Below, piece by piece: positions 1 to 64,000 of a stretch of DNA of 64,000 bases. The position numbers and the translations under genes are program-made. The notes beneath the pieces are model-generated. The model was not told where the DNA came from. It saw only the letters and a program-made list of their open reading frames with translations, and ran no database searches. How positions within the stretch are numbered: position 1 is the stretch's first letter; the number at the start of each line of letters is the position of its first letter. Source of the DNA: a virus; the IMG/VR virus record IMGVR_UViG_3300045988_126669, positions 33,217 through 97,216 of that record. One strand, written 5' to 3'.

Positions 1-2944
1 AGCATAAACTACTTTATGTTTAAATTCATCTAACTTTTTAAGAAAGTCGGTATCATATTGTCTTTGAGTCTTCATAATCCTCTACCGCCTTTCTTAAAGT
101 ATCAATGAATAAAGCATAAGTTTCATCTATAGTTTTTTGTAATTCTGCTACTTTTCTATTGTATTTTTTTATACAATCCTAAATATTATTTTGATTTACA
201 TTATAAAATGGATCATCGTTAGAGAAGTCAGGATTACTTTTATCTTGTTCTAATTCTTTAAAATCTTTTAAAGCTTTTTTAGCTCTTAACCAATTTTGCT
301 TTAATTGATAAATAGTCGTTGTAGTATAGGTCTACCCATTAAAAATTCTATAAGTAGTTTGATTATCATTTTCAAAAGAATAAACTACTTCTTGACGTTG
401 AACTGATAATTCGCATAAAACGCCTGGATCGATTTCAATAGAAGTAATATCAGTTAAGTCTTTAATCTAATATTCATTCTTCTAATCAATACCAATAATT
501 TGTTTATCATCTTCATTTATTCTAATATTACAAGCCCAATTCTTTTCACTAACTAATACGCCAGAATCATAAATTTCTTTCTTAGTATATCCATCAATAT
601 AGTAATCTTGTTCTTCAGTTTGACTTACTAAATAGATATGATAAATTAAGGTAGGATCAAAATCTACACGTTTAATTTCTACAGAATGATCTTTTTCTCC
701 TTCTTCTTCACTAATTGCTCTGCCGGGAGTAGTATAAAAATTAACTTTATTACTTGTATATAATTTCTATACATCACGCTTAGTAAAACGCAAGAAATAA
801 ATCTATGTTACTTTGTATTTAAAATCATCATTATAAAGATTTAAAATATTACCTTCAGTTCCATAATATTGCTCTAAAGGCAAATCCGCGACTTGAATAT
901 CATTAATAGTATCAAACTTACTTGCCTGCTTGCCATAATAAGAATATACAATAGTTCCTTGCTATAAGCCCACGTCAGATAATTCTACTACTTTAACACT
1001 ATAGATTGGAGCAACATGATCTATTAAATAAGCTCCTGTAATACCAATAACAATTTCTTCTCCATCAATGCTGAACTTATCTCCAGGAGCAAAACCTTCA
1101 AATCGAATCGTTATCGCAGGAGAATTAGCTAAAATATCTTTGGTCTATAAACTATAATGATCTCCGTCATAAAGTAATTCAAACATAGGATAAAAACTTA
1201 ATGTTTGTAATAAATTATCTAAACAAGTTTGTTTATTTGCTTGTAATTTATTAATTTCTACCTAAGTCAGATTTTCATCTTTCAAATTATCAATATAGGT
1301 ATTTACATCATTAATATACCCATTAATTTTATACCATCCATCAAAAGAAATACTATCCCATTTAAGAATTTCGCTCTCGGGCGGGTCCGCGTCAATAAAT
1401 CCATAAGTAGTAAGATTATCAAAACTAACTTTATCAATCTCATATGCAGTTCCACTAAATGTATGAAGCATACGTCCTAATTTATCTTCAGGGCTTAAAC
1501 TTACATTTAACAAACGCACAATAAAGTTTCCTTCTGTTGGAGATTTAAATAATTTAGGTTCTCCATCAGTTAAAAATTCTAAAGCCTTAGTTTTAAATTG
1601 ACGTTCTATATTAATATTATAGTTAGTTAAATCAGTTGATGTAAAATCTTTAATTTCATCATCGCCTAATTTACCTATAAATAAATGGTCTTCATCCATA
1701 AGGTAAGAAATTAAACCACTTATAGGAAATTCGTGATAATAAGTATTTCCATTCCTAAAAATATAAGGATATTGGCTTCCAATAGTATCAGTTTTACTTT
1801 CAAGGGTATTAATTTTAAAATTGCTTACTTTTGGATTAAATCTTATTTTTAATAACTATCCATTATTATATAAAAAACTATCTTCAAAAATACTATATAC
1901 AGTATTAGAAAAGATTTTATTACTGCGGACCGCAGTTTCGTCGCTATATTGCTGAACCGCATATTGATAACTAAACCCATGCTCGACAGTAAAATCTCTA
2001 TATAATTCTCTTGATGGAGTTTCACCAACTAATTTAAATTTTAATACTGTATTCCAAGTATTGAAATCATCTTCGCTACTGGCTCTTAATAAAGCAAAAG
2101 CCCCAGTAGCAGGAATTTCTAACCCTGTTTTTTTATCGCGGATTCCATTTAAATTAATTTTTACATATCCATTATTTTCATCCATAGTAGCGGAAAGGGT
2201 TGCTTGTAATTCTGGATTAATAGTTTCTCTATTAATGATTTGGTATCTAACACTCTCTGCTTCATAGTTATTAATAGTAGTTATAGAATATTGAATAAAA
2301 TAATTTTTATTTTTTTGTAATTCTTTATTTAATTCAAAACTATCATAACTTTCATTTAATTCCGTGTCATTAATTGAATTATGTAATTGCTCTCCACTAT
2401 CAGCAAAAATATTACCATTTTCATCATACACTTTAAATCTATATGAATAAACTTTTTCAGTAATATCATCATTTTTTTCTTTTTGGCTATATACTCCAAT
2501 AAAATTTGTTTTATTTATTCCTACTAAATTATCTTCAAAACCTTTTATATAAACTGCGGGCTTAGTCGTGCATTTAGCAATACCAACCGTAGAATAATAT
2601 CCAACTACTCCATTAGTATTAATATATGCTAACTGAATTTTGTAAGACTATCCTGGATTTAATTTATATTGAATAGGTTTTCCATTATTAGTAATTGATT
2701 TAAGATTTATATTAAAAGTAATAGAACCTTGTTCCAAACAACCGCGGACTTTGCTTGGAGTAAAATCCGCGGTTGTTCCCTAAGCAATTACGACATTGCT
2801 TGACACTGTTTTAATTATATAACATAATCCTGAAACTTCTACCATACTAACTGCACGATTCATTTGAAATGGAATAGTAATTTCCTATCCAACAAATGCT
2901 GGTAAAGTTCCAGATATAATAGGTGGATATAATTTATTAACCAT
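1..2944 (-). CDS. tail/baseplate structural protein, partial (>980 aa; continues past the window start); read with TAG=Gln
   Basis: ATG at 2942-2944 preceded by a GGAGGG RBS. Same-frame fragments 1856..2431 and 1262..1699 are joined by in-frame TAGs. It is the last gene of the tail module. Confidence 0.5.
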
Positions 2945-2945
2945 T

Positions 2946-3122
2946 TTATCCCTCCTAATTATTCTCGTTATTCTTCTCCTCTTGAAGATCTACTAATCTA
3001 TTTGTAAAATCTCTTAATTGTTTTAAACACTCTCCCATAAGAATAGTATCTTCTCCTTTAGTTGATACTAAAGAAAGAGTATTGTATAAAACTTTTAAAA
3101 AATTAATATCTTGTTCTTTCAT
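2946..3122 (-). CDS. small 58-aa protein (one in-frame TAG)
   Basis: ATG 3120-3122 with an AAAAGGAG RBS. The TAA stop overlaps the downstream ATG. Confidence 0.35.
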
Positions 3123-3144
3123 TTTCCTTTTTCTCCTTTTTAAT

Positions 3145-6100
3145 TTAACCTGTTATTTCTTTTCCATTGAGAGTCAATGAACCATTTATTACAACGGGAC
3201 CTTGTAAATAGATAGACCTATCAGTCACATTAAGATAATTACCAGTTCCTCCCATTAAGCCAATTGTGCCATTAAAAATAGTTAAATTGGGAGTAGAAGA
3301 ATATTCAACAGAAGGACCTAAATAAATATTACTACTATTTTTATAATTCAAAATTTTTGATAAATAACTTAAATCATCTACCGCACTCTATGCATTAGAC
3401 GCAGCATTGCTAGCTACTATAGAAATTGAAGCAGCTGTTTCCGCTACATCCGCGGCTGCATCTGCTGCCTATTGAGCTTTAGTAGCAGCAGCCCCCGCCG
3501 CACTAGCGGCACTTTTAGCTTCAGCAGCAGCGCTACCAATTGCATTTAATATATCACTTAATGATTTTTCTCCCGCTCCATACTAAATATACCAAGGCTA
3601 TCCCGTAGAACCATTATAATTAATTTTAATATTATCACTAAAAGTACCAGACTAAGCATAAATTTTACCATTTAATAAATCTAAACTTAACCCTGTTATT
3701 ACACTAGCTCCAGACTCATTATAAGTATATTCAAAATCTTTAGATTCTATAATACTTGAAGTTCCATTAATTATAATCTATCCTGTGCTAGATTTACCAA
3801 AAGTAGCAGTTCCGTCATCTTTTAAAGCATAAACTTGATATCCATTATTATATCCATAAACCCCAGTATTATAAGAAATACTTGAATCTGCATTTTGTTT
3901 TGTTCCAAAATCACCTATTAATACTCCGGTAAAAGTATTAGCATTTTTATCTTTTTTACCTGCAGCAATCTAAGCTACACCTAAAAAATTATTTTCTACA
4001 TCAGTATAAAATTTTCCATCCCATTTATTTACCATAGCAGATGGATATTTATTCTATAATACTAAAATAGGCTACGTCCAAACTATCTTATTTCCCTATT
4101 TTCCTTGGACTCCATAAACGCTTACTCCATCAACATAAAAACTCATAGGACTTAGTCTATACTCTTTTTTATCTTCATTATAATTAATCTTACCGATAAA
4201 AGCATCATTAGAATTACTAGAATAAATACTCCAAGTCGCAATTTCATCTACTTCGCCATTTACAAATAATTTATAAGGCTCTTTAGAAAATGTAGGTTCA
4301 CCATTACTTAAATAAATTACCTCTGTTGGACCATTTATATAAGTATTATCTAAAGTTGTAATAGGAACTGGATAGTAAGCAGTTAAATCATAGTCTCCCC
4401 AACCAGATAATTTTACCTACAAAATAATTAAATTACTCATTATAGAGTTTGTAGTATTAACTCTTAACACACAATTCTAATTATTAGTATTCTATAAATC
4501 AACATTATTAACCGTTGATCCAGCCATAAAACTCCAAGTCCAATTACATTTTTCAAAATTAGTAATTTCTTTACCTTCATTATCATATAACTAAGCTCTA
4601 AAAGTATAATTATCTCTTACTCCACTTTTTATAGCAGTAAATACTTTATTATTTAAATTCTCGTGAGCTATCATATCAATTACCAAAGTACAATCAGTGC
4701 CATTAGTTCCTACCTATCCAAAAGTGAAATCTTTAATGGAGGTATAAACAATACCATCTTTTTCTACTTTAGCAATTACGGTATTATTAGATTTATTACT
4801 ACTATAAAAAGTATTAATAGTATAATTTAAAGAAAATTCTCCAGGAGAAACATTGACGTTTTCATTAGTTAAATCAATAATAATTTCTTTATAAGTAGCA
4901 TCAGTTCCATCATCTTTAATACCAAAATTAAGCATAGTATTTTTAATAGGAATTTGCCAAATTACTCTCTAAGCTTCAACTAATTTACTTTCTCCATCCT
5001 AATTTTTACCAATTATACCATTATTAATAGCATAAGTCTTAGAATCAAAATGCAAAGTTAATTTACGACTAATCTTTCCATCTGATCTATTCATCAAATA
5101 ATTAGCCTAATTATAAATTAAATAATTACCATTAGTCTAATCTTCACAGTGAATAGACAAAGCATTTAAACTATCAATAGTCGCATCATTAGGAACTTGT
5201 TTTTCATTATTAAAAGTAATTATATTACTTCTATAAACTTTTCCATTATATAAAATAATTACTTTAACCTATTCTTGATTTTTATTAGAGCGCGGTTTTA
5301 GCTAATAATAAAAATTATTTTTATTATCTTCAATCGCAGTCCAATAGACACCAGAATATTCGTCCGCGGAAGGTGCTCCAAATTCATACGCATACCAGCG
5401 AACTTCAAATATATCTTCTTTTTTATGTTCAGTTATTTGAGTTCTATTGCCATCTTCATCAAAATGAACCCATTTCAATTTAATAGTTTTAGAATCAATC
5501 TAACCTTTATCATCAATTACATAAGTACTTCCATCTAATGAATACAGTCTTACATATTCATTTTCTATTTCATCTGCGGAAATACCTAATCCCATATATA
5601 TATCTTTTACAAAGATATTATTAGGCGGAATTGACATATTGAAATCATTGGCATAACTAATTAAATTATTATTACTATCTTTAAAATTATCTTTTTGATA
5701 TAAAAATATTTTTATATTATATATTTTAGCTACTGCGCTAGTATCAATAACAATTTCTTGAGAATAATATCCTTCAAAATTATAGGGATTGCCATACATG
5801 TCATTAGTATCTAAATCAATGGATGCGATTAAAGGGGTTTCTCCATTATTTTTGATACTTGCTTCTATTTTTTTAATATTATCCGCAGTATCATCTTTAA
5901 TACCATATATATTTATTTTTAATCCATAATTACCACTTATTACACCGAGTGTTTCAAGCCAGGCGCGGAAATCGGCACGCAGCCCCAACCGCGTAAATCC
6001 CTATTGCTCATCAGTAAAGGTAATTCCGCCATTTGGAGTAATCTCAATTTCCTCTTCATTACCATTAGCTAAGATACTCCAAATTTCTTTATTATTATCT

Positions 6101-6462
6101 TTGGCAATAAAAAAATTACCAGTTAAATCAATAAAAGTATTAAAAGGATTGACAAAATTATATGGTTTATTTTCATTTTTATCTGTCTTTTTACCGACAA
6201 TAAATTTAGTGCTATTATAGTCTCCTTCTGGAATCTATACATACACTTTATCGCCTTTGTTATAAGTGGTTATTTGGGAATAAGCATAAAATTCCGCATA
6301 AGATTCATTTTTGATCTTATACTTACCAATAAGTTTATCAGTCGCATCAATAATAGTACATTCAATGGTACTATCAAATTTAACTTTGTCAACACTTGAA
6401 TTAGCAATAATACTCATTGCTTGACATAAACTTTCTTGAATATTTAGTGCGTTATCAGCCAA
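3145..6462 (-). CDS. large tail fiber / distal tail protein (~1105 aa), TAG-recoded
   Basis: Track ORFs 6235..6462, 5500..5988, 4714..4935 and 3145..3351 all share one frame, bounded by in-frame TAGs that I checked at 4969 and 4714. TTG start with an AAGGAGGG RBS, and a TAA stop at 3145. Contains an Ala-rich collagen-like stretch near 3400-3550. Confidence 0.55.
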
Positions 6463-6540
6463 AATAATCCCTCCTTTTACTCATTACTCTATAATTTTCT
6501 AAAAAATTAATTAGTTTTATTCAATATAATTACCCAAAAA

Positions 6541-6576
6541 GAAAAAGGGTGAAGCCTATAAGACTTCACCCTTAAT
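6541..6576. terminator. bidirectional intrinsic terminator after the tape-measure gene
   Basis: aaagggtgaagcctataagacttcaccctt hairpin flanked by T/A runs on both strands. Confidence 0.5.
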
Positions 6577-6577
6577 T

Positions 6578-9500
6578 TTATTTTCTATTGGCATATTGAG
6601 AAGCTACATTAACTAATGTATTAAATGCTTCTTGAATTTCGTATCTATCAGTAGCGTTCGGGAAACTAGCTTCAATTCTAACATTCTATTCTAATGTTCC
6701 ATCTTGAGAACTAACAGTAAATCCAGAAGAAGAAAGGGTAGAGATTTGTTGACTATTGAAATCTAATTGTTTAGCGATCTATCTAACTAATTGGATAGAA
6801 GCTAACATATTTTCCGTATCATCAGCATTAAGAACTAATTCTTTCTAATGTAAGAACGCTAATTTTCCGCTATCATTCCAAGTGCCAGTATAACCACCAC
6901 TTCTAAATCCGACTAAATCTCTCCATTCCTAATCAGTAAGCTAAGCAAAACTATATTTACCATTAGGAAGTTTACCAGAGATTTTTCCTTCACTGAGTAA
7001 TTTATAATATGCATCAACTCGAGCCGTAGTGTCTTCATTGATACTACCGCCATTAGCAATTTTTTCTTCGCGGTTTCTTTTATATTGATTATATTGCGCG
7101 GAACCATAAGCCACAGTGCCCATCATGGCCGCCCAGTCAGTATCTCCACCACTATCGCTACCAAATCCACTTTGAGAGCGTAATGTCGCTTGAATAGCGT
7201 TCAAAAGCTCTTCATAAGCTCTAATAGTATCAAGTAATTGCTGACGATGTTGTGCCCAAGCTTCAGTAGCACTACGGACAGAACTTAACTCACCTTCAAG
7301 AGCAGGAATAACTCTATTAGATACTTCTTGATAAAGTTTATTACTTTCATCAGTAACATCTTTAACTTTCTATTGAGTATCTTTTAAATCATCACCAACA
7401 ATTTTACTAATTTCATCCATACTGTCTTGCCATTCTTTAAATGTATCATTGATAATATTAGTGTTTTCAGTAATGGTATCTTTCCAACTATTACTATTAT
7501 CTTTGATAATATCAAAAGAATTTACCCAAGCGTCTTGAACAACTCTACTATCCTCTTCTTGTGCTTTTGCATAAAGATTTCCAGCAGTAGTAATTAAATC
7601 AGTATATTGTTGAATTACTAAAGCACGTTCTTGTTGATATGTGGTCTCGCGGTAAACAGCATCTTCCGCGGCTTTCTAATCAAGTTCCGCGAGCTTCTCA
7701 GCCAACTCTTTCTCATATTGAAGTTTTTGTTGACCATATTTATTTGTCGCATCAAGACGAATATTATATAAATCATTTTCCGCGTCCGCCAAAGCCTATT
7801 GCGCGTCATTTACTTTCTCTTGGTCTGCGGTATACACATAACCAAAATTACCCTCATTATCACGTTGTAATCTAACTGTGGATTTTGCGTTTTGAGCTTC
7901 CTCTAATGCAATTTGCGCTTCAAGCACTTTATATTTAGCCTAAGCAATTTCTAATTCTAATTGACTTAATTTATCTTTATCTCTTAACTACTCAATTTCT
8001 TTAGTAAATTGCTGGTATCTATTTTTAGCTGCTTGATTATTTGTCTTATCAATAGCCTAATTAACATTATTAAGTAGTTTATTCATTTCATAAATCTAAT
8101 TAGTTTTTGTTAAGTATTCATCTTGATAAGAAGACATTCTATCCAAAGCATCATTTAAAGCATCCCAACCGGAAATATTAAAGTTATTACCATTAATACT
8201 TACTTTAGTAGTGCTTAATTGCTTATTCATTTCATCCGCAGCTTGTTCCATCTTTGTAGTAAGAATTTCTTTTAATGCTTCACCATATTCTTCCGCTTTA
8301 GAAAGCATATCTTCTTCCGCTTCATCGAACGCGGCTAATATAGCATCATAATTCTTTTGAAGCACTTCGCGTTCAGCCTCATCAGTTGAACTGGCTAAAG
8401 CTGCGGCCGCTGCATCGCGCTCACGCTTCAAGCTTTCGTACCATTGTTTAGAAGTATCAAAATTATTTTTCTTAGTCTAAGCAGTTCCATTTAAAACTGA
8501 TAAAACTTTATCATAATCTTTATCTTTACCTAACAAAGTAATAATAGAACGATAATGATCTAATACACTAGTTAAATGCTCCATATGATTTGTATATTTA
8601 GACAATTCATCATTTGCTAAATCTATAGTATTACCATAATATTCAAGCATTTCTTTATCTAAATCCTACAAAGCATTTAAATTATCTAATGTATTATCAT
8701 ATACATCTTGTAAGCCTTCGATATAATTTTCTTGAGAAATTTCTCCATTAGAATAAGCATTGTTTAACTAACCATAGAAATTTTCATAAGTTCCTAATTG
8801 GCTAATTACTGGATCAAATTGACCTTGTAAATATCCAAGAGCTTCAGCAGCTTTATAAATATTATCACTTAATTTATCGAAATAATATTCTAATTTCTTA
8901 GTATCATTTTCATCTAATTGAATTTTTACTTCAACTTCATAAATTAATTTTTCATAATGTAATTCTTGAACTGTATTCTTTAAATCAATTAAAGCTTTTT
9001 CTTGCTCTTTTAATTTATCTAAAGTTTCTTCATACTACTCTAAAGCTTCTCTCTATTTATCAGTAGTAGCTTTATTATATAAAGCAGTATAATTATCGAT
9101 TTCTAATGTTTCCTTATTAAAAATTGCCTATCCGCCGAACTGTTTTTGAACTTCCTACCGATCTACAGCTACATTCGCTAAAATTAAATTATACAACTAA
9201 GACTATAAATCAATCAATTTTTTATTAGCTTCAATTTCTTGATTTATATTATCAATTTTAGCTTTTCCATAAAGTTTATCTTTGCTATCCGCTAATTTAT
9301 CTAAAAGTTTTTGATAATATTGAATTTCACGAGTTATTTCATGATAGCGCTCAGCGACTTTTTGCAATTCTTTAGCAGTATTAGATGCATTTTTTCCAAG
9401 ATTTTTAAAAGCATTATTAGTCTTTAAAACTGATGCTCCAACAGAAGCAATCATCCCGCGGATGTCATTTGCCTATGCCATAGTAGAAGCATAAAGGGAA

Positions 9501-12500
9501 TTATAAGTAGCCGCAATTTTAGCCCAAGTTTCTTTGGAAGTATTTTGTCCATCTGCTAATGCTTTATCTAACGTCTTCTATGCATCTTCTAAGACTTTTG
9601 CTTCAGCACTAACACCTGTTGACCCTTTATAATCAACCTAGAATTTTCCTTCTAGTTTTCCCTTTCCATTTCCGCTAACTGCTTTTTTCATATTATTTAT
9701 AGCAGTATTAGCAAAATCTACAGAATTCTATGCTGCTGATTTAAAAGCTTTCTACCAATTTTCCGCTACAACTTTAGCATTATCTTTTGAAGAATTGGCA
9801 ACAATTTCTTGATTATCAGCCTATGTATCAGCTGTATCTTTACTATTTTTTGATTCTAATTCAGCTAAATTGCCAGAGATACTACTCCTAATAGCCGCAG
9901 ATTCCTAAGCACTTAAATTTTCAGCTGTGGCAAGAATTTCTGCCAAATGAGCTATATTTTTATAATTTACAGCTTTCGCTTCTAATAAAGTAGCCTAATT
10001 ATTTAACTATTCGACAGTAGCTTCAGCGTCAGCAGCAATTTCTGCTTTAGCTGCATCAAAGCAATCTTTAACAACACTTTCTTTTAATTTAGCTGATCCA
10101 TCTTTAGCTATTGTCATTCCTTCAATAATACCAGGAAAAACATTATTTAATTCTCGAATGTCATCAGCAGCAACACTATAATTAGGACCAATTTTAGAAG
10201 CCTAAGTATTCATATCTTTAATAGCATTTGTAATACTATTAAATTCTTGTTCTGCTTGGCCATGAACTTCAACATTTATACTATATTGCTAATCTGCTAA
10301 TTCATCCATAGAATCTTTAAATTTACTAAGATCAGCCTCTACAGTAACATTTACTCCTTCTTTTTTATTTATGATCTATAAATTTTGTCGAAGTTCTTTA
10401 AGAAGTTTATCTGAATCTTTATTTAAATCATTTAATTTGATTTCAGCCATTTTATCTTGGACTTGTTCTAAAGCTTCATAATAAGTTTGACTACCAGCAT
10501 TCCAAGTATGAGATAATTCTAAAGCCGCAGATTCTAATTCAGGATATTGTTTTTTTATTATTTCTAATTGCTATATCAAGTTAGAATAATCTTCATTAGA
10601 AGAAATATTTTCTTGAGTAACATCTCCACTCTATAATCCACTAATTAAATTAGAAGCGTTTTTTTCGCCCGTTTTGGCAGCGTCAACAATTCTCTAATTA
10701 TAATTATCAGGATTATAATTATTTAAACTATTTTCGAACCCTTCTAGCCAAGCTTCTCCATCATTTAATCCTAAAGATTCCATTTGTTCTTTAGTTAATC
10801 CTAAAGCTTCTGCAAATCCATCTGATCCAAGTTGTTTTAATTCTTCAACCTAATCAGGAGATAATTCAGATAAAATAGAAGTTAAATCTAAACCACTTTC
10901 GGCATTTGCTAGACTATCAAGAATTGCCTATGAAAAATTAGCACCAAATGTTTTATCAAAAAATTCTGTTTTCTTAAGAAGGTTTTCAATAGATTTATCA
11001 AATTCTTCTAAATTATAAGAATCATTATTCTCTAAAGAATTAAAAATTTCATCTGTTGCTCTTTTCCTAGCGATCTATTCTCGCATATAGGAATCATTTT
11101 CGTCTTCAAAAAGGACAGTTCCGTTTATATTCTTTAAAGTTCCTTTTCCAGTCCCACCACTATAAATATATTGACCTAACTCTTCTTCTGTTAATCCTAA
11201 AACTTCTCTTGCATAAGCTTTTGCTAATTCTTTATCATTATCTATATTTAAATCAGCATTATTATTATGAGCTGGCAAAGTTAAATTAGTAAAATCTTTA
11301 CCACTATTTTTAAGAATTTGACGCTAATATCCTGCTTCAGCAGCATAAATATAATCCTATAAAACAGTATTATCAGTAATCTTTTCAACTCGTCCAGAAT
11401 TATTTTGAATATTTTTACTTTTTAATATTTCATTACTATAATAATCAGTAGCTTTAGTAGCTTCAGTAATACTATCTGCTAAATTAAAGAAAGCATCACT
11501 ACTTTCCATAATTTTATCAATGCTCTCAGAATAAAACGTTGTATTTTCTTCTAATTTTTGTCTTAAAATTTCATCCTAACTCTTATGAGTTTTTATACTT
11601 TCTTTCTATGCTTCAATAGCAAATTGAGTAATTAATTCAATTTCACCATTTGTAATTGTGCCAGAATTTCCTTCTCGCTTTACTTTACCAATATTTCTAC
11701 TTAAATCAGTATTAGAAACTTCTTTTTTAGCAGATTCAACATCAATTTTAGCACTCTACTAAAGAACTTTTATATTATTTGCAGTATCATTAATTTTCTT
11801 TTGAGCTTCTTCAATAGCTCCTGTATCAAAAACAATTAAGCCATCTTTAATTTCATATTTATCCCATAATCTATAAGTTTCAATTAGTTCTTTAGCTTTC
11901 TCATTAGCTGATTCTAAAGAATCTGTATATTCCTATGTTTTTTTATCTAACCCATTAAGCGCTTCAACGGCTGTAGTATAATCATTAGCTTTATTTTTAA
12001 ATTCTTCAATTGATGAAGTTAATTCATTGTATTTTTCAGTTAATTTTTCTACTGTTTCACTAGCAGATTTTAAATTATTATCTGCTTTATTATATTCATC
12101 TATAGCAGATTTAATAATAAACACTAAAGCACCAATAGCGGCTCCAACCAAAGCTATTGACCCTAAAGATTTAGTAAATACCTTAATTGCTAATTTAAAA
12201 GCTGCTACTCCTTTTAAAGTAACTAAATTTAACGCTTCTTGTTCTAAGGCCTATCCATTTAATCCAACAGCAGTCATTAAAGAACTAGATAACATTCCCA
12301 TACTAGCAATTGAAGTTTTATTTAAAGAATTCATTAATAAGGGTAAGGCAATAGATAAAGCAGTTACGGTTGAAAGTAATTTATCTCCAATACCAATTTC
12401 ATCATTATTCCATGTATCTACAATTCCTTTTATAGAAGTTATTGCCATAGCAATACTGCTTAATCCCTAAGCAAAAGAAGCTACTCCTGCTTCTGCTGAA

Positions 12501-14884
12501 GGTAATACTCCACTAAAAGAATTTATAGTATTAATATATTCTTGATTAGCATCAGTGGCTCTATTAGTAGCCTATACATTATTAAGAATTTCAATAACCA
12601 TAGAAGAATATGAATCTTGTAATGAATTAATAGTATTTTCAATCTGTTCTTCAGTCATCTAAGTGCCTTCTAAAGTACTTCGTAACTATGAAAATGCTGA
12701 ATTGGCTTCATTTTCTGTAATAGTAATTAAACTATTTAACTAATTTCTAAATTCTTCAGTTGTATTATAAGTCCCATTAAGAATATTATCTAAACTATTA
12801 AAAGACATCCCTAACTAAGAAGTTTTATCACGAACCTATTGGAGTTTCTCTTTTAATTCATCTAAATTTTCGATATCTCTTGTAGCACTTTGGAAATCAT
12901 CTAAAACACTAGATAAAACAAAATTCTGTCTAGTAGAATTTACCTAAGATCTATAATCCTAAACATTCCCTTGTTTCATTCTAACTTGCGTTTCAAGCTA
13001 TCTTTCTAATTGACGAGTTATTTTTTGCTATTGTTCTAAATCTTGAGCACTCTTAATTGCTCGTTCTCCAAGTTTTTCATTAATATCTATAATAAATTTA
13101 GCCTAAGCCTATTCTTCTTCAGTCAACTGACTCCCCTAAGCAATTAATTCTCTTTGTTTCTAAATTAAAACATCTTGTAAATTAGCCTACTAAGTATAAA
13201 TATCACTACGAGTAGAATAATCAGGTCCCTAATCAACATTATCTGCCATAATAGATCTCAATTTATTATTAGCTTCTTGACGCATTTTTACAATTTCATT
13301 TATTCCATTTTTAGAAGAAATTTTAATATTATACATCATCCGTTGAATAGATTTTGTAATATCATTCCCGAATACTTTAAATCCAATAGTTCCAATAATA
13401 GATAGAACTCCAGGCAGTCCTCCTAATGCTTTAATTAGCTAGCTAATAACATTTAATAATTTTGCAAAAATATTAGTTAATTGAATAAAAGCCTTATCAT
13501 CCAATAGCTAATCATAAATAGTTTCCAAAGAAGCAGTAACTCTATTTTTAGCAGCTTCCCAAGATTCTGCGTAAACGTCAGCTTGCTCCTGAAGAGATCC
13601 ATCAGCATCCTAAGCTTTAGTAAGATTTTCTTTATAATAATCAAAATGATCCATCAAAGCAATTAATTGAGTATATTGACGAACACCCGCAACCTATTGT
13701 GCTAAAGCTACTTGCTAATCTTTATCAATACTCTGCCATTTATTACCCATTTCTTCGATAATATTATCCATATCTTTTAATTCACCATTAGAATCTTTAA
13801 TATTAATTCCAACTTTTTCAAGAGCCTATGAGTATTGATTTAATGTAGTACCATCTTCTAAAGTTTCACCAAGTTTTAAACCTTGAATACGAGCAAAGAT
13901 CGTTTTTAAAGCAGTACCTACAACATCTTCACTTTGACGAGTAGTAGCAGTAATAGTGGCTAAAGCTGCTGCTGCATTATCAAAACTTAAACCAATTGTA
14001 CTAGCAACCGCTGCAAATTTTTCAAGGCCACCAGCAATCTCATCAGAACTAGAAGCGGTATCCGCACCTAAACGCACCATAGCATCAGCATAATGCTCTA
14101 ATGACTAGCTTCCATCATAAAAATTATTCCAGACAGCAGTCATTTGATCTGAAACAATTTCAGCACTTTCACGAGCCACATTTGCCATTTTTATAGTGAT
14201 GTCAGTACGTTCTTTTACCTATTCATCATTTAAACCCTACTGATAATAAATTAAGGCTGCGTCAGTATATTTAGTAGTTGTAGTGCTTAACTCTTTAGCA
14301 GCTTTATTTGCCTAAATTGCAAATTTTGCCATCTAATCTGCATTTTGTCCAGTAACGATACGAATATTATTTAAAGATTCATTTAAATCCTAAGCATAAT
14401 AATAGGCAGACTATATTGCTCCCATAAAGCCATGTAAAATACTTGAAGATATTTGCCAACGAGCAGTATTAGCTAAAGTAGTTCCAAATTCTTTTAATAA
14501 GGCATTACTTCTTTTTAAGGGCAACTCTGCTGTAGAAATAGATTTTGCTAAATTAGCGAAAGCCTATTCGCCTTCTCTACCTAAAATTTGTAGCTAATCT
14601 CCATACTCGCTAATAGTTCTTCCACTTTTTTTTAATGATTGATTAAATTTTCCTAAATCAATAGTCCCCGCCTCTGTTCGGCAAGTGACTAACATCCCTT
14701 GTAATTCACTAACATAAGGCAAGGCTTTTTGAATTTCTTGCGATAAACTTAAATTACCATAGCTGTTAACATTTTTTGTTAAATTATTAAGCTATTCTTG
14801 TAAATCTTTCAACTATTGTTGAGCCTATTTAGCATCAGCAGTAAATTGTAAATTAACCTAATAACTATTTAATTGTTTAGCCAT
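6578..14884 (-). CDS. tail tape measure protein, ~2768 aa (TP901-family N-terminus ...IYYQQGLNDEQV...), TAG-recoded
   Basis: ATG 14882-14884 with an AAAGGAG RBS. Seven track ORFs are all in frame 1 (ends 7204, 8431, 9454, 11278, 12151, 12448, 14080). I walked the frame from 6941 down to the TAA at 6578 and met only TAG. It has coiled-coil and TM-like segments typical of tape-measure proteins. Confidence 0.75.
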
Positions 14885-15008
14885 AGGAATCTCCTTTCTC
14901 TCCAATTTTTACTTTGCAAAATAAAAATAAAACGGGGATAAGAGCAATTACACTCTTATCCCCATCACTCTATTATTTTTCAAAAAATAATATTATTAAC
15001 TAATTTAA

Positions 15009-15542
15009 TTAGCCCAATTTAGTAAGCACATCTTTCAATAAAGCCATATTATCTGGATCATTTAACTTCTTTTGAATATCTGTCGCATCCAAATCTAAAT
15101 TGCTATAATCCGTGGAAATTGCTTCCATAATACCCATCGCAGAGTTGCGATATGCCACAATATTATTAGCCATCTCGTGAGTCGTTTTATTTAAATAATA
15201 AAATTCTCCATCTGGCACAAGGCCAATAATAAGATTAAGCACTTTAGAAGCATTAAGCATATCATAAAGCTTCATTGGATCTTCTTTTTGCTTTTCAGTA
15301 AATGAAATATTACTATAAGCATAAACAATCTCTAAACCAAGATTCATATCTAATTTTAAAAGGTTATAGTATCCAGTATTTTCATCCACTGAATTATTCA
15401 ATACCCGAGTAATCAATTCACTCTTTTCCACGATAGGAAGATATTGTTTTACTTCAATAGTCTAATCATTGTATTCAACAGTTTGAACTTTATTAAGTTC
15501 ATCCTTAGTAATTCCTAATTTATTATATGAAATTTTAGCCAT
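15009..15542 (-). CDS. tail assembly/chaperone-like protein (177 aa, 1 TAG)
   Basis: ATG 15540-15542 with a GGAGG RBS and a TAA stop at 15009. It sits between the major tail protein and the tape-measure gene. Confidence 0.5.
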
Positions 15543-15605
15543 AATTAGCCTCCTTTTACTCTTTATTATATTATACAAAAAATTTTTTATTTAGTCAAAA
15601 TTCAA

Positions 15606-16631
15606 TTATTTTTTATTAAATAATAATTCTTTAGTTAATTTTTCGCCATGATAACGGACTAATCCATCAATACTTTTCTAACTTAACTCTTTTACTTGAC
15701 TAATTCTTTTTTCTTTTTCTTCAATAGTAAAACGATTTATAAAATCAGCAAAACTCTATGGAGAGAACTATTTATCCTTTAAAATTTTTAACCACTTTAT
15801 TATAGTAGCATATTTCTATGGAGATCCGCCTTCACCTTTAACCGCATATTGAATCTTTCCCCCAGACACGTCTCCAATTAAAAATCCATTCATATTATCA
15901 GCATTAATTGCACCCATAGTAGGATCTAACATAAAATAATCAATATTTGTTTCAAGATCTGAATTAAATTTAATATTATTTATATAAAAAGATACAAATG
16001 CTTCATTAATAGGACCACGAGTAGACATTGTATATCCTTTCCACTAATTTTTATACCATAATATTCTCTTTTTATATTTATTATATCTTAATTCCACTTG
16101 CATTGCTGTATTCTATAGTCCTTTATTATCATCATCTGGCAAAGCATTTTTTAAATTTTCATAATGCTAATTCATATCATATTCTAATTTAGCATAATTA
16201 TAACCCTATACAGATGTTTTTTCAACTGCTTGAATATTTTTTATATCATTATCCATTAATCTAATCTCTCTTTGGCCTGTAATTGGATCAACATAAACAG
16301 CAGTAATTTTTATTTCTTGACTTAAAAACTCATTAATTAAATTCTATAAATTAAAAAATTCCTAATAGATTAATATTTTTTTCTATTCTAATAAATTTAA
16401 AGTCATAGTCATTGATTTATTTATTTTACTATTATGCTTTTTCTAAATATTATCAAAAATAGTAAAATGTTTAATTAATATTTCTGATGATTTTCTTATT
16501 TTTTCGTATAATTCTTTAAAATGTTCCTACTATAACTACTCTTTTACCATATCTTCAGTCCAATAAATAAAATCCTCAGCAATTTTCTAACTTTCTTGAC
16601 TATTATTACTATAATTATTTTTAATTACCAA
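15606..16631 (-). CDS. tail-associated protein (341 aa) with ~17 in-frame TAG codons (~5% of codons)
   Basis: TTG start after an AAAAGGAGG RBS. There is no TAA/TGA for 1 kb in 25%-GC DNA. It contains track ORF 15816..16028 and ends at TAA 15606. Confidence 0.5.
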
Positions 16632-16663
16632 ATTTAATCCTCCTTTTCCACATAACGAAAAAA

Positions 16664-16695
16664 TGGGAGAGAATATTTCTATTCTCTCCCATTAA
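16664..16695 (-). terminator. intrinsic terminator after the major-tail-protein unit
   Basis: aatgggagagaatagaaatattctctcccatttttt on the minus strand. Confidence 0.5.
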
Positions 16696-16878
16696 TTAAT
16701 CTTTTTTATCTAATTCAGATAAAATCTTACTTACCTCATCTTCCTATTGAAGAACTACTTCCTCAATAGGCTCGATAAGCTCTTTCTTTACAGCCTTTTC
16801 TACTTTTGGCTGCTTTTTAGTAGATTCTTTTTTAGGCTGTTTTGGTGGAGTATATTTTACTGGACCTTTTACAACCAT
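16696..16878 (-). CDS. small Lys/Glu-rich 60-aa protein
   Basis: GGAGG RBS then an ATG immediately after the major-tail-protein stop. The ORF also contains one in-frame TAG that is read through here; the first TAA/TGA stop is at ~16696. Confidence 0.4.
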
Positions 16879-16883
16879 ATTAA

Positions 16884-17867
16884 TTAGCCTCCAACAGCAA
16901 TGGTGCTGTTAGCAGCGGTCTTTCTACGAATATCGTTGTCAACAGTTTCGTCTTCTTCAATAATCTGAATAGCAGCCAAAACTTTCTTACTATGATCGAA
17001 ACGAGTATAGTCAGGGAATGCATCCATAGTAAAGGTGAAAGTGGAAGGATCACCAGAAGAAGCCATTGTAAAGTTAAAGTTGGACTGAATCTTACAGTTA
17101 GGAATAATAAATTCAGCAGGCATATCTACACCATCTTGATTACGGAATAAAGTAGAAGCTTCAAGATAATAGTTACCACCAAATTTATCAGCAGTAATTT
17201 CAATCTGCTTAGCACCAGATTCACGCTCAGTGTAATAATCAACCATTACAGAGTCGCATTTAGCATAATCATTCTCTAAATCGTTAGTAGTATAAGCCGC
17301 TCCAGTAGAACGAGCAAATCCCTTTACGGTAACACTAAAACCAGTGTCTCCAGTGGTAACTCCTTCATGTGCTAAATAAGGCTCAGAAATAATTTCGCCA
17401 TCCTTCATGAAGAAAACATAAACATAATCGTCATCTTTATGTTCATTATCAAGATAAGGGGCATAAGAGACAGGAATAATTAATCCATCAGTTTTAATGT
17501 CTTTTTCAGTATTAGCAGGGACAATGTCTTTAGTCTTATCAACAGTTTGAGTAATATGTTGCTTAATCTTATTGTTAGCAGAAGCCTCAACAAGACCAGC
17601 ACCGGAAAGAATCATGAAACCTTCAGGAGAAATAAGAGCATCTTCCATTGTGAAGGTAACAGTACGCTCGCCTTCCCATGCGACTAAGTTAGTATTACCA
17701 CGTCCACCTTGTGCGTATACGGTGGTAGCAGCGCCTTCCATACTGGAAGTCTTTAAAGTGTCGAAATAAATAACTGGCTCATTCTTATAAAATTGCTTAT
17801 TACCAATTTTTTGATTAGCCTTTGCCTTTAAAACGACATCGCAAATTTCGCGTACACCAAATTTCAT
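16884..17867 (-). CDS. putative major tail (tube) protein, 327 aa, no TAG, GC-richer codons
   Basis: Intact ORF with a GGAGGAAAAAAACCTATG start. Its position (after the head-tail genes, before chaperones and tape-measure) and its high-expression codon bias fit a major tail protein. Confidence 0.5.
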   Translation of the reverse strand: MKFGVREICDVVLKAKANQKIGNKQFYKNEPVIYFDTLKTSSMEGAATTVYAQGGRGNTNLVAWEGERTVTFTMEDALISPEGFMILSGAGLVEASANNKIKQHITQTVDKTKDIVPANTEKDIKTDGLIIPVSYAPYLDNEHKDDDYVYVFFMKDGEIISEPYLAHEGVTTGDTGFSVTVKGFARSTGAAYTTNDLENDYAKCDSVMVDYYTERESGAKQIEITADKFGGNYYLEASTLFRNQDGVDMPAEFIIPNCKIQSNFNFTMASSGDPSTFTFTMDAFPDYTRFDHSKKVLAAIQIIEEDETVDNDIRRKTAANSTIAVGG

Positions 17868-17891
17868 AGGTTTTTTTCCTCCTTAAAAAAT

Positions 17892-18617
17892 TTAATGGAT
17901 ATTTTTCATCCAGTTATCCGGCTTATTATCAGGCTTCGCGCCCGCTAATCTAGACCGGATATCAATATCCCAATTAATATAAAGTTGATATCTTTCAACA
18001 AGGTCATAGAGTTGGAACATTGTTAAATCCATTAAATCCTGTAAAGACATTGAATCAAGACCTATAGTAAGCATTGAAAGATACTAACTAAATATACTAG
18101 CATTAGCCGTGCCGTTTAATTCAGCGACACGTTGTCTACCTCGCATTAATTTATCGGCTATCTTTTTCGCGGCCGCATTTCCAGGATTAAATCCCATTTC
18201 TTGCGAAGCATTAGATTTAAAACAAAATATTTCTTTAATATATTCCTATAATATATTAAAATTGCTTTCATCAATCATTATTTGTGGGTCACCTTGTAAA
18301 ACAATTGACCTAGGGGTAAATAAAATATTTTGCTTTGGAAACAATAATGTAAGAACCTACATAGATGCTTGTTTTTTATCGGCCATCTCTTTTTCTTTCA
18401 TCATTGTCATAAATATCTAAAAATTATTTGTTTCTCTTAAAAGACTTTCGCCCGAATTCTCTATTATGTTTTTATCAATACATAAACACTAAATCCCCAA
18501 GAAAAGATCTTTTTCACCTATAAAAGAAATTTCTTTTATAGATGGCTAATGAATAGTGACTTCTAATTCAGGTATTGGTAAATCAATACCTGTCATTAAA
18601 CCAAGTCTAATATCCAT
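17892..18617 (-). CDS. head-tail joining/connector-like protein (241 aa, ~7 TAG)
   Basis: ATG overlaps the upstream stop as TAATG. Continuous in frame through TAGs to TAA at 17892. Confidence 0.45.
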
Positions 18618-19198
18618 TATTCTTCAGTTCTTTTTTTAAAATCTTCTATAAATCTTTCCTCGTCATTAGGATTTGGCATAGATTTTTTATCTTCTTCACC
18701 ATGAACTGCCTGATACATAAGACATAAACCAGCATATTCATCAGTTAAAATAATTTGATTTGCCCCAAGAAATTCTAACTTACCGATACCAGTTAAATGT
18801 GTTTTATCTATCATACTGTCAATTTCTGCAGCGATACGATAAGGGCGCAATTGATAATCTTTTAAATGCCATTGATCAAAATGACAAATAATATCGAATT
18901 CAATAATATTATCTCTAAACTCAGGATTTCCACTTTGTGTAAAATTATCAAAATTAATAATTACATAATTTAATACACTTCCATCAACATAAAGTTTAGG
19001 AATTAATTTAATATTTTTATTAAATAATTGAATCATTTGTTCGTCATTTAAATCTGGCTTATCAATAGCATCTTTTGTTGTATAATATAATAAGCGCTTT
19101 AATCTCTCATTTTTGCAGAGATGTTTTACAATAATTTCTAAATCTTTTTCAACAGAAAGAAAACTTGATTTAGGTAAATTTACACCATTAATTTTCAT
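18617..19198 (-). CDS. head-tail module protein (193 aa)
   Basis: Intact ORF with an AAGGAG RBS and a TAA stop. Confidence 0.55.
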   Translation of the reverse strand: MKINGVNLPKSSFLSVEKDLEIIVKHLCKNERLKRLLYYTTKDAIDKPDLNDEQMIQLFNKNIKLIPKLYVDGSVLNYVIINFDNFTQSGNPEFRDNIIEFDIICHFDQWHLKDYQLRPYRIAAEIDSMIDKTHLTGIGKLEFLGANQIILTDEYAGLCLMYQAVHGEEDKKSMPNPNDEERFIEDFKKRTEE

Positions 19199-19213
19199 AA
19201 CACCTTTTACTCC

Positions 19214-20278
19214 TTAAAACAATGATTGAACTACAATCGTTTTCTTATGGTCTCCATAACATAAATCGAACTATCCGCTATATCCAGAAGCCCAACTTAT
19301 TTCAACTGTTGGCTTTTTTGCTTCTTTAATAACTTTTAAAGAAACCGGCAACTTTTTATTATTTTTTATTTCCCATTCTAAAATAGCTTTACCATCAAAA
19401 TAATAAGTATAAGTTTTCTTTGGAAAAATAAATGTTTCCCCTATAATATCAGTTGTCGTAGGATTTGGATCAATTGGTTCTGTAATTAAAGAACCAACAG
19501 TCTTATCGTCTAAATTGTCTTCCTACTCATTAGTATAATATTCAGTCGCATTGATTTCTAAAATGCCAGGCATACTTATAGAATCTACAGCTTCAACACG
19601 CCAACAAATTAAATTGTCTCCCTCATCCTAACTATCTAAATAAAATTTAGTATAACGTTTAAAATATCTTAATGTATCTTTATTTTTTGGCATTAAAATA
19701 TTTAATGAATAATTAGGATTATCTATACTAATTTCATGTTTCTGAATATAATTAATTTTCGTTTCTACAGGACCGCGAATTGCTGCATAAGTAGATTTCT
19801 TCTCTCCCTCATCTACCCAATTTATTTTATAAGAGCATTTTCTAATATCTCCTCTAAAATAAGCTAATTCAGTCAAATCCTAAAGATAACAAATCCAATA
19901 GGTATTAGTTCCACACCATTCAAAAATATCTCCCGGTTTAAACTAATATTTATTTCCAACAGACAAAATCTTGTCATCATAATCCTATTTTAATTTATTA
20001 GGATTAATCAAACACCTAATAGGTTTTTTATATTCCGCATCCTATTTAATGATTTCCGCGGCTTGGTATGAATTCCATACTGCTCTATCTAAACTTCTGC
20101 GCTTAGATAAAATCATACGCTCTTGTTGGCGGTTTCCGCCCATCTGACCGAGCCGAACCGCTGTATAATTAACGCCTTCAACAGGGCTACCTTCAAAGGG
20201 TGGTTTATCATAAATTCCTAAGCGACCTTGTTGTAATCTAAAAGGTTGCTTACTACTATAATCAAACCCTGATGCCAT
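19214..20278 (-). CDS. head-tail module protein (354 aa, several TAG)
   Basis: ATG 20276-20278 with an AGGAG RBS. It includes ORF 19628..19876 in the same frame. TAA at 19214. Confidence 0.45.
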
Positions 20279-20559
20279 AATTTATCTCCTATAAAAGACT
20301 AATCGTTTCAAATACAGTCTTACGATAAAAATTAAAATCAGTATCTTGATTCTACAATCCCTCAAGTTTGTTTAATAACTATAAATAAAGGGGTTCAGCG
20401 CTAAAAATCACACTAAACCCCACAATTTCATTTATAACAGTTTCTAGCTATTTATGCCAATCTTCATTATTTTCGCGCATTGGAATTAATTTCCATAATT
20501 GATTGGTTAAGCGCAAACAATTTACTTTTATACTCTCTATTGGAATATCAAAATTATAT

Positions 20560-21132
20560 TTAGTAATCATATCGACTTTTAAACACATCCCAATTAGATT
20601 CATATTCACCTTTATTATTTAAACGTCTACGTTTATATAAACGCTACATATGGTGAGATTGTCTTTGGCATTCACCTAATAAGTTTAATAACTTTGATAA
20701 ATGATTTGCCTAAGAAGTAAATTTAAAATCAGAGCCACTGTATTTCATTCGAGTGTTCTCAATTGAAGTGACTTGTCTTTGCGTCCAACCACACATCATT
20801 AAAATAGCTAAAATATTAATTTCTTCTTCAGTTAGATCACAATTAAAGCTGGATCTATCAACTAAAACTTGAGGTTCTTCACCCGGTTCTGGAAGTTCTC
20901 CCCATACTGTTCCTACAATAAAATCATCTGGCATAGCATCAGATTCGTTAATAGTAGCAACATCTAAATTATAATCTAAAAGATTTTTTCGCGGAAATTC
21001 AAATCCAGGAATAGCATCTATTATAAGATTCTATAAATCTCTTAGAGTATCTTCAGGAGTCAATTCCAGATACATATCATCAGTAACCTTGTTTAGAAAG
21101 CGATTATAAACAGTTGAGAATAATGTTCCCAC
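20560..21132 (-). CDS. head completion-like protein (190 aa, several TAG)
   Basis: GTG start after an AGGAGGG RBS. Contains ORF 20710..20934. TAA stop. Confidence 0.4.
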
Positions 21133-21151
21133 TTAATCGCCCTCCTATAAA

Positions 21152-21745
21152 TTATTTCTTGGAGGAAGTTTCCTCGGTTTTATTAATTACTTTATATCCA
21201 GAACCGCTTGTACGACGACCTTGAGTAATAGGTTCTTCTCTTACTACACGGCGCTTAGCAGCGGGTTCTTTCTCTACAATAGTATCTTCTTCTTTACTAG
21301 CGATATCATTAGCAATAGCTTTATCAACATCAAACCCAGTTTTTTCCTTCAAAGCTCTACGCTTATTAATATCAGTAATAGGAAGGCTAACAGATAGATT
21401 CTTGATTAAGTCAATAATTCCAATAGGAGCAAAATCAAGAGCATCTAAGAAAGCATCTAATGAGCCATTAAGAATTAAATCAGCAACTTGTTGCTCTGAC
21501 ATATTATATTCAGGTTCAGTATGAACATTAAGAGTATGAGTTACTTCTGGCTCTAAAATTTGTAAAAAATTAGCAATTAATTCGCGGCCGCCCGCCTGAT
21601 AAGTTAACTTCTCTAGCTCACCAAATGGAATGCGCTTAGTTTCACCGGGCGCAAATTCACGACGCAAATTAGTATCAGGAATAGTATAAACAACTACACT
21701 AGTGCTTCTATTTTTTACATTATAAATATCTTCATTATTAATCAT
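21152..21745 (-). CDS. hypothetical head protein (197 aa)
   Basis: Intact ORF with an AAAGGAG RBS and a TAA stop. Confidence 0.5.
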   Translation of the reverse strand: MINNEDIYNVKNRSTSVVVYTIPDTNLRREFAPGETKRIPFGELEKLTYQAGGRELIANFLQILEPEVTHTLNVHTEPEYNMSEQQVADLILNGSLDAFLDALDFAPIGIIDLIKNLSVSLPITDINKRRALKEKTGFDVDKAIANDIASKEEDTIVEKEPAAKRRVVREEPITQGRRTSGSGYKVINKTEETSSKK

Positions 21746-21831
21746 TATTCAATTTCTCCTTTTACTCATAAAACAAAAATATGGGGAGAGGGAGTTTAAT
21801 CCCTTCTCCCCATGGAATAATTTATATTAAA

Positions 21832-22938
21832 TTAGACAGTACCGTCAAGGCGACCATCATAAGTGATAACCTTACCAGTAACTCCATCATAATTCCAAGT
21901 ATACATCTGACCGAGAAGTGAAGTATCAACATAAGCACAGATGTTATTGGCAAGCATACAAACTACGCCAACCTTCTTGTAAACCTGAATCTCACGAGAA
22001 CGATCATAATTGTTGAATTCATCAACAATAGTGCCACCTTCGAAAGCAATCTTTACAGGCTTACCATCAGCGCCCGTAGGAATAACCCAAGCATAACCAG
22101 GATCAATAACCTTACGAGTATTGGTTTCATCTTCAAAGCCCTGCTCAAGAATAATAACCTTAGTACCCTTGTAAGTGGCAAGACGACCATTATTCCAAAG
22201 CTCGTTCTTCATAGCTTCAGTATATCTCCAAGCCTCATGAGGAATCATCTTAACAGCAAACTCATAAGTACAATAAATAGTAGGAGTACCATAAGCAGAA
22301 GCAATAGTGATCAAACGATCCATAGCAGCTTCATCAAATCCGGCAGCCGCAACGCGGTTAGCAGGAGGAAGCTGATTGATAGAAGATCTAAGAGCAGCAG
22401 CGACTTCTTTATAAATAAGTTCATCCATACCATCCATGATGATCTTGGTTACTTCACCAAAATCAACACGACCATCAAGGAATTCTTCGAAGCCAATCTG
22501 AGCAGCTCCGCCGATAGCGCTAGTGCGTACCTCGAAGGCTTCATTCTCTTTAGGTCCGAGCTTGAAGACTTCATAAATACCAGCAAGACCAACGCGAGTT
22601 ACAAACTGCTTAGCACGAGCACGATTATTAAGAGGACGGCGGAAAATAGGCTTATCACCCTGAGCGAAAGTCTTAACCTCAGCAAACTGATCATATTGCT
22701 GAATAACTTTCTTAGGAAGAACCTCATCAAGAGTCTGCTCAATCATAGAGAAAATAAGATTCTTATTTTCACGATAAAGAGCGTAAGTACCAGCCAACTC
22801 ATTCATTTCATTACGAAGAGTTTCATTTAAGGCTTCATAACTAAGATTTTTTCCCTCATAACTATAAGCAACAGGAGCAGAAGGATCAGCCTTAGCAACT
22901 TGCTTCATAAGAGCAATTAAATTATTTTTATCTAACAT
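21832..22938 (-). CDS. putative major capsid protein (HK97-fold-like, 368 aa, no TAG)
   Basis: Intact GC-richer ORF downstream of the scaffold-like gene. Size and position are typical of a major capsid protein. Confidence 0.55.
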   Translation of the reverse strand: MLDKNNLIALMKQVAKADPSAPVAYSYEGKNLSYEALNETLRNEMNELAGTYALYRENKNLIFSMIEQTLDEVLPKKVIQQYDQFAEVKTFAQGDKPIFRRPLNNRARAKQFVTRVGLAGIYEVFKLGPKENEAFEVRTSAIGGAAQIGFEEFLDGRVDFGEVTKIIMDGMDELIYKEVAAALRSSINQLPPANRVAAAGFDEAAMDRLITIASAYGTPTIYCTYEFAVKMIPHEAWRYTEAMKNELWNNGRLATYKGTKVIILEQGFEDETNTRKVIDPGYAWVIPTGADGKPVKIAFEGGTIVDEFNNYDRSREIQVYKKVGVVCMLANNICAYVDTSLLGQMYTWNYDGVTGKVITYDGRLDGTV

Positions 22939-22955
22939 TATCCTTTTCTCCTTTC

Positions 22956-23873
22956 TTACTTAATACGCATTACCTTGACGCCCTTTTGACCATCAGGCAT
23001 AGTATAAACTTTAACAACCTGCCAAGTCATTGAATCGTCGCCAGTTTTGCTAAGAATACCCTTTGTAGCAGCAGAAGGAGAAAGCTTATCTCCAACAGCA
23101 AGAGTCTCTTCATTAATCATATTAGTAGTATAAAGATCACCAATCATGGTCTTAAATACACGAGGAACCATAGAAGTGCCAGATTCCATGAACTTCTCAT
23201 GGTAGATACCCAACTTATGATATGGATCATTGGTCCAATTCATTTCATACATATCAGGAACATCAGTGAGAACCTTATCATAGTAATACTTTACAGGAAC
23301 ATTAGCAACCTGATGATTACTATCAAGAGTATATTCATTACCATCATAAGTAAATTTGCCGGTTTCATCGACATCATAAACACGACCAGCAATAGTAACA
23401 GTCTTTAAGCCCTGATCTGCGGAAACGGTCTGATTGATTAACTTATAAGTTTGACCCTTTTCATCAACGCCATTCCAGAAACGACCACCGTATTCAACCT
23501 CGGTATGCTCCCAATCATAAGGGCTATAAACACGAGCCTGATAGTCATCTTTAATCATAGCAAATTCGCAGTCCCACTGCTTACTGCCATCATAATGATC
23601 ACGATAAAGCTTAATCTCGTTATAAACGAGCATCCATTCACCTTCGCCAGTGAAGTTGACTTCGCCGATACCATTACCATTAGCAGCATAGTCATACTTT
23701 ACAAACTGACCGTTTTCAAGAATCTCAATGTCTTTATTGGCAGGAAGTTGAGCATAGATTTGAGCATTTCTTTGCGCGGAAAGGTGATTAGGCTCGACCT
23801 GACCGTAACCAAACTCAACATACTTTGCCTGAGACTTAATAGGAAGATTCTTATTCAAAAAGTCTTTAAACAT
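22956..23873 (-). CDS. capsid-associated/decoration-like protein (305 aa, no TAG)
   Basis: Intact ORF with a GGAGGACATACTAAATG start and high-expression codon usage. Confidence 0.5.
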   Translation of the reverse strand: MFKDFLNKNLPIKSQAKYVEFGYGQVEPNHLSAQRNAQIYAQLPANKDIEILENGQFVKYDYAANGNGIGEVNFTGEGEWMLVYNEIKLYRDHYDGSKQWDCEFAMIKDDYQARVYSPYDWEHTEVEYGGRFWNGVDEKGQTYKLINQTVSADQGLKTVTIAGRVYDVDETGKFTYDGNEYTLDSNHQVANVPVKYYYDKVLTDVPDMYEMNWTNDPYHKLGIYHEKFMESGTSMVPRVFKTMIGDLYTTNMINEETLAVGDKLSPSAATKGILSKTGDDSMTWQVVKVYTMPDGQKGVKVMRIK

Positions 23874-23890
23874 TTAGTATGTCCTCCTTA

Positions 23891-25474
23891 TTAATTTTTG
23901 TTGGCGGTAGCAAAAGCCGCCTTCACCCAAGCGGGCATATCATCATCTTCTGAACCATTATTGTTCAAATTAAAAGTAGTAGCACCATTGGGCTTATTAT
24001 TTTCGTCAAGGTCGAAACTCACCTTGTTGCGAACACAAATAACAGATAATTTAGCTTCAATATCATCAAGAGAATATTTATCAATATTTTCAACAACATC
24101 AGCTTTATCTTCATCAGAAAGCATATAGAATTTAGCAATCATATCTTCTTTATCTTTCTTCTCAGCAGCATTTTTAAATTCAGCAAGTGGAGCAATTTGC
24201 TCTTTCAAGCTATTATTTTCAGTTTCAAGAGCTGCAAATTTAGTCTGTAATTCATCATACTGAGCTTTAAGTTCAGTATATTCAACAACTTCTTCAAGAG
24301 AATAATTCTTCTTTTTCTTTTTATCATCATTCTCACTATTGTCGCCTTTATCAGACTTATTAGAGGGTTCCCCGTTATCAGGGTTCTTTTTATTATCATT
24401 GCCCTCTGATTTATTATCAGGGTTTTGGCCGTTAGATTTATTATTTTTGCCCTCTTCCTCAGCCTTTTTCTTTGAAGCATAATCAGTCTCAAAAGCTTCA
24501 ACATCAGCAAGAGCAAACTGAGGCTCTGTTGCCGGAGTATAAGACTTAGTTACTTCAGTTAAAGCGTCAGAAGGAACAAAGCCTTCTACATCGGTAAGAG
24601 AAAAGTCCATGCGATAATATTTTTGGTCTTGTCTATTTTGAAGAATAGCAAACTTTTGTCCCGCATCTTCATAAACGCCTTCAATGCGATAAATAGAACA
24701 ATAACTACTAGGCTCGCCAGGATATTTAGTCTCAACATAAGACCAGAGAGAATTCCACAAACTATCGCCAATTTCAACAGCATATTGTGTAAACACTTTG
24801 GGTCCTCCTTCTTTCATAAATTCTTTAAGTTCATTCATCATGGAGAACAAAGTGTTCTTAAAACCATCATCGAATGAAAAATTCACATTGATTTGGGAGC
24901 CTTCGAAACAAGGTTCATTTTCTTCTCCCAAAATACAAAGTTTAGAAATAATTGCCTTATTTATAATAAAAAACTAAGGCTTTCCATTACTATCTTTTGC
25001 CCACGTGGCATTTAATGTGTTTTTATCAAACTCCATAGACTAATTATTGCCTTTATCAACTACACGTTTACATTCAGGATACTAACCAGTCCATAAATAA
25101 CCCTCAGTCATTAAATACTCACGTTCGGCAACACCATCATCCAAAAATTTCTAAAACCAAACTTTAGCTCCAAGATCAACAAAACCATAAGGGCGAGTAT
25201 TATCTCTCATTCTAAATTCGCCATTAGATAATTCAATTATCCTATTATGTTCTTCAAAATCTTCGGTATTTTCATTAAAAAAACCAACAATAGGACTACC
25301 AGGAAGGCTATTAGCCATCTCAATTGCTACGTCTTTAGTAATTACGCTTTTATTGCGATTAGGTTTATCATCTACATAGCAAACCTTAATTTGGCATTTA
25401 GAAATTAAAGGATTTACAGGAGTTATATTTATAAACTCACAAGGTGTATTTAATTTAATACTTGTATGTTTCAT
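23891..25474 (-). CDS. scaffolding-like protein (527 aa) with a K/N/D-rich low-complexity linker and coiled coil; TAG-recoded
   Basis: GGAGGATTTATG start at 25474. I walked the frame through TAGs into track ORF 23891..24931. Confidence 0.5.
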
Positions 25475-25483
25475 AAATCCTCC

Positions 25484-27133
25484 TTATTTCATTGCTTCTT
25501 TATTTTGAATAGTTTTTTCACTTTTCTAATCGTCAGGTTTTTCCGGACGCCCTGCCTCACCATTAGAAGCTTTAGCAGTTCCAGAACCTGAGCTTCCTGA
25601 ATTATTTTGAGTTTTATTATTAGATGATGAACCTTTTAAACCCAAAATATCTTCACTACCCATAGTAGAACTCATAAGAGGAGGAATCATAATTTCACTT
25701 AAATGTAAAATCTCATTTTCAAAATGAGCTGCATTAAGAATAAAACTCTACGAATGTCCAAGAGCAATCTAAGACAATAACTTTGATTGTCCCATTTGCG
25801 CTTGTTCTTTATACATTTTAGAAAGTGTTTGATAATTATTCTAAGTAGTTTCTAATAAATAAAATCTAAAATTATATTTCTTATTACTACTCTTTTTTTC
25901 AATAATTCTATTAAAAAATATATTAAACTATAAAATTAAACTTCTTATTGTAGATTCATCATTTAATACTGATTTTTCTAAAGCCATATTACCATCAGTA
26001 TTAAATAAATTCTATGAAATACCTAATGAATTATAAACACTACGTTCAACTTTAGCTAAATCATCTGTCGTTGTAGTAGTATTCTTATCAGACATATCAA
26101 TAGAATCTACGTCAGTAAATGTAGTTAAAACATCTACTCCAATAGCCCTCTATAACATCTAAACGGCATTATTATGGATATCTCTGGCTTCATCGACATC
26201 AAATATCAAATCACCATTTTTATCCATTGGGAGCTTTTGGACTAAAATTTTAAGTAACTTCTACATTTGTTTCTTGCGGTCAAGATCTTGCGCCGCATCT
26301 AAATCCATAATAGTAGGAATCGAATTTACAAAAATAGGAACATCACTATTATTAATATTAAATTTAACACAATTTTCTGGTTCAAGAACATACCAACTAC
26401 CAGTATGCTAGCATCCAACTGCCTCTTCCAAAGCAAGTTTTCCTTGTTTATATAGAACATAACCTTTAGCAAATTCTTCTGGGAATAATTTTAATACTTT
26501 TAAACGATAATTCATATCTCTAAAAGTATCAAAAAATCGCATATCAAATTCAACAACTGGGGTATTATTTACACTATAACGTGTTCTACAATATCTAACT
26601 GGTAATTCTTGTAAAATTAGATTTTTCTCTGAAGGAACTATATATCCATAATAGCATCCATTTTTAACAACTTGTAAAGCAATATCTCCGCAAACCTTTT
26701 TAATATAGCTATTATCAAAATAATTCAACATTTTATAAAAATCTTTTAAAACTTTTTCTTCTTTTACATTGTCATCATAAGTTTCGGCTGCAATATACCA
26801 ATCATAACGATATAAAAAAGCAACATAATTACAAACTCGTTGATATACACCACTTATATCATAATAAAAATTAGAGATGTATCGCAAAGCATTTAGATCT
26901 CTTTCTGCGAGCGCGCGAAGCACATCAGGTTTCGTGATAATACGATTTTGACCTGGATATCTAATCTTACTATAATCACCAAGTTTTAAAATAGCGTCAT
27001 CTAAAGTTTTTGTGCCAACTTTTATTTTTCTATTGGCATAGTCCATGGTATCATTATAATTATATTCATAACGACCATTATAAATATCAAAACCTTTAGC
27101 ATGAATCTATTCATTACGATCTTGCGTATCCAA
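25484..27133 (-). CDS. portal protein (549 aa), TAG-recoded
   Basis: TTG start after an AAAGGAGG RBS. Contains ORF 26408..27046. Stop TAA 25484-86 checked. Its position after the terminase large subunit supports the call. Confidence 0.55.
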
Positions 27134-27146
27134 AGTTCCACCTCCT

Positions 27147-27503
27147 TTAATAACCTGCTAATTTCATTATATAATCATAAGAAATAAGGTTTTCGTCGGT
27201 ATATGGAATCTCTATTAATCTAAAATCATGTAAAGCGCAAAAACGTCTTTTTTGATTATCATTATATTGCTACTGGTATAAACCGCGCTTTCCACCAAAT
27301 TTAGAACTGGCTTCATAATGCTATTTTCCCTAATACTCAATAATGAAATCAATTTTTCCATCATCATCAAATATAACAAAATCAAAACGAAGCGGACGCC
27401 CGCTTGGGCTTTTTAAATCTGGAAAGATGTATTCCATTTTAAAAGGTAGTCCTGCTTCTTCTAAGATTTCTTCAATTTTAATTTCTCCTCTTGAAGCACG
27501 CAC
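27147..27503 (-). CDS. free-standing PD-(D/E)xK (DUF559/Vsr-like) endonuclease-like protein, 118 aa, between terminase and portal
   Basis: GTG after a GGAGGG RBS. The motif RFDFVIFDDDGKIDFIIEYQGKQHY parallels the C-terminal domain of the gene at 57055. Has 3 in-frame TAGs. Confidence 0.45.
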
Positions 27504-27515
27504 TTTCCACCCTCC

Positions 27516-29255
27516 TTAATTTAAAAAGCACCAATCAGACGCATTAAACTTTTTACGTTTTTTCTTTTTATCTTCTTCAAGTTTTAAATAATATAATCCA
27601 TATTCAAAAGCCGAAAATTTATCTTTACGAATTCCGCGATTTGCCTATTTTAAAATAATATTAATACCTTCATTTTCTTCGCGTAAATTCATCATTTCTT
27701 CTTTTAATATGGAGGTTAAAGTAAATGGTTTTAAATAATCTGCCCTTTGTTCAGGAGTCATTTTTGAACCTTTTTGAGTAGCTAATAATTTTTCTTTAGC
27801 TGTTCTCTCATCTATTAAGAATTTTACCTTACCCGCTTGTAATTGAGTCTGAGCATTAGCATGACATTCAGTATTTATTGGAGCATTTGCTTTAATAACA
27901 TACATAGCATCAAATTGAGTATTTGGTGTGCGATATTTTTTATAATATCCATCATCATCATTCTCAACACCAAAATCAGGTAAAAATTCACCATCTTCAT
28001 CATTTTGAGATTTTACCATATAATCCAAAAGTCCAATACCTAAACCATTACCATCTATAACCAAAGTTTTAGCTTTATATTTATAAAATAATTTCTTTAA
28101 TTTAATAGCCTGATCTTCAAAATGATCATCTGACATAGTATACATATTTACTAAAGACTTAATAGCTGGACCTTGGGCTTGTGGTGTTACTTTAAATACA
28201 CAAACTACTGAATCGCATCCTTTACGACCTACATCTACAGAAAGTACATAATAAGCTTGTGCGCCCGCCCGTCCAGAAGCTTCATACTCAGGCTATAATA
28301 ATTTTCTATTTCTATCAAAATGCTCTCCATTAAAGAAAGCATCCTCAACAGTTCCTGACCACTTAGATTCATATTCACGTTCGAATGAAGCTTCATTATA
28401 AGTTCCTTCATTCTTTTGGTCAGTAATAAATGTTTTACTTTGTAATCCTACTGCAACCGGAGTTCGCCATGTTCCGCCCAATACCATACAACGATCAGGC
28501 TAAGTTACCATACGAACCAAGAAACCAATAAGTCTATCATAAGGGAATGTGCCCTTATAACCAGCAGTAGTAATATAGATTTGTGATTTGTTTAATGGCT
28601 CTTGTTCATTGGTAGTGCCATCTTTAGCTCTACGAGAAATTGCCATAACAGGAATAATAACTTCACGAAGAATAGCATCATCAATACCGACACATTCTTC
28701 CATTAGTCCACCATGACGACGCTGACCACGAGTGCTTTCACGGGCTGCGAGGTTATCCAAAACTGAACCATTTTTAAACACATATCTAACTTTATCTTTT
28801 CCTTCAAGAGTTTTTCCTCGACTCCAATCAATTTCTCGATTAAAGCTTGGAATAAGTTCACATATTTCTTGAACTTTATCATGAAGAATACTAGCACCTT
28901 GCTCTTTACCTCCAGAAGTAACGAACAAATGTGCGCCAGGATATAAAATACATCTAATCATCAATGCCATAACAGACAAAAATGATTTAGAATAAGCACG
29001 AGGAAAAACCGCATAAACATACTAATAACGCATAACAGAACGGAGAAATACTCTCTAATAAAAATAAAAATTAAATTCTCCATCTTTTATTTCAGTGCGT
29101 CTTCCTCGCACCATAAAATCTACAAATAAATCAGGATATTCTCTCCAAAAGGCAACGTATTTGCGGATAGTGGGCATTACCGCTTCTACTCGCTCCGGTG
29201 ATAAACCTATTTTTCTACGGCTATCACTTAACTACAGTAAATCTTGTAATGCCAT
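27516..29255 (-). CDS. terL: terminase large subunit (579 aa), TAG-recoded
   Basis: The N-terminus reads MALQDLLQLSDSRRKIGLSPERVEAVMPTIRKYVAFWREYPDLFVDFMVRGRRTEIKDGEFNFYFYQRVFLRS... with TAG=Q. Has an ATPase core and a C-terminal nuclease motif LVIDGNGLGIGLLD. Fragments 28500..28979, 28293..28487 and 27645..28145 are joined by verified in-frame TAGs. TAA at 27516. Confidence 0.85.
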
Positions 29256-30442
29256 TATTTATCTAAACCCTATAAGAACTCATTATCTTGCGCAGATTCC
29301 TATTCTTTAAATTCCTCAAAATCTGCGTAATCACTATCTTTGATAGTTTTTTCAAGTTCTTCAATACTTAAATCAGCATCATCAACGATATCGCTTTCCG
29401 CGTTCTTTGCTTTCTCTTCATCTTCTTTAGCATTTTCACGCAAAGCTTTTTCTACCATTGTGCTAATATTAGTTTCATCTTCAATAAGAGTGCGAGTATA
29501 ACGTTGCATATCTTGAATAGTTAAATCCACTTTATCATGTGGCTATTCAACATAATATCTTTCAATATATCCTTCTTTTTCACACAATTCAATTAATTCA
29601 CCAATTGAATCAACAAATTCACCTGATTCTGCTTTATTTTGAGCAGCAGTAAATTTACCAGACTTCATTAAGCTATCGTATACTTTGCTCATCTTTTGGA
29701 AACCTTCAATATCACCAATATCGATCAATTGATTTGCCTTTAAAGATGTCTTACATATTAGTTTTAGCGTATCTTTATGTCCGGCGCCTTGAATATCATA
29801 AGAAGCCATCATTTCTTCATATAACTATTCAAGTTTAACCCATTCTTCAGGTTTATAAGTTTTGCCCCATTTAAGTCTTAAATAAGTGCGGTCTTCATCA
29901 GTTAAATCTAATTCTTGTTCCACTTCACCACTCTATTGTGCGAAATAATCTTCCGTAGGGGCATCAGGCGGTGGAGCATAAACCGGCTCTTTTAATTCTC
30001 CTTCTGGAATAGTAATAGAACTTTTTTCAATAGCAGTTGCAATCTATTGAGCATCATACCCTTGACGTTTCATAGTTTGCTCTAATTTATTATTTGCCAT
30101 CTACTGTAAAAATTCTGTATCTTTCCAACGATAATCTTTAAACTATTTGAGTTTCATTTTTGACAAATAACGTCCAAGAATTGTCATACCGGTCATAGAC
30201 TGCGGATCGCGTCCATATTTTTCCATTAATTTATTCCATTCATCTGGAACATAAGGAACATCCGCTTCTTGTAAAATCCATAAATAAGTATCTGGATTCC
30301 AATTATCGACGTGCATTGTCATACATTTTTTGCACATGGGGAATTTACCATCATTAGGATATTTTTCTAAATTATTAGATGAATAAAATTCCGTGCCATT
30401 CATTGTGCGATTACATTTTTCGCAATAATATGTTTCAGCCAT
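29255..30442 (-). CDS. hypothetical packaging-module protein (395 aa; N-terminal zinc ribbon; possible small terminase)
   Basis: ATG 30442 with an AAAGGAG RBS. Three track ORFs share the frame. The TAA stop overlaps the terL ATG as TAATG. Confidence 0.4.
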
Positions 30443-30491
30443 AAATAAAAAATTCTCCTTTCAATTATTTATTATAAACAAAAGGACAATA

Positions 30492-31547
30492 TTAAGATTT
30501 TTTGGCCTTAGAATTTCGACAACTTTTACAAATACTATAAAAGCCATCTTTACTTGTTTTATTTTTACTAAAATATTTATTATGAGCTAATTTTATTTTA
30601 CCACAACGACTACATTTTTTATATTTACCTTTTTCAACATTTAAATAATAATTATCTAAATATTCATCTTCCGCAGTCGAAGCAATTAATTTTGGAATTT
30701 TATTACGCCATAAACTTGAAATATATTCAAGACTATGTTTAATACCAAATTCCATTTGTATTTTCTCTTGAATGTCAATATTTTGTAAACCATCAATTTT
30801 ATATTCAACGATTCTATCATAAAGAGGGTAATTAGCTAAAGCTTTATCACAAAGCTTATCAAAATCCTCCATTAAATACCATAAGTCTTTATCGTATTCG
30901 CCCCAACTATCTTGCTTTAATCGGGAATAATTACATAAAACCGCAGAACATATTTCAGGTCTTAATAAACTAATTCCATCAGGAATGGGAAAACCATCAT
31001 CATCAAAAATAAATGTTTTATCATCTAATGGAATATAAGACTTTGATCTGGTTAATTTTGTAGGCACTATTGGACGACGATAAGCATTTTTCATAACATA
31101 CTAATCTTTACGCATTTCAATAAGAGCCTTTTTAATAACAAAAGCATCTTTGCCTTCTGTTACTTTTAATTTAGCCTCCCAAACATTAATGGCTTCTCTT
31201 AACTAATTTAAACTTGGTATCTCTTCTAAATCTTTTTTTGTAATTGTAATATGTGGTTGAAATATTGTATTTCTATTATCTGTAATTAAATTATAAATTC
31301 CATCTTCGCCATTTTCGAGTTGGGAAACAAGACCTTCAAAAGAAGTCTCACGCTTATTAACTGTAGCCATACGATTATCAGTTAATAATTTTTTCTCCTT
31401 TTTTTCTTGTTTCTCCATACAAAGAACCAAATAGTCTGCTAAAATTTCTAAATACTTTTCAGGCGGATCTGGATTATCAGCCAAAATTTGTTCGACTAAT
31501 TGATTTCTTTCTTCTGGAGTTTGTAAAGAATAATCAAGTTTTATCAT
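30492..31547 (-). CDS. hypothetical protein (351 aa) with a C-terminal CxxC...CxxC zinc ribbon; first gene of the leftward operon
   Basis: ORFs 31203..31547 and 30492..31094 are in frame across a verified TAG at 31203. Confidence 0.45.
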
Positions 31548-31571
31548 TTTTTACCTCCAGTCTATATTTAT

Positions 31572-31600
31572 ATTATACTCGAAAAAATTTTTTTTGTCAA
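31572..31600 (-). promoter_or_regulatory. sigma70-like promoter (TTGACA-17-TATAAT) for the leftward late operon
   Basis: Reverse complement of tgtcaa (31595-31600) and attata (31572-31577), ~25 nt upstream of a GGAGG RBS and ATG. Confidence 0.4.
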
Positions 31601-31739
31601 GTTTCATTTAAAATTTTTTCTTTTTATATTTAAAAATTTTTTTAATAAAACAAATAACTTTTGCCCAATCACACTCTACGACTTGACATTTCTTTATTTT
31701 TATTTTATTATTATTATAAGAAAAAGAAAAGGAGTATTT

Positions 31740-32132
31740 ATGAAAACTATTTTTATTATATTATTGAGTTGTGCATTAGTAGCATCACTCCTTTTTTTAT
31801 GGTTATATAGAAAAGCTTTTTGGGTATTATATCAAAAAATGGCAAATTAGCAAAAAGAATTGAATAAATGGCCAATCGCGCAATATGAGTGTATGCTATT
31901 GTTAAATATATTTTATAATTATGATTTTGAGGGAAGAGCAGTAGATTTTTCGCGATATGAAACGCAAGGATTAATTGTTTATAATTGTTTTCATGATGCA
32001 AAAAATAGTCCAAAAGGAATTACAAATGATGGAATTGTTTCATCATTTTATAAACAAGCATTTGTATATGAATTAGATGATGGAACATTTGAATGGGAGG
32101 ATATTGAAGATGGGGCGGAACCAGCCTTTTGA
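31740..32132 (+). CDS. membrane-anchored hypothetical protein (130 aa if TAG at 31848 is read through; 36-aa TM peptide if not)
   Basis: TTGACA(31683)-17-TATTAT promoter and an AAAAGGAG RBS. The ATG at 31740 is in frame with ORF 31860..32132 across one TAG. Confidence 0.4.
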
Positions 32133-32505
32133 AGTAAGAGGGATAGACGCGGTAATATTTAGATTAGAACAAGAATATTTTAACGCAACAAGAGATAAAG
32201 ACCCTTTTGTAAGAGATTGGAAATTATTTAAAACAATACGTATTGAGCAAAAGGATAATGGGTCAAGAACAATTACTTATAAACCTTTATCAGACGCGGA
32301 AAAGGCTCAATTAAGCACCAAAGAAGAGCAACAAGAATATCAGTTGAATAAATACAAATATGTATTAGAGCATCTAATGGAAAAATATGATACAGATACT
32401 ATTAATAGATATATTGATAGTTGTAAATATAAAGATAAATTAATCGAATATATGGAGGAAAAATTAAATGCGAAAACCACTCAGCCCCTTGAAGGCAGTT
32501 GCTAA
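32110..32505 (+). CDS. hypothetical protein (131 aa)
   Basis: GGGAGGA RBS 11 nt upstream of the ATG at 32110. TAA stop. Confidence 0.45.
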   Translation: MGRNQPFEVRGIDAVIFRLEQEYFNATRDKDPFVRDWKLFKTIRIEQKDNGSRTITYKPLSDAEKAQLSTKEEQQEYQLNKYKYVLEHLMEKYDTDTINRYIDSCKYKDKLIEYMEEKLNAKTTQPLEGSC

Positions 32506-32630
32506 AAAGTATCAGCAGAAAGCCACCCATTCTGCTACTTCTGGATTATACACTCTTATGTGGGGTGAAAAACCTAAAAGAGGTAAAAAAAAAGAAGTCA
32601 TGATTTAAGATTTTAAATTATTCTTTATAA

Positions 32631-32689
32631 TTTGAAATTGAAAATTGATTTGTTGTTTTAAATCGTACTTTGAAATTGAAAATTGATTT
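32631..32689 (+). repeat. two 21-bp direct repeats TTTGAAATTGAAAATTGATTT (iteron-like) in the strand-switch region
   Basis: Exact copies at 32631-32651 and 32669-32689. Confidence 0.6.
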
Positions 32690-32859
32690 AGACTGTGTTT
32701 TGTCCACGCAAAAGAAAAAACACAAATCAAAAAAAATTTTTTCCCGAAATACACCCCCCCATCCATAAGAGTCTAACTCGTTTATTCTCTGAGAGTATAC
32801 CAGCCTTACTCTCGCTCTTTTGCGGAACGCACGATGCCATCCCGCACAAACACCCCGGT

Positions 32860-33035
32860 AAACGTTGCTCGGCTCGCTGGCGGTAGTGGCGAGCCGAGTT
32901 TTATAAAAATCAGCAGTTTGCACAAATTTCTCGCCAAAACTTCGTCAAAGCGCACAATCGTCAAAATACCCGAAACTACGCCATCACATTTGTGTAAAAT
33001 GACTATTGACAATCCAGTAGCCATGTGCTATACTT
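32860..33035 (+). promoter_or_regulatory. module copy 0: GC hairpin (ctcggctcgc..gcgagccgag + TTTTAT), TTTGCACAAATTT box, then a TTGACA/TATACT promoter
   Basis: Shares hairpin + U-run, the ...TTTGCACAAATTTC... box and ...CAATCC/-10 with the copies at 36.4, 38.6, 40.6, 42.9, 45.2, 47.7 and 49.9 kb. Confidence 0.5.
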
Positions 33036-33066
33036 GTATCATCAAAAAGAAAGAGGTAAATCAACT

Positions 33067-33438
33067 ATGAAAACTATTATCAATTCTTTTATCAAGGTTG
33101 TCTTCATCATTCTTCCTCTTGTTGTTATTTTAGCTATTTCCGCGCTCAAAACTCCCGAGGCTATGGCTTGTGAGGAAGCGCCCCAGTCCTACGACCTCTC
33201 GGTCATTGAGAATTGGTGTGGTGCAGGCACGGAACGCGGAAGTATTCGTTTCGTCGGTGCAGAGGTCTACGCACGCGAGGGTGATACCCTGACGCTCATT
33301 GACGAGCAGGGCAATCTGTGGGACGTGGAAGCACTCAACATTGATGACAACGACTTCTTGCTCTTGTGGATTAACGACAATGACACTGATACTGTGGAAG
33401 ATGATACAATTATTAAGGTATGGAGAGAGGCTTATTAA
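33067..33438 (+). CDS. secreted/membrane-anchored small protein (123 aa, N-terminal signal/TM)
   Basis: Promoter TTGACA 33006 / TATACT 33029. AAAGAAAGAGG RBS. TAA stop. Confidence 0.55.
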   Translation: MKTIINSFIKVVFIILPLVVILAISALKTPEAMACEEAPQSYDLSVIENWCGAGTERGSIRFVGAEVYAREGDTLTLIDEQGNLWDVEALNIDDNDFLLLWINDNDTDTVEDDTIIKVWREAY

Positions 33439-33567
33439 GTCTCTCTCTTTCTTGCGGATCGGCGAAGATTGTTAAAAAATTAACAAGCAGAAAAGAGTAA
33501 AAAAGGTCTTGACAAATGTGCGGTAATGTGCTACAATGTAGATACAATAAGAAAGGGGAATACTCAA

Positions 33568-33858
33568 ATGACTAATCAGGATTTTTACAAGGCTCTCAAA
33601 GCAGAAAAGGAACGGTTAATGAACGAAAGCAAGCAGGCGTTCCGCGACTGTCAGGTTAAGCGTGGTGAGATGTCGAGGGCATGGCACGAGGTAGACGCGC
33701 TCGAACAGGCAAACAAGTTTGGCACACAGGAACTCAGCGACGCGTATGATGACTACGAGGAAGCCAGCCACGCAAGTATGTTAGCAGACAACTACCTCGA
33801 TGACATTGATGAAGCCATTGATAAGATAAATGAGCTGATAAGTCTTTACGCAGAATAA
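33568..33858 (+). CDS. hypothetical small protein (96 aa)
   Basis: TTGACA 33509-17-TACAAT 33532. GAAAGGGGAA RBS. Confidence 0.55.
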   Translation: MTNQDFYKALKAEKERLMNESKQAFRDCQVKRGEMSRAWHEVDALEQANKFGTQELSDAYDDYEEASHASMLADNYLDDIDEAIDKINELISLYAE

Positions 33859-33989
33859 GGGAGCAGTAATGCTCCCTTCCTAACGGCGTAGATTGTTAAA
33901 AAATTAACAAAGATTTTTTTCAAAAAGGTCTTGACAAATCAGTTAGAATGTGGTATTCTATAATCACAAAAAGGAAAGGGGAATGAAAA

Positions 33990-34199
33990 ATGATTTACGG
34001 CATTGTTTATTACACTAAGGGCGGTCAGGGCTATCTCTTCCAGCAGGCATTCGAGGAACAGCGCGCTATGGAGATTGCAGGTAAGATGAACGACTTACTT
34101 GCGACAGGTGCTACAATGTATAATGACAAGTCCTATGGCAAGCTCGACTTGCGGAATGTCGAGTATTTCACAGTTGAACCCAGTAGCGAAATGTATTAA
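33990..34199 (+). CDS. hypothetical small protein (69 aa)
   Basis: Own TTGACAA-N17-TATAAT promoter and an AAAGGAAAGGGG RBS. Confidence 0.55.
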   Translation: MIYGIVYYTKGGQGYLFQQAFEEQRAMEIAGKMNDLLATGATMYNDKSYGKLDLRNVEYFTVEPSSEMY

Positions 34200-34382
34200 G
34201 GGCGGGAGCGGGCTTCCCGCTCTTTCTCTTGCACCGTGGAGCGCGTGTAGGGCGTCCCAGCCCGAACTTTACCACAGTAAAGCGTTAAAGCAAAATTTTT
34301 TCCATTTTTTGCCAAAAACCACTTGACATTCCTATCCCGAAATGCTATAATAGTATCATCAAAGGAAAGGGGAATACAACAA

Positions 34383-34601
34383 ATGACTATCGAACAGATT
34401 ATGGAGACTTACAGCAAGGGCTATGACGTGATGATTGATGATGGATTCAACACTTGGACTCCCAGCGGGAACGATGAATGGGACGCATTAGATGAGTTTG
34501 GGTGGACTTGCACGAACAAGGAAGTCAATGAAGCGGGCATTAAGGGCATCGAAGTCTTACCGGAGAAAATCGTATTTGTCAAAGTTGGAAAAGAACTGTA
34601 A
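34383..34601 (+). CDS. hypothetical small protein (72 aa)
   Basis: Own promoter (ACTTGACA..TATAAT) and RBS. TAA. Confidence 0.55.
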   Translation: MTIEQIMETYSKGYDVMIDDGFNTWTPSGNDEWDALDEFGWTCTNKEVNEAGIKGIEVLPEKIVFVKVGKEL

Positions 34602-34681
34602 AAAAAATAAAAAAGGGACTTGACAAAAGCCCCTTTGTTTGGTATAATGAATACATCAAAAGAAAGAAAGAGGTAAATCAA

Positions 34682-34804
34682 ATGTCTACTCATGATGGTC
34701 TTGTTCTTCTCGCTATCTATGTTGGTGTTATCGGCGCGGGTGCGCTCATCGAATACATGGAGCACCGCGTAAAGAGAGCGATTCGCCATAGAAAGAGAAG
34801 TTGA
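34682..34804 (+). CDS. 40-aa single-pass membrane micro-protein
   Basis: Own promoter GACTTGACAAAAG..TATAAT and an AAGAGG RBS. TGA. Confidence 0.45.
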   Translation: MSTHDGLVLLAIYVGVIGAGALIEYMEHRVKRAIRHRKRS

Positions 34805-34912
34805 AAAACTTCTCTTTTTTTTTGAAAAAAACACTTGACATTCTTTGCGGTCTGTGGTATTATAATATCAGAAAGGGAAAGGAAAATCCCAAACACCAGA
34901 AAGGTTAATTCA

Positions 34913-35074
34913 ATGATTACTATCAAGACTCTTCTCGACGGCGTTCTTCCTGTCAAGCCCCTGGCCTATGTCCTCGGCGATGACTGGACGTATCTTTACT
35001 CCGACACCTATAAGGGTGTGGAGTTCGATGTCCACGCCTGCATGAATGGCGAGGTCGTCGCGGTGTTAAATTAA
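34913..35074 (+). CDS. hypothetical 53-aa protein
   Basis: Own promoter and RBS, then terminator 35073-35100. Confidence 0.5.
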   Translation: MITIKTLLDGVLPVKPLAYVLGDDWTYLYSDTYKGVEFDVHACMNGEVVAVLN

Positions 35075-35100
35075 GGGCTGAAAAGCCCTTAATTTTTTTT
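35073..35100 (+). terminator. intrinsic terminator aagggctgaaaagccctt + T9
   Basis: Perfect hairpin plus a U-run. Near-identical copies at 35338-35368 and 35691-35717. Confidence 0.65.
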
Positions 35101-35171
35101 ATAAAAACCCTTGACAAATCCAGAAGTAAGTGCTATACTATAATTACAGTAAAGAAAGGGGAAAACAAAAG

Positions 35172-35333
35172 ATGAAATACAGAGTTTACACCGAAGATAA
35201 TTACAGCACTCGCCTTGGCTACTATCTGCCGACTTACTTTAAGACTAAGAAAGAAGCGCAGGCGTATGCAAAGACCCTGACGAAGCCCGCGACCATTGAG
35301 CGGAAATTAGTCAATACGTGGGTCAAGTGCTAA
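35172..35333 (+). CDS. hypothetical 53-aa basic protein
   Basis: Own promoter CCCTTGACAAATCC..TATACT, an RBS and a terminator. Confidence 0.5.
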   Translation: MKYRVYTEDNYSTRLGYYLPTYFKTKKEAQAYAKTLTKPATIERKLVNTWVKC

Positions 35334-35437
35334 GAATAAGGGCTGAAAAAAGCCCTTATTTTTTTTTATAAAAACCCTTGACAAATCCAAAAGCAGATGG
35401 TATAATGTAAATACAATAAAGGAAGGGGATAAAAACC

Positions 35438-35692
35438 ATGACTACTTACAACATTCTTACTATTGGCACTTCTTCTGTTCCGAAGCTCGCGGGCAAATTC
35501 AACATCGCGGACACTGAAAACTTTCTCGACCGGTTAGAGGAAACGCTTTACATTCTCTTTGAATTAGAGCCGAAGTCCCGCGAATGGAGACGCGAATTTC
35601 TCAAACATCTTTCAGCGGACTTCACCTATCACTTTTGTGAAGATTCTCGCGTTGAAAAGTTAGGCAACAACATTATTGTTTATGAGAAATAA
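35438..35692 (+). CDS. hypothetical protein (84 aa)
   Basis: Own promoter, RBS and terminator. Confidence 0.55.
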   Translation: MTTYNILTIGTSSVPKLAGKFNIADTENFLDRLEETLYILFELEPKSREWRREFLKHLSADFTYHFCEDSRVEKLGNNIIVYEK

Positions 35693-35797
35693 GGGCGGAA
35701 ACGCCCTTATTTTTTTTCAAACTTTTTTCAAAAAAACTATTGACAAATCCCGAATCTATGGTATAATAAGAATATAAAAGGAAAGGGGATAAACCAA

Positions 35798-35989
35798 ATG
35801 TTATTTAATGTTTCTATCAACTACTACAACTACAAGGCAAGCGATGTATTCTATTATCGCCATGAAATTCCGGTGTTCGGGCGGGAAAACGCTTGTATCC
35901 TTGCAAAGAAGTTCATCGACGCGGACAACGTTGTTTCGGTCGATGTTATCGACGCACTGACCGGCGAAGTCATCGAGAGTTTGAACTAA
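35798..35989 (+). CDS. hypothetical protein (63 aa)
   Basis: Own promoter CTATTGACAAATCC..TATAAT and terminator 35993-36030. Confidence 0.55.
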   Translation: MLFNVSINYYNYKASDVFYYRHEIPVFGRENACILAKKFIDADNVVSVDVIDALTGEVIESLN

Positions 35990-36120
35990 AAAAAACTCGG
36001 CAGGATATACAAAATCCTGCCGAGTTTTTATACATTTTGCCTATTGACTTTTATTATAGCTCATGTTATACTATAATTGTTCCAAGGGGAACGACATTAA
36101 AAACGAAAGAGGTTGACAAA

Positions 36121-36360
36121 ATGACTTTGGGCATGGTTAAAAATGTGATTGGTCTGGTAAAAGGCGCACTGATGTTCTATGAGGGGAACGGCATTGAAGT
36201 GATAAATGAAAACACTTGCGGGCGCTATCTCAAAGACCGCAAAGGTCGCATGACTCTGAATGGTGAGGTTTTGGGCGTAAGCGAAGAATGGGTGCTGGGA
36301 TTGCCTGTCAGCGGTTTGAAAGCCAAAGATGATGTTCTTATCGTTTATGTTGACGGTTAA
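36121..36360 (+). CDS. hypothetical protein (79 aa)
   Basis: Promoter TTGACTTTTATTATAGCTCATGTTATACT. RBS GAAAGAGG. Terminator 36370-36405. Confidence 0.5.
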   Translation: MTLGMVKNVIGLVKGALMFYEGNGIEVINENTCGRYLKDRKGRMTLNGEVLGVSEEWVLGLPVSGLKAKDDVLIVYVDG

Positions 36361-36410
36361 AAAATAAAAATGAAAATCTCCCCAAAAATGGGGAGATTTT
36401 TTTGTGCATT

Positions 36411-36570
36411 TTACCTATTGACAATTTCAAAACTTTGTGGTATAATCGGCCGGCGCGCGAACGGACCTGGCGCGCCGAGTTTTTGTCAATAGGCAGATTC
36501 AACAAATTTTTGGGGCAAATTTTTGTGCAAAGTGTCAATAGACAGAATCCCGAATCGGTGCTATACTATA
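36411..36570 (+). promoter_or_regulatory. module copy 1: IR-flanked promoter (TTGACA 36418 / TATAAT 36441), GC hairpin 36447-36479 + U-run, TTTTTGTGCAAAG box, then promoter P2 (TAGACA 36539 / TATACT 36562)
   Basis: The 13-bp inverted repeat tgcctattgacaa / ttgtcaataggca brackets the first promoter and the hairpin. Confidence 0.6.
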
Positions 36571-36619
36571 ATCACAGTAAGGGAAGGAAAACCTACCAAA
36601 CCGGAAAGGGATTTACAAC

Positions 36620-36928
36620 ATGATTAACATTCGTTCTATTCTCAAACTCGCTGAAAATGACGGCCTGACTCTCAAATATGGCAAGAAAGTCAACTACAAG
36701 TCCGGCTGGCAGGTCGCTACCAACGGCGTTGAATGTAAGACCGCCCGCGAAGCTATTAACGCGGTTAAGGACTTCGGCGGAAACTGCGGTGTATGGCTTG
36801 CGAACGGCATCTATTATGTTGACAAGTCCAAGAGAGTGCAGACCAAAAAGCAGGCGCTTGAAATTGGCAAGGCGTGCAATCAAATCAGCGTATATGGCTG
36901 GGCGCGCGGGAATCTGGCCTACTGCTAA
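36620..36928 (+). CDS. hypothetical protein (102 aa)
   Basis: Driven by the module-1 promoter P2. TAA. Confidence 0.55.
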   Translation: MINIRSILKLAENDGLTLKYGKKVNYKSGWQVATNGVECKTAREAINAVKDFGGNCGVWLANGIYYVDKSKRVQTKKQALEIGKACNQISVYGWARGNLAYC

Positions 36929-37005
36929 AAAAAATTGCATATAGGGCTTGACAAAACAAGCCCTATATGCTACAATAAAAACATCAAAGGAAAGGGAGAA
37001 ACACC

Positions 37006-37278
37006 ATGGAAATTAAATATGCTTATGAAATGACGCGCAAAGCCGAAGAAGTCCGCAAAGAAATCCAAGCTAAAAATAATGCCCTCGCGCGTGCGTTTAT
37101 CGGAGACCACATCATGCCGGAAATTGAGCGTGTGGCAGGAACGGGAGAAACACTTTACGAGTGTTCTCTTGCTTCATTAAATGACAAGGGCGTCAGGCAG
37201 GCTTGCAAAGATATTATGCAGAATTATGGCTATAAAGCCAGCTACATTGACAACGTTCTTTCGATCTATTGGGGATAA
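37006..37278 (+). CDS. hypothetical protein (90 aa)
   Basis: Own promoter GGGCTTGACAAAAC..TACAAT. RBS AAAGGGAG. Confidence 0.55.
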   Translation: MEIKYAYEMTRKAEEVRKEIQAKNNALARAFIGDHIMPEIERVAGTGETLYECSLASLNDKGVRQACKDIMQNYGYKASYIDNVLSIYWG

Positions 37279-37379
37279 ATAAAGAGGGAAAATTTTTCCC
37301 TCTTTTTTCCAAAAAGCCCTTGACAAATTCAGAAACAGATGCTATAATAACAATACAATACAGGAAAGGGAATGTTATT

Positions 37380-37742
37380 ATGATGAACTTCGAAACTTAT
37401 AGTCTTTTGAGAAAGTGCCTTGATAATGGTACTTTCACCGGAATGGACGTGTTTCAGGCGGAACGGGCTTGCCAGAAATTCGAGGAAGCCCAGGAAGCGC
37501 GGAAACTGAAACAGGAAATCCGCAACACCATGATGAAAAACATGATGCTCGATGTTCTCTCAAAGGCGGAAAAGCCCCTGTGCCCTACGGAAATCCAGTT
37601 TATTCTTTACCGTGAGACCGGCAAAGAATATCCTTGCGCCACCGTTGCATGGTATTGCGGTCATCTTTGCTGGATTGACAGAAAGTTGACCTACACCAAA
37701 AAGGGAAGCCGGAGCTACTACTCCATTAGAAAAGAAAATTGA
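37380..37742 (+). CDS. hypothetical protein (120 aa)
   Basis: Own promoter CCCTTGACAAATTC..TATAAT. RBS GGAAAGGG. Confidence 0.5.
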   Translation: MMNFETYSLLRKCLDNGTFTGMDVFQAERACQKFEEAQEARKLKQEIRNTMMKNMMLDVLSKAEKPLCPTEIQFILYRETGKEYPCATVAWYCGHLCWIDRKLTYTKKGSRSYYSIRKEN

Positions 37743-37819
37743 AAAAAATAAGAAAAAGGGCTTGACAAAAAGCCCTTTTTCTGCTATACTTAATGTATCA
37801 AAGGAAAGGGGAATAAAAC

Positions 37820-37891
37820 AATGGAATGTCCTTATTGCGATGGAAAGTGCGGAACACACGCTCAATGCGTTAAATGCGGAAAGGGGAAATA
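37820..37891 (+). CDS. 23-aa zinc-ribbon micro-protein (CxxC..CxxC)
   Basis: Own promoter GGGCTTGACAAAAAG..TATACT. RBS AGGAAAGGGG. Confidence 0.4.
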
Positions 37892-37894
37892 AAA

Positions 37895-38251
37895 ATGGGA
37901 ACAGAATTCTTAATTGTTGGCGGAATTTTTAGTGCAGTCCTTGCGCTGTTTGTTTGCCTTGTCTGTTGGTGCAACATGGACAAGTCTCACCCAATAGTCA
38001 GACTGTTAGTTGGTCTTCTCATTTCGTGCGCTCTTGGCTACGGTATGACGGGCGCAATAGTCGCGGAACACAATGCCGATAAAAAGGCATGGAATGACGG
38101 CTATTGCTCCATTTGCGGAAATGAAATGGAATTTGTAAATGCTTCTCACGGTCGGCATGGAACAGTTTTTTACTATTGGTATTGCGATGAGTGCGGACAT
38201 ACGTTAGAGCTAACCTCTAACTTTGCAAAGGGGGAAACAAATAATGAATGA
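37895..38251 (+). CDS. membrane protein with a C-terminal zinc ribbon (118 aa)
   Basis: RBS AAAGGGGA. N-terminal TM helices. Confidence 0.5.
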   Translation: MGTEFLIVGGIFSAVLALFVCLVCWCNMDKSHPIVRLLVGLLISCALGYGMTGAIVAEHNADKKAWNDGYCSICGNEMEFVNASHGRHGTVFYYWYCDECGHTLELTSNFAKGETNNE

Positions 38252-38450
38252 AAAACCTATCCCGCAGGCTTTGAGAGAACAGGCAGACGCCCTTGAAAAG
38301 TTGGCTCAAAGAATTGCAAAAGAAAGTCAGAAATTTCCAGACGCGGAAGACTACAAAGACGGCGGAGAACTTGCGAACGCCTTGTTTGCGATTCAGTCCA
38401 AACTCCGCTATGAATACTTCTGGATTGCGGAAGCCATGTGGGACGTATAA
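38244..38450 (+). CDS. hypothetical protein (68 aa)
   Basis: RBS AAGGGGGAAACAAATAATG and terminator 38455-38490. Confidence 0.5.
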   Translation: MNEKPIPQALREQADALEKLAQRIAKESQKFPDAEDYKDGGELANALFAIQSKLRYEYFWIAEAMWDV

Positions 38451-38535
38451 TTTTCAGGCGAGATTTAATTATCTCGCCTGAAATTTTTTTTTCAAAAAAC
38501 TATTGACAAACTCGCCCCGTTGTGGTATTATAATC

Positions 38536-38604
38536 ATGTCAAGAGGAAATGGTAAGCCTCTTGAAGTAGTAAACAAATTTTTCATACTATGGTTTGCGCG
38601 GTAG
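38536..38604 (+). CDS. leaderless micro-ORF MSRGNGKPLEVVNKFFILWFAR (could instead be an sRNA)
   Basis: Promoter TTGACA 38503; the ATG lies 4-5 nt after the -10 box. Shares the ATGTCA(A/G)GAGG start with the units at 45383, 47924, 48052 and 48158. Confidence 0.3.
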   Translation: MSRGNGKPLEVVNKFFILWFAR

Positions 38605-38636
38605 CCGATAATTACCGCGCCCTTTCTATTTCATTT

Positions 38637-38820
38637 TTGTTAAAATTTTAACAATGGTTGTTCGGCCGGGCGCGCACGGCCCACGCGCCCGGAATTTCCA
38701 TTATATCACAGGGCCAGCAATTTGTCAAGCAAAAAGTTGCAAAAATTTGCACAAATTATTTTTCCCAATTTTGTGCGATCCGTCAATAGACAAATCTCTA
38801 AGGGTGTGTTATATTATAAT
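38637..38820 (+). promoter_or_regulatory. module copy 2: palindromic TTGTTAAAATTTTAACAA, GC hairpin 38666-38692 + AATTTCCATTATATCAC, AAATTTGCACAAATT box, then P2 (TAGACA 38787)
   Basis: Conserved blocks shared with the copies at 42.9, 45.2 and 47.7 kb. Confidence 0.55.
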
Positions 38821-38854
38821 TGTTCCAAGGGGACAGAAAGATGAGGTAAATAAA

Positions 38855-39061
38855 ATGACTAATTACAACATTCACTCTTTTATCAAGACCCAGCTTCTCT
38901 ATGCCGAGCAGATGCCCAGCGACGCCGAGCTTTTCAAGCACAATGCTTATGGTGCAGTTCAGTGGGAGTTATATCGCACGAATGACTCGACTCTTGAAAC
39001 ACAGTGGGAAATCATATATGCCCCCAAATTCGACGCTATCATCAGAAATTATCATTTCTGA
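38855..39061 (+). CDS. hypothetical protein (68 aa)
   Basis: Driven by module-2 P2. RBS GATGAGG. Confidence 0.5.
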   Translation: MTNYNIHSFIKTQLLYAEQMPSDAELFKHNAYGAVQWELYRTNDSTLETQWEIIYAPKFDAIIRNYHF

Positions 39062-39130
39062 TAAAAAGGGCTTGACAAAAGCCCTTTCGCATGATATAAT
39101 ACATATACAATCAAGAAAGAGGTAAGTAAA

Positions 39131-39280
39131 ATGGATATTATTCGAGTTTACAACAGACACACTAATGAAGTCCTTGAAAAGGTTTTCATGGACTCTGCGG
39201 ACGCAGATAACTTTGAAACTATTCTTGACTTCCTTGAAGCGGAATATGAGCGCTACCACGATGGGGAACAATTGTATTAA
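39131..39280 (+). CDS. hypothetical 49-aa protein
   Basis: Own promoter GGGCTTGACAAAAGCC..TATAAT. RBS AAGAGG. Confidence 0.45.
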   Translation: MDIIRVYNRHTNEVLEKVFMDSADADNFETILDFLEAEYERYHDGEQLY

Positions 39281-39352
39281 AGGGGCTTGACAAGCCCCTC
39301 CCTATATGATATAATACAATCAATCCAAGAGAAAAAGAAAGAGGTAAGACAA

Positions 39353-39691
39353 ATGCTTATCAAAATGTCAAAACACGCCACGCAAGACCGCATTGACCGC
39401 CTGCTCTTCATCTACGACAATGTAGGAATCGGCGAACCGTATATCGACAGCGTTGAGGACGATGTTCTCTACACTATCACTACAACTGGTATCCTTCTTA
39501 TTCGTAGTGCTAAGGACGGCACACTCATTACCGCCTATATCGCGGATATTGATAAAATCACCGCGATATGGAGAAACAAGCACGGCGAGCGCCCCATGCC
39601 TGACAACCTTTACAAGCGTGTTCTCGCAAATGCGTTCTTCGATAGAATGTGGAATAAACAGGAAAAGGAGAAAAAGAAAAATGTTCGGTAA
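39353..39691 (+). CDS. hypothetical protein (112 aa)
   Basis: Own promoter GGGCTTGACAAGCC..TATAAT. Confidence 0.5.
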   Translation: MLIKMSKHATQDRIDRLLFIYDNVGIGEPYIDSVEDDVLYTITTTGILLIRSAKDGTLITAYIADIDKITAIWRNKHGERPMPDNLYKRVLANAFFDRMWNKQEKEKKKNVR

Positions 39692-40037
39692 GAAGAAAGA
39701 AAAGAAATTCAATCCCTATGAGAATCACACAGACGAAATGCTTTATAAGGTTTGGGAAGAGCGCGACCGCCTTTATGAAAAGACAAGGCAAGTCATTACG
39801 CGCGTAGGGGTGATTAACCTTTATCCTGACTGCCCCGACCGCAAGAAAGCAGTCTCCGACGCCGAAGAAGCGAAGCACGCCTTAATTGTGGCTATTGGAG
39901 CATACGACACCGCGCGCATGGAGTATAATAACTACATCAAAAAATATGCGGAAAAGTTCGATAGTCCCAAAGAGGAATGGACTACCACAAGCCATGAAAT
40001 CATTGAATGGGCTTACAAATACTATTATAAAGGGTGA
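39681..40037 (+). CDS. hypothetical protein (118 aa)
   Basis: RBS GGAAAAGGAG. Overlaps the previous gene by 11 nt. Confidence 0.5.
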   Translation: MFGKKKEKKFNPYENHTDEMLYKVWEERDRLYEKTRQVITRVGVINLYPDCPDRKKAVSDAEEAKHALIVAIGAYDTARMEYNNYIKKYAEKFDSPKEEWTTTSHEIIEWAYKYYYKG

Positions 40038-40042
40038 ACGAA

Positions 40043-40279
40043 ATGAAAATTACTATTAAGAATGATAATAAGCTCGTCCCGTTTGAAGATGTTGCCGAAG
40101 GTATGGTTTTCAAAGACCCTACCACCGAAGATTATTACATCAAAACTGCCTCTGTGGTCGATGAAGATACCGGCGCCGAGGACTGGAATTGTCTCCGCTT
40201 GGACAATTATACTTTCGATTGCTTTGCTCCAAAGTATATGGTTCGGCCTATTCACGGCGCGGAACTGATTATCCCTTGA
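40043..40279 (+). CDS. hypothetical protein (78 aa)
   Basis: RBS AAAGGGTGA. Confidence 0.5.
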   Translation: MKITIKNDNKLVPFEDVAEGMVFKDPTTEDYYIKTASVVDEDTGAEDWNCLRLDNYTFDCFAPKYMVRPIHGAELIIP

Positions 40280-40391
40280 CAAAACCGAACTTTTGTTCGT
40301 GTTTTTCTCCCCCTTTCCTATGGCTTTGGCGGTTGTGCCTGAAACAACCGCCACCCTTTCCAAAAAATAAATTGAATGGAGATAAAAAAAA

Positions 40392-40566
40392 ATGGAAAAT
40401 AAAGAAAAGCTTAGTGAGGTTGTCGTAAAAGTTTGCGCGATGGCGCGCTATGGTATTCAGAAGCATTTTTCCCCTGATGAAATGGACGAAATGCTTGAAC
40501 GCGTTTCACTTCTTGAAGATAAGCTCGTTCCCATTCTCATCGACCTCGAAGCCGTAGAAAACTAAA
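40392..40566 (+). CDS. hypothetical 57-aa protein
   Basis: RBS AATGGAGATAAAAAAAAATG. Terminator 40570-40602. Confidence 0.4.
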
Positions 40567-40610
40567 TGAAAAATCACCCAATTTGGGTGATTTTTTTTTG
40601 TTTAATTTTA

Positions 40611-40765
40611 CTATTGACAAAGTTCCTTAAATGTGATAAAATTGTCGGCGCGCGGACGACTGTGGCGCGCCGAGTTTTTTGTCAAGAGGTAAGTTCAACA
40701 AATTTTCGCACGAATTTTTGTGTAAAATGCCAATAGACAAAAATCCTATAATGTGGTAAGATGTA
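40611..40765 (+). promoter_or_regulatory. module copy 3: promoter (TTGACA 40615 / TAAAAT 40638), GC hairpin 40647-40673 + U6, TTTTCGCACGAATTTTT box, then P2 (TAGACA 40735)
   Basis: Same architecture as copy 1. Confidence 0.55.
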
Positions 40766-40792
40766 TACAACAAATAAAGGGGGAATAAAATA

Positions 40793-41137
40793 ATGGTGGC
40801 ATGGTATTGGTTGATTCTCGCGTTTTGTGTGGGCATTGCGTTCGCTACAATCACCGATGAGTGGTGCGAATGGGAAAACACCTTGACTGATGTTCTCACA
40901 TGGATTGCTCTGATTATCGGCTTTGTTCCTTTGTCTTTCTATTGCATATTCCTTAAACTGACGATTTTCCACCCCACTACGCAAGAGAAGTTTGAGGAAG
41001 TCAAAAAGATTAGTGAAAAAACTTGTAAAATCTATCGAGTATGCGGTAATGTGTATTTTTGGATTGACCCCAAAGCAACGAAAATTTATAACAAGGTCTT
41101 TTTTGTCCGGGTAAAGGAGAATGACGACAATGTATGA
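40793..41137 (+). CDS. membrane protein (114 aa)
   Basis: Driven by module-3 P2. RBS AAAGGGGGAA. Confidence 0.55.
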   Translation: MVAWYWLILAFCVGIAFATITDEWCEWENTLTDVLTWIALIIGFVPLSFYCIFLKLTIFHPTTQEKFEEVKKISEKTCKIYRVCGNVYFWIDPKATKIYNKVFFVRVKENDDNV

Positions 41138-41288
41138 GGAAGTTAACGTCTTGCGCTTGATTGACTGGTTGCGCGCTTGGACGGAAACCTTTAATGACTG
41201 CGCTTGTTGTCCTTTGTCTGACCAATGCGACCGCGGAAGTATTAGCTACGAATGTGCTGATGACCTATTAGAAAAATTAAAAGAGTAA
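41130..41288 (+). CDS. Cys-rich 52-aa protein
   Basis: RBS AAAGGAGAATGACGACAATG. Overlaps the upstream stop. Confidence 0.4.
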   Translation: MYEEVNVLRLIDWLRAWTETFNDCACCPLSDQCDRGSISYECADDLLEKLKE

Positions 41289-41361
41289 ATTAAAAACTCT
41301 CTATTGACATTTCTATTATATTATGATATTATTATAATAGAAAAAGGAAAGGGTGATAATA

Positions 41362-41601
41362 ATGAAAAAGAAATATACTATTTGGTATGACGCTCCCGAA
41401 GTCAAAGAAGTGGTGGTTTATAATGAAGCTGACGCTATTAAGGCTTTTGACAATGCCACTCACGCATACAATGAAGAAAATAATCTTCGCGGTAAAGATG
41501 CTTACATTGACTTTACACACCGCGATGATAAAAGAATGAGCTTTGAGGAATACGTCGATATTACCGACTGTATTTACTGCGATATTGAGGTGGTAGAATG
41601 A
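41362..41601 (+). CDS. hypothetical protein (79 aa)
   Basis: Promoter TTGACATTTC..TATTATAAT. RBS AAAGGAAAGGGTGA. Confidence 0.5.
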   Translation: MKKKYTIWYDAPEVKEVVVYNEADAIKAFDNATHAYNEENNLRGKDAYIDFTHRDDKRMSFEEYVDITDCIYCDIEVVE

Positions 41602-42071
41602 ATACAATTCTTCTATTCGCGCTTTGCACGGCGGTAAATGTGATTCTGTCAACTATCAAAAGCATTTTGACTGTCAATGGCGGAAAAGTCAGCGCGTCTC
41701 TTATCAATGCTATCACTTATGGTTTTTATTCCTATGTGATTGTACTTACTTCTGCGGACGGTATGCCTATCTGGTTGAAAATGGCTATTACTGCCGTTTG
41801 TAATTTCGTGGGCGTTTATTTTGTCAAATGGATTGAAGAGAAAGCCCGCAAAGACAAGCTATGGAAAGTCGAGCTGACTGTCCCGACAAGATACACCAAC
41901 ACTATTGATTTTGATTTGCATGACGTTCCGCACTCTTATATTGAATTGAGCGATAAACATACGCTTTTCAATTTTTATTGTGCGACCCAAAAGGAAAGCG
42001 CAAAAGTCAAGGCTATTGCCAATCAATACGAAGCAAAATATTTTGTCGCGGAAAGCAAAAATCTTGAATAA
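41598..42071 (+). CDS. membrane protein (157 aa, N-terminal TM helices)
   Basis: ATGA overlap with the upstream gene. Confidence 0.55.
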   Translation: MNTILLFALCTAVNVILSTIKSILTVNGGKVSASLINAITYGFYSYVIVLTSADGMPIWLKMAITAVCNFVGVYFVKWIEEKARKDKLWKVELTVPTRYTNTIDFDLHDVPHSYIELSDKHTLFNFYCATQKESAKVKAIANQYEAKYFVAESKNLE

Positions 42072-42135
42072 AGGGCTTGACAAAAACCTTTTGTTCTGCT
42101 ATACTTAATGTATCAAGTGAAAGGGGAAAATTAAA

Positions 42136-42588
42136 ATGAAAGCTACTGGTATTGTTCGCAGAATTGATGACCTTGGACGTGTGGTCATTCCGAAAGAAAT
42201 TCGCCGGACTTTGAAGATTCGCGAGGGCGACCCGCTCGAAATCTTCATTGAAGACAATGACTGCGTTTGCTTCAAGAGGTATTCGGTGCTTGGCTCTTTG
42301 ACCGAAGAAGCTCTGCGAGTTGCTATCACAATGGCATCAAATTCCGGTCTGCGTCCCATCGCAATCTATGACACTACCGTGAAACTGCGGGGCATGGAAA
42401 ACTTTCCGCCTTATGTTTCGACCCAGTGGGATTTTAAAAGAAAGCCGTTTGTTTTCAATAACACTTATGGCGTTTACCCAATTTGTGCGGACGGCGACCT
42501 TGTGGGTTATGCGGTTTGCGACCAGCAGGACATGGGTTGCGAAATGGACATGATTGTCCGCTACCTCAGCATTGTGTCTGAACGTTAA
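42136..42588 (+). CDS. AbrB/SpoVT-family transition-state regulator homolog (150 aa)
   Basis: The N-terminus GIVRRIDDLGRVVIPKEIRRTLKIREGDPLEIF closely matches the AbrB swapped-hairpin DNA-binding domain. Own promoter GGGCTTGACAAAAACC..TATACT. Confidence 0.7.
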   Translation: MKATGIVRRIDDLGRVVIPKEIRRTLKIREGDPLEIFIEDNDCVCFKRYSVLGSLTEEALRVAITMASNSGLRPIAIYDTTVKLRGMENFPPYVSTQWDFKRKPFVFNNTYGVYPICADGDLVGYAVCDQQDMGCEMDMIVRYLSIVSER

Positions 42589-42664
42589 AAAAATAGCACA
42601 AGGGACTTGACAAAACAAGTCCCTTGTGCTACAATAAAAGCATCAAAGGAAAGAGGTAAATAAA

Positions 42665-42844
42665 ATGGAAATTGAAAAGACATTTCGGGTTGATTACAGC
42701 GGTAAAAATCCTTGGGACCAGTATTATGATAATCGGGTTCGTTTTTACTCCGAAGAAGAAGCTGATGCTTTTATCCAAAAGTTGATGGAAGATGAAAATA
42801 TCTATCAGATTTTCAAAACCATTACTACCAGCTATAACAGATAA
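42665..42844 (+). CDS. hypothetical 59-aa protein
   Basis: Own promoter GGGACTTGACAAAACAAG..TACAAT. RBS AAAGAGG. Terminator 42851-42880. Confidence 0.45.
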   Translation: MEIEKTFRVDYSGKNPWDQYYDNRVRFYSEEEADAFIQKLMEDENIYQIFKTITTSYNR

Positions 42845-42885
42845 AATTTGAGGTGAAAATTCACCTCATTTTTTTTAGTTATTTT

Positions 42886-43071
42886 GCCTATTGACAAAAA
42901 TCCAATAGTGAGATAAAATGGCCGGCCGTTTGCGCCTGCCACGGCCGGAATTTCCATTATACCACCATCTCAGCAATTTGTCAATAGGAAATTTAGCCAA
43001 AAGTCCAACTAATTATTTTCCCGAATTTGGGTATTTTACCAATAGACAAGAATGTAATAATCTGCTATACT
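42886..43071 (+). promoter_or_regulatory. module copy 4: IR-flanked promoter (TTGACA 42891 / TAAAAT 42914), GC hairpin 42920-42948 + AATTTCCATTATACC, then P2 (TAGACA 43043 / TATACT 43066)
   Basis: cctattgacaa...ttgtcaatagg inverted repeat as in copy 1. Confidence 0.55.
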
Positions 43072-43102
43072 ATGGATACAGTAAAGAAAGGGGATACAAA
43101 CA

Positions 43103-43366
43103 ATGTATTACACTCACGATTTTTCTACTGAAAAGTTCTCTACTCGCGGAGAATGTGTAGAAGAACTTCTTTCTTCTATGGATTCTCTTGATATTTCAGA
43201 GTTTATCGCCCATCGCGTTTCTCTTGCTGATATTATTGACGAACGCATGGCCCGCGACCCCGAGGACTTTTACGACTGGTTAGATAGAGAAATTCAGATT
43301 GCGACTAATACCTATCTTGAATGGCATATCAACGAACACTACGGTCATATAGAGGATTTAGAATGA
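43103..43366 (+). CDS. hypothetical protein (87 aa)
   Basis: Driven by module-4 P2. RBS AAAGGGGA. Confidence 0.55.
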   Translation: MYYTHDFSTEKFSTRGECVEELLSSMDSLDISEFIAHRVSLADIIDERMARDPEDFYDWLDREIQIATNTYLEWHINEHYGHIEDLE

Positions 43367-43506
43367 TTATTTTAATCGGCATTTTCGGCCTCGTTTTTGG
43401 CTTTATTTTTGCCTATTCCTGTGAAAGTCTCGGGTGGGACTCTTTCAATATCGTCTACGCTATTCCTGTGCTGATTTTGCTTAATTTCTTATCTTCCGTG
43501 TATTGA
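43363..43506 (+). CDS. 47-aa two-TM membrane peptide
   Basis: ATGA overlap. Hydrophobic. Confidence 0.4.
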   Translation: MIILIGIFGLVFGFIFAYSCESLGWDSFNIVYAIPVLILLNFLSSVY

Positions 43507-43597
43507 GAAAGACCGCAAAAATTTTGAAAAAAACACTTGACAAGCAAATCCAATAGTGGTATAATACAAGCATAGTAAAGGAAAGAGGTAAACACCT

Positions 43598-43891
43598 ATG
43601 AGTAAACCGAAAACTTATGAGTATGAGGGAAGAACCTTTGAGGTCAAGGCATACAGCGGAGATGAGTATGGGGCTTTCTTATTCATCTATGTCTATGAAG
43701 TTATCCGCCCTACCCGCAAATTCTTTGGTCGAACTCGGTTCTTTTGCGAGGACTTTGTTCTTCTTGACCAATATCTTTCTATTGATGACGCAGTAAAAGA
43801 TGTCATCGCACGGGGTCTTTGGCAGGAAGAATATAAAAAGTTTGCCGAAGATAAATGGAAAGAATGGACAAATAAAGTGAGAAATTGCTAA
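43598..43891 (+). CDS. hypothetical protein (97 aa)
   Basis: Own promoter ACTTGACAAGC..TATAAT. Confidence 0.55.
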   Translation: MSKPKTYEYEGRTFEVKAYSGDEYGAFLFIYVYEVIRPTRKFFGRTRFFCEDFVLLDQYLSIDDAVKDVIARGLWQEEYKKFAEDKWKEWTNKVRNC

Positions 43892-43959
43892 AATTTCTCT
43901 TGACAACCGCGCAGACGTATGGTATAATACAGATACAGTAAAGGAAAGGGGTAATACCT

Positions 43960-44460
43960 ATGAAAATCACTTACATCAAGTCCCACGTTGTGGCTACTCG
44001 ACGTTCCATCAACTTTGACATGGACGGCACTATCGCTGACCTCTACGGCGTCAAGGATTGGCTTGCACTTCTCCGTTCGGAAAATCCTAAGCCCTATCGA
44101 ACTGCTGTTCCCATGTGCAATATGGCTGAACTGAATGAGGTTTGCGAACTTCTCCGCGCCGAGGGCTGGGAAATCAACATCATCACTTGGCTTTCCAAAG
44201 ATTCGAGCGAGGAATACAAAAACCTCGTGCGTGAAGCAAAGCGCGCGTGGCTTGAAGAACAGGGCTTCCACTATGACCACTTCCACGGCGTCCAGTATGG
44301 CGCGACTAAGGCCGACAGCGTGCGCGACCGCTATGACGTGTCCATCTTGGTTGACGATAATGAAAAGGTTCGGAATGGTTGGCACTTGGGCGAAACCATT
44401 GACCCGACCGCAGTAAACATTATCGAAAAACTTTCGGAACTTTTGGAGAAAAGGGCTTGA
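43960..44460 (+). CDS. HAD-superfamily 5'(3')-deoxyribonucleotidase-like phosphatase (166 aa)
   Basis: Motif I FDMDGTIAD, and a later ILVDDN motif. Own promoter CTCTTGACAACC..TATAAT. Confidence 0.55.
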   Translation: MKITYIKSHVVATRRSINFDMDGTIADLYGVKDWLALLRSENPKPYRTAVPMCNMAELNEVCELLRAEGWEINIITWLSKDSSEEYKNLVREAKRAWLEEQGFHYDHFHGVQYGATKADSVRDRYDVSILVDDNEKVRNGWHLGETIDPTAVNIIEKLSELLEKRA

Positions 44461-44515
44461 CAAAGCCCTACTCCAATGGTATAATAAATACATCAAATGA
44501 AAAGGAGAAAATAAA

Positions 44516-44722
44516 ATGGTTATTCTTTTAATTCTGCTGTCTCTCGCAGTTTCGTTCCTGCTTACCTCTGGTCTGGTTTGGCTTCTCTGCTGGCTTCTTC
44601 CCGCCCTCGGTATCACCGCAATCGGCACTTTCGTCATCGTGTTCTCGTGGAAGCTGGCACTCGCAATTTGGATTATTCTCGTGCTTTTGCAGTCCATCTT
44701 CTCGGTCGGTTCAAAGAGGTGA
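44516..44722 (+). CDS. 68-aa membrane protein
   Basis: Own promoter. RBS AAAGGAGAAAA. Confidence 0.5.
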   Translation: MVILLILLSLAVSFLLTSGLVWLLCWLLPALGITAIGTFVIVFSWKLALAIWIILVLLQSIFSVGSKR

Positions 44723-44727
44723 TAAAA

Positions 44728-44871
44728 ATGATGCCTTATTTTTGGGTTGATATTGGAATCATCGGAAAAGTAGTTGAAAAGATTGATGACGACCTTTTCA
44801 TCTATGAAACCGTTATCACCAAAGAACGCGCGACCGTGACCGCAAAATGGGTCAAGGAACATCTGCTTTAA
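44728..44871 (+). CDS. 47-aa hypothetical protein
   Basis: RBS AGAGGTGATAAAAATG. Confidence 0.4.
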   Translation: MMPYFWVDIGIIGKVVEKIDDDLFIYETVITKERATVTAKWVKEHLL

Positions 44872-44887
44872 GAGAGGAGAAATAAAA

Positions 44888-45145
44888 ATGAAAGTAAATT
44901 TTGGCACTAAGGGTCAGCTCCAAATTATCAACATTCTCAGCGGTGGCACGTTCACCACTCTGCGCTCCAACGGTAGCGGTATGGGAATGTATCTCAAAAT
45001 TGACAGCAACAACAACACGCCGTTTGTCCGGTCGAGAGGTTCGCAGTATTGCTACGCGGTGAATCTTGAAACGGGTCAGGTTCGCGAGTTTTCGCGCGAC
45101 AAGATGGTGACGCCGGTCAAGACCGAGGTCAATGTGATTGGCTAA
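44888..45145 (+). CDS. hypothetical protein (85 aa)
   Basis: RBS AGAGGAGAAATAAAAATG. Terminator 45150-45181. Confidence 0.55.
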   Translation: MKVNFGTKGQLQIINILSGGTFTTLRSNGSGMGMYLKIDSNNNTPFVRSRGSQYCYAVNLETGQVREFSRDKMVTPVKTEVNVIG

Positions 45146-45190
45146 AAGAAAATCTCCCCAAAAATGGGGAGATTTTTTTTGTTTACTTTG

Positions 45191-45377
45191 ACTATTGACA
45201 AAATCATCTGAATGTGATATAATGGGCCGGCCGTTTCCGCGCGCTACGGCCGGAATTTACCATTATACACCCCGCCAGCATTTTTGTCAAGAGAAATTTT
45301 GCACAAATTTCAATTTTATTTTTTCCCGTTATTTAGCTATTTTACCAATAGACAAATCAGTATCAATCTGCTATACT
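45191..45377 (+). promoter_or_regulatory. module copy 5: promoter (TTGACA 45195 / TATAAT 45218), GC hairpin 45224-45252 + AATTTACCATTATAC, TTTTGCACAAATTTC box, then P2 (TAGACA 45349 / TATACT 45372)
   Basis: Conserved blocks. Confidence 0.55.
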
Positions 45378-45382
45378 ACATA

Positions 45383-45496
45383 ATGTCAGGAGGAAAGAGT
45401 AAGATCTTCGGAAAGGCAGTTCCCTTGACCATTATACCAAAATCCGACGGAATGTTCCAAGCGTGGCGTGCCGAACAAACTTTCAAAAAAGTTTGA
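45383..45496 (+). CDS. leaderless micro-ORF MSGGKSKIFGKAVPLTIIPKSDGMFQAWRAEQTFKKV (37 aa)
   Basis: The ATG is 5 nt after the P2 -10 box and there is no SD. ATGTCAGGAGG family. Confidence 0.35.
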   Translation: MSGGKSKIFGKAVPLTIIPKSDGMFQAWRAEQTFKKV

Positions 45497-45564
45497 AAAA
45501 CCCCTTGACAAACCGTTCTACGTAGGGTATAATGAATACATCAAATGAGAGAGGTAAAAACAAG

Positions 45565-45594
45565 ATGACTTCTAATGCTCGCCCACCGCCTTAA
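45565..45594 (+). CDS. leader micro-ORF MTSNARPPP*
   Basis: Promoter CCCTTGACAAACC..TATAAT. RBS GAGAGG. Poly-Pro then stop. Confidence 0.35.
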   Translation: MTSNARPPP

Positions 45595-45655
45595 AAACTA
45601 ATGGTTTATTGAATTGGATTGGATTAAGATTATAGATAAAGGTAGGTATAAACAA

Positions 45656-45688
45656 GATGTATAGTAATAAACCTCGCGACCGCCCCTA
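45656..45688 (+). CDS. leader micro-ORF MYSNKPRDRP*
   Basis: RBS AAAGGTAGG. Ends Arg-Pro-stop (TnaC-like). Confidence 0.35.
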
Positions 45689-45787
45689 AAAAAAATTGCA
45701 AAAACTATTGACAGCCTGCTCCGCCTATGATATAATAACTACATTAAAGACAAGGGCAGTCTTAAAAACCAGAAAGGAATTGATACT

Positions 45788-46168
45788 ATGGCTACTTCTA
45801 CTTCTACCACTAAGAAGCTCACCAAGCGCGACCGTTTTGAGGCTCTGCTCAAAATGAGCGAGGTTCAGGCAAATCCTGATATGGTGGCGTTCATCGAGCA
45901 TGAGATTGAACTGCTCGCCAAGAAGAACGCGGGCGACAAGAAGCCCACGGCCAAGCAGATGGAGAATGACGCTGTGAAGCAGGTCATTCTGGACGAGATG
46001 ACCGCGAACCCCGACAAGCTGTATACCGTAACCGACCTCATCAAGACCGTTCCCGAACTCGCGGAGTATACCAATCAGCGCGTTTCCGCTCTTCTGCGTC
46101 AGATGATTGACGCCGGTTCGGTTGTCAAGACGGTTGACAAGCGCAAGTCCTACTTCTCCCTCGCGTAA
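45788..46168 (+). CDS. hypothetical protein (126 aa), paralog of 48467..48844
   Basis: About 65% identity to the 48467 gene. Both carry the conserved GAAAGGAATTGATACTATG leader. Confidence 0.6.
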   Translation: MATSTSTTKKLTKRDRFEALLKMSEVQANPDMVAFIEHEIELLAKKNAGDKKPTAKQMENDAVKQVILDEMTANPDKLYTVTDLIKTVPELAEYTNQRVSALLRQMIDAGSVVKTVDKRKSYFSLA

Positions 46169-46310
46169 AGGAAAAAGGGCAGGGGATAAAAAAATCCCCT
46201 GCCCTGCAAAAAAAACTGTTGACAAACCAATAGCAAAGTGATATACTATGTATAGAGATTGAGAGAACGATGGTAAACCTCAATCTACTTTTCCAATAGG
46301 AGACGATAAA

Positions 46311-47087
46311 ATGGGTATTGATAGGCGCAAAAACTACGGCATTATGCTGGACACGGAAACCGCAAACACCATTCAGGACGGCGATAAGCTGGATATGTCA
46401 AATGTACTTCCCTACGACTTCGGCTGGGCGGTCATTGATTCCAAGGGAAATGTTTATGAAACTCATTCTTTTGTGAATCGCGACATTTTCTGCTACGAGC
46501 GCGACCTCATGCGGTCTGCCTACTACGCCGACAAGATTCCTCGCTACATTGAGGATATTCAAAACGGCACTCGCATTATGGCTGACCTTTACGAAATTCG
46601 TCTTGCGTTCTGCGAATGTGTCGAGCGCTACAACTGCTCTTTTGTGTGCGCTCATAATATGCGGTTCGACCTTAACGCCTGCAACAACGCGCAAAGATGG
46701 GACACGAAAAGCAAGTATCGCTATTTCTTCCCCTACGACCTCGAAATTTGGGACACGTTGAAAATGGCGCGTCAGGTTATCGGTAAAATGCCTACTTACC
46801 GCGACTATTGCGAAAAGAACGGCTACAAGACCAAGAACGGACAGCTCCGTTTCACCGCAGAAATTCTCTATCGCTTTATCAGCGGTGAGGACAACTTTGA
46901 TGAATCCCACACGGGATTAGAAGATGTTCTCATTGAAGTTGAGATTCTGCGCTACTGCGTCCGACAGCACAAGGAAATGGACAAGTCCCTTTTCAAAACT
47001 CCCACGGTGAAGCGTCCCAAGCCTACCGAGTTTCAGCGTGCGCTCATGCGAAACATTAAGGAAAATCCTATGATAAACATGAGCTAA
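46311..47087 (+). CDS. DEDDh-family 3'-5' exonuclease (DnaQ/RNase T-like), 258 aa
   Basis: Exo I MLDTETAN, Exo II HNMRFDLN, Exo III SHTGLEDVLIEVEIL. The 5'UTR carries the conserved hairpin gattgagagaacgatggtaaacctcaatc. Confidence 0.7.
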   Translation: MGIDRRKNYGIMLDTETANTIQDGDKLDMSNVLPYDFGWAVIDSKGNVYETHSFVNRDIFCYERDLMRSAYYADKIPRYIEDIQNGTRIMADLYEIRLAFCECVERYNCSFVCAHNMRFDLNACNNAQRWDTKSKYRYFFPYDLEIWDTLKMARQVIGKMPTYRDYCEKNGYKTKNGQLRFTAEILYRFISGEDNFDESHTGLEDVLIEVEILRYCVRQHKEMDKSLFKTPTVKRPKPTEFQRALMRNIKENPMINMS

Positions 47088-47166
47088 AAAAAAATAGGGG
47101 AATAGGGCTTGACAAGTCCTATTCCCTATGGTATAATCAATGTATCAAATGAAAGAGGTGTTTCAC

Positions 47167-47445
47167 ATGAACGCTAAACAAGTCCTTTTTGTAGTCCCTG
47201 ATGACAATGACCCTCACATGGGCATTTTAATCGACCATGACTATATTATCTGCGCCGAGTGCGGTGGCGTCTTTGAAGCTGATGAAGTTTTCATTATTCA
47301 GACCTACGACTCTTGGGTAAATTTTGAAGATGAAATTGCGGACGAGCTTGACCTGCTGACTGCAAAAGACATTGGCAAGGAGCTGGATAGCAAGGAAAAG
47401 TTCGGCTGGGACGCGTGGAAAGAAGCCATTAAGGGGGAGTTTTGA
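47167..47445 (+). CDS. hypothetical protein (92 aa, CxxC)
   Basis: Own promoter GGGCTTGACAAGTCC..TATAAT. RBS AAGAGG. Confidence 0.5.
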   Translation: MNAKQVLFVVPDDNDPHMGILIDHDYIICAECGGVFEADEVFIIQTYDSWVNFEDEIADELDLLTAKDIGKELDSKEKFGWDAWKEAIKGEF

Positions 47446-47447
47446 AA

Positions 47448-47687
47448 ATGGATTTAGATTTTAATTACATGACTGACGAGGAACTGGACGAACTCATTCT
47501 CCAAATACAAGAAGCCAGAAAAGCCCGCGCAGAAAGCCGAAAGATTGACCTTTGGAACAATGTTCGGCGGTCGGTTCAGAATTACATCATGGAATGTGGA
47601 ATGATTGAACTCTTTACCGAGGACTACAATTCCACGCTGGACGCTGATTCTTTCAGGATTCCCGGCGAGATTAACCTGCTGGACTAA
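47448..47687 (+). CDS. hypothetical protein (79 aa)
   Basis: RBS AAGGGGGAG. Terminator 47695-47725. Confidence 0.5.
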   Translation: MDLDFNYMTDEELDELILQIQEARKARAESRKIDLWNNVRRSVQNYIMECGMIELFTEDYNSTLDADSFRIPGEINLLD

Positions 47688-47730
47688 AATAAAAAACTAC
47701 CCAAAATTGGGTAGTTTTTTTTGTCTATTT

Positions 47731-47919
47731 TGTCTATTGACAAACGCGGATTTTTGTGATAAAATGGGCGGACCGCCAGCGTACGCAGCGGTCCGAATTT
47801 TCCATTATATCACGCCCCGCCAATTTTGTCAAGAGAAAAATTGCACAAAAGTGAAGAAAATTTTTTCCCGTAATTTGGTTATTTTGTCAATTGCAATCTA
47901 CGGGCAATCTGCTATAATA
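47731..47919 (+). promoter_or_regulatory. module copy 6: promoter (TTGACA 47736 / TAAAAT 47759), GC hairpin 47765-47794 + AATTTTCCATTATATCAC, AAATTGCACAAAAG box, then P2 (TTGCAA 47891 / TATAAT 47914)
   Basis: Conserved blocks. Confidence 0.55.
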
Positions 47920-47923
47920 GATA

Positions 47924-48022
47924 ATGTCAGGAGGGAACAGTGAATTGCCGAACGGCTTCGCTGATGGGTGTGATAACTCGGTAACTGACCCGTTTTCAAA
48001 GAAATTTGAAATTCCCTCTTGA
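47924..48022 (+). CDS. leaderless micro-ORF MSGGNSELPNGFADGCDNSVTDPFSKKFEIPS
   Basis: The ATG is 5 nt after the -10 box. Confidence 0.3.
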   Translation: MSGGNSELPNGFADGCDNSVTDPFSKKFEIPS

Positions 48023-48051
48023 CAAGTAGTGCGAAAAGTGCTACAATAGAT

Positions 48052-48126
48052 AATGTCAAGAGGACAGAGCCGTTGTACGCTCAATTGTGAGATAAGAACT
48101 CTGAAAAAAATTTATAAAACCTCTTG
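48052..48126 (+). CDS. leaderless micro-ORF MSRGQSRCTLNCEIRTLKKIYKTS
   Basis: TTGACA 48018-17-TACAAT 48041, with the ATG 5 nt after the -10 box. Confidence 0.3.
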
Positions 48127-48157
48127 ACAAACCCCAGCGAGTGTGCTACAATAGAAA

Positions 48158-48277
48158 ATGTCGAGAGGGAGTAACCCAAGAAATCCGAGGGCGCGCGACT
48201 TTGAGAAAGTATAGGAAGTAAACATAATACACCACGTTGTAAAGCCAAACGTTGAACGCGAAAGTGAGTTTGATTGA
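48158..48277 (+). CDS. leaderless micro-ORF MSRGSNPRNPRARDFEKV(TAG)EVNIIHHVVKPNVERESEFD
   Basis: TTGACA 48124-17-TACAAT 48147, with the ATG 5 nt after the -10 box. Has an in-frame TAG. Confidence 0.25.
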
Positions 48278-48466
48278 ACCAACTATCCTTGACGCGGTTT
48301 TCCGCTGACAAATAGATTGAATCAACAAACAATAAATTATCCGTCAGGTCGGGGTAGTAATTCGTGTGAAAAGTTTGCGAAACCTCTTGACAAACACTCC
48401 AAAGTGTGGTATACTCAATAATATCAAAAGGGTAGCGACCTACCGCCAAAGAAAGGAATTGATACT

Positions 48467-48844
48467 ATGTCTACTTCTACTGTTAAGAAGCTCACCAAGC
48501 GCGACCGTTTCGAGGCTCTGCTCAAACTGTCCGAGGTTCAGGCTGACCCTGCTATGGTTGAGTTTATCAACCACGAAATCGACCTGCTGTCCCGCAAGAA
48601 CGCCGGTGACAAGAAGCCGACCGCGAATCAGATTGCCAACGACGGCTACAAGGACATTATCTTTGCCGAGCTGTCCGCGAATCCTGACAAGCTGTATACC
48701 GTGACCGAACTCATCAAGAACGTGGACGGTCTGGGCGACCTCACCAATCAGCGCGTTTCCGCTCTTCTGCGTCAGATGATTGAAGCGAACGGCGTCGAGA
48801 AGATTGTGGACAAGCGCAAGTCCTACTTCCGTCTCGCCCACTGA
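48467..48844 (+). CDS. hypothetical protein (125 aa), paralog of 45788..46168
   Basis: Promoter CTCTTGACAAACAC..TATACT. Terminator 48850-48890. Confidence 0.6.
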   Translation: MSTSTVKKLTKRDRFEALLKLSEVQADPAMVEFINHEIDLLSRKNAGDKKPTANQIANDGYKDIIFAELSANPDKLYTVTELIKNVDGLGDLTNQRVSALLRQMIEANGVEKIVDKRKSYFRLAH

Positions 48845-48944
48845 TTCAGGGGGAGCGCCTGAAAAAAATCAGGCGCTCCCAAAAATTTCTCTTGACATTT
48901 GCTGACGGCGGTGTTATAATCATACTTGAAAGGGGGCAAAAGAA

Positions 48945-49352
48945 ATGCCTAAAATGAGTAAAAAAGACTTTCAGGCAAAGATTGATAATCTGATGAAAAA
49001 GTTAGATTGTACTGCCGAGGAAGCAAAAGAAATTCTCATGGACGATGATGACATTGACCATGGAATCGCCAAGGACTTTGACCTGTCCGCGGAAAAGCTC
49101 AAAGAAGCTAACAAGTATTCTAAAACCGGAACACGCAAAGCGCCGACCGCTTATAAGTTTGAGAAGCGACAGCGCAAGGAAAACCCCACAAAACGCTCGA
49201 TTATTGCTGAACTTGCGACTTTTTTGCGAGAAAACAGCGAAAATGCGTGCGAAAATGTGGAAATCACGAACATTGAGCGCATGATTGCGTTCCATGTGGG
49301 CGAAAATGACTATGAATTGACCCTGATTCAGAAGCGAAAGCCCAAAAATTGA
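48945..49352 (+). CDS. hypothetical protein (135 aa)
   Basis: Promoter TCTCTTGACATTTG..TATAAT. RBS AAAGGGGG. Terminator 49355-49398. Confidence 0.55.
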   Translation: MPKMSKKDFQAKIDNLMKKLDCTAEEAKEILMDDDDIDHGIAKDFDLSAEKLKEANKYSKTGTRKAPTAYKFEKRQRKENPTKRSIIAELATFLRENSENACENVEITNIERMIAFHVGENDYELTLIQKRKPKN

Positions 49353-49475
49353 CAAAAAAGGGTGAAAAACCGCTGAAAAATGCGGTTTTTCACCCAAAAA
49401 CAAGTCAAAAAATGCAAAAAATAATGGTTGAGAGAACGATGGTAAACCTCAATCAATAGAGAGGATTTTGTGCCG

Positions 49476-49886
49476 ATGGAAGAAATTACTATTAAGCTAC
49501 GCCGATTTAAGGACGGCAGACCGCCCGTTTCAATGGAGTTTATGCCTAATTGTGGCGAGAATCTGAAAGACGTTCAAGCGGTCTACTTTTTCAAGTTTTA
49601 CAACAACAACAAACTTGAATTTAACAAGGTAGGCACTTCCGCAAAAGACGTTGTAGGGCGTTTGCGTGATGAAATTGGCGAGTATGCAAAAAAGTATGCT
49701 ATCACGCGCGTTGAAATTCATCGAATCCGTTCTTGCGGGGATTATCCCGCCGAGGGCGCGGAAAGCGCGTTGCGTGCGGAACTGATTAGACGCTATCCCA
49801 AAGCGTTCCGCAAGAATGACCGCTTTTTTAATGTGGACATTAACCCCACGGTTTTCGATGAAATTGTAAACGCATTTCTTGCATAA
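49476..49886 (+). CDS. hypothetical protein (136 aa)
   Basis: The 5'UTR has the conserved hairpin gttgagagaacgatggtaaacctcaatc (identical core to the one at 46258). Terminator 49895-49930. Confidence 0.5.
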   Translation: MEEITIKLRRFKDGRPPVSMEFMPNCGENLKDVQAVYFFKFYNNNKLEFNKVGTSAKDVVGRLRDEIGEYAKKYAITRVEIHRIRSCGDYPAEGAESALRAELIRRYPKAFRKNDRFFNVDINPTVFDEIVNAFLA

Positions 49887-49937
49887 ATATTCAATCAGCA
49901 GGTTGACTAAAACCTGCTGATTTTTTTTGTGCATTTT

Positions 49938-50010
49938 GCCTATTGACACCGATCGGAAAATGTGGTATAATGGCCGGGCCGTCGCGGGACGTGCCGGCCC
50001 GATTTCCCGA
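49938..50010 (+). promoter_or_regulatory. module copy 7 (first half only): promoter (TTGACA 49943 / TATAAT 49966) + GC hairpin 49972-50001, flanked by CCGATCGG repeats
   Basis: Same promoter-hairpin arrangement. The downstream part diverges (CATATG inverted repeats). Confidence 0.45.
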
Positions 50011-50280
50011 TCGGTATACCCATATGCAAAATTTCTCATACTTCTAGCACCTCTCCATATGGCCCAAAAAAATCCCGAAAATTGACTTTTTATAAAAAAT
50101 ATGTTATAATGATAAAAAAAGACTTTTTTAAGCCCGCGTAGGATCATATGCCTTTATGATTAATTAAAAACTGCTTCGCCCTTACATTGTTTCACGCGTA
50201 TGTTTTCATTTAAAAAAATCTTGACATTTTTAAAAAAAAAGTATATAATATATATAGAAAATAAGAAAAGAGGTATTCAT

Positions 50281-50658
50281 ATGGATATGAATGATATTAT
50301 TGCTCGTCTGAAAAATGGTGAGGACGCTCAGGCTATTGCGGACGAAATGGCTAAGTCTCTGAACGATGCGGTTAAGCAGGTGGAGAAGGAAACCAAGCAG
50401 GCCGATCGGAAGACCGCGCTCGCGCAAGAAATCGCCGATCGGATTAACGAGTATGCCGCTCTTAATGGCTACAAGGATTCCGCGTTGACCGCGTCCGATG
50501 TGGAGAACATCTTTGCTGAGGTTTACGGTCTTATGACCGGGGTTAACGATCTTCTTGACGTGCTTTTTCCCAAGAGCACCCCGGTAAAGGTTAAGAAGGT
50601 CAAGAAAACCGATGATGATGTAATTGCCGAATTTTTGAACACTTTCATTAATAAGTGA
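50281..50658 (+). CDS. hypothetical protein (125 aa)
   Basis: Promoter TTGACA 50221-17-TATAAT 50244. RBS AAGAGG. Terminator 50735-50765. Confidence 0.55.
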   Translation: MDMNDIIARLKNGEDAQAIADEMAKSLNDAVKQVEKETKQADRKTALAQEIADRINEYAALNGYKDSALTASDVENIFAEVYGLMTGVNDLLDVLFPKSTPVKVKKVKKTDDDVIAEFLNTFINK

Positions 50659-50762
50659 ACAATGTGTAGGGTGAGATATTTTTCATCCTAAGAATCGACA
50701 ATTTCACCAAGAATTGCCTAATATGAAAAAAGAGAGACTAAAAAAAGTCTCTCTTTTTTTTT

Positions 50763-50907
50763 AGGTTCGGAGAACGGAGACGGGAAAATGTGGTTGGTGG
50801 TTGATTAAACCGATCGGCACCACACTCTCGCAATTTCTACGATTTCAACAATTTTAACCCGTCTCTTATGTTTACCTTACGGTAAAGATACATAGTATCC
50901 GAACCTT
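50763..50907 (+). ncRNA. structured ~145-nt element (nested stems ggttcgga/tccgaacc, gagacggg/cccgtctc, tttacc/ggtaaa) at the early-region/island boundary
   Basis: Long-range perfect complementarity. It follows a strong terminator. No ORF. Not a tRNA cloverleaf. Confidence 0.3.
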
Positions 50908-51049
50908 TTATTCCACGTCTTCCGAATTGTCCAAACCTTTAATTATTATCCAGAAGCGAATCAACCAATATAGATCTATTATCGATCTCTTCCAGCGTTC
51001 CATATGCAATATCCAACAGCAACACCAATTAAAAACCAAATAATACCAC

Positions 51050-51430
51050 TCATACAAGCAACTCCTCCAACTTTGTCTTAAACGCACTATCAAGAATGTC
51101 ATCAGCAAGCGTGCGCTTACTAAGATCCACATTTTCCGATCCAAGAGCAACAGTTTTCTCAGTATAATTATCTGCGGTCCGCTCTTCAATAACAGGTCTC
51201 ACATAGCTATATTCATTCTCAATATATTCAACTCTACCTTGCTCATTAATTCGACCAAGAACTTTACCATGAAAAACCAACTTATTACAATCGTCCCAAA
51301 TAAGATATGCGCCTCGCGTATCTTCCTTATTAAAAAACTCTTTTTTAGTAGTTGCAATTACATTCCAATTGCGGAAGACACCTACCTTTTCTCCATTATT
51401 CTCTTTTAAGGTTTTAGCATCAAATTTCAT
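51050..51430 (-). CDS. hypothetical protein (126 aa), AT-rich island
   Basis: RBS AAAAGGA. TGA stop. Confidence 0.45.
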   Translation of the reverse strand: MKFDAKTLKENNGEKVGVFRNWNVIATTKKEFFNKEDTRGAYLIWDDCNKLVFHGKVLGRINEQGRVEYIENEYSYVRPVIEERTADNYTEKTVALGSENVDLSKRTLADDILDSAFKTKLEELLV

Positions 51431-51579
51431 TTCATTATTCCTTTTCAAATTTTGATTTCATTTTCCTAAACGTTCCCCGGAATAGACACCCCTACTTTAC
51501 GCAGAAATAACCTACCCCGAGATTTCATTTCAAAATTATATTTCTTTCTTTTATTATATATATTATAATATATTATTTA

Positions 51580-51828
51580 TTAAATGTCAATTGACTCTTG
51601 TAAGAATGGATTCTCTTCTATTGATTCAGGTCTATCCTCATATTTTATTTTAATTGGTTTTGTATTACTTGGAATAACAAAATAAAGAATATCATCTCTC
51701 ATATATAATTCAGGTTTTATCATATTTGTTTTATCCATCTTATCAAACTATTCTTGCGTTCCTCTTACAAATCTTATTATTGAAGAATTGCCTTTCCCGC
51801 CTCTTATATCTGTATAACTATAACTCAT
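51580..51828 (-). CDS. hypothetical protein (82 aa, 1 TAG)
   Basis: ATG 51826-28, TAA 51580. Confidence 0.35.
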
Positions 51829-51831
51829 ATT

Positions 51832-52536
51832 TTACTCCTTATTTTTCTTGTAATCATTTCTAAATACATATTCTTTTTTAAGCCCTTCTATATTGCACTA
51901 TGGCTTATATAAAGTAATTAAAGCTAATTCCATTGCTTCTAAATCTCTTACTGTAATATTAAAATCAGTCTTTAAATTTTCAACTATAATTAAAGGTTTT
52001 AACATAATAGTTCTATTACTTTCTTTAGCTGACTATAATATTTTATATAATTCAGTTTTATCTTCAAAATTTCTACTATTCATAAACTATTTATGCTATC
52101 CAAATCTTGTTCCAAAATTTTTATTTGTTTTACCAATATAAATTAAAATATTATCTATATAAATACCATAAATACCGTGCTAATAATAAAGAGGATCTTT
52201 AGTCTAACGTCTCTTTTTAACTGAAGATTCTTCCACCTAACCTGGAATTTTCTTTTTAATTACTTTATATTTTCGAGGAACTTCTCTTTTAATTATCTGC
52301 TATTCTTCTTTTTGTTGTGATAATTTAGTTAAAGATAAATATTCTCTTATAGTTTTTTCTTTTGTTAAAATATAAGAATCTTTTATATCATATTTACTTC
52401 TATCTTTTTCTATATCTTCTATAATATCATTATAATTTTCATTATTAGACATTCTTTCTAATAAAATATATGTGTCATTCCGTATACTATGACCTATTAT
52501 TTTTTCCCATTCTGCTTTTAACATTTGTTTATTCAT
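51832..52536 (-). CDS. GIY-YIG homing endonuclease-like protein (234 aa, ~9 in-frame TAG)
   Basis: ...YYQHGIYGIYIDNILIYIGKTNKNFGTRFGQHK... matches the GIY-x10-YIG + Arg motifs, followed by ...LEAMELALITLYKPQCN (Glu/Asn). Continuous only with TAG=sense. Confidence 0.6.
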
Positions 52537-52559
52537 CACCTTTTGTTCATTTATAAGTC

Positions 52560-52765
52560 TTGCAAAAACTGTAGATTTTTTGCAAACTTGTTTGCAAAAA
52601 TTCCTTAAATTGCAAATTTGCAAACTTGTTTGCAAAAATTTTGCATTTTTGTATATTATATATTGCTTTGTGCAAAATGCAAAAATCATTGTAAATTGCA
52701 CAAATTTGTAATTGCAAATTGTTGCAATATTGCAAGTTTTGCAACAAAATTTTTGCAAAATTGCA
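52560..52765. repeat. dense array (>15 copies) of palindromic TTTGCAAA / TTGCAA(A/T) motifs
   Basis: gcaaaaactgtagattttttgcaaacttgtttgcaaaaattccttaaattgcaaatttgcaaacttgtttgcaaaaattttgca...attgcacaaatttgtaattgcaaattgttgcaatattgcaagttttgcaacaaaatttttgcaaaattgcaa. Intergenic between the HTH gene and the GIY-YIG gene. Confidence 0.7.
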
Positions 52766-52766
52766 A

Positions 52767-53168
52767 TTAAAATACAAATTCTATATCTTTTTCCTTACGC
52801 TTTTTCCATCCTTCACTATGATCTACAGAACTTTTACTAATACCCAACTCTTCAGATATCTAAGTAGAATTCATACCATTTTTAGCTAAATTATAAATTT
52901 CATTATCATCAACTACTCTTTTACGACCATAATTATTTCCATTATTTATTTTATTTATATAGTCCTATTTACTTTTTTCAATAGCACCTTTAACAAAATT
53001 CAAACCCATAGCAACAACAGGGTCATCTTGAAATTGAGGTTCATTACCGGTTCCATATTGAACCATATCATATATAATTTTCATTTGTTGTTCATTAGGT
53101 AAGCCTTTAATGTTTTCTAACCACTCGCCATAAAATACAAATCTATGTAAATCCTTTGTATTATCCAC
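52767..53168 (-). CDS. HTH DNA-binding protein (133 aa; HTH NSTQISEELGISKSSV), 2 TAG
   Basis: GTG after a GGGAGGG RBS. I walked the frame through TAGs at 52965 and 52860 to TAA 52767. Confidence 0.5.
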
Positions 53169-53361
53169 GCGGTTTCCCCTCCCCCTAAACCTCCTCAAAG
53201 TCAGCTAAAAAGCTCTCATCGACGGAGAATATCCAACAATTATATTGCGGGAACTTCGGGTTCGGCATCATCTACAAAGGGAAATGTCCTCTTTCCACTA
53301 ATTTTTCCATTACTTTAAGAGAATATACTATCATATTCTTCTTTGTATTTTGATTTTCCAT
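53161..53361 (-). CDS. hypothetical 66-aa protein (2 TAG)
   Basis: RBS AAGGAAGG + ATG. Exactly 67 codons to TAA. Confidence 0.35.
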
Positions 53362-53378
53362 TTGTTCAATACCTTCCT

Positions 53379-53513
53379 TTATTTGCTATGATTTGCTATA
53401 TATTCTTTAAGCGCTTGTCTTACAATATAAGACAAACTCAAATCTAATTCTTTCCCCATCTCAGTGAGAATATCTTTATCACTCTATGAAATTCTAATTG
53501 TCATAGTAGTCAT
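53379..53513 (-). CDS. ribbon-helix-helix (CopG/Arc-like) regulator, 44 aa
   Basis: MTTMTIRISQSDKDILTEMGKELDLSLSYIVRQALKEYIANHSK is a beta-strand followed by two helices. One TAG. Confidence 0.5.
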
Positions 53514-53599
53514 ATCACCATTATTCAATTTATTCACATCCTTTCATTAATACATAAAAATACTTCTTACAACTTTATCTTAATTTGTCCTACAAAATT

Positions 53600-53678
53600 A
53601 TTCTTTATTGATTTTTATTAAATTTTAATATATAATATAAATATAAAATAAAGAAAAACTATTAAAGGTGATAAAAAA
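53600..53678 (+). promoter_or_regulatory. AT-rich promoter region (TTGATT..TATATAATATAAATATAAAATAAAG) for the rightward third block
   Basis: Related to the class-III modules at 56.4, 59.6, 60.7 and 62.7 kb. Confidence 0.35.
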
Positions 53679-53876
53679 ATGCTTGCTAAACTTATTGATA
53701 ATCAAGGTCAAACTCATATCCTTAATACGACTCATATTCATTCAATTTCCGTAAAGAATTCTGGATCGGATAAACTTGTGATGATTTTTTGGGATAATGA
53801 AGCAAAAACCGCGTATTATGTAAGACCCACTGAGTATAGCACTTTTATCAATACTATTTTTAAGGAGGACAAGTAA
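53679..53876 (+). CDS. hypothetical protein (65 aa)
   Basis: RBS AAAGGTGA. Confidence 0.5.
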   Translation: MLAKLIDNQGQTHILNTTHIHSISVKNSGSDKLVMIFWDNEAKTAYYVRPTEYSTFINTIFKEDK

Positions 53877-53877
53877 T

Positions 53878-54216
53878 ATGTCTGTTGATTTTGGTTCTAA
53901 GCTCGTATGCGGTTATAAAGTCCCCAAGAACCTTCTCGAAAACTATGATAATATGGCTGAGGCTATCGAACAGCTTACCGAGGAAGGTTATTGGCATCGC
54001 GCAAGCGATTATGATAACGACGAGAATCCTATCTTCGGCTATCTTCTCGGTGAGTCTTCCGCAGGTGAAGCCGTCCGCATTGACAATATCTTCATCGCTC
54101 CACAGGAATATTATCGCCTTAATGACACAATGAAGGAAGCTTATGCAAAGTTTCTCAAAATCCCCATCGAAAGTCTTGATGATCCTGAGATTTTTCTAAT
54201 CTCTACAATTTCTTAA
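53878..54216 (+). CDS. hypothetical protein (112 aa)
   Basis: RBS AAGGAGGA. Operon-style spacing. Confidence 0.55.
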   Translation: MSVDFGSKLVCGYKVPKNLLENYDNMAEAIEQLTEEGYWHRASDYDNDENPIFGYLLGESSAGEAVRIDNIFIAPQEYYRLNDTMKEAYAKFLKIPIESLDDPEIFLISTIS

Positions 54217-54232
54217 AGAAAGGAAAATAAAT

Positions 54233-54487
54233 ATGAAACAATGCCCCGTTTATTATGAAGCACGTTATTGGGACGACTCTGATAAAATGGATAGATTTAC
54301 GTGCGGTTTTATCTTCGCGGAAACCCTCACCGAAGCTGGTCGTTGGGCAGAAGAGTATTTCGACGATCTTATTACTGTCGCATTTACCCCTCTTGATGAT
54401 GGCCCCTTGCGCGTCAACCGCGATCTTGCCAATAAGATTCTAAAATTTGACAGCGAAGATGAACCCTATACTGCTAAAACACTATGA
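54233..54487 (+). CDS. hypothetical protein (84 aa)
   Basis: RBS AAAGGAAA. Confidence 0.5.
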   Translation: MKQCPVYYEARYWDDSDKMDRFTCGFIFAETLTEAGRWAEEYFDDLITVAFTPLDDGPLRVNRDLANKILKFDSEDEPYTAKTL

Positions 54488-54933
54488 TGACTTTTTATTG
54501 TAATAACTGCGGTTATTACCGGCCAACAACCGGATTATGTCAAATCACAGGCAACACTATGGATCCCAATCACGCAACTTGTGAAAACTTTCTTTGCGGT
54601 GAATATTACACTTGTAAAGCATGTCATACTCCAATTTTCCATAAGCAAATGATCATCGACGATCAAGGCAACACTTATTGCGATAAATGTTGGGCAAAGC
54701 TTAGCACGTGCCAAAATTGTGAACAAAATGTGAACTGCGCGTTTGATGCTTCTCCCGACACACCGAAAATGGTCCAAAAGCGAGAAATCGTTGGAAATAT
54801 GCAAACCGTCACGAATGTCCGTAATCCCGACATTATTCGAAAGACTTGCCAAAATGGTTGTTCTTGTTTCACTGAGGAAAATGGCTGTATGAGAGATTTC
54901 AATTACTGCGATAACCTCAAACCTATTCTTTAA
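54484..54933 (+). CDS. Cys-rich multi-zinc-ribbon protein (149 aa)
   Basis: Many CxxC pairs: CNNCGYY...CQITGN, CENFLCG, CKAC, CDKCW, CQNCEQN. Confidence 0.55.
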   Translation: MMTFYCNNCGYYRPTTGLCQITGNTMDPNHATCENFLCGEYYTCKACHTPIFHKQMIIDDQGNTYCDKCWAKLSTCQNCEQNVNCAFDASPDTPKMVQKREIVGNMQTVTNVRNPDIIRKTCQNGCSCFTEENGCMRDFNYCDNLKPIL

Positions 54934-54947
54934 AGGAGTTTTTAAAT

Positions 54948-55547
54948 ATGTTTATCTTCTTCTTGAAAACGCTGGTGGGCGGATTTGTTCTACCGACCTT
55001 AATTATTTTTCTGATTTTCGCCATTCATTCTGCATATTGTAGCTATGGCTATTATAGCACTCTTTCCGATCCTAAGGCCAAGCACTTCCGCAATTGGTCT
55101 CACCGCGACCGCGTTGACATTCCCCGTCAAATTATTCCTGCCTTTTGGATCGGCGTTTGTCTTTATCTTGCCGTAAGTATGTTCGGTGGAGTTATGATGT
55201 CTTCCATTACCGAAGATTATGCTAACTATGATTATACGATTGCGGAAGCCAAAGAGTTAACGAGTATGGATAATGATGGCTGTATCTATACTTACCGCGC
55301 ATTCGAGGGTGAAAGTGTTTACTATACTTATCTTACACTTAGCGCTGATGGCATTACAAGCACTGAAAATTATCCTGTGAATAGCACAGTAGTTATTTAC
55401 TCTAATCAGGTTCCGCACATTGAGAAGCGTCTCCCGCGTTATGGCGATTGGAGAGAGTGGTTCTTTGTCTGCACTAAATCAACGCGAGCTTATCTTTATA
55501 TTCCAGAAGGAACAGATGTAGCGAAAGACTATATTGTGGAGAAGTGA
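54948..55547 (+). CDS. membrane protein (199 aa)
   Basis: RBS AAGGAG. N-terminal TM helices. Confidence 0.55.
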   Translation: MFIFFLKTLVGGFVLPTLIIFLIFAIHSAYCSYGYYSTLSDPKAKHFRNWSHRDRVDIPRQIIPAFWIGVCLYLAVSMFGGVMMSSITEDYANYDYTIAEAKELTSMDNDGCIYTYRAFEGESVYYTYLTLSADGITSTENYPVNSTVVIYSNQVPHIEKRLPRYGDWREWFFVCTKSTRAYLYIPEGTDVAKDYIVEK

Positions 55548-55548
55548 A

Positions 55549-55818
55549 ATGAACAAAGGTGATTTAATTTATTTAAAAATGTCTAATGGCGACCGCGCTT
55601 TTATTAATGTAAATGAGGTCGTTATAGTTCTTGTTTCTCATACTACCAAAAGTAATTCAGATGATAATAATATCTCCACTGAAACTTTTGAAACAAAACT
55701 TGAGTTTTGTATGAGCAATAAGTCTCATTATATGTATACCTTTGATGACAATGATCCTGATGGTATGAGAGTTATAAGACAACTCAAAAATTTTGTTTCT
55801 GAGGAGGCATTTAGATGA
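55549..55818 (+). CDS. hypothetical protein (89 aa)
   Basis: Starts 2 nt after the upstream TGA. Confidence 0.45.
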   Translation: MNKGDLIYLKMSNGDRAFINVNEVVIVLVSHTTKSNSDDNNISTETFETKLEFCMSNKSHYMYTFDDNDPDGMRVIRQLKNFVSEEAFR

Positions 55819-56060
55819 TTGTAATTTTACACAACTTCCGCGGTTTTAAATATCTTATCAATACTAATAATATCAATAGCGTTAGCTTTTCCGCGGTCGA
55901 TTCTAAACAATATGCAGATGAGATTGCGGAAGCAGGCGGGAGTCCCCTCACGCGCATTTACATTGATTGGTATGGCGGTTCTTCCACAAGCATTCTTGCA
56001 ATTTCCGAAGTGGCTGATGAATTTCTCAATCTTTTTGAAAACGCGGTTGAAATCTTTTAA
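55815..56060 (+). CDS. hypothetical protein (81 aa)
   Basis: ATGA overlap. RBS GAGGAGG. Confidence 0.5.
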   Translation: MIVILHNFRGFKYLINTNNINSVSFSAVDSKQYADEIAEAGGSPLTRIYIDWYGGSSTSILAISEVADEFLNLFENAVEIF

Positions 56061-56118
56061 TTTCTAAATATATTATAACAAAAATTTTGGGTAAAATCAA
56101 TTAATGGAGGAATAATAT

Positions 56119-56334
56119 ATGAGTCGTATCCCTGTTCTATTCATTTATGATGAGTCTCGCGATGAAATTTATTGCGCAACAAATCTTGGTGAATCTGATG
56201 CGCTTGAAATCACTATGTCTGCTATTGAGGAGAACGTCGAAGAGCAATTCCAGTGTCATAAGTTCGATGCTCAGATCTATAATAAAGCGCTTGAACATAT
56301 GATTGTCTATTACGAATATGTTCCCGTTCTCTGA
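56119..56334 (+). CDS. hypothetical protein (71 aa)
   Basis: RBS AATGGAGGAATAATATATG. Terminator 56336-56375. Confidence 0.5.
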   Translation: MSRIPVLFIYDESRDEIYCATNLGESDALEITMSAIEENVEEQFQCHKFDAQIYNKALEHMIVYYEYVPVL

Positions 56335-56375
56335 TCTTTAAAGGATTTGCGTAAACCGCAAATCCTTTTTTGATT

Positions 56376-56435
56376 TTTTATAAAAAATAATATATAATAT
56401 ATATATAAAGTAAAGAAAGAAAGGAAATAAAAATT
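56376..56435 (+). promoter_or_regulatory. class-III AT-rich promoter module TTTTATAAAAAATAATATATAATATATATATAAAGTAAAGAAAGAAAGG
   Basis: Near-identical ~45-nt blocks at 59588, 60678 and 62695, each directly after a terminator and before an RBS+ATG. Confidence 0.45.
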
Positions 56436-56756
56436 ATGACTACTTCTAATTCTAAGATTAAAACTCATTCCATTGGTATTCTTTGTGATACGGCCGGAGA
56501 CCATAATTTCTATTTCCTGAATGCGTCCGAGGCTGATATGCAGGAAATGTTTATGGAATATTGTCGAGATATGGTCGATGATAGTCTTATGGAGCGTCAG
56601 TTCGAAATGATTCAGAAAGATTCCGATTATGATTGGTATCTTTACCACGGTGAGATGACCGGCGAATGGACAAGGAGATTTTCTTCTTATCTCGATATGA
56701 TGAACGAGGTCGCAAATGATGTTTTCATTGATTTCGTTGATGCGGTTGAAATGTAA
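56436..56756 (+). CDS. hypothetical protein (106 aa)
   Basis: Follows the class-III module. Confidence 0.55.
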   Translation: MTTSNSKIKTHSIGILCDTAGDHNFYFLNASEADMQEMFMEYCRDMVDDSLMERQFEMIQKDSDYDWYLYHGEMTGEWTRRFSSYLDMMNEVANDVFIDFVDAVEM

Positions 56757-56767
56757 GGAGAATAACT

Positions 56768-57043
56768 ATGAAAGAAATTACTTGTTATAAAATCGAAGAT
56801 GAAATGACTGGTAAGTCTTGGACATTCGCCAACATCTCTGAGGCAGAAGCGGAAGAACTTTATCTTGCTTTCCTCGAAGGCGCAATCGAAGAAGATATTA
56901 TGGAAACTCAGCGAATTGAATATTACGATCTTCCTCTTCCTGCTCCTGATTGGTGGAAGATCGATCATCGAGAAGAGGTTGATAAACTTCTTCTTATGGA
57001 TGGCGAGTTCTATATGTATAAATTTAATGCTTACGCATTTTAA
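56768..57043 (+). CDS. hypothetical protein (91 aa)
   Basis: RBS AAGGAGAATAACTATG. Confidence 0.5.
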   Translation: MKEITCYKIEDEMTGKSWTFANISEAEAEELYLAFLEGAIEEDIMETQRIEYYDLPLPAPDWWKIDHREEVDKLLLMDGEFYMYKFNAYAF

Positions 57044-57054
57044 GGAGGATATAA

Positions 57055-57953
57055 ATGGGAAAATATAAAGATATAAGTGGTTAGAAATTTGGACGTCTAA
57101 CTGCTTTAGAAATAGATGTAGAAAAAACTAAAACACATAGTTCTACTTATTGGAAATGTTAGTGTGATTGTGGTAATATAAAGAGTATTAGTTTAAATAG
57201 ACTAAGAAATGGTAGCACCAAATCCTGCGGTTGTTATAGGAAAGAAGTAGCAAGTAATAATACCAAAAAAGATTTAGTAGGCCAAAAATTTGGACGTTTA
57301 ACTGTTATTAAAGATTCTGGTAAGAGAAAAGATAACCGTATTATTTGGGAATGCCAATGCGAATGTGGTAATATTGTTTATTATCCAACTAACAATTTAA
57401 CCACTGGAAATGCATAGTCTTGTGGGTGTTTACATAAAGAAATAGTAGCTAATTTAACTAAAAAAGATTTAACTGGTTAGCGTTTTGGTAAATTAACTGT
57501 ATTATTTGAACAATCTGAAAGAAAAAATAATCGTATTATTTGGCATTGTCGATGTGATTGTGGTAATGAATGTGATACTTCAAGTAAATCTTTATTAAGT
57601 GGAAGAAAAATTTCTTGTGGTTGTTTAAAAACATCTCTTGGAGAATACCGCATAAGTAATATTTTATCTGAAAATAATATTGCTTATATTAAGGAATATA
57701 AATATAAAAATTTAGGTAATTTAAGATATGACTTTTATTTACCTGATTATAATAGATTAATTGAATTTGACGGAGAACAACATTTTATGGAAGTTCCTAC
57801 TTGGGGAGAATTAGAAGCTACACAAAAACGAGATAAAATAAAAAATGATTATGCTTTATCTCATAGTATTCCTTTAGTAAGGATCCCTTATTGGGAACGT
57901 GATAACATTACTTTAGACTTATTACTTGGTAATAAATATTTACAAAAGGAGTG
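57055..57953 (+). CDS. homing-endonuclease-like protein (299 aa): three zinc-ribbon repeats (GQ[KR]FG[RK]LT..W.C.C[DE]CGN..SCGC) + a C-terminal PD-(D/E)xK DUF559/Vsr-like domain; 4 in-frame TAGs at 57082, 57160, 57415, 57478
   Basis: RBS TAAGGAGGA + ATG. There is no ORF in the standard code. With TAG=Gln the three repeats align, with CAA Gln at the equivalent position (57283). The C-terminus reads RYDFYLPDYNRLIEFDGEQHF. Confidence 0.6.
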
Positions 57954-57959
57954 ATACTA

Positions 57960-58697
57960 ATGAATTTACCTGGCATTTATCCATTTTTCAATGATTTATG
58001 GAAAGAATATCAATCTTGTTATGTAATTTCAGACACTCATTTTGATGATGAAGAATTAGCTAAAGGGTGTAATCGTCCTTCTACCGATGAATTAATAAAA
58101 AGCATTAATTCTAAAGTTGGGAAAAATGATGTATTAATTCATTTAGGTGATGTAGGAAAAATTGAGTGCGTTAAAAAATTACGAGGCGGATTAAAAATAC
58201 TAATTATGGGTAATCATGATTCTGGTTCATCAAATTATCAACGCCAAATTTGGGAGAAAAAATTTGATAAAGAAATTTATCAAAAAGATGAAGCTCTTAT
58301 AGAAATGAAACGTTTATATCCTGATTGTATTTATACAATTGATGAAGGATATGCTTTTAATCGTCCATTTGAGTATTGGTTAGTTAAAGCTGATAATAAA
58401 TTATTTGATTATGTCTTTCCTGGCGCACTCATCATTGGTGAGAAACTTATGCTTTCTCACGAACCGATTAAGCAGGACTGGGCTCTCGATCTTCACGGCC
58501 ACGACCACAATCATAAAGAGACGGATATCTATCACAAGAATGTTTGTGTAGATGTGTTTGGCCCCGCCCCTTTGAACTTGAATCAGTTTATGAAAAATGG
58601 TCCAACTGCAAAGATCGGGAGCGTCCACAGAAAAACAATCGACAAAGCCACAATCAAAGCCCGAAAGCGAGGAGGTAAAAAGATATGGGAGAAATGA
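57960..58697 (+). CDS. calcineurin-like metallophosphoesterase (phage Ser/Thr phosphatase-like), 245 aa
   Basis: Motifs ISDTHFDD, HLGDVG, GNHD, GHDH. RBS AAAAGGAGTGA. Confidence 0.65.
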   Translation: MNLPGIYPFFNDLWKEYQSCYVISDTHFDDEELAKGCNRPSTDELIKSINSKVGKNDVLIHLGDVGKIECVKKLRGGLKILIMGNHDSGSSNYQRQIWEKKFDKEIYQKDEALIEMKRLYPDCIYTIDEGYAFNRPFEYWLVKADNKLFDYVFPGALIIGEKLMLSHEPIKQDWALDLHGHDHNHKETDIYHKNVCVDVFGPAPLNLNQFMKNGPTAKIGSVHRKTIDKATIKARKRGGKKIWEK

Positions 58698-58855
58698 TTA
58701 TTATGCTATTTATCATATTAGTATTTTTCGGTTTTATGTATATGGATTTACTGGATGATGATACTATGTCTCTCAATGAGAAGTATTATTACTGCGGTAT
58801 GGGCATGTTGCTCTGCCTGTTTGCTGGTTTCATTCAGTCAGTCTTTTATGCTTAA
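58694..58855 (+). CDS. 53-aa two-TM membrane peptide
   Basis: Hydrophobic. Overlaps the upstream stop. Confidence 0.4.
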   Translation: MIIMLFIILVFFGFMYMDLLDDDTMSLNEKYYYCGMGMLLCLFAGFIQSVFYA

Positions 58856-58928
58856 AGCAATAATTCTTTGTTTTTGCGCTCTTGGCATTTTATCCGTTTT
58901 GTTCGATGAATTAGATTAAGGAGGGTGT

Positions 58929-59135
58929 ATGGTAGGATTTATTATAGAAATTATTCTTGGATTAGTTGTAATAAGGATTGCTTTGTATATCTTTAACCTT
59001 ATCGACGGCGCCGGCTCTTCCAAAGATATGTTTCTGATTGATACTTGTATCATTACCGGAACTCTTCTACTTGTAATTTCCGCGCTCCCAATCGTTTTAG
59101 GATTGTATGGAGTAATTCAATATTTTATTCATTAA
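58929..59135 (+). CDS. 68-aa membrane protein
   Basis: RBS AAGGAGGGTGTATG. Confidence 0.5.
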   Translation: MVGFIIEIILGLVVIRIALYIFNLIDGAGSSKDMFLIDTCIITGTLLLVISALPIVLGLYGVIQYFIH

Positions 59136-59148
59136 GGAGAAGATAGTT

Positions 59149-59553
59149 ATGCTTTATGTAGTTTTTATTCTTGCACTTGTGGTCTTTATTGCTCTTATAG
59201 TTTGGAGTTGTAATAAATATTCTGCTCTTGGTTGTATTAGTTCGATTGTTGGCTTCATCGGCACCGTTATCTTTGGAATCGTAATGGTATTTTCTACTAT
59301 TGTGGTTATCAATGAAAATGTATACAGTGATTCTCTCTATGAGAAATATACAACTCGTAAGGCCACTCTTGAATGGCGACTTGAACAGGACTATACTGAT
59401 AATGATAACAACCTTGGCGCAACCGAACTTTATGAAGAAATTCAGGAATATAATGAAGACCTTGCGAGCGCAAAGGCTAATCGCGCGAACCCTTGGTTGA
59501 AGATCTATACCGGAGAATATGTTGATCGACTCGAATTTATTGAGTTGAAGTAA
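59149..59553 (+). CDS. 134-aa protein with an N-terminal TM region
   Basis: RBS AAGGAGAAGATAGTTATG. Terminator 59563-59600. Confidence 0.55.
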   Translation: MLYVVFILALVVFIALIVWSCNKYSALGCISSIVGFIGTVIFGIVMVFSTIVVINENVYSDSLYEKYTTRKATLEWRLEQDYTDNDNNLGATELYEEIQEYNEDLASAKANRANPWLKIYTGEYVDRLEFIELK

Positions 59554-59587
59554 ACAATAAGGACTTATGTTAATTCATAAGTCCTTA

Positions 59588-59650
59588 TTTTATTTTTATA
59601 AAAAAATATAATATAATATATATATAAAGTTAAGAAAGGAAATGAAAATT
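59588..59650 (+). promoter_or_regulatory. class-III AT-rich promoter module TTTTATAAAAAAATATAATATAATATATATATAAAGTTAAGAAAGG
   Basis: Conserved with 56376, 60678 and 62695. Confidence 0.45.
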
Positions 59651-59926
59651 ATGTATGTAGAGCTTTGGGATCTAATTGGTAGAAAATACACTGATCCAGA
59701 AGATGATGAATACGCAATGCTCGTTTCTAAGGATGGCGTTCATATTGCCAACGCGGTTGAGATTCTTTTCTCCAAGGCTAAGGGCGAGGGTCGAATCCGC
59801 GAATATAACATTGAAATCCCCTGCGTTTTCGATACAATCGGCGTAGAGATGGTTTACGTGCTAATTGTCTCTTGGATTAATGCAGATGGCTCTCTTGGAA
59901 CTTATTATACGGAGGTATGTCATTAA
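59651..59926 (+). CDS. hypothetical protein (91 aa)
   Basis: Follows the class-III module. Confidence 0.5.
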   Translation: MYVELWDLIGRKYTDPEDDEYAMLVSKDGVHIANAVEILFSKAKGEGRIREYNIEIPCVFDTIGVEMVYVLIVSWINADGSLGTYYTEVCH

Positions 59927-60174
59927 TGACTGTTTATGCTCTTTGTTATCATTATGATAGTTTTGGCGGTGATGATACCGCGGTGCTTAGCCTTTATTCT
60001 ACTGAGGAAAAGGCTTTTGAAGCAGGACGAAAGAAAGAAAAGGAAGCGCAAGAGCGTTGGGAAAAAAATAAGTCTGTCTCATATTGCAAAAAGCCTTCGT
60101 TTGATGGATTTTTCGTTCACGGCTACGGCGACTACTATGTAAAGATTATGGAAGTTGATAAGGAGACTATCTAA
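59917..60174 (+). CDS. hypothetical protein (85 aa)
   Basis: Overlapping operon start. Confidence 0.5.
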   Translation: MSLMTVYALCYHYDSFGGDDTAVLSLYSTEEKAFEAGRKKEKEAQERWEKNKSVSYCKKPSFDGFFVHGYGDYYVKIMEVDKETI

Positions 60175-60491
60175 TGGTTGTAATGATTTATGCTTATGAA
60201 AGCGTCTATTGCGGACTCCACGGCATCAATACTGGTGGAGTGTATGAGGTTGATAATGTCGCAGAAGCCGATGAGATTGGTAGAGAACTGGCTTATGACG
60301 TAATCGAGGGCTATGGCCATGTCTTTGAGGATTACGACCAAGAAGAGGTAAAGGAAGGCATTGAGTGGGAAGTTTGGCCTGTCCGCGATAATACTGGGCT
60401 TTCCGTCAGTGAGCTTGACTGCGAATTTGCGAACCTCGGTAGAAGTCTCTTTATTGATGAGTATTGTTGTGTAGATATCCACAATACTTAA
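60174..60491 (+). CDS. hypothetical acidic protein (105 aa)
   Basis: ATG overlap. Confidence 0.5.
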   Translation: MVVMIYAYESVYCGLHGINTGGVYEVDNVAEADEIGRELAYDVIEGYGHVFEDYDQEEVKEGIEWEVWPVRDNTGLSVSELDCEFANLGRSLFIDEYCCVDIHNT

Positions 60492-60677
60492 TATAAAACT
60501 CTGGAAGGGCATTCTCTTCCCCAATAGGATAAAGTCTCAGTCCATACCGCTCAGGGGTGCTATTCAATAAGGTTAGATTATAAGTGGGTATGATAATTCT
60601 GCTAACAAACTTGAATAGGCTATATTATATACGCTGAATCCTTGATTGTATGATACCTCCAAAAAAGAGTTTTATTG

Positions 60678-60736
60678 ATTTTTTATAAAAAATATAATAT
60701 AATATTTATAGAAAGTTAAGAAAGGGAATGATAATT
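60678..60736 (+). promoter_or_regulatory. class-III AT-rich promoter module TTTTTTATAAAAAATATAATATAATATTTATAGAAAGTTAAGAAAGGG
   Basis: Conserved block. Confidence 0.45.
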
Positions 60737-60910
60737 ATGAAGTTGGTAGAAAAGCCCTTCACTAAGGAAGATGCGATTAAGGCTCTTGAAGTGATTGATA
60801 CTTATGTTGATATGCTTGATTGGCAAGGTATCATTGATAACGATGAGCTTGATGAACTTACTTTGAATATTTCAATTCTTGAAAGCTTTATTCGAAACGT
60901 AAAAGAATAA
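60737..60910 (+). CDS. hypothetical 57-aa protein
   Basis: Follows the class-III module. Confidence 0.45.
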   Translation: MKLVEKPFTKEDAIKALEVIDTYVDMLDWQGIIDNDELDELTLNISILESFIRNVKE

Positions 60911-60944
60911 TCAATAAACATTAGTGAGAGAGGAAATAATAATT

Positions 60945-61244
60945 ATGGAGAAGTTTATTAACGCAATCGTTTTTGATGATGGCTATCACGATAAGTATGT
61001 CATCTGTGAAGGTGATATTCATAAGTATAGTTTCTGGCTTTTTGTTAATAAGATTGCAATTTGTCATAATGAAACTTATATTATTAAAACTATCCATTAT
61101 GAAGACCTCGAAGAAAGCAATGTCGTAGAAGCCTTTGAAGCAATGGATTCTTCTACTGAGTTGTTTCATACTGAAAAGACTGCGAAGGCTTTCGAAATTC
61201 TTTGGAATTGCGAAGATGCGGTTGAAGGCATTGATGTTTATTGA
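60945..61244 (+). CDS. hypothetical protein (99 aa)
   Basis: RBS GAGAGGAAATAATAATTATG. Confidence 0.5.
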   Translation: MEKFINAIVFDDGYHDKYVICEGDIHKYSFWLFVNKIAICHNETYIIKTIHYEDLEESNVVEAFEAMDSSTELFHTEKTAKAFEILWNCEDAVEGIDVY

Positions 61245-61265
61245 GATTGTAAAGGGGTAATCAAT

Positions 61266-61862
61266 ATGTTTTATTTTGTTCGTTATACTGATAGTTGGGC
61301 TGATGAAATGACCATTGACGGTTTCTCCATTATGGACGAAAAGGAATATGAGCATTATGTTGCAACCGTAAATGCGATTATTGCGGACATTGAGAGCGGT
61401 CTGCCGTTTATCTATCAGGTTGGCTCCAATGAGGAAATTGAATATAATAACGTCGATGACTTCCTTAGCGCATTTGAAACGTCTGAATTTGAAGAGTATC
61501 CCGAAGGCATCGAAATGGTCTTCGGTAAGAAGTTCCCTGAATTTGGGTTTTTCCCTTACGGGCAGATGCTTGATACTCTTTGGGATCGAGCTAATGGCCT
61601 CGAAGTTGGAGATAAAGAATTGATGGAAGAGTATTATCGCATTGATTATTACAATTCTATCACTAAGGAACATGTTGGCGATCCTGTATATATTAAAGTA
61701 AGGGGATACTCTGAGATTGAGGTTGATGCTCAGATCGAATCTTTTGAGGAGCATTTTGCCACGGAATATTATAAACAGTATGGTGTATATGTCTATCCTG
61801 AGACGGGTCGGATTCCCGAAGACCTTTATAATAAGGAGATGAATCTTAATGTCAACGACTAA
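61266..61862 (+). CDS. hypothetical acidic protein (198 aa)
   Basis: RBS AAAGGGGTAATCAATATG. Confidence 0.55.
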   Translation: MFYFVRYTDSWADEMTIDGFSIMDEKEYEHYVATVNAIIADIESGLPFIYQVGSNEEIEYNNVDDFLSAFETSEFEEYPEGIEMVFGKKFPEFGFFPYGQMLDTLWDRANGLEVGDKELMEEYYRIDYYNSITKEHVGDPVYIKVRGYSEIEVDAQIESFEEHFATEYYKQYGVYVYPETGRIPEDLYNKEMNLNVND

Positions 61863-62151
61863 GTATAAGAAGAGCGCGAAAGACCTTGCTTTTGAACGTG
61901 AGAAAGTTAAGCTTCAAGCACGTAATCTTCAACTTTGTAGAGAGCTTGCGGAAGCCCAAAAGGAGCTGGAAACCGCGAAGAAGGAACTTGAAGAGAGTCG
62001 TGCCCGCAATGCGGAACTCGTCTCCTATATTGAGGAAACTACTGGGTGTTGCCCTGAAACTCTCAAAAAAGATATCAAGAACCGCGAAATGATTGCGGGC
62101 TTGCTTCGTTTTTCCTCTCAGGCTATGATGTATGGAGGATTCGAACTGTGA
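61849..62151 (+). CDS. coiled-coil protein (100 aa)
   Basis: Heptad-like LQARNLQLCRELAEAQKELETAKKELEESRARNAEL. Confidence 0.5.
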   Translation: MSTTKYKKSAKDLAFEREKVKLQARNLQLCRELAEAQKELETAKKELEESRARNAELVSYIEETTGCCPETLKKDIKNREMIAGLLRFSSQAMMYGGFEL

Positions 62152-62315
62152 AAATTGGTATTGTAATTGGCGTTGCCTATGGGCTTTTGGCTATCTTTTT
62201 TACCTTTGTTGGAGCGTCAGGAGGCACTATCCCCTGGCCTATTACCGTAGCTTTTGCCGGAATAATTTCTGCTTCTGGTTTTCTTGACGCTAACGATTGT
62301 CGGAGGAATTGATTT
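62148..62315 (+). CDS. 55-aa two-TM membrane peptide (GTG start)
   Basis: Hydrophobic. Overlaps the upstream TGA. Confidence 0.35.
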
Positions 62316-62501
62316 ATGACGAAATTTCTTATCGCTGGGTGTTATACTTTCCTTACAACGTTCCTTTGTTTAGAGGGAATTCATGGGCATCCTATTCCTT
62401 GGATTACTCCGGTGCTTCTGTCTGGGGCTATTGCTTTTATATATTGGTATGACTTTATAACCGAAGAAAAAGACACGGAGGATCCTCCTGATGAAAAGTA
62501 A
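62316..62501 (+). CDS. 61-aa membrane protein
   Basis: RBS GGAGGAATTGATTTATG. Confidence 0.5.
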   Translation: MTKFLIAGCYTFLTTFLCLEGIHGHPIPWITPVLLSGAIAFIYWYDFITEEKDTEDPPDEK

Positions 62502-62664
62502 TATTTTAGGCGGGCTTTGTTTCTCTGTTTTATGCGCTGGCGCTTGCCTTAATATAATGGAAGGTGTCGGCATGGAGATTGCGGTTCCCGCACTAATTAC
62601 TTGGTTGGTTCTGGCGTTCCGTTGTTTCTGGAACGCTTACGATGATAAATATGGTGATGATTAA
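62491..62664 (+). CDS. 57-aa membrane protein
   Basis: Overlap. Hydrophobic. Terminator 62668-62700. Confidence 0.4.
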   Translation: MKSNILGGLCFSVLCAGACLNIMEGVGMEIAVPALITWLVLAFRCFWNAYDDKYGDD

Positions 62665-62694
62665 AGACCTTATGTAAATCATAAGGTCTTTCTT

Positions 62695-62766
62695 TATTTT
62701 TATAAAAAAATATATTATAATATTTATAGAAAGTTAAAGAGAAGATAAAAAAAAGGAGAGACGCTT
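62695..62766 (+). promoter_or_regulatory. class-III AT-rich promoter module TTTTATAAAAAAATATATTATAATATTTATAGAAAGTTAAAGAGAAG
   Basis: Conserved block. Confidence 0.45.
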
Positions 62767-63039
62767 ATGCTTGGCACTGTTAATATTCCTTATTCTAAAA
62801 TTGAAGTAGATATTGAGAACATTTGCGTTGAGTATGGTCATGGCGGTTATGATGTAATGACTTGCGACGAGATCGCGGTTGATAAAATTATTGAATACTT
62901 CCAGAGTAAGCCCGCGTCTCAGCAATGGAATCTTTCTTGCTCTGAATGGCCTAATGAAAAAGGTGGTGCTTGCTTCATCTCTTGGGTTGAAGAAGGTCGT
63001 TTATGCGGTTATGGATTTGATTATTTGATGGAGGATTAA
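62767..63039 (+). CDS. hypothetical protein (90 aa)
   Basis: RBS AAAAGGAGAGACGCTTATG. Confidence 0.55.
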   Translation: MLGTVNIPYSKIEVDIENICVEYGHGGYDVMTCDEIAVDKIIEYFQSKPASQQWNLSCSEWPNEKGGACFISWVEEGRLCGYGFDYLMED

Positions 63040-63040
63040 C

Positions 63041-63292
63041 ATGGAAGTTAAATTTTATCACATTCAAACATACACCTGCTATTGTGGCGAAACAATAGAT
63101 CATTTCTTTAAAGGCACGGAAAAAGAGATGGAACGATATGCGGAATCTTGTGTTGAAGATGACGCTATGGAGTGGTGGGATCAGCAAAGCGAAGAAGACT
63201 TTTATGATGAGTATGACGCTTATCTTGCTGAATGTGGATACAATGTTTGGGAAGTCTCGGAAGAAGAATATGAAAAGTATAAGGAGTTTTAA
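63041..63292 (+). CDS. hypothetical acidic protein with CxxC (83 aa)
   Basis: Tight operon spacing. Confidence 0.5.
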   Translation: MEVKFYHIQTYTCYCGETIDHFFKGTEKEMERYAESCVEDDAMEWWDQQSEEDFYDEYDAYLAECGYNVWEVSEEEYEKYKEF

Positions 63293-63294
63293 TT

Positions 63295-63609
63295 ATGAAA
63301 ACGATTTACGCTATTAGGGACAATGAGACTGAGGAGATTGTTCTTCTTACAGAAACTATTGATGATGCTCAGGAGACAGTTCTTTCTCTCCAAGAGGAAG
63401 CAATGTATGAGCGATTCCTTAGTGATACCGTGCGGTTCACAAGCTCTTATCTTACCATTGAACCGGAAAAGTGGTGGGCGGAGGTCGCCAGCTTGAAAGA
63501 TTGGTATAGCAAGCTTCAAGCAATGCGGTCTCCCTATATCACAACCGAAGGTTTCGCAATTCAGTTCAAGAGCCATGAATATTATATTGAGGAGCAGACA
63601 ATCTTATGA
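63295..63609 (+). CDS. hypothetical protein (104 aa)
   Basis: Tight operon spacing. Confidence 0.5.
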   Translation: MKTIYAIRDNETEEIVLLTETIDDAQETVLSLQEEAMYERFLSDTVRFTSSYLTIEPEKWWAEVASLKDWYSKLQAMRSPYITTEGFAIQFKSHEYYIEEQTIL

Positions 63610-63893
63610 AAAGAGTTCATTTAATATGGGATGAGTTTCGTCCCGTTTTAGCTTGCAGTGATCTTTCAGACGCATATGAAATGCTTCTTTCTTTTTATGA
63701 AGAAAGAACTTATGATGATTTTCTTTGGTCTTGTGTTTATCATGATTTGTCCATTGAGGATTATTTTGATAGTATGAAATGTTCTTTTGAGCTATATAAT
63801 AAGTATAATAACTCTAAGAAATATGAAACACTTGAAGCTTATATTTTAGAGGATGAAAAACATTTTAGCATAGTTAGTATGTGGGAGGTGTAA
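63606..63893 (+). CDS. hypothetical protein (95 aa)
   Basis: ATGA overlap. Confidence 0.5.
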   Translation: MKRVHLIWDEFRPVLACSDLSDAYEMLLSFYEERTYDDFLWSCVYHDLSIEDYFDSMKCSFELYNKYNNSKKYETLEAYILEDEKHFSIVSMWEV

Positions 63894-63896
63894 AGT

Positions 63897-64000
63897 ATGG
63901 TAGCTCCGAGTTTTCAGAAATTTGAATTCATTGGCGATGTGTATGTGTCTGCGGGAAAGAAATATATCCAGGTGAAGAACCCGAAAACCGGGACTATTCG
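63897..64000 (+). CDS. hypothetical protein, 5' partial at the window end
   Basis: RBS GGGAGGTGTAAAGTATG. Confidence 0.4.
   Translation, partial: MVAPSFQKFEFIGDVYVSAGKKYIQVKNPKTGTI

Follow-up and report, generated by a model that had tools for sequence, protein, structure and literature searches.

The left 31 kb of this viral DNA (positions 1-31547 of the window, the whole 64,000-nucleotide stretch analyzed here) hold only scattered ORFs of 60-260 aa when read in the standard code. The question raised by this locus is whether TAG is a sense codon here and, if so, which amino acid it specifies, what decodes it and whether the recoding serves a purpose. We are confident that the window covers roughly a third of the genome of an SPbeta-like tailed phage (~194 kb, Bacillota-type host) in which code 15 is used in a graded and time-dependent manner.

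A late gene array read with TAG as sense

When only TAA and TGA were accepted as stops, the region resolved into a near-gapless array of 19 ORFs from 53 to 31550, with stop-to-stop lengths of 986, 1111, 2776, 193, 361, 332, 243, 198, 355 and 190 codons for ORFs 1-10 and 198, 375, 305, 530, 559, 122, 580, 401 and 352 codons for ORFs 11-19. All 19 genes (53..31547) lie on the minus strand, which corrects the sequence-only reading. The longest TAA/TGA-free run, 2776 codons, compares with a mean of 152 and a maximum of 211 in shuffles (n=50). Counted from the chosen start codons, the genes contain 187 in-frame TAG in 9982 codons and no in-frame TAA or TGA; they terminate at TAA (18) or TGA (1), never at TAG, and TAG ends no gene anywhere in the window. 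As had been anticipated, re-calling with a TAG-sense table raised the coding density of 1-31547 from 0.485 (code 11) to 0.965 by greedy ORF tiling, and a TGA-sense control gave 0.494. No frameshifts were found across the 31 kb, and profile matches extend across TAG codons. The TAG-sense reading is already in public gene calls for this phage, and dozens of independent assemblies (100-198 kb) show the same architecture. The operon extends at least 25 kb past the left edge of the window. The features of the array are as follows.

53..2944, minus strand: g01, tail fibre-like protein (963 aa, 13 in-frame TAG, stop TGA)
3145..6417, minus strand: g02, tail protein (1090 aa; 24 TAG, 65% of its own Gln codons)
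6578..14884, minus strand: g03, tape-measure protein (2768 aa, 84 TAG)
15009..16631, minus strand: g04 (177 aa, 1 TAG) and g05 (341 aa, 16 TAG)
16884..17867, minus strand: g06, tail tube or major tail protein (327 aa, no TAG, GC 0.38)
17892..21745, minus strand: g07-g11, head-tail connector and neck region (241, 193, 354, 190 and 197 aa with 6, 0, 7, 3 and 0 TAG; YomV_2nd and YomW Pfam matches)
21832..22938, minus strand: g12, major capsid protein candidate (368 aa, no TAG, GC 0.40)
22956..25474, minus strand: g13 (305 aa, no TAG) and g14 (527 aa, 4 TAG, YonD_N), head accessory or scaffold-like
25484..27046, minus strand: g15, portal protein (520 aa, 10 TAG)
27147..27437, minus strand: g16, homing-endonuclease-like ORF between portal and TerL (3 TAG; phrog_9084, phrog_559)
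27516..29255, minus strand: g17, terminase large subunit, TerL (579 aa, 6 TAG; phrog_2 and two other PHROGs)
29255..30442, minus strand: g18, YonG-like protein (395 aa, 8 TAG; phrog_3314; PF27269 YonG_N)
30492..31547, minus strand: g19, sigma-factor-like protein (351 aa; 2 TAG, at aa 115 and aa 149)
31572..31600, minus strand: g19 promoter, a perfect TTGACA-N17-TATAAT followed by GGAGG and the g19 ATG

Reading through TAG restores the proteins that the sequence-only reading had named. The portal matches phrog_2739 (2.9e-82, aa 48-517), and the tape-measure protein matches PF10145 (2.3e-29, aa 193-400) and TIGR01760 tape_meas_TP901 (5.5e-32, aa 159-496), both matches crossing several TAG codons, in agreement with the proposed TP901 type. 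The quoted TerL N-terminus was found as FYFY(TAG)RVFLRSVMRY(TAG)YVYAVFPRAYSKSF, and the TAATG overlaps are present at g08/g07 and g18/g17. The interruptions had been undercounted: seven, four and three fragments were given for the tape-measure gene, the 3.3-kb tail gene and TerL, which contain 84, 24 and 6 TAG. Recoding had also been ascribed to the whole structural/packaging operon; it holds for 14 of the 19 late genes, in which TAG is a sense codon on a par with CAA/CAG, and g06, g08, g11, g12 and g13, among them the capsid and tail-tube genes, are TAG-free. Over all late genes TAG makes up 37% of Gln codons.

The Yon/Yom structural families occur in conserved order, an SPbeta-like virion module, and precomputed Pfam annotation of identical genes gives YonG_N, YonD_N, YonB, YomW, YomV_2nd, YomU_Tube and PhageMin_Tail. 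The capsid candidate matches phrog_4088 and PF27364 YonB; several Bacillus phage records label its homologues major capsid protein, and the public collection contains the identical sequence in 1068 blocks. The g06 protein matches phrog_2729; the same gene, unchanged in public contigs, has a PF27173 YomU_Tube hit, and the annotations of its homologues read 'major tail' or 'tail tube' protein. The tail fibre-like protein is 96-99% identical across 18 IMG/VR contigs, and g02 weakly matches a tail protein of Enterococcus phage VRE9_4, in which a homing endonuclease occupies the position of g16. Gene order places g04 and g05 where tail-assembly chaperones are expected, and they probably have that role; g18 is possibly a small terminase or packaging partner. 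The sigma label of g19 comes from PHROG annotation alone (phrog_5767 'sigma factor', 9e-55), with no Pfam or NCBIfam matches.

Suppressor tRNA, TAG gradient and proposed timing

No tRNA(CUA) lies within the window. An array of 19-22 tRNAs with one tRNA(CUA) is found ~25-30 kb to its right on same-species contigs; the array was seen in other strains, whose walked loci are ~90-98% identical to the window or to each other at overlaps. It lies behind consensus promoters of the kind found in the early region. The tRNA(CUA) is present in 5/5 strains with an identical sequence, scores 52 bits against the Rfam tRNA model and is 76% identical to a tRNA-Sup of the gut phage phAss-1, whose annotated tRNAs were recovered by ARAGORN as a positive control. 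Its T-loop (AUCGACA) is unusual, and the tRNA has a U1.C72 mismatch and does not encode CCA. The tRNA-Sup-CTA of phAss-1 has been typed as Gln-decoding by tRNAscan-SE (PMC10607447); Gln charging of the tRNA(CUA) described here is predicted from homologue columns (see below) rather than from an isotype model.

Directly after tRNA(CUA) there is a match to RF02682 (27.7 bits, E 0.0055; Rfam gathering score 44), the sole one of its type in the tRNA array. In one strain (L398) the tRNA ends at 16885 (ARAGORN) or 16884 (Rfam) and the element starts at 16886, its G1 abutting the tRNA 3' end. A fold can be drawn with a P1 of 6 bp including a G1.U wobble, a P2 of 7 bp, a P3 of 3 bp and a CC/GG P1.1; P4 is absent. 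With five near-identical copies only, no covariation signal is obtainable, and we consider the element a candidate minimal HDV-like (theta-type) ribozyme. Theta ribozymes are minimal HDV-like ribozymes that abut phage tRNAs, one fifth of these being suppressor tRNAs (PMC10879173). The candidate resembles them in having G1 directly past a suppressor tRNA 3' end and in lacking P4, and the cassettes share a tRNA without encoded CCA and a recoded gut phage as setting. It differs in being known from sequence only, with an Rfam match under threshold, and ~90% of the published examples have predicted Bacteroidota hosts (PMC10879173). Its sequence does not occur in the accessible part of the supplementary text of PMC10879173.

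To the right of the late genes the use of TAG changes, as seen in the following features.

31683..50249, plus strand: early region of small ORFs with 37 near-consensus host-type promoters (GC 0.40-0.45)
51832..53219, minus strand: two TAG-bearing ORFs, one 308-aa endonuclease-like (8 TAG), one 150-aa HTH-like (3 TAG)
57055..57954, plus strand: HNH homing endonuclease (299 aa, 4 TAG; phrog_374, 2.6e-63)

In the early-region ORFs, which lie behind host sigma-A-type promoters, TAG occurs neither in frame nor as a terminator, so that they read the same in either code. The 66 RBS-supported ORFs of the whole right half stop at TAA (43) or TGA (23) and never at TAG. Per 1000 codons, TAG rises from 0 in early genes to ~4-7 in replication genes and ~9-19 in virion, tail and lysis genes. 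The link first drawn between recoding and the structural operon is too narrow, since TAG also occurs in the homing endonucleases at 51832-53219 and 57055-57954 and in replication genes outside the window. The ORFs at 51832..53219 have profile matches to phrog_1111 (1.3e-5) and phrog_15768 (8e-9); the HNH endonuclease is a strain-specific insertion, strain L006 having ~310 nt in place of window 57057-58278.

We infer the timing, the competition with release factor 1 and a gating role for g19 as parts of one mechanism, in which the host is assumed to use the standard code. Early genes and the tRNA array would be transcribed by host RNA polymerase, the 3' end of the suppressor tRNA would be freed by the adjoining minimal HDV-like (theta-type) ribozyme, and host enzymes would add CCA and charge the tRNA with Gln. 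Accumulated suppressor tRNA could then outcompete release factor 1 at UAG, so that the TAG-bearing replication, virion, tail and lysis genes would be fully translated only after tRNA build-up. The most abundant virion proteins (capsid and tail tube) are encoded without TAG and use the host-preferred CAG, which is the preferred Gln codon of g12; suppression may thus work less efficiently than normal decoding. Since g19 has a host-type promoter and yet carries two TAGs, promoter and both TAGs being kept in 10/10 strains, it may couple late transcription to suppressor availability. A bolder version, which we regard as unlikely, is a two-key lock on late expression in which both keys need the code switch. 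The suppressor tRNA would become functional only once the cis-acting theta-type ribozyme cuts its 3' end, and g19, transcribed early from its perfect host-type promoter, would be made full-length only when this tRNA reads both TAGs. If true, translational recoding would act as a timer of late transcription in a Bacillota phage, beyond filtering late proteins.

It is also conceivable, if somewhat doubtful, that the recoding has no timing or regulatory role and reflects neutral codon drift allowed by the phage suppressor, such as conversion of CAG to TAG under AT pressure. This view bears on the purpose of the recoding and not on the decoding. The late region is indeed AT-rich (GC 0.29), CAG is nearly missing where TAG is frequent, the two codons are one transition apart, and TAG sites change fast between strains. 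Drift would nevertheless have to accommodate the strict gradient, the lack of TAG stops in early genes, the retention of both g19 TAGs in every strain compared and the same pattern in unrelated recoded phages (bioRxiv 10.1101/2021.08.26.457843).

Very unlikely, in our estimate, is decoding of TAG by the host, either a recoded one or one with an amber suppressor, which would make the phage tRNA(CUA) dispensable. Some TAG-recoded relatives (BK032759, BK051641) do lack a detectable tRNA-Sup (PMC10607447). Against host decoding, we know of no described bacterium with TAG as Gln, the suppressor tRNA is fully conserved within a promoter-driven phage array, and early genes shun TAG both as sense and as stop (0/66 stops), an avoidance expected if early translation occurs where TAG still means stop.

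The amino acid encoded by TAG

TAG is most likely a sense codon for Gln, as had been proposed; homologue columns, codon exchange between strains and the suppressor tRNA all agree. Homologue columns were taken from four standard-code relatives (Enterococcus phage VRE9_4, Geobacillus E3, Alicyclobacillus KKP_3916 and MT836163.1), in whose alignments there are no in-frame stops. With the tape-measure protein excluded, Q stands at 35/126 TAG columns (28%), the same share as at true CAA/CAG columns (28% of 327), and is the best residue by log-likelihood, 53 units above E. TerL residue 67, a TAG, is Q in 5/5 relatives, the four above and phAss-1. Among 18 strains, TAG in g01-g03 is replaced by CAG at 22 sites, CAA at 19 and other codons at 15; among 10 strains, TAG in g03-g19 is replaced by CAA at 20 sites, CAG at 10 and others at 15, and in the reverse direction the counts are CAA 21, CAG 11 and others 6.

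Another amino acid, such as Glu, Lys, Tyr, Trp or pyrrolysine, is highly improbable. E, K and R follow Q in frequency at TAG columns, and the two most distant homologues alone place S marginally over Q, by 2 log units, but Q leads over all relatives taken together and is equally frequent at TAG and true Gln columns. CAA or CAG also appears at 71/101 variable TAG sites within the species (counted in one direction), and counting TAG as Gln gives the late proteins a normal Gln share of 5.0%, instead of 3.2%. ARAGORN does call the CUA tRNA 'tRNA-Pyl', but this is its default name for a CUA anticodon, and no pyl genes were seen. That the TAGs are genuine nonsense mutations, in a prophage that is inactive or decaying or as a product of faulty assembly, would fit the short ORFs of the standard code but is ruled out for practical purposes by 187 interruptions that are all TAG, without TAA, TGA or frameshifts over 31 kb, by profile matches that cross them, by the recurrence of the architecture in independent assemblies and by a dedicated tRNA(CUA).

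Relation to known recoded phages

The phage is very common in the gut, and its recoding is real and belongs to a type that is well documented from other phages. Code 15 (TAG to Gln) is known from crAss-like and many other lineages of gut phages (PMC7886860, bioRxiv 10.1101/2021.08.26.457843, PMC9523058, PMC11210395), with proteomic proof in crAss-like phages (PMC9523058) and recoding of late and lytic genes (bioRxiv 10.1101/2021.08.26.457843). The phage described here shares with them the clustering of in-frame TAG in genes for structure, packaging and lysis, early genes that the standard code can read, a phage-encoded tRNA(CUA), the jump in density under TAG-sense reading and TAG aligned with Gln. 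In contrast to the Crassvirales of Bacteroidota, it is an SPbeta-like siphovirus of ~194 kb with a Bacillota-type host. It further differs from known code-15 gut phages in its TAG-free capsid and tail-tube genes, and the roughly 165 kb of its genome that the analysis covered yielded no gene for a release factor, a tRNA synthetase or a CCA-adding enzyme.

Another comparison is phAss-1 of the proposed genus Phassvirus, within a wider EF1-related clade (PMC10607447; the 'Caudoviricetes code 15 clade' of NCBI). The two have in common the order TerL, homing endonuclease, portal, capsid and tape measure, the reading of TAG as Gln in the genes for TerL, the portal, the tape-measure protein and the tail fibre, some TAG positions (including 2 of the TAG sites of g16) and a human gut origin. 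By tblastn, TerL is 60% identical to that of MT836163.1, 47% to that of VRE9_4, 44.7% to that of phAss-1 and ~33% to those of SPbeta-like Bacillus phages; the capsid proteins of phAss-1 and the present phage are 50% identical. The phAss-1 genome is 136 kb with a GC of 0.445 (0.29-0.45 in the window) and has 2-3 tRNA-Sup where we find one; its suppressors encode CCA and have no ribozyme behind them. Its capsid protein is an unusual 1666 aa, compared with the 368-aa YonB-type candidate here. Given the absence of any megablast nucleotide match to phAss-1, the TerL identity and the different capsid, we do not assign the phage to Phassvirus; judged by sequence, the relationship is at clade level only.

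The closest relative in the phage collection is MT836163.1, an unannotated 12-kb fecal phage scaffold that spans g19 to g08 in the same order at 35-63% amino-acid identity. This scaffold is written in the standard code, its 3889 aligned positions being free of in-frame stops, whereas the window phage is recoded; at 45% of the columns where the window has TAG, the scaffold has Q. Thus, the change of code arose, or was lost, within this clade.

The late operon under a TAG-sense code

Once only TAA and TGA are taken as stops, positions 53 to 31550 of the minus strand resolve into 19 near-gapless late ORFs of up to 2776 codons (g01 at the left to g19 at the right). Their interruptions are TAG exclusively. 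Counted from the chosen start codons, the 19 genes hold 187 in-frame TAGs in 9982 codons and not one in-frame TAA or TGA; 18 of them end on TAA and one on TGA, which bears out the claim of the sequence-only reading that TAG interrupts genes while TAA and TGA end them. Re-calling the genes with TAG as sense raised the coding density of 1-31547 (greedy tiling) from 0.485 to 0.965. A TGA-sense code, run as a control, brought no gain (0.494) and was rejected, as was a TAA-sense code, which merely lengthens ORFs in every frame of AT-rich DNA. The longest run free of TAA and TGA is 2776 codons, against a mean of 152 and a maximum of 211 in 50 shuffles. GC content is 0.29-0.31 over positions 1-32 kb (up to 0.37 at 20-24 kb) and 0.33-0.45 over 32-64 kb.

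The terminase N-terminal string quoted in the sequence-only reading was found in the sequence, the TAATG gene overlaps it described are present at g08/g07 and g18/g17, and its TP901-type tape measure is matched by PF10145 and TIGR01760, the matches running through several TAGs. Genes are indeed broken by TAG as it said, but its fragment counts (seven for the tape measure, four for a 3.3-kb tail gene that it called a fiber gene, three for TerL) were too low, the TAGs numbering 84, 24 and 6, respectively. Its view that the whole structural operon is recoded holds as far as the TAG-sense reading is concerned; recoding, however, reaches beyond the operon, and the capsid and tail-tube genes are spared.

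Annotated in the standard code, the genes for terminase, portal, tape measure and tail of this very prevalent gut phage would fall apart into dozens of pieces; recognizing code 15 (TAG read as Gln) restores a clean SPbeta-like virion module. PHROG matches gave TerL, portal, a virion structural protein, homing endonucleases and a sigma-factor-like protein, and precomputed Pfam matches on public contigs with an identical capsid gene gave the SPbeta families YonG_N, YonD_N, YonB, YomW, YomV and YomU_Tube. The identities of g19, TerL, portal and capsid rest on these two sources, a direct Pfam and NCBIfam scan of the four having returned no match. In several Bacillus phage records homologues of g12 are labelled major capsid protein and those of g06 major tail or tail tube protein; sequence searches of the PDB with these two candidates returned nothing. 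The genes run in the order sigma-like, YonG-like, TerL, homing endonuclease, portal, YonD-like, g13, capsid, connector genes, tail tube, two small genes, tape measure and tail proteins, a late gene order common to Enterococcus phage VRE9_4/EF1, Geobacillus E3, Alicyclobacillus KKP_3916 and phAss-1. A nucleotide search of the phage collection with window 21000-31600 gave no match. Gene calls in the public collection are already TAG-sense (TerL 579 aa, tape measure 2768 aa). The exact sequence of the capsid candidate (368 aa, 21832-22938, minus strand) occurs in 1068 public-assembly blocks, 404 of which include contigs between 50 and 200 kb. Across sequenced samples the distribution of the phage is very wide.

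The amino acid at TAG and the suppressor tRNA

Late proteins with TAG masked as X were compared by tblastn with four standard-code relatives, and the alignments contained no in-frame stops. Leaving out the poorly aligned tape-measure protein, Q stands opposite TAG in 35 of 126 cases (28%), the same share as opposite true CAA/CAG (28%, n=327). When the TAG columns were scored against the substitution profiles of all 20 residues, Q ranked first, 53 log units over E. Against MT836163.1, the closest relative, Q occupies 45% of TAG columns; residue 67 of TerL, a TAG, is Q in all five relatives (the four standard-code phages and phAss-1), and some TAG positions are common to this phage and phAss-1, itself recoded. 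Strains of the species exchange TAG mostly with glutamine codons. Among 18 IMG/VR strains the replacements at window TAG sites in g01-g03 are CAG 22, CAA 19 and others 15, and in 10 further strains, over g03-g19, CAA 20, CAG 10 and others 15; in the reverse direction, TAG sites of the same 10 strains over g03-g19 correspond in the window to CAA 21 times, to CAG 11 times and to other codons 6 times. Late proteins contain 5.0% Gln with TAG read as Gln and 3.2% otherwise. The homologue columns and the CAA/CAG exchange uphold the earlier assignment of Gln, and on these comparisons of sequences TAG is shown to be a Gln-equivalent sense codon, never a stop.

Since neither a tRNA nor, at gathering threshold, any Rfam family was found in the window, we walked outwards through same-species contigs. 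These reach 190-198 kb, so that the window covers about a third of a genome of ~194 kb; such contigs, and walk ends that do not overlap, ruled out a circular genome of 127 kb. To the left the late operon runs on for at least 25 kb, with more tail/baseplate genes, a 2581-aa protein (28 TAGs) and holin-like genes, every one with TAG. Further left, on the other strand, lies a replication module (Pol III alpha, DnaB, NrdD/G, dUTPase, RuvC, primase, ligase, gyrase) with 0-6 TAGs per gene. Pol III alpha and DnaB are interrupted by TAG-rich GIY-YIG/HNH endonuclease ORFs (37-5530, 9362-10639 and 7910-10477 of contigs L068, L095 and L185), insertions that are probably introns or inteins. No tRNA was found in these ~75 kb on the left or in ~10 kb on the right. 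Rightward, ~10 kb of TAG-poor early genes give way to a strain-variable cassette and then to an array of 19-22 tRNAs. The cassette (L319 11800-21428 versus L322 11800-15200) carries radical-SAM/SPASM, radical-SAM-glycosyltransferase and YcaO genes in one variant and two Gly-rich ALK_LTK_GRD-domain proteins in the other.

In all five strains the array holds one 73-nt tRNA(CUA), flanked by tRNA-Val and tRNA-Tyr and identical in sequence across the five. The gene has no encoded CCA, matches Rfam tRNA at 52 bits and shares 76% identity with one phAss-1 suppressor tRNA; a phAss-1 tRNA-Sup-CTA was typed as Gln-decoding by tRNAscan-SE (PMC10607447), and in a positive control ARAGORN found the tRNAs annotated in phAss-1. 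Comparison with other tRNAs, among them tRNA-Gln of E. coli and B. subtilis, gave no information, and no tRNA stood out but the phAss-1 suppressor. The array of ~20 tRNAs may serve the AT-rich late codon usage. Its first member is a 71-nt tRNA-like gene (L398 5027-5097, also L322 15222-15292 and L330 15238-15308) with 42.7 bits against Rfam tRNA, a 2-nt anticodon by ARAGORN and an anticodon loop of apparently 6 nt (AUUUAA/CUUCAA).

The 55-nt stretch adjoining the 3' end of tRNA(CUA) matches the HDV-F-prausnitzii ribozyme at 27.7 bits (E 0.0055 for 801 nt searched), short of the gathering score, 44. Its P4 region is deleted. By hand it can be drawn with P1 (6 bp, including a G1.U wobble), P2 (7 bp), P3 (3 bp), a CC/GG P1.1 and a cytosine in J4/2. 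It is the only HDV-like match in the array. Such an architecture is that of theta ribozymes, published as neighbours of phage tRNAs of which one fifth are suppressors (PMC10879173), and makes the stretch a candidate theta-type ribozyme beside the suppressor tRNA; neither sequence was found in the supplementary text of that paper, as far as that text was available to us. Elsewhere in the array, L398 9946-9996 resembles the twister-P1 ribozyme, at 41.2 bits (E 2.6e-6) where the gathering score is 67.

Gradation of TAG and its place among recoded phages

The distribution of TAG across the genome is graded. Of the plus-strand ORFs right of 31.6 kb that have RBS support, all 66 lack internal TAG and end on TAA (43) or TGA (23), never TAG, and thus read identically in either code.

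TAG per 1000 codons by gene class
Early genes, 0-0.8
Replication genes, 4-7
Late genes, 9-19

TAG-bearing genes in the right half are homing-endonuclease-like ORFs; outside the late operon no other genes are as rich in TAG as those for homing endonucleases. One HNH homing endonuclease (57055-57954, plus strand, 4 in-frame TAGs) is inserted relative to the same-species strain L006, which has ~310 nt in place of window 57057-58278. Among the late genes five of 19 are free of TAG: g06 (tail tube), g08, g11, g12 (capsid candidate) and g13. GC is higher in g06, g11, g12 and g13 (0.35-0.40; 0.39-0.40 in g12 and g13) and is 0.26 in g08. CAG outnumbers CAA ~2x in early genes (GC 0.40-0.45) and is likewise preferred in g12 and g13, whereas CAA outnumbers CAG ~5.6x in late genes; in composition and codon usage window 20-24 kb and 32-50 kb separate from the remainder. 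Single strains carry TAG in g12, g13 or g08, so these genes avoid TAG yet tolerate it. The lack of TAG in the most abundant virion proteins suggests that suppression works less efficiently than the decoding of ordinary codons.

Early transcription appears to be of the host type. Between 31683 and 50249 the plus strand is unusually dense in near-consensus promoters, with 37 matches to TTGACA-N17-TATAAT (at most 1 mismatch), often with a TG extension, and most early promoters lead to a strong AAAGGAAAGGGG-type RBS and a small ORF; the entire 31-kb late region has only six comparable matches on both strands together. A second class with an AT-rich spacer (TTGAyTTTTTATAAAAAATAATATATAAT) has at least six copies in window 50081-62737 and also precedes tRNA-array segments outside the window (L398 4956, 6039, 8008, 11632 and 14442). 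With host-type consensus promoters before the array, no recoded protein is needed for host RNA polymerase to be able to produce the suppressor. Early genes are shown to be code-neutral, and the species to have its own tRNA(CUA), expressible from host-type promoters. The suppressor would build up after infection, possibly once 3' processing by the ribozyme and CCA addition are done, and full translation of the TAG-bearing replication, virion and lysis genes would be possible only after that. The code switch may also gate late transcription: the sigma-factor-like g19, at the head of the late strand, has a perfect host-type promoter (31572-31600) and two TAGs, all three kept in 10 of 10 strains. 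A two-key timer, in which a ribozyme-matured suppressor and g19 must both come into play, is speculative, and we consider it rather doubtful.

Among four competing explanations only neutral drift has appreciable weight, and it concerns the purpose of the recoding, not its mechanism. It would give TAG no role in timing; the graded distribution speaks against it, and we regard it as possible, if on balance unlikely. Provision of TAG decoding by the host is improbable for a species with its own tRNA(CUA), and the reading of TAG as another amino acid, set against homologue columns that favor Q, slightly more so. Decay or artefact as the origin of the region has a negligible chance.

The kind of recoding is already known, and this phage is a further case of established TAG-to-Gln recoding. 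Late-gene recoding with phage suppressor tRNAs has been described in crAss-like phages (PMC7886860), recoding has been surveyed broadly across phage lineages (10.1101/2021.08.26.457843), TAG-to-Gln recoding has proteomic proof (PMC9523058), annotation tools for recoded phages exist (PMC11210395), theta ribozymes next to suppressor tRNAs have been published (PMC10879173), and NCBI taxonomy contains a 'Caudoviricetes code 15 clade'. A related human-gut phage clade with the same gene order is represented by phAss-1 (PMC10607447), which differs in genome size (136 kb against ~194 kb here) and in its capsid protein. Membership of Phassvirus was rejected on these two grounds, on TerL identity (44.7%) and on the lack of any nucleotide match. 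The closest phage in the collection, MT836163.1, is 60% identical in TerL and 58% in the capsid protein; it is a standard-code phage with Q at positions that are TAG in the window, which argues that the code change is recent within the clade. At such TerL identity it could help to date that change. The current view of phage recoding is unchanged. What is added is a well-resolved, clear Bacillota-side case of graded recoding (early genes TAG-free, replication genes with few, late genes with many, the most abundant virion proteins exempt), with an apparent coupling of suppressor tRNA and ribozyme, together with a testable idea on the TAG-bearing sigma-like gene.

Hairpin modules and a probable cassette duplication in the early region

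A module that recurs in the early region consists of a consensus promoter, a GC-rich hairpin of 30 nt at about +1 (dG -16 to -24 kcal/mol) and, beyond the hairpin, either a T-run or a perfect convergent minus-strand promoter. It had no match in Rfam.

Promoter-hairpin modules and their convergent promoters
36418-36490, module
38630-38728, module; convergent promoter at 38700-38728, minus strand
40614-40690, module
42891-42984, module; convergent promoter at 42956-42984, minus strand
45195-45290, module; convergent promoter at 45262-45290, minus strand
47737-47832, module; convergent promoter at 47804-47832, minus strand
49943-50015, module

From the convergent modules the two strands would give complementary hairpin transcripts of ~35-45 nt. 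Two direct repeats of 226 and 300 nt with 71-77% identity relate window 45124-46091 to 47666-48764, a sign that a cassette of early genes was duplicated; minus-strand 'ORFs' across these repeats look like antisense artefacts.

What the first reader, a model, noticed from the sequence alone, without database searches (positions are those of the whole stretch)
15606..22938. TAG load is anti-correlated with expected expression level
The putative capsid (21832-22938), the 305-aa capsid-associated protein and the major tail protein (16884-17867) contain zero TAGs and are GC-richer. The adjacent 341-aa gene (15606-16631) has ~17 TAGs (~5% of codons). The terminase, portal and tape-measure genes carry several to dozens. 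This suggests suppression is limiting or costly, and that TAG is tolerated mainly in low-copy proteins. It is a possible dosage/timing control.
Basis: seen in the sequence. Interest (0 to 1): 0.5.

Follow-up and report, generated by a model that had tools for sequence, protein, structure and literature searches.

The report
Amber codons avoided in abundant virion proteins
In this gut phage, which reads the stop codon TAG as glutamine, the proteins needed in the most copies (capsid, tail tube and two neighbours) carry almost no TAG while low-copy proteins are full of it; relatives show the same pattern, so it looks like ordinary codon-usage selection applied to a reassigned stop codon.

Summary
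After gene calling with TAG as sense, the 22 minus-strand late genes (window 53-31547) hold 194 TAG in 10,279 codons. The major capsid gene (21832-22938), its two flanking genes (22956-23873, 21152-21745) and the major tail gene (16884-17867) hold none: 0 of 40 Gln codons against 192 of 474 elsewhere (Fisher P=4e-9). The 341-aa gene has 16 TAG, the tape measure 84.

TAG means Gln, judged from standard-code orthologs. The same four genes are TAG-poor in all 24 dereplicated recoded lineages of this family and in published phAss-1. Protein conservation and Gln content do not explain this.

These genes also avoid the A-ending codons that match the phage tRNAs of a sister lineage (16% versus 43%). 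They prefer CAG even in standard-code relatives. Two of them end transcription units at conserved terminators.

Best reading: TAG accumulates as a near-neutral, AT-driven Gln codon in weakly expressed late genes and homing endonucleases, and is purged from high-copy genes because decoding by a phage suppressor tRNA is less efficient. Expression was inferred, not measured. Dosage or timing control is untested. The principle is known in ciliates and Blastocrithidia and has apparently not been described for phages.

The parts
21832..22938 (-). g15, major capsid protein. 0 TAG; GC 0.405; Gln encoded by 10 CAG and 2 CAA.
   Evidence: Bacillus phage major capsid proteins, E 1e-11 to 4e-13; phrog_4088; HK97 major capsid family NF042927, E 4e-4, below cut-off; A-index 0.108.
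22956..23873 (-). g16, 305 aa, function unknown, directly upstream of the capsid gene. 0 TAG; codon bias equal to the capsid gene.
   Evidence: phrog_35301, unknown function; A-index 0.110; family TAG share of Gln codons 0.012. Structure model too poor to use.
21152..21745 (-). g14, 197 aa, function unknown, directly downstream of the capsid gene. 0 TAG.
   Evidence: phrog_30998; family TAG share 0.087. Structure model too poor to use.
16884..17867 (-). g8, major tail (tail tube) protein. 0 TAG; GC 0.378.
   Evidence: phrog_2729, virion structural protein; hits annotated major tail or tail tube protein; family TAG share 0.022.
15606..16631 (-). g6, 341 aa, function unknown. 16 TAG (70% of its Gln codons); GC 0.234, the most AT-rich late gene.
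   Evidence: No Pfam, PHROG or NCBIfam hit. About 100 unnamed homologs.
6578..14884 (-). g4, tape measure protein, 2768 aa. 84 TAG.
   Evidence: its position and length match the annotated tape measure of Enterococcus phage VRE9_1.
25484..27133 (-). g18, portal protein. 11 TAG.
   Evidence: phrog_2739, E 3e-82.
27516..29255 (-). g20, large terminase. 6 TAG.
   Evidence: phrog_2, E 6e-20.
23891..25474 (-). g17, 527 aa with a coiled-coil, acidic C-terminal part, at the scaffold/protease position. 4 TAG, an intermediate load.
   Evidence: phrog_3313; syntenic gene annotated 'putative prohead protease' in phage PJN02; family TAG share 0.185.
30492..31547 (-). g22, first gene of the late block. PHROG annotation 'sigma factor'. 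2 TAG.
   Evidence: phrog_5767, E 9e-55. No Pfam or NCBIfam support.
31572..31600 (-). Perfect TTGACA-17-TATAAT promoter-like site upstream of g22.
21769..21813 (-). Intrinsic-terminator-like hairpin plus U-run directly after the capsid gene.
   Evidence: dG -28.6 kcal/mol, z -3.4. A hairpin plus T-run is present after the capsid gene in 18 of 28 lineages.
16662..16693 (-). Terminator-like hairpin after g8/g7 and before g6.
   Evidence: A hairpin plus T-run lies within 110 nt of the g8 stop in 14 of 20 lineages.
14931..14966 (-). Terminator-like hairpin (16 pairs) after g5 and before the tape measure gene.
27147..27503 (-). g19, homing endonuclease between the terminase and portal genes. 3 TAG.
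   Evidence: phrog_9084, E 1e-26.
53..6462 (-). g1 (963 aa, 13 TAG), g2 (58 aa, 1 TAG) and g3 (1105 aa, 24 TAG): distal tail or fibre proteins.
   Evidence: weak minor tail hit for g3.
17892..21132 (-). g9 to g13, head-tail joining and minor structural genes. 6, 0, 7, 4 and 3 TAG.
29255..30442 (-). g21, 395 aa, unknown function, at the small-terminase position. 8 TAG.
   Evidence: (phrog_3314).

Best explanation
The window holds the late structural module of a large siphovirus of a Firmicutes-type host that decodes TAG as glutamine.

Shown:
- TAG is a genuine Gln codon in this phage.
- It makes up 20-70% of Gln codons in low-copy late genes and in homing endonucleases.
- It is almost absent from the major capsid protein, the major tail protein and two genes flanking the capsid gene. 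This holds across 24 recoded lineages.
- The same four genes avoid A-ending codons in general and keep CAG.

Inferred mechanism:
- Under strong AT mutation pressure, CAG mutates to CAA or to TAG. TAG can leave only through CAG, because TAA is lethal, so TAG is a mutational sink.
- Where translational selection is weak, TAG drifts up to about the level of CAA.
- TAG, like the A-ending codons, is read by phage-encoded tRNAs; a sister lineage carries one tRNA(CUA). At TAG that tRNA also competes with host release factor 1.
- Each TAG therefore costs a small amount of yield or speed. The tape measure gene with 84 TAG limits termination to roughly 1-3% per codon or less.
- That cost scales with the number of molecules made. 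Selection therefore purges TAG only from the proteins made in hundreds of copies per virion.
- Those genes also sit at the 3' ends of transcription units, in front of strong terminators.

The result is expression-linked codon bias extended to a reassigned stop codon. Any dosage effect would be a by-product rather than a demonstrated control device.
For: Code:
- Long conserved genes appear only when TAG is read through.
- Late-gene stops are TAA or TGA only.
- Columns with TAG hold Gln in standard-code orthologs 29% of the time, against 4.1% background.
- TAG is used equally at invariant-Gln columns (0.33) and at variable columns (0.31-0.37).

Pattern in the window:
- 0 TAG of 40 Gln codons in the four genes against 192 of 474 elsewhere, P=4e-9.

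Pattern in the family:
- The TAG share of Gln codons is 0.012-0.087 in g16, g15, g8 and g14, against 0.185-0.52 in 12 other gene families.
- This is true in each of 24 lineages whose portal proteins are less than 90% identical, and in phAss-1.

Link to codon bias:
- TAG share against A-ending-codon index gives rho=0.75, p=8e-4.
- Pooled, A-ending codons matched by phage tRNAs are 0.16 in the four genes, 0.43 in other late genes and 0.16 in early genes.
- In standard-code relatives the same genes have the highest CAG share (0.43-0.71 against 0.34 or less). Three of them (g15, g8, g16) also have the lowest A-index there; g14 does not stand out.

Alternatives checked:
- Conservation does not explain it: rho=-0.26, not significant. 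g16, g8 and g14 are only 63-66% conserved.
- The capsid gene has the most CAG, so it has the most mutational opportunity to gain TAG.

Release-factor competition:
- The base after in-frame TAG is C in 19% of cases, against 11-16% after CAA or CAG and 3% after true stops.

Suppressor:
- A tRNA(CUA) lies in a tRNA array in the sister lineage (capsid protein 90% identical).
- phAss-1 is reported to have three suppressor tRNA genes (PMC10607447). I saw one tRNA(CUA) in the part of its genome I scanned.

Transcription units:
- Terminators follow the capsid and major tail genes and are conserved. None follows the portal, large terminase or g11 genes.

Other TAG-bearing genes:
- TAG-bearing genes outside the module are homing endonucleases.

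Precedent:
- Reassigned codons are avoided in highly expressed genes of Blastocrithidia and a ciliate.
Against: - Expression level is only inferred, from known virion stoichiometry, codon bias and operon layout. No transcript or protein data exist.
- g14 and g16 have no assigned function, so calling them high-copy rests on codon bias, which is partly circular.
- No tRNA(CUA) was found in the window or in about 30 kb of flanking sequence of close relatives. The single-copy suppressor comes from a sister lineage and from partial loci.
- The correlation with the independent proxies from standard-code relatives is weaker: CAG share rho=-0.55, p=0.03; A-index rho=0.47, p=0.06, from only four lineages.
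- TAG share still varies significantly among the ordinary genes (chi-square p=0.004). Drift alone does not explain that.
- In crAss-like phages a tail tube family is reported as preferentially TAG-rich, so the rule is not universal.
Confidence: 0.68

Rival explanations
1. Adaptive regulation. TAG number is a selected device. It could act as a gate that blocks translation of late genes until the suppressor tRNA is made, possibly through the TAG-bearing sigma-like g22. It could also act as an attenuator that sets the ratio of virion proteins made from shared transcripts, with yield falling as (1-p)^n. TAG-free genes are the ones meant to be fully expressed.
For: - Early genes are TAG-free while late genes carry TAG, as in the model of Borges et al..
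- g22, annotated 'sigma factor', sits behind a perfect host-type promoter and carries TAG in 41 of 42 recoded loci.
- TAG counts order roughly inversely to copy number: tape measure 84, fibre proteins 13-24, portal 11, capsid 0.
- TAG share is heterogeneous among the ordinary genes.
Against: - TAG is spread evenly along genes with no 5' enrichment.
- The TAG share in ordinary genes is similar to the CAA share, as expected from mutation pressure alone.
- The four TAG-free genes show general codon bias that is also present in standard-code relatives, so no TAG-specific regulation is needed.
- The main late proteins escape the supposed gate.
- The sigma-factor call rests on one PHROG label.
Confidence: 0.2
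2. Mosaicism. The TAG-free, GC-richer genes were recently acquired by recombination from standard-code relatives and have not yet accumulated TAG.
For: - Standard-code and recoded members are interleaved in this family, with capsid proteins 76-87% identical to the window's.
- The TAG-free genes are compositionally distinct from their neighbours.
Against: - The same four genes are TAG-poor in all 24 recoded lineages and in phAss-1, whose capsid protein is only 50% identical.
- g8 is separated from g14-g16 by five TAG-bearing genes.
- Codon bias of these genes is stronger in recoded lineages than in standard-code ones (A-index 0.18-0.21 against 0.31-0.34). That is the opposite of what a recent import would show.
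Confidence: 0.04
3. Artefact of protein constraint or composition. Conserved or Gln-poor proteins simply offer fewer sites where TAG can arise.
For: - The capsid protein is the most conserved protein of the module (87% median identity).
- TAG share correlates weakly with Gln content (rho=0.50).
Against: - The analysis is normalised per Gln codon.
- g16, g8 and g14 are no more conserved than TAG-rich genes (63-66%). g19 is 85% conserved and has a TAG share of 0.40.
- In ordinary genes TAG sits at invariant Gln columns as often as at variable ones.
Confidence: 0.03

Closest known systems
phAss-1 and related human-gut code-15 phages (proposed genus Phassvirus; Int J Mol Sci 2023, PMC10607447; GenBank OQ749652)
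   Same: - It is a large siphovirus-type genome that reads TAG as Gln, with TAG in the terminase, portal, tape measure and fibre genes.
- It has a tRNA array that includes tRNA(CUA).
- Its structural module is syntenic with the window's.
- Its capsid, g16-like, g14-like and major tail homologs are also TAG-free and CAG-rich.
- A homolog of g16 belongs to isolate ctxMM9, which that paper lists in the wider group.
   Different: - Its capsid protein is only 50% identical, and megablast finds no nucleotide match.
- Its GC content is higher (0.40-0.51 in these genes).
- The paper records which ORFs contain TAG but does not analyse the depletion in abundant proteins.
Stop-codon recoding as a regulator of late and lysis genes (Borges et al., preprint 10.1101/2021.08.26.457843)
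   Same: - Early genes use the standard code and structural genes carry the recoded stop.
- Close standard-code relatives exist.
- The genome has low GC and TAA-dominated stops.
- A homing endonuclease is rich in the recoded codon.
   Different: - That work tested only which gene families are enriched for the recoded codon: lysis genes, a crAss-like tail tube family and an intron endonuclease.
- Here the striking signal is depletion in the major capsid and major tail genes, and it is tied to general codon bias. The tail tube result is the opposite of theirs.
Avoidance of reassigned stop codons in highly expressed genes of eukaryotes with variant codes (Blastocrithidia, PMC12153298; the ciliate Oligohymenophorea sp. 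PL0344, PMC10553269)
   Same: - The genomes are AT-rich.
- In-frame reassigned codons are distributed non-randomly and are rarer in highly expressed, GC-richer genes.
- Those authors interpret this as a translational burden.
   Different: - Those are cellular genomes with measured expression and altered release factors.
- Here a virus works inside a standard-code host, the decoding tRNA is virus-encoded, and expression is only inferred.
Large Firmicutes siphoviruses (Enterococcus phages VRE9_1 and EF1/EF5; Bacillus phage PJN02; the Lactococcus 949 group)
   Same: They have homologous capsid proteins (25-40% identity) and major tail proteins (28-40% identity), and the same gene order from terminase to tape measure.
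   Different: They use the standard code and show no TAG read-through.

Membership tests
TAG-to-Gln (genetic code 15) recoded phage | Conserved phage genes are intact only if in-frame TAG is read through | tested here: met
   ORF coverage of window 1-31000 rises from 11.9 kb to 32.1 kb when TAG is read as sense. The portal, large terminase and tape measure genes are restored.
TAG-to-Gln (genetic code 15) recoded phage | TAG positions correspond to glutamine in homologs | tested here: met
   Gln occupies 29% of such columns in standard-code orthologs against 4.1% background, encoded by CAA (1825) and CAG (747). TAG is used at invariant Gln columns.
TAG-to-Gln (genetic code 15) recoded phage | TAG is not used as a terminator | tested here: met
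   All 22 late genes end in TAA (20) or TGA (2). None of the 26 early and 15 middle ORFs checked contains a TAG, in-frame or as a stop. In standard-code relatives the portal gene ends in TAG.
TAG-to-Gln (genetic code 15) recoded phage | A phage-encoded suppressor tRNA(CUA) or another code-change factor | tested here: inconclusive
   None was found in the window or in about 30 kb of flanks of close relatives. One tRNA(CUA) was found in a tRNA array of the sister lineage, whose capsid protein is 90% identical. Most of the genome, thought to be about 190 kb, was not seen.
Recoding as a late-gene timing gate (Borges model) | Early genes are free of the recoded codon | tested here: met
   0 TAG in 3016 early-gene codons and 0 in 1707 middle-gene codons.
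Recoding as a late-gene timing gate (Borges model) | Late structural proteins cannot be made before the code switch because they carry in-frame stops | tested here: not met
   The major capsid gene, the major tail gene, g14 and g16 carry no TAG in the window and almost none family-wide. TAG shows no 5' bias.
Recoding as a late-gene timing gate (Borges model) | Lysis genes are the most strongly recoded | not testable with these tools
   No lysis gene was identified inside the window.
Expression-linked avoidance of a reassigned stop codon (as in Blastocrithidia and ciliates) | The frequency of the reassigned codon falls as codon adaptation rises | tested here: met
   TAG share against A-ending-codon index gives rho=0.75, p=8e-4, over 16 gene families in 24 lineages. 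Against the CAG share of standard-code orthologs, rho=-0.55, p=0.03.
Expression-linked avoidance of a reassigned stop codon (as in Blastocrithidia and ciliates) | The frequency of the reassigned codon falls as measured protein or mRNA abundance rises | not testable with these tools
   There are no expression data. Abundance is inferred from virion stoichiometry of siphoviruses (established knowledge) and from terminator placement.
Proposed genus Phassvirus (phAss-1) | Genus-level nucleotide similarity to phAss-1 (its three members share 80-86% identity) | tested here: not met
   Megablast finds no match, and the capsid proteins are 50% identical. The window's phage is a relative within the wider group, not a member of the genus.

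The most novel reading that the evidence does not exclude
The number of TAG codons per gene is a selected, built-in translational rheostat. Read-through is slightly incomplete, so yield falls as (1-p)^n. This would set the ratio of virion proteins made from shared late transcripts: capsid and tail tube at full yield, portal at about 70-90%, tape measure at a few to 40%. TAG codons in the sigma-like g22 would delay the whole late programme until the phage suppressor tRNA accumulates. The reassigned stop codon would then act as both a dosage and a timing controller, not just a tolerated codon.
Probability: 0.15. Interest if true: 0.7.

Novelty: new member of a known kind. Interest (0 to 1): 0.42.

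Why it matters
- It refines the current view of recoded phages. In this abundant gut phage family the most heavily made late proteins are not behind the stop-codon gate, so recoding cannot be what times their synthesis.
- It gives an internal estimate of how efficient suppression must be. An essential protein with 84 TAG limits termination to at most a few percent per codon.
- It has practical value. Capsid and major tail genes of such phages stay intact under standard-code gene calling, so they remain usable as markers. TAG-poor, codon-biased genes of unknown function, such as g16 and g14, can be flagged as probable high-copy virion components.
- It extends to viruses a rule so far reported for ciliates and trypanosomatids.

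Tried and rejected
- Function of g16 and g14. AlphaFold2 models built on 19-21 close homologs were unusable (mean pLDDT 48). A BFVD fold search returned only a sequence homolog. Profile searches of PDB sequences for g16, g14 and the capsid family found nothing. Pfam and NCBIfam gave nothing useful.
- Nucleotide similarity. Megablast of both halves of the window against GenBank phages found no match.
- Suppressor tRNA. I walked out from both window ends through relatives and found no tRNA within about 30 kb. A generic tRNA(CUA) pattern scan found one only in the sister lineage. One scan was wasted on a wrong gap length.
- Other recodings. Reading TGA or TAA as sense does not restore long ORFs anywhere in the window. 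The apparent lack of long ORFs at 32-51 kb is a dense array of small standard-code genes, each with its own promoter.
- Rejected explanations. Protein conservation, Gln content and recent import from standard-code relatives do not account for the pattern.
- Literature. A search for virion proteomics of the related Enterococcus phages found nothing relevant.

Full report
**What the window is.** Bases 1-31,550 are 27-40% GC and encode one co-directional block of genes on the minus strand. The block becomes continuous only if TAG is read as sense: ORF coverage rises from 11.9 to 32.1 kb, and no other single-stop reassignment does this. All genes have strong AGGAGG-type ribosome-binding sites, which I used to fix the starts. 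The 22 genes run in this order:
- a sigma-like protein (g22) and g21;
- large terminase (g20);
- a homing endonuclease (g19);
- portal (g18);
- a scaffold/protease-position protein (g17);
- g16, the major capsid protein (g15) and g14;
- five small head-tail genes (g13 to g9);
- the major tail protein (g8), g7, g6 and g5;
- a 2768-aa tape measure (g4);
- distal tail proteins (g3 to g1).

The order matches large Firmicutes siphoviruses such as Enterococcus phage VRE9_1 and Bacillus phage PJN02. The closest published relative is phAss-1 (capsid protein 50% identical), which NCBI files under a "code 15 clade". The rest of the window (32-64 kb) is 35-45% GC and holds small plus-strand genes in the standard code.

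**Checking the observation.** The late genes hold 194 in-frame TAG in 10,279 codons.
- TAG-free genes: g15 (21832-22938), g16 (22956-23873), g8 (16884-17867), g14 (21152-21745) and g10.
- g6 (15606-16631) has 16 TAG, 4.7% of its codons.
- Large terminase has 6, portal 11 and tape measure 84.
- The TAG-free genes are GC-richer: 0.35-0.405 against 0.234-0.338.
- They do contain TAG in the other two reading frames.
- Per glutamine codon, g8, g14, g15 and g16 have 0 TAG of 40, while the other late genes have 192 of 474. Fisher P is 4e-9.
- g10's zero rests on 7 Gln codons and does not hold in relatives.

**What TAG means.** A search with the capsid protein returned 80 related loci from IMG/VR. The nearest is 97% identical in DNA. 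By in-frame TAG density, 59 loci are recoded and 21 use the standard code. In the standard-code loci the portal gene actually ends in TAG. At alignment columns where a recoded genome has TAG, standard-code orthologs have Gln 29% of the time against a 4.1% background; the next residue, Glu, is enriched only 1.5-fold. In ordinary genes TAG is used at invariant-Gln columns as often (0.33) as at variable columns (0.31-0.37). TAG is therefore a faithful Gln codon, as in code 15.

**The pattern is a conserved property of the family.** I dereplicated the loci into 24 recoded and 4 standard-code lineages, using a cut-off of 90% portal protein identity. The TAG share of Gln codons is then:

| Gene family | TAG share of Gln codons |
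|---|---|
| g16 | 0.012 |
| g15 (capsid) | 0.015 |
| g8 (major tail) | 0.022 |
| g14 | 0.087 |
| g17 | 0.185 |
| g5 | 0.192 |
| ten other families | 0.22-0.52 |

Every one of the 24 lineages shows the contrast. The four genes together have a share of 0.11 or less, and the others 0.20-0.47. phAss-1 shows it as well. Protein conservation does not explain this (rho=-0.26, not significant). g16, g8 and g14 are only 63-66% identical across the family, whereas the 85%-conserved g19 has a TAG share of 0.40. Recent import from standard-code relatives is excluded for three reasons:
- the pattern is universal in the family;
- g8 is not adjacent to g14-g16;
- codon bias of these genes is stronger, not weaker, in recoded lineages.

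**Link to expression.** No expression data exist, so I used three proxies.
- Known stoichiometry. In siphoviruses the major capsid and major tail proteins are made in hundreds of copies, whereas portal, connectors, tape measure and terminase are made in 3-12 copies or act catalytically. This is established knowledge, not a tool result.
- Codon bias. The four genes use a classic high-expression codon set: GCT 0.80, CCT 0.86, ACT 0.76, CGT 0.65, GGT 0.56, ATA 0.00. They avoid A-ending codons.
  - My index is the share of AAA, GGA, TTA, TCA, ACA, GTA, CCA, AGA and ATA within their amino-acid families.
  - It is 0.108 for the capsid gene, 0.110 for g16, 0.185 for g8, 0.277 for g14, 0.297 for g17, 0.312 for g5 and 0.37-0.57 for the rest.
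  - Across the family it correlates with TAG share: rho=0.75, p=8e-4.
  - In standard-code relatives the same four genes have the highest CAG share (0.43-0.71 against 0.34 or less), and three of them (g15, g8, g16) also have the lowest index. The bias is therefore not a consequence of recoding.
- Operon layout. A strong intrinsic terminator directly follows the capsid gene (21813-21769, dG -28.6, z -3.4). Another follows g8/g7 (16693-16662) and a third follows g5. A hairpin plus T-run lies within 110 nt of the capsid stop in 18 of 28 lineages and of the g8 stop in 14 of 20. It is never found after the portal, large terminase or g11 genes.

**Who decodes TAG.** The window has no tRNA. About 30 kb of flanks in close relatives has none either. 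The genome is probably about 190 kb, and most of it was out of reach. In the sister lineage, whose capsid protein is 90% identical, a tRNA array holds one tRNA(CUA). It also holds tRNAs with anticodons UUU, UCC, UAA, UGA, UGU, UAC, UGG, UCU and UAU, which read exactly the A-ending codons that ordinary late genes favour and the four genes avoid. phAss-1 is reported to carry three suppressor tRNA genes; I saw one tRNA(CUA) in the part of its genome I scanned. The four high-copy genes, like the early genes (index 0.16), thus look written for the host tRNA pool. Low-copy late genes look written for the phage tRNA set, suppressor included.

**Mechanism (inferred).**
- Under AT pressure CAG decays to CAA or TAG. 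TAG can revert only through CAG, because TAA is a stop. TAG is therefore a sink, and in ordinary genes it reaches about the level of CAA: TAG 0.41, CAA 0.54, CAG 0.05. That is what near-neutrality predicts.
- In the four genes the shares are CAG 0.57, CAA 0.42 and TAG 0. The capsid gene has the most CAG and so the greatest opportunity to gain TAG, yet it has none. That points to purifying selection.
- The cost per TAG must be small. With 84 TAG, tape measure yield would be 43% at 1% termination per codon, 8% at 3% and 1% at 5%.
- A weak context signal fits competition with release factor. C follows in-frame TAG in 19% of cases, CAA or CAG in 11-16% and true stops in 3%.
- TAG is spread evenly along genes, which argues against a 5' gate.

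**What is known.** Borges et al. proposed recoding as a timing gate for late and lysis genes, and tested only for gene families enriched in the recoded codon. One of those is a crAss-like tail tube family, the reverse of what is seen here. The phAss-1 paper lists TAG-containing ORFs but does not discuss depletion. Cook et al. found the capsid gene under table 11 in 407 of 715 code-15 genomes, against 475 under table 15. That hints that capsid genes are often TAG-poor. Avoidance of reassigned stop codons in highly expressed genes is documented for Blastocrithidia and for a ciliate. The finding is therefore a well-supported phage instance of a known principle, in a relative of a known phage group. 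I found no paper stating it for phages.

**Verdict.** The expression-linked reading is supported by comparative evidence but not by measurement. The dosage or timing-control idea remains open, at roughly 15-20%. Interest is moderate.

Noticed in passing
window 32900-50700 (+): This 18-kb region at 42-45% GC looks ORF-poor. It is in fact a dense array of small standard-code genes (about 70-260 aa). Each sits behind its own near-consensus host-type promoter (cTTGACAa-17-TGnTATAAT, more than 25 copies) and a strong ribosome-binding site. GC3 is 0.4-0.73, against 0.12-0.27 in most late genes, which is an unusually sharp compositional split within one phage genome.
   Followed up: partly
window about 36370-36520, 38670-38820, 40564-40760, 42865-43075, 45145-45380, 47687-47870, 49917-49990 (+): A repeat unit recurs 5-7 times, every 2.2-2.5 kb. 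It consists of a terminator hairpin, then a promoter (TATTGACAA-17-TGTGATAAAAT), then immediately a GC-rich hairpin with a T-run (for example CGGCGCGCGGACGACTGTGGCGCGCCGAGTTTTT), then a conserved TTTGTCAAGAGG box and a second promoter. It would produce an RNA of about 35 nt, or act as a promoter-terminator unit. No Rfam family matches at gathering score.
   Followed up: no
window 57055-57954 (+), 51832-52794 (-), 27147-27503 (-): The AT-rich, TAG-bearing genes outside or inserted within the structural block are homing endonucleases. They are an HNH type (phrog_374, E 3e-63, 4 TAG), a GIY-YIG-like type (phrog_1111, up to 8 TAG) and g19 (phrog_9084, 3 TAG). The first sits as a GC3 0.12 island inside a TAG-free middle-gene block.
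   Followed up: partly
window 30492-31600 (-): The first gene of the late block, g22, matches a PHROG annotated 'sigma factor' (E 9e-55) and has a C-terminal zinc ribbon. It carries 2 TAG and is preceded by a perfect TTGACA-17-TATAAT site. If it really is a sigma factor, translation of a late-transcription factor would depend on the suppressor tRNA. Pfam and NCBIfam give no support.
   Followed up: partly
L001-L080 (IMG/VR relatives): Recoded (59) and standard-code (21) genomes are interleaved within one family. The capsid proteins of the standard-code genomes are 76-87% identical to the window's. The code has therefore changed more than once, or reverted. In standard-code members the portal gene ends in TAG.
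   Followed up: partly
L276:3853-13337 and L279:108-7816 (sister lineage, capsid protein 90% identical): A tRNA array holds at least 14 genes, including one tRNA(CUA). That tRNA has a U1-U72 mismatch and G73, which resembles tRNA-Gln identity elements (judged from memory). The other tRNAs almost all read A-ending codons. No tRNA-Gln(UUG or CUG) was seen in these segments.
   Followed up: partly
window 45788-46168 and 48467-48844 (+): Two paralogous genes of about 125 aa are 77% identical in DNA. They have the highest GC3 in the window (0.72) and sit within a larger duplicated segment of about 2.5 kb (repeat families D7 and D13).
   Followed up: no
L090:12840-22875 (relative, beyond window position 1): The tail and fibre module continues for more than 10 kb past g1. 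One 556-aa ORF there (L090:18477-20144) has no TAG, while its neighbours have 3-9. It may be another high-copy component.
   Followed up: no
window 15606-16631 (-): g6, the most TAG-dense and most AT-rich gene (GC 0.234), lies just downstream of the terminator that follows the major tail gene. It evolves fast (45-55% identity to most homologs) and was recognisable in only 4 of 80 related loci by BLASTP. It has no family annotation.
   Followed up: partly

Follow-up and report, generated by a model that had tools for sequence, protein, structure and literature searches.

A TAG-free, GC-rich early gene array beside a late operon with predicted TAG-to-glutamine recoding in a probable SPbeta-like gut phage

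Gene content and composition

The window, by which we mean the whole 64-kb stretch of phage DNA analyzed here, was examined with a gene caller that combines Shine-Dalgarno (SD) sites with a periodic Markov model and was run identically on the window, on strains and on relatives. In total, 86 genes were called. The main features were as follows.

53..31547, minus strand: late (virion) operon in code 15, 20 genes (ORF coverage, Pfam, TAG/Gln alignment)
6578-14884, minus strand: tape measure in the late operon, 84 TAG
16884-17867, minus strand: tail tube in the late operon, no TAG
21832-22938, minus strand: major capsid in the late operon, no TAG
25484-27046, minus strand: portal in the late operon
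27147..27437, minus strand: small nuclease-like gene between portal and TerL, 3 TAG, weak DUF2726 match
27516-29255, minus strand: TerL in the late operon
31572..31600, minus strand: perfect sigma-70/sigma-A promoter (12/12, no extended -10), the sole perfect one in the late region
31740..32505, plus strand: two AT-rich genes (130 and 131 aa; GC3 0.17 and 0.26) between the late operon and the array, found with the same lengths in sister contigs
33006..50658, plus strand: GC-rich dual-coded early array, 41 small genes of 40-258 aa (gene calls, promoters, substitutions)
51580..53219, minus strand: AT-rich (0.23-0.31 GC) variable island, three genes, 12 in-frame TAG, composition varying between strains
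51832-52689, minus strand: GIY-YIG-motif protein in the island, 8 TAG
52767-53219, minus strand: DUF6291/HTH protein in the island
53878..63893, plus strand: intermediate-GC (0.36-0.40) genes with TAA/TGA stops, TAG-free except for the following insertion
57055..57954, plus strand: nuclease-like mobile insertion, AT-rich (GC3 0.12), 4 in-frame TAG

A sequence-only reading of this DNA had proposed two compartments, with higher GC and more third-position G/C in the early array than in the late operon. The difference was recovered (GC3 of 0.53 in early versus 0.19 in late genes; GC in 2-kb windows of 0.42-0.45 across 33-50 kb and 0.27-0.33 over most of 1-31 kb), but the classes number three: early genes at ~0.43 GC, TAG-free middle genes at 0.36-0.40 and TAG-rich late and cargo genes at 0.23-0.31. 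The same reading had placed about 60 early genes in 31.7-50.7 kb. This count was too high, as 41-43 genes were called there and ~60 is reached only with the plus-strand genes out to 64 kb.

None of the 86 genes stops on TAG (61 TAA, 25 TGA), in agreement with the avoidance of this stop that had been suggested. As a control, TAG stops occurred in standard-code distant relatives (4 of 5 called genes in L106 and 3 of 8 in L107); the 13 close strains had none, and L103-L105 of the sister genus had 0-1. Outside the late operon, in-frame TAG was found only in AT-rich genes at 31740-32132, 51580-53219 and 57055-57954. To the proposed set of genes with TAG as sense (late genes, endonuclease genes and the island) must be added the plus-strand gene at 31740-32132, the first of the AT-rich pair, which has one in-frame TAG. 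A promoter for this pair lies at 31683-31711. The insertion at 57055-57954 is present in the window and in strain L125 and missing from L124, L126 and L127.

The order of the capsid, tube and head-tail genes is that of SPbeta, with Yon/Yom Pfam families on syntenic genes; on identical or near-identical genes, Pfam detected YonB, YonG_N, YonD_N, YomU_Tube, YomV (YomV_2nd), YomW and PhageMin_Tail. Identity between sister strains and the window was 94-97% in the late region and 88-93% in the early region. Index entries for the capsid protein were present in 1068 of the collection's blocks. Matches to metagenome-assembled genomes (MAGs) were taxonomically inconsistent, and one sister contig had been deposited under a 'Mollicutes' MAG. 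Very probably, the window represents about one third of the ~195 kb genome of an SPbeta-like siphophage of gut Bacillota.

TAG as a predicted glutamine codon in the late operon

The late operon contains 190 in-frame TAG codons, which make up 37% of its Gln codons, and its genes end on TAA (18) or TGA (2); its GC is 28-31% and its GC3 0.19. When TAG was treated as sense, stop-to-stop ORF coverage of 1-31.5 kb rose from 0.44 to 0.98, the longest ORF reached 2776 codons, and full-length proteins were obtained for TerL, the portal and the tape measure (2768 aa). In the bin of relatives with <70% identity, TAG aligned with Q 1729 times, with a stop 718 times and with E 425 times, and its substitution spectrum matched the one seen at genuine Gln codons, Tyr being absent. 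Both the coverage and the alignment of TAG with Q or TAG in relatives bear out the earlier view that the late genes are recoded, and these data support decoding of TAG as Gln.

Promoter-like sites were not enriched in the late region (108 vs 97.9 +/- 10.8). The perfect promoter at 31572-31600 is situated just upstream of the first late-operon gene; because a sigma-A promoter of this quality also heads the late operon, transcription timing may not cleanly separate the gene classes.

The GC-rich early array

Between 33067 and 50658, 41 robust plus-strand genes (and two marginal ones) were called, all 41 with an ATG start and an SD of the AAAGGAAAGGGG type. Their stops are TAA (26) or TGA (15) and never TAG, as the sequence-only reading had stated, and in-frame TAG is likewise absent, in keeping with its further claim that a standard-code host could translate them. 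With a null TAG-stop rate of 15-20%, 0 of 41 has P = 1e-3 to 1e-4, and the finding that none of 88 early Gln codons is TAG has P ~2e-18 at the late-gene share of 37%. Among 214 orthologues of the early genes, all stops were TAA or TGA, with no TAG. Since TAG is missing both in frame and as a stop, the early products would be the same under the standard code and after a switch. Over all frames, TAG is depleted on the plus strand (observed/expected 0.28), a deficit that mostly follows from codon usage and an overall avoidance of TA: in frame 1, 28 were observed vs 27.9 expected, and in frame 2 TAA is depleted as well.

That the early ORFs truly code for proteins is indicated by 4,943 inter-strain substitutions, 70% of which fall on codon position 3 (35 of 36 genes). 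The array uses G/C-ending codons, with CAG accounting for 77% of Gln codons. A Pfam scan of 40 array proteins gave no match for 37, and megablast of the array against the phage collection gave none.

Most array genes are individually equipped with a near-consensus promoter (cTTGACAaa-17-TGnTATAAT), and an intrinsic terminator is often present too. The array contains 101 promoter-like sites, compared with 38.7 +/- 6.0 in shuffles, and its plus strand carries 22 perfect TTGACA-17-TATAAT promoters, mostly with an extended -10, which argues that it is driven by host RNA polymerase. Host-takeover modules of SPO1- and T5-type phages consist of small ORFan early genes. The data support an interpretation of the GC-rich array as an early module of this type, predicted from sequence to be transcribed by the host enzyme.

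Repeat families between the array genes (D1-D20) are conserved composite terminator/promoter motifs, and strains differ preferentially at such places: the median distance from an inter-strain breakpoint to a promoter is 46 nt, compared with 169 nt at random, and 32 of the 45 breakpoints fall between genes (31% expected). The array also contains seven promoter/GC-hairpin units with a regular spacing of ~2.2 kb, some of which include a convergent minus-strand promoter. No strand is assigned to the units.

36416..36500: promoter/GC-hairpin unit copy 1, hairpin followed by GAGTTTTT
38655..38730: GC-hairpin unit copy 2, minus-strand consensus promoter 38728>38700 without a plus-strand partner
40612..40690: promoter/GC-hairpin unit copy 3, hairpin followed by GAGTTTTTT
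42889..42990: convergent-promoter/GC-hairpin unit copy 4, plus promoter 42891-42919, minus promoter 42984>42956
45193..45295: convergent-promoter/GC-hairpin unit copy 5, plus promoter 45195-45223, minus promoter 45290>45262
47735..47835: convergent-promoter/GC-hairpin unit copy 6, plus promoter 47737-47765, minus promoter 47832>47804
49941..50030: promoter/GC-hairpin unit copy 7

A suppressor tRNA and a putative ribozyme outside the window

ARAGORN and Rfam both detected no tRNA in the 64-kb window, as had been noted from the sequence alone. The region to its right was reached by walking along sister contigs, in which an array of ~20 tRNAs, on the same strand as the early block, starts 14-21 kb beyond the right end. 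Inside this array, ~26-31 kb beyond the right end, all nine close sister contigs have a tRNA with a CUA anticodon, which scored 56 bits against the Rfam tRNA model. These sister strains support a phage-encoded suppressor located outside the window, one of the two sources that the earlier reading had considered. The tRNA set as a whole shows no preference for late-enriched codons (P = 0.83) and lacks tRNAs for TTA, AAA and CAA, the codons that late genes use most often. RF2 and GlnRS genes accompany the code change in some recoded phages, but no gene for a release factor or an aminoacyl-tRNA synthetase was found among the scanned window proteins or in the ~45 kb to the right of the window.

Directly 3' of the CUA tRNA lies a match to the HDV-like 'theta' ribozyme. 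In sister contig L173, where the tRNA match ends at 12593, RF02682 aligned end to end (model positions 1-74) from 12595, with a score of 26.1 bits, under the gathering score of 44 (E = 0.0058). The suppressor slot is polymorphic, as an identical ribozyme-side flank follows three different tRNA bodies in different strains.

Comparison with known systems

A dual-coded early block combined with a code-15 late block is known from recoded gut phages, the crAss-like ones included (Ivanova 2014; Yutin 2021; Borges, 10.1101/2021.08.26.457843), and the term 'dual-coded early block' is that of Pfennig, Lomsadze and Borodovsky (Mgcod, 10.1101/2022.06.29.495998). Those phages share with the present one a strand switch that is also a code switch, late structural genes with in-frame TAG and an early block for which codes 11 and 15 give the same translation (a 'soft switch'); with its sister strains they also share a phage-encoded Sup-CTA tRNA. 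This lineage differs in being a ~195 kb SPbeta-like siphophage of Bacillota and not a member of Crassvirales, in having the suppressor within a large tRNA array on the early/middle strand instead of at the 5' end of the recoded block, and in the 15-point GC split and dense array of consensus sigma-A promoters that go with the code blocks. Within the available text, the Mgcod paper never uses the term 'GC content', and Borges et al. discuss GC only for whole genomes.

A published distant relative is phAss-1 (proposed Phassvirus; Babkin et al. 2023, PMC10607447), which belongs to a wider monophyletic group, the NCBI 'Caudoviricetes code 15 clade'. Both phages use TAG for Gln in the genes for TerL, portal, tape measure and tail, have a very long tape measure protein and many tRNAs including Sup-CTA, come from the human gut and show the same GC split, with a GC-rich end full of promoters. 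The genomes differ in size (~195 kb here vs 136 kb) and in Sup-CTA (one slot here vs three genes). Membership in Phassvirus was rejected, as the TerL proteins are 44.7% identical over 90% of their length, synteny differs and the early array had no megablast match in the phage collection; the relationship is at the family level at most.

Theta (minimal HDV-like) ribozymes associated with tRNAs were reported by Kienbeck et al. (2024, PMC10879173). The candidate HDV-like fold in the sister strains of this code-15 phage likewise begins directly where a suppressor tRNA ends, but here the match is below threshold against the only related Rfam model (26 vs 44 bits) and the same flank occurs behind three unrelated tRNA bodies in different strains. 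The organization of the early array resembles the promoter-early/stem-loop (PeSL) cassettes of T4-type phages (Arbiol 2010, PMC2839356; Comeau 2014, PMC4122927), in that small ORFan early genes are flanked by conserved terminator/promoter motifs at which strain indels and replacements join. This analogy is functional only, since the phage groups and motif sequences are unrelated; here the host is of Gram-positive type (sigma-A with extended -10), and some units also contain a hairpin made up entirely of G/C, along with a convergent promoter on the minus strand.

A model for the two gene classes and its alternatives

The best overall explanation, which we regard as highly probable, is that this phage has a dual-coded early block, code-15 virion genes and cargo, and its own suppressor elsewhere in the genome. 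The early module of ~41 ORFan genes, equipped with near-consensus sigma-A promoters and strong SD sites, would be expressed under the standard code of the host. As the suppressor builds up, the 190 late TAGs would be read as Gln, which would allow terminase, portal, tape measure and tail proteins to be completed. We infer that the early block precedes the late block in time and that the suppressor tRNA would be limiting; the putative HDV-like ribozyme might mature this tRNA. The GC split may reflect selection for host-adapted codons in early genes versus AT drift in late genes.

It is possible, although we consider it considerably less probable, that the genes are partitioned by expression level: if suppression is inefficient, highly expressed genes should avoid TAG and favor G/C-ending host codons, and weakly expressed genes could drift toward AT and tolerate TAG. 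Four late genes, encoding the capsid (21832-22938), a 305-aa protein (22956-23873), the tail tube (16884-17867) and the product of 21152-21745, indeed lack TAG and have the highest late GC (0.35-0.41; GC3 0.20-0.34), and GC3 is inversely related to TAG density over all genes (rho = -0.68, P = 5e-13). However, this correlation is absent within the late genes alone (rho = -0.15, P = 0.52), the late gene at 18617-19198 has no TAG yet a GC3 of only 0.13, and in the middle genes intermediate GC goes together with an absence of TAG. An effect of expression level complements the temporal model.

We consider it unlikely that the split is a legacy of mosaicism, in which promoter-flanked cassettes acquired from GC-richer phages lack TAG because of their foreign origin. 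Cassette-type replacements between strains with breakpoints clustered at promoters, the faster divergence of the early array than of the late operon (88-93% vs 94-97% identity) and the 37 of 40 scanned proteins without a Pfam match would fit such a history. However, standard-code donors should have brought TAG stops (7 of 13 genes in L106 and L107 combined), and none is seen among the 41 array genes or in 13 strains; all array genes also have a common grammar of SD, leader and promoter. In addition, the sister genus (L103-L105; GC 0.40-0.46) and the distantly related phAss-1 show the split too, which argues that it is maintained.

A similarly doubtful extension of the temporal model joins a genome-wide 'two-dialect' design across the clade to the hairpin units. 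Early genes may be written in the codon dialect of the host and late and cargo genes in an AT-rich private dialect, such that codon usage of whole genes, beyond TAG, may gate late translation. TAG may be the preferred G-ending Gln codon of this dialect (TAG makes up 37% of late Gln codons, vs a G-ending share of 18-22% for Glu and Lys). The hairpin units, for their part, may form a novel type of regulatory element that helps time the early-to-late transition, either as transcription-interference switches or as small antisense RNAs that carry a hairpin at the 5' end.

Least probable, in our view, is that TAG is decoded without a phage suppressor, whether through a suppressor tRNA of the host or through near-cognate readthrough once an early protein has inhibited RF1. 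In favor of this are the lack of tRNAs in the window, the report by Gulyaeva et al. of a TAG-matching tRNA in just 13% of 285 TAG-recoded gut phage genomes (PMC9610469) and the ~40 uncharacterized early proteins of the array. Against it, each of the nine sister contigs covering the region has the CUA tRNA, which passes the Rfam tRNA model. RF1 inhibition could still be auxiliary to the suppressor tRNA.

Implications

The design itself, with code-neutral early genes and virion genes that read TAG as Gln, is already published for other recoded phages. The combination of a dual-coded early block, a recoded late block, a phage suppressor and a putative theta ribozyme would extend from crAss-like phages to a very abundant ~195 kb SPbeta-like phage of gut Bacillota, in which the sequence evidence for the early class is unusually clean because most genes have their own near-consensus sigma-A promoter. 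Contigs of this kind need mixed-code handling by gene callers, and in binning they risk being mistaken for low-GC bacteria. The 15-point GC split common to this phage and phAss-1 provides a simple, testable handle on the AT-richness of late genes in recoded phages.

Recoding of TAG in the late operon

The window covers about one third of the genome of a tailed phage of ~195 kb. ORF analysis showed that the standard code fragments the minus strand of 1-31.5 kb. When TAG was read as sense, stop-to-stop ORF coverage of this region rose from 0.44 to 0.98, with ORFs of up to 2776 codons; reading TGA as sense gave no gain in coverage on the same strand. The virion genes are located here:

53-31547, minus strand: late operon, 20 genes (terminase, portal, capsid, tail tube, tape measure of 2768 aa, tail proteins)

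SPbeta-type Pfam families (YonG_N, YonD_N, YonB, YomW, YomV, YomU_Tube and PhageMin_Tail) were found on identical or near-identical genes of public contigs. The collection indexes the capsid protein in 1068 blocks, the longest contigs being 191-197 kb. Among GenBank phages, TerL identity is highest, at 60%, for a 12-kb fragment, followed by matches of 47% (140-kb Enterococcus siphoviruses) and 44.7% (phAss-1, OQ749652.1). The phAss-1 report (PMC10607447) describes a gut phage in which TAG encodes Gln and which carries 36 tRNAs, three of them Sup-CTA (TAG-reading). A host search through GTDB genomes returned only MAG contigs with inconsistent taxonomy. Sister phage contigs sit in MAGs labelled Mollicutes, Clostridium, Lachnospiraceae, Erysipelotrichaceae and Muribaculaceae (e.g., L111, CAMELE010000001.1, 163,874 bp), which is probably mis-binning of an AT-rich phage.

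Judging from protein alignments, TAG is glutamine in this phage. Positions with TAG correspond to TAG or Q in relatives, with a substitution spectrum (Q > E > K and so on) that copies that of genuine Gln codons. Tyrosine was also considered, since one suppressor tRNA form has 90 nt and a long extra arm and adjoins tRNA-Tyr; this assignment was rejected because the alignments give Q and never Y. Outside the late operon, in-frame TAG occurs only in AT-rich genes, at 31740-32132, in an island (51580-53219) one of whose proteins has a GIY-YIG motif, and in a nuclease-like insertion (57055-57954) that is present in some strains and absent from others.

Five related contigs (behind loci L090, L091, L092, L102 and L125) end near window positions ~49-51.6 kb, at the right edge of the plus-strand early array and beside the variable AT-rich island. 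The idea that the genome physically ends, or has a terminal repeat, at ~50.8 kb was rejected: the 191-196 kb contigs are permuted and have different end points, and the ends near 50.8 kb are therefore more likely assembly breaks at the strain-variable island.

Absence of TAG from early genes

To call genes, we combined the SD motif with a three-periodic Markov model. The early array contains 41 robust plus-strand genes (33067-50658), all with an ATG start behind an SD, and two marginal ones. We looked for TAG stops among the 41 well-supported genes and found none (26 TAA, 15 TGA), and in-frame TAG was also absent. The sequence-only reading had given about 60 such genes, all ending in TAA or TGA; the stop pattern stands, and the gene count is reduced to 41-43. 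Its wider claim that TAG is avoided as a stop throughout was borne out by the 86 genes of the whole window (61 TAA, 25 TGA, 0 TAG).

The small early ORFs are truly coding, because substitutions concentrate at codon position 3: this position accounts for 70% of 4,943 substitutions (214 distinct ungapped orthologues, 13 strains) and takes more of them than either other position in 35 of 36 early genes. All 214 orthologues stop on TAA or TGA. At a null TAG-stop rate of 15-20%, the probability of no TAG in 41 stops is 1e-3 to 1e-4, and that of no TAG in 88 early Gln codons, at the late-gene TAG share of 37%, is ~2e-18. The caller is able to detect TAG stops, since it called them in 4/5 and 3/8 genes of two distant standard-code relatives. 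The same caller gave no TAG stop in 13 close strains and at most one, a doubtful 38-aa ORF, in the sister genus. TAA/TGA switching as a test for selection against TAG had no power, as no stop differs among strains. Depletion of TAG over all frames of the plus strand (observed/expected 0.28) was rejected as a special signal, given that codon-shuffle controls account for frame 1 and that TAA is depleted as well in frame 2.

Pfam gave no match for 37 of the 40 array proteins scanned; of the other three, one is of MazE/AbrB type, one resembles a PNKP phosphatase and one weakly matches CTD10 (ABC-3C). With PHROGs, the 258-aa protein also gave a weak exonuclease-like match. Megablast of the array against GenBank phages gave no match.

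An early segment of ~2.5 kb is tandemly duplicated (45124-45349 versus 47666-47891; 45792-46091 versus 48465-48764). It contains the paralogous genes at 45788-46168 and 48467-48844, which are 77% identical in nucleotide sequence; no gene in the window exceeds them in GC3 (0.72-0.73). Two stretches, 45380-45790 and 47900-48470, have several consensus promoters and no called gene; their predicted transcripts start (A)AUGUCAGGAGG... At 45566 (MTSNARPPP*) and 45658 (MYSNKPRDRP*) lie tiny ORFs that are preceded by an SD and end in Pro-stop.

Promoters and cassette exchange

The intergenic spacers of the array (~100 bp) are repeat families in which a promoter close to the sigma-70/sigma-A consensus (cTTGACAaa, 17 bp, TGnTATAAT) is followed by a short leader, by the SD AAAGGAAAGGGG and by ATG. 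An intrinsic terminator often precedes them. Promoter-like sites number 101 in the array versus 38.7 +/- 6.0 in shuffles, and 22 perfect 12/12 promoters lie on its plus strand, nearly all with an extended -10 TG. The late region showed no enrichment in the same scan (108 versus 97.9 +/- 10.8). Its sole perfect promoter is the following:

31600>31572, minus strand: sigma-A consensus promoter, directly upstream of the first late-operon gene

A perfect promoter heads the late operon, and host RNAP might therefore transcribe the proximal late genes early, TAG then being the effective gate. This hints that translation as well as transcription may gate these genes.

Inter-strain nucleotide identity is 88-93% in the early array and 94-97% in the late operon. 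Between strains, the array differs by cassette replacements whose breakpoints lie a median of 46 nt from a promoter centre (169 nt for random positions) and are intergenic in 32 of 45 cases (31% expected). The array has the profile of a hyperplastic, early host-takeover region transcribed by host RNAP. In function, it is an analogue of the PeSL cassettes known from T4-type phages (PMC2839356, PMC4122927).

Seven promoter/hairpin units, spaced ~2.2 kb, recur in the array:

36416-36500: promoter/GC-hairpin unit
38655-38730: promoter/GC-hairpin unit
40612-40690: promoter/GC-hairpin unit
42889-42990: promoter/GC-hairpin unit
45193-45295: promoter/GC-hairpin unit
47735-47835: promoter/GC-hairpin unit
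49941-50030: promoter/GC-hairpin unit

In each, a bidirectional terminator is followed by a consensus plus-strand promoter and, after a gap of 2-4 nt, by an all-G/C hairpin of 8 bp whose loop has 11-13 nt; four of the window copies also have a perfect promoter on the minus strand, facing back from ~40 nt away. Among 56 distinct variants, the stem is perfect over at least 7 bp in 51, with 12 different, compensatory arm sequences (0.7% in shuffles). Promoter geometry places the predicted plus-strand start inside the stem and the minus-strand start at the stem base; it therefore predicts minus-strand RNAs of ~105-110 nt, running from the hairpin base to the upstream bidirectional terminator. The units are not in Rfam. 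Both phAss-1 and L103, a sister-genus locus, likewise contain single units of promoter, hairpin and T-run.

A suppressor tRNA to the right of the window in sister contigs

No tRNA was found in the 64-kb window by ARAGORN or Rfam, the Rfam search of the whole window finding nothing at all; this agrees with the sequence-only reading, which had placed the suppressor either outside the window or in the host. Walking along sister contigs, we reached the region to the right. For about 20 kb these contigs have no tRNA; an array of ~20 tRNAs starts 14-21 kb past the window's right end, depending on strain. A CUA-anticodon tRNA is present there, between tRNA-Val and tRNA-Tyr, in each of the nine close contigs extending over this region (~95 kb in window-equivalent coordinates on the 196-kb contig). 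Its score with the Rfam tRNA model is 56 bits. One base after this match ends, an end-to-end match to the HDV-like family RF02682 starts (26 bits, E = 0.006, below the gathering score). Theta ribozymes, which are minimal HDV-like ribozymes, have been described adjoining tRNAs in recoded gut phages (Kienbeck et al., PMC10879173); the layout at the CUA tRNA is the same, here with a sub-gathering ribozyme match. Neither release-factor nor aaRS genes turned up in the window or along the ~45 kb covered to its right.

The suppressor slot is polymorphic: different strains carry three unrelated tRNA bodies (90, 73 and 72 nt) between identical flanks, the downstream one being the HDV-like (theta-type) candidate ribozyme. 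It was located in these sister contigs:

L173, 12505-12649: suppressor slot
L175, 12652-12724: suppressor slot
L174, 6666-6737: suppressor slot

In all three bodies the anticodon loop reads CUCUAAA, the 1:72 pair is mismatched (for form A also flagged in the Rfam alignment) and the discriminator is G73. Judged by what is known of tRNA(Gln) identity, such features would fit acceptance of glutamine.

Several other tRNA-like genes were detected. One opens the tRNA array in every strain (L173 2609-2679, L168 12758-12828, L133 16028-16098 and others) and has a 6-nt anticodon loop, [A/C]UUUAA, readable as a UUA (ochre-type) anticodon; it is below the Rfam tRNA threshold. ARAGORN also called a TCA (opal-reading) anticodon tRNA in two strains (L173 13867-13946, L175 14003-14082). 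Its 'SeC (tca)' and 'tRNA-??? (tt)' calls were below the Rfam tRNA threshold and are regarded as doubtful; the TCA-anticodon tRNA is probably spurious or degenerate, and TGA is a used stop in this phage. In more distant relatives, a tmRNA gene lies within arrays of 17-32 tRNAs (L151 19637-19986, L182 9512-9856).

Upstream of the tRNA array, ~13-23 kb past the window's right end, lies AT-rich (17-25% GC), TAG-containing cargo (L131 13089-21407, L168 10001-12680). Its genes encode two radical-SAM proteins, a fusion of radical-SAM and glycosyltransferase and a YcaO-like protein, a content suggestive of a RiPP-type cluster carried by the phage. The cargo is missing in strain 126226 (L133).

Composition and codon usage

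Early GC content is above late, as had been noticed from the sequence: 0.42-0.45 at 33-50 kb versus 0.27-0.33 over most of the late operon. The proposed division into two compartments gave way to three composition classes: early (~0.43 GC), middle (0.36-0.40, TAG-free) and late/cargo (0.23-0.31, TAG-rich). Codon usage differs accordingly, with TTA at 63% of late versus 9% of early Leu codons and AAG at 22% of late versus 56% of early Lys codons; early Gln is 77% CAG, and late Gln is 53% CAA, 37% TAG and 10% CAG. Over all genes, TAG density falls as GC3 rises (rho = -0.68, P = 5e-13), and no such relation is seen among late genes alone (rho = -0.15). The split is conserved in strains, the sister genus and phAss-1, which has a TAG-rich block of 0.33-0.36 GC and a TAG-poor block of 0.47-0.54 GC, its consensus promoters concentrating at the GC-rich end (123-136 kb, minus strand). 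The sections of the phAss-1 paper (PMC10607447) that were consulted make no mention of a compositional split.

Our preferred reading is that the split reflects selection for host-adapted codons in genes that need immediate translation by a naive host, versus AT drift elsewhere. We give this explanation about an even chance, because the host search gave inconsistent taxonomy and the phage tRNA set does not favor late-enriched codons. Indeed, the idea that phage tRNAs serve the AT-rich late codons was rejected (62% versus 65% of codons covered; Mann-Whitney P = 0.83). A rival explanation is that composition follows expression level, and the capsid, tube and two neighboring genes, which are TAG-free and GC-richer, speak for it. 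Another is a mosaic origin of the array.

A proposed order of events

The early array would be transcribed on entry by host sigma-A RNAP. Because its genes lack TAG, the array proteins would be identical before and after the code switch. The tRNA array, further downstream on the same strand, would then supply tRNA(CUA), probably matured by the candidate ribozyme. Once abundant, tRNA(CUA) would allow Gln to be inserted at the 190 in-frame TAGs of the late genes, which make up 37% of the Gln codons in this operon and number as many as 84 in one gene, that of the tape measure. The sequence features themselves are observed, and the order of events, a limiting role of the suppressor and activity of the ribozyme are what we infer from them. 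The same model is put forward by Borges et al. (10.1101/2021.08.26.457843), and a 'dual-coded early block, soft switch' was described by Pfennig et al. (10.1101/2022.06.29.495998). The finding is real and its reading as a switch between early and late genes is supported; it represents a known principle in a new, abundant lineage.

Follow-up and report, generated by a model that had tools for sequence, protein, structure and literature searches.

Composition of the repeated sites

What are the composite elements that recur between the gene blocks of a viral early region, and what might they do there? We have addressed this question for eight sites within the + strand early-gene island at 32–50 kb of a 64-kb stretch of DNA (the window) from a gut siphophage that belongs to the phAss-1/EF1-related group and recodes TAG as a sense codon. 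An initial annotation had described eight copies of a promoter–hairpin–operator–promoter module at ~2.2-kb periodicity. The sites do lie at ~32.87, 36.45, 38.67, 40.65, 42.92, 45.23, 47.77 and 49.98 kb, and a composite promoter–hairpin–promoter cassette is repeated directly 3' of each block's terminator. Inter-module distances are, however, 3.5, 2.25, 1.95, 2.3, 2.3, 2.55 and 2.2 kb, meaning that the repeat is regular rather than periodic (1.95–3.5 kb here, and 1.5–3.1 kb in relatives, with cassette indels). The gene blocks between modules are non-paralogous except for one gene pair, and no family matches were obtained for the early ORFs searched. Promoter-like sites are abundant in the region (101 versus 38.7±6.0 expected).

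Our analysis shows a compound promoter/terminator joint of host-sigma-A type at each site, separating cassettes of small, orphan early genes (Table 1). The parts are ordered T0, P1, hairpin, P1′, T-tracts and P2, with one or both of P1 and P1′ present. T0 is usually a bidirectional terminator closing the preceding block, and the GC hairpin comprises 27 nt (8–9 bp stem, 9–11 nt loop). P1 (rightward) and P1′ (leftward) are near-consensus, TG-extended promoters with −10 elements ending 2–4 nt and 7–8 nt short of the stem, respectively. Phased T-tracts spanning ~60–100 bp, in a region of ~25% GC, form back-to-back upstream elements for P1′ and P2, and P2 precedes a ribosome-binding site and gene.

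Although the hairpin and P2 are present in 8/8 copies, the copies are heterogeneous, falling into three forms plus modules 0 and 7. Modules 4, 5 and 6 have the full form (P1→hairpin←P1′), and module 2 has P1′ without P1. Modules 1 and 3 have a short form (P1, hairpin, U-run and −35 remnant) in which the P1′ −10 is missing, so that the hairpin has been turned into a U-run terminator for P1. P1′, the right arm, is degenerate in module 7, while module 0 is a terminator with P2 only; the seven "real" modules referred to below are therefore 1–7. The strong P1 previously assigned to every copy is a near-consensus TTGACA-17-TA(T/A)AAT in 6/8 (modules 1, 3, 4, 5, 6 and 7), and is lacking in modules 0 and 2. 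A second downstream promoter, P2, of the same class exists at each site as had been claimed. Its proposed role in driving the next block agrees with the genes that follow it in modules 0–4, but not with the ~400 nt devoid of a credible gene in modules 5 and 6; 3' of the module 6 P2 there is no credible gene before 48467, the sole candidate being 25 codons long (47945-48022).

Table 1. Coordinates of module parts and associated features in the window.
Module	Feature	Position	Strand	Remarks
0	GC hairpin + U-run	32868..32898	+	plain terminator of first transcription unit; −23.7 kcal/mol, z −4.4; no adjoining P1/P1′
0	T-tract/GCAC upstream motif	32915..32929	.	"box" of the initial annotation
0	P2	33006..33034	+	TTGACA-17-TATACT; before gene 33067-33438
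	Extra P2-class promoter	36044..36072	+	directly 3' of terminator 35991-36029; no hairpin unit
1	T0	36373..36403	.	bidirectional intrinsic terminator of preceding block
1	P1	36418..36446	+	TTGACA-17-TATAAT, TG-extended
1	GC hairpin	36451..36477	.	27 nt, then U5 (short form)
1	P1′ −35 remnant	36483..36493	-	CCTATTGACAA on minus strand; no −10
1	P2	36539..36567	+	TAGACA-17-TATACT; before gene 36620-36928
2	GC hairpin	38666..38692	.	27 nt; no P1 on left
2	P1′	38700..38728	-	12/12 consensus with TG
2	T-tract upstream element of P1′	38743..38757	-	"box" of the initial annotation
2	P2	38787..38815	+	TAGACA-17-TATATT; before gene 38855-39061
3	T0	40568..40599	.	bidirectional
3	P1	40614..40642	+	TTGACA-17-TAAAAT
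3	GC hairpin	40645..40673	.	then U6 (short form); orthologues in L114, L065
3	P1′ −35 remnant	40679..40689	-	
3	P2	40734..40762	+	before gene 40793-41137
4	T0	42849..42876	.	terminator
4	P1	42891..42919	+	TTGACA-17-TAAAAT
4	GC hairpin	42922..42948	.	27 nt; between convergent promoters
4	P1′	42956..42984	-	12/12 consensus
4	P2	43043..43071	+	before gene 43103-43366
5	T0	45149..45180	.	bidirectional
5	P1	45195..45223	+	12/12 consensus
5	GC hairpin	45227..45253	.	27 nt; C:G↔U:A compensatory changes at two pairs in orthologues
5	P1′	45262..45290	-	12/12 consensus; ~105-nt RNA predicted, with its end at T0
5	T-tract upstream element of P1′	45294..45310	-	"box" of the initial annotation
5	P2	45349..45377	+	then ~400 nt without ORF
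6	T0	47691..47722	.	bidirectional
6	P1	47737..47765	+	TTGACA-17-TAAAAT
6	GC hairpin	47769..47795	.	27 nt; double changes at two pairs in orthologues, 100% pairing
6	P1′	47804..47832	-	12/12 consensus
6	T-tract upstream element of P1′	47836..47852	-	
6	P2	47891..47918	+	TTGCAA-16-TATAAT; then repeated short promoter units
7	T0	49893..49928	.	terminator
7	P1	49943..49971	+	12/12 consensus
7	GC hairpin	49975..50001	.	right-hand promoter degenerate
7	P2-type promoter	50082..50110	+	TTGACT-17-TATAAT; TCCCGAAA motif ahead

A leftward promoter in place of an operator

The initial annotation had assigned an inverted repeat to some of the modules and a palindromic operator to each. Read on the minus strand, "AATTTCCATTATATCAC…TTTGTCAAGAG" and the "palindromic box" make up an extended −10 promoter of full consensus, P1′, complete with a T-tract upstream element; AATTTCCATTATATCAC, the "TTGTCAAGAG/TAGG" arm and the "AAATTTGCACAAATTT box" are thus parts of one 12/12 promoter with a TG-extended −10. 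We have accordingly rejected both the operator and the post-hairpin RNA motif, these being antisense promoter parts. Because the supposed conserved tail and operator constitute a third, backward-facing promoter, with P1′ facing P1 across the hairpin, each module consists of two host-type promoters oriented head-on, with a fast-evolving GC hairpin between them. Within the island, 12/12 consensus promoters occur on the minus strand only inside modules 2, 4, 5 and 6, and the convergent pattern is found at three loci in the window compared with 0.00 in 100 shuffles. An upstream motif, TTTTGTNNATTTTGCCWATWGACA, is common to P1, P1′ and P2 and restricted to the island. Only 2/120 genomic matches to the P1′-type promoter pattern have the hairpin, which is therefore no generic companion of such promoters.

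The resemblance to terminal inverted repeats (CCTATTGACAA…TTGTCAATAGG) and the multicopy character of the modules might also bring to mind miniature mobile elements with outward or inward promoters. Like Correia elements, these would be promoter-bearing inverted repeats, but the modules occupy syntenic positions between relatives and are limited to one orientation and one island. Moreover, the internal sequence is different in each copy, and neither target-site duplications nor identical copies at non-syntenic sites were seen, making this the least probable origin that we have considered.

Conservation in related viral contigs

The module geometry (27-nt hairpin, 2–4 nt to the P1 −10 and 7–8 nt to the P1′ −10) is found again among uncultured gut phages, in ~40 related viral contigs, with convergent consensus promoters at at least 118 viral loci and ~48 distinct GC-rich cores sharing a common 36–39 bp geometry. 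The −10 of P1′ is TATAAT in 99 of 113 distinct hairpin+P1′ units, and P1′ is invariant in orthologue alignments A2 and A3. A left-side P1 was not detected by the scan in 52 of the 113 units, some of these 52 being mirror-image (P1-side) or spurious detections; clear P1-less modules are those of L087, L100 and module 2 of the window. The short form is also seen again in several contigs. As judged from these sequences, the conserved core among relatives is T0–hairpin–P1′–P2, with P1 being optional.

Among relatives, cassette indels have their ends at promoter repeats or at module edges. Positions 43601–43920 of the window are missing in L049, L067 and L030, where the junction has a 45-nt overlap; positions 42594–42873 are missing in four relatives, and L062 has module 3 and its neighbors replaced. 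These boundaries, the existence of a partial deletion form (the short form), and inverted-repeat arms that are two copies of one promoter class would be consistent with modules that matter mainly as linkers for recombination, in the manner of PeSL elements, with P1′ and the hairpin arising as by-products of inverted promoter duplication and having no regulatory role of their own. We regard this as unlikely given that P1′ is the best-conserved part of the module and is retained where P1 is missing, that the hairpin-to-promoter distance is tightly fixed, and that pairing is kept by compensatory change.

Folding and evolution of the hairpin

Hairpin energies range from −16 to −24 kcal/mol across all eight sites. 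The claim that stems differ from copy to copy while pairing is preserved is borne out by stem covariation, with compensatory change both within orthologues and across the family. Pairing is 100% in the orthologue sets of the module 5 and module 6 hairpins, and in each set two pairs have both bases altered. For the family (34 sequences), paired cells make up 99.3% versus 74.5% in shuffles, and double-change cells number 69 versus 24.4, although this family test is inflated by its input, which was limited to sequences having stems of at least 7 bp. The hairpin is more variable than its flanks, orthologue conservation being 0.83/0.88 and 0.94/0.95, respectively.

In the initial annotation, P1 would yield only a ~35-nt terminated RNA, and the candidate roles included a Q/put-like antitermination site and a λ 6S-like promoter-proximal terminator. 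On this model, a Q-, N- or put-like phage factor acting where P1 meets the hairpin would make polymerase terminator-resistant and so gate successive blocks. That product is indeed predicted for the short form, in which P1 and the hairpin are followed by U5–6 (modules 1 and 3; kept in relatives), and the island is rich in terminators (42 versus 18.8 expected). U-tracts are absent on both strands in most hairpin copies, however; the U-run said to follow the hairpin occurs only in modules 0, 1 and 3, the alternative conserved sequence AATTTCCATTATATCAC being part of P1′, and in 4/7 modules the hairpin has no U-run after it and is not a canonical terminator in either direction. Nor does the hairpin start at about +1: the stem begins 2–4 nt after the P1 −10, and so the P1 start site should fall within the 5′ arm rather than before the stem. 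In addition, the hairpin sequence differs per copy and between orthologues, whereas the nut, put or qut sites of one factor are sequence-conserved, which argues against a single sequence-specific site for a Q/N/put-type factor. The modules lack both the −10-like pause element in the initial transcript that is found in qut/6S and the two-stem conserved RNA of put, and no antiterminator-like protein is present among 20 early ORFs scanned. Finally, read-through would be unneeded since each small early gene has its own promoter, and the conserved "tail" and "operator" belong to an antisense promoter. Gating by antitermination is therefore quite improbable.

A model for module function

We tentatively propose, with somewhat less than even confidence, that the modules are promoter/terminator joints in which mutually exclusive convergent promoters would fire into the hairpin and insulate T0 from P2. 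With start sites placed solely by the usual ~7-nt distance after the −10, the predicted P1 and P1′ starts are only ~23–26 bp apart, so that polymerase footprints would overlap and one promoter would be occupied at a time. Whichever promoter fires, the hairpin would be transcribed first, as the 5′-terminal stem-loop of a short non-coding RNA, and the unit might therefore have a buffering or insulating role between T0 and P2. P1 of the short form would give ~35 nt ending at the U-run, the hairpin there doubling as terminator, while P1′ would give an antisense RNA from the hairpin edge to T0, with a length of ~105 nt in modules 4–6; in the folds of the predicted leftward RNAs, the hairpin stands at the 5′ end and is followed by an AU-rich linker and then by the T0 terminator in reverse. 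In P1′-only modules the antisense RNA has an uncertain 3′ end, since the hairpin lacks a U-tract and T0 often terminates only weakly in the leftward direction. A parked or firing polymerase, together with the antisense RNA, may block or mark read-through out of the preceding block, leaving block expression to P2. Such insulation looks partly redundant with T0. The insulator model also leaves unaccounted for the large loop with its semi-conserved bases, the faster evolution of the hairpin relative to its flanks, and the retention of P1 in the short form despite the immediate termination expected for its transcript.

Perhaps the hairpin RNA is itself the product. The modules would then make abundant, fast-diversifying, short GC hairpin RNAs with a 5′-triphosphate, in sense or antisense orientation or both, and these would be trans-acting: they might, for instance, be decoys that occupy a host protein or defense recognizing hairpins or double-stranded RNA, or antisense regulators specific to each copy. 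All three forms direct at least one strong promoter straight into the hairpin in each real module, and the transcript encodes nothing. The 27-nt geometry is fixed, P1′ spacing puts the predicted RNA start flush with the stem, and compensatory evolution outpaces flank divergence. Loops are large (9–11 nt, versus 3–6 nt in neighboring true terminators), with a semi-conserved CG at positions 4–5 and YG at positions 8–9. On the other hand, an Rfam search gave no match, and complementary targets in the window do not exceed chance 10-mers. Given that the stems share only the loose pattern YSGSNCGY, any protein partner common to them would need to recognize shape and two or three loop bases; accumulation of the RNA is an assumption of this explanation, which we consider doubtful overall.

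Transcript-linked replication origins include T4 ori(uvsY)/ori(34) and the transcript-dependent ori of lactococcal phage c2. In the modules, a short, predicted non-coding GC-rich transcript likewise adjoins the T-tract region, which could serve for unwinding at a transcription-activated origin or priming site. The presence of seven copies within 18 kb, all in the early island, and the lack of iterons and of adjoining replication genes make such a function very improbable.

We have found no published description of such face-to-face promoter–hairpin joints. The compound promoter/terminator joints that we favor resemble the PeSL elements (PMC2839356, PMC4122927) of T4-type phages. At PeSL elements, homology allows cassettes to be gained, lost or swapped, and the conserved ~180 bp of the modules may serve as homologous joints for cassette exchange in the same way.

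Anatomy of the repeated modules

A promoter scan of both strands provided the decisive re-reading of the eight repeated sites (modules 0–7), all of which are present as claimed in the initial annotation, each with a GC-rich hairpin of −16 to −24 kcal/mol and a downstream rightward promoter of a single class (P2) before the gene block. A first promoter had also been assigned to every copy; this rightward promoter (P1), left of the hairpin, is found in six of the eight modules and is missing from the other two. The island contains only four strong minus-strand promoters, all scoring 12/12, and these change the meaning of several elements described previously. Specifically, the conserved AATTTCCATTATATCAC tail is the −10 element and discriminator of a leftward promoter (P1′) located right of the hairpin and facing P1, the TTGTCAAGAG/TAGG arm of the supposed inverted repeat is the −35 element of P1′, and the palindromic AAATTTGCACAAATTT box, taken for an operator, consists of phased T-tracts upstream of that −35 element. 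In the full form of the module (4, 5, and 6), P1 faces P1′ with 36–38 bp between the −10 hexamers, and the hairpin fills the gap; this convergent pattern is seen at 3 loci in the window versus 0.00 in shuffled sequences. P1, P1′, and P2 score 10–12 of 12 against the consensus and have TG-extended −10 elements with phased T-tracts upstream. Moreover, the upstream motif TTTTGTNNATTTTGCCWATWGACA is present ahead of all three promoters and nowhere else in the window. Our confidence in this anatomy is high.

The hairpin had been reported to be followed by either a U-run or a conserved tail, of which the U-run survives in modules 0, 1, and 3 only; a GC stem with an immediate U-tract, as in an intrinsic terminator, is likewise confined to these three. 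In family members that have P1, the 9 nt after the stem contain a mean of 3.0 T residues on the plus strand and 3.6 on the minus strand, the tails being AAATTTCC / CCATTATA. Bidirectional intrinsic termination was rejected for most copies because the U-tract is absent. A further idea, in which selection favours a TAAAAT −10 in P1 because it gives the leftward RNA a U-tract, was also dropped: this hexamer is equally present in short forms (the type of modules 1 and 3), which lack P1′. Among the matches listed, which are a biased sample, it occurs in 25 of 61 P1 and 4 of 113 P1′ elements. Finally, tandem block duplication was discarded as the origin of the ~2.2-kb spacing, there being only one paralogous gene pair.

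The overlap of the P1 and P1′ transcripts contains no ribosome-binding site or ORF start, and the first gene lies 150–550 nt to the right. After P2 in modules 5 and 6, gene-poor stretches carry two or three extra consensus promoters. A conserved leader, (A)ATAATGTCARGAGGRA, comes after each of them, and the SD-like GGAGG that it contains close to its 5′ end may stabilise that end or begin a tiny ORF. Folds in the sequence downstream of P2 in these two modules are not significant (z −1.3 to +1.5) and give no sign of a structured ncRNA. Module 5 also has a second, looser convergent pair, formed by its P2 and a minus-strand site across a 53-nt imperfect hairpin.

Features of the early island and its surroundings (window coordinates), with differences in related contigs (L-numbers)
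Feature	Position	Strand	Description
Module 0			Plain terminator, then P2
Modules 1, 3			P1, hairpin, U5–6 run, −35 element of P1′ only
Module 2			Hairpin and P1′, without P1
Module 7			Right arm degenerate
Strong minus-strand promoters	38728→38700, 42984→42956, 45290→45262, 47832→47804	−	12/12
Looser convergent pair	45349-45460		Module 5 P2 and opposing site
Site opposing module 5 P2	45460→45431	−	Promoter-like, TTGGAA-18-TATAAT with TG
Gene-poor stretches	45378-45790, 47919-48465		After P2 of modules 5 and 6; ~400 nt without a credible gene
Sole gene candidate in these stretches	47945-48022		25 codons, TTG start
Paralogous gene pair	45788-46168, 48467-48844		Next after the gene-poor stretches
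Early DNA-binding-domain protein	42136-42588	+	N-terminal MazE/AbrB-type (SpoVT) domain
Region upstream of module 0	32600-32868		~270 nt; ends at the module 0 terminator
ORF without ribosome-binding site support	32695-32886	+	Example from this region
Late/structural genes	53-31550	−	TAG read as sense codon, e.g. 6578-14908
Compact terminator/promoter overlaps	34612-34636, 42593-42632		−35 in terminator loop
Compact terminator/promoter overlaps	36937-36970, 37751-37782		−35 in terminator loop; stem-loop placed as in PeSL cassettes of T4-type phages
One gene	43601–43920		Absent from L049, L067, L030; junction overlap 45 nt
Cassette	42594–42873		Absent from L114, L062, L067, L057
Segment including module 3	39756–41597		Replaced in L062
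Sequence following module 3 P2			Replaced in L114
Island near contig end			L022, L024, L031, L037, L039, L069, L083, L084, L091, L107
Island near contig start			L030/L074/L108, L081, L087, L098, L100, L117

Evolution of the hairpin

The claim that pairing in the stem is preserved while its sequence varies is borne out by compensatory changes, indicative of selection, both in orthologues of modules 5 and 6 and across 34 family members. In the two orthologue alignments, the flanks are 94–95% conserved and the hairpin 83–88%; every cell pairs, and two pairs per set have changed on both sides (C:G↔U:A; C:G↔A:U↔G:C). The observed covariation score was reached by shuffles in 4 of 500 and 0 of 500 trials, and collapsed in controls with slid partners. 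For the 34 family members, 99.3% of cells are paired compared to 74.5% in shuffles, and 69 cells show double changes compared to 24.4±3.3; restricting this set to sequences with stems of at least 7 bp raises the percentage paired, not the number of double changes. Terminators covary likewise, so that covariation by itself is no proof of a trans-acting RNA.

The loop of the module hairpins has 9–11 nt, versus 3–6 nt in the adjacent terminators that end the previous block (T0). Alignment of 39 distinct 27-nt hairpins, drawn from the window and the fetched loci L002-L118, shows C12 in 34, G13 in 36, Y16 in 38, and G17 in 26, while stem positions G3, C6, and G7 are nearly invariant. The loop size and the semi-fixed loop bases do look unlike those of a terminator. 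Searching the whole window against Rfam yielded 0 matches at the gathering threshold, and a permissive threshold gave only sub-threshold, terminator-like matches at 32–51 kb.

Related units and cassette plasticity

Searching IMG/VR by exact pattern for consensus promoters that converge at a distance of 30–46 bp returned at least 118 loci. Among the matches listed, ~48 distinct GC-rich cores of 36–39 bp are built like the window modules, most relatives have a gap of 36–39 bp between −10 elements, and several contigs are close relatives with the same flanks. A relaxed scan of the fetched loci gave 113 distinct units of hairpin plus P1′ among the matches listed, in which the P1′ −10 is TATAAT in 99 cases and the commonest hairpin length is 27 nt. 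A gap of 7–8 nt separates the hairpin from the P1′ −10 and, where P1 is present, one of 2–4 nt separates it from the P1 −10. No P1 was found on the left of 52 of these 113 units, some of which are spurious or were detected in mirror image (on the P1 side). Clear examples of modules without P1 are nevertheless seen in L087 (five), L100 (about four, a fifth at 4001 having P1), and the window (module 2), with the order T0, hairpin, P1′, T-tracts with a TCCCGWA motif, P2, ribosome-binding site, and gene. The short form recurs in several contigs. Together, the P1-less and short forms indicate that T0–hairpin–P1′–P2 is the conserved core and that P1 is optional. In bacterial genomes, matches to the P1′-type promoter pattern have a hairpin in only 2 of 120 cases, both on Clostridia/Eubacteriales MAG contigs, so the scan, whose other matches are mostly ordinary promoters, gives no firm host; the hairpin is not a generic companion of such promoters.

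Differences among relatives are cassette-sized and end at promoter repeats or module edges. The window also contains ~40 simple overlaps between terminator and promoter with the −35 in the terminator loop; in compact examples, such as AGAAAAAGGGCTTGACAAAAAGCCCTTTTTCT, TTGACA occupies the terminator loop of the preceding gene and the T-run lies in the promoter spacer.

The early island and its phage

Virion and portal family matches among the large ORFs identify the window as phage DNA. The nearest GenBank relatives, at the protein level only (39–47% identity), are the Enterococcus phages EF1, EF5, and VRE9 and the gut phage phAss-1, there being no nucleotide-level match in GenBank phages to either the region or one module. 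The late genes read TAG as a sense codon, giving ORFs of 986, 1111, and 2776 aa when TAG is open (84 in-frame TAGs in the last of these). As called, the genes of the early island (32–50 kb) all terminate at standard stops. Phages of the phAss-1 group are recoded gut phages (PMC10607447), and the recoding seen here fits membership of that group. No tRNA or tmRNA was found by search.

The island comprises ~45 small plus-strand genes at 39–45% GC, compared with 28–30% for the flanks and the late genes, and nearly all of these genes come with a TTGACA-17-TATAAT promoter of their own. Sigma-70-type promoter-like sites (101 versus 38.7±6.0 expected) and terminator-like sites (42 versus 18.8±4.2) are both in excess. 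Eighteen of the 20 early ORFs scanned are orphans, with no Pfam or PHROG match. One early protein has a MazE/AbrB-type DNA-binding domain (Pfam E 3.5e-10; PHROG 'antitoxin'); judged from its sequence, it is the only obvious candidate for DNA binding in the island and could have the T-tract promoter regions as its target. Upstream of module 0, a region in which ribosome-binding-site-based calling finds no gene carries the TTTTTTCCCGAAAT motif that is also present in the modules, and may be a non-coding early transcript. EF1 (L119, MF001358.1), the nearest cultured relative by protein similarity, has an equivalent plus-strand island of small genes at 12500-20800, with ~13 consensus promoters and two strong antisense promoters (locus 16064-16092; ~18016), and no tight promoter–hairpin–promoter unit is present in it.

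Several short palindromes are depleted from the island. GATC occurs 7 times at 32000-50200 (43 expected), as compared to 101 times (131 expected) elsewhere in the window, and GTAC 6 times in the island (40 expected); outside the hairpins, there are 10 GGCC (33 expected) and 21 CCGG (42 expected) sites. Although they occupy just 1.2% of the island, the eight hairpins account for 7 of the 22 GGCC sites and 7 of the 30 CCGG sites there. This avoidance suggests that the island may meet host restriction before protection is established, by analogy with the first-step-transfer DNA of T5. In addition, the island lies within ~7 kb of a contig end in at least 16 of ~38 module-bearing viral contigs, well in excess of the uniform expectation (~14%). 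Either it is at or close to a physical end or a terminal repeat of the genome, as in SPO1 and T5, or its repeats break assemblies.

Proposed mechanism

With start sites placed at the usual distance of ~7 nt from the −10, P1′ RNA would start right at the edge of the stem and P1 RNA within its 5′ arm, so that the starts would be ~23–26 bp apart and the 5′ ends of the transcripts would overlap by ~24–27 nt. Open-complex footprints extend to about +20, and complexes at P1 and P1′ would therefore overlap, leaving only one promoter occupied at a time. When folded, the leftward RNAs predicted for modules 4–6 (~105 nt) start with a 5′-terminal hairpin, continue through an AU-rich linker, and finish with T0 in reverse and its U-tail, and P1 of the short form would yield a terminated RNA of ~35 nt. 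In all forms, a strong promoter points point-blank into the hairpin, the predicted transcript is non-coding, and P2 fronts the gene, on which grounds we regard the unit as a buffer or insulator placed between T0 and P2. Insulation might arise from polymerase occupancy or collision, together with antisense RNA spanning the joint, and the hairpin would serve as a 5′ stem-loop or, in the short form, as a terminator. We attach modest confidence to this function.

The insulator reading does not account for the loop motif, for the fast evolution of the hairpin, or for why the short form keeps P1, and these features keep in play the rival view that the hairpin RNA is itself the product. The units would then be genes for very short, highly expressed, fast-diversifying GC hairpin RNAs with a 5′ triphosphate. 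Point-blank consensus promoters would transcribe them from one strand or the other, or from both, and the RNAs would act in trans during host takeover, a view that we consider unlikely. Such RNAs might serve as decoys for a host nuclease or defence that senses hairpins or dsRNA, or as copy-specific antisense locks; sites in the window with which the hairpins could pair in trans amount to chance-level 10-mers only. If true, a large clade of stop-codon-recoding gut phages would share a new class of phage small RNA, embedded in promoter joints. If the insulator reading is correct, the modules represent a conserved, compact punctuation of host-polymerase transcription over phage takeover genes, with head-on promoters, starts ~25 bp apart, placed around a structure-conserved, sequence-free hairpin at every cassette joint. 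They would also provide ~100 natural variants of a minimal convergent-promoter device for work on transcriptional interference, 5′-hairpin RNA stability, and polymerase recycling.

Comparison with known systems

Strong promoters closely followed by an RNA hairpin or terminator are known from lambda (PR′–qut–6S RNA/Q) and HK022 (put), and the modules share this trait, the short form being predicted to give a tiny terminated RNA. The modules differ from lambda Q/put in their many copies, their antisense promoter, and the lack of a conserved RNA sequence, and have a single variable hairpin instead of the two conserved put stem-loops of HK022. A Q/qut–6S-like checkpoint, as envisaged in the initial annotation, would call for a −10-like element that induces pausing early in the transcript and for a Q-binding element in the promoter; it is not supported, as no TATAAT-like non-template element occurs at +1 to +10 of the P1 transcript, the initial transcribed sequence being GC stem (GGCCGGCCG…). 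A put- or nut-like RNA site, which should keep one sequence or structure wherever a given factor acts, fares no better: no two of the eight copies have the same stem and loop, orthologues differ as well, and there is no Rfam match. The evidence thus does not support the earlier reading as an operator or Q/put-type checkpoint.

IS10/Tn10 pIN and pOUT are convergent promoters with a 5′ transcript overlap of a few tens of nt, the stronger promoter making a short, stable, hairpin-led ncRNA (RNA-OUT) antisense to the 5′ end of the other transcript. The modules resemble this arrangement in their face-to-face promoters, short 5′ overlap (from the estimated start sites), and predicted hairpin-led antisense RNA. 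In IS10, however, the overlap covers the transposase ribosome-binding site, whereas here it is the hairpin itself, with no ORF start, and the units are repeated 4–8 times per genome. Coliphages P2 and 186 provide convergent-promoter switches that work by transcriptional interference (PMC5001618, PMC6593788). Those promoters too are face to face over a few tens of bp, and occupancy or firing of one probably interferes with the other in the modules as well. P2 and 186, in contrast, have single lysis/lysogeny switches with known repressors and genes expressed from both promoters; the leftward promoter of the modules drives no gene, and no repressor has been identified.

SPO1's host-takeover module (Stewart et al. 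1998, summarised in PMC6873191) resembles the island in its many small early genes, short operons, and very strong sigma-A promoters and ribosome-binding sites; it is at the genome terminus, and many related contigs end in or near the island. We found no convergent promoter–hairpin unit described for it. Nor did we find a prior description of the unit in the literature searched, including the paper on the related phAss-1 phages, the closest being general convergent-promoter work and the promoter-early stem-loop (PeSL) cassettes of T4-type phages (Arbiol et al. 2010, PMC2839356; Comeau et al. 2014, PMC4122927). Both PeSLs and modules are repeated ~100-bp composites that combine a host-type early promoter of consensus sequence with an AT-rich tract upstream and a GC stem-loop, lying between small orphan genes in a hyperplastic early region, and the modules are predicted, like PeSLs, to stop upstream transcription and then restart it. 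Cassette indels between close relatives end at repeats, a pattern that appears to match PeSL behaviour, which includes recombination between copies to give indels and mini-circles. The PeSL stem-loop, a terminator for upstream transcription, lies between the −35 and −10 or overlaps the −10 (PMC2839356); that of the modules is downstream of the −10, at the start sites, and the modules have an additional inverted promoter and a third promoter. It is the simple terminator/promoter overlaps of the island that have an anatomy close to that of PeSLs. If correct, our reading extends the PeSL idea, in which regulatory cassettes double as recombination joints, from T4-like myoviruses of Gram-negative hosts to uncultured, TAG-recoding, Firmicutes-type siphophages of gut Clostridia.
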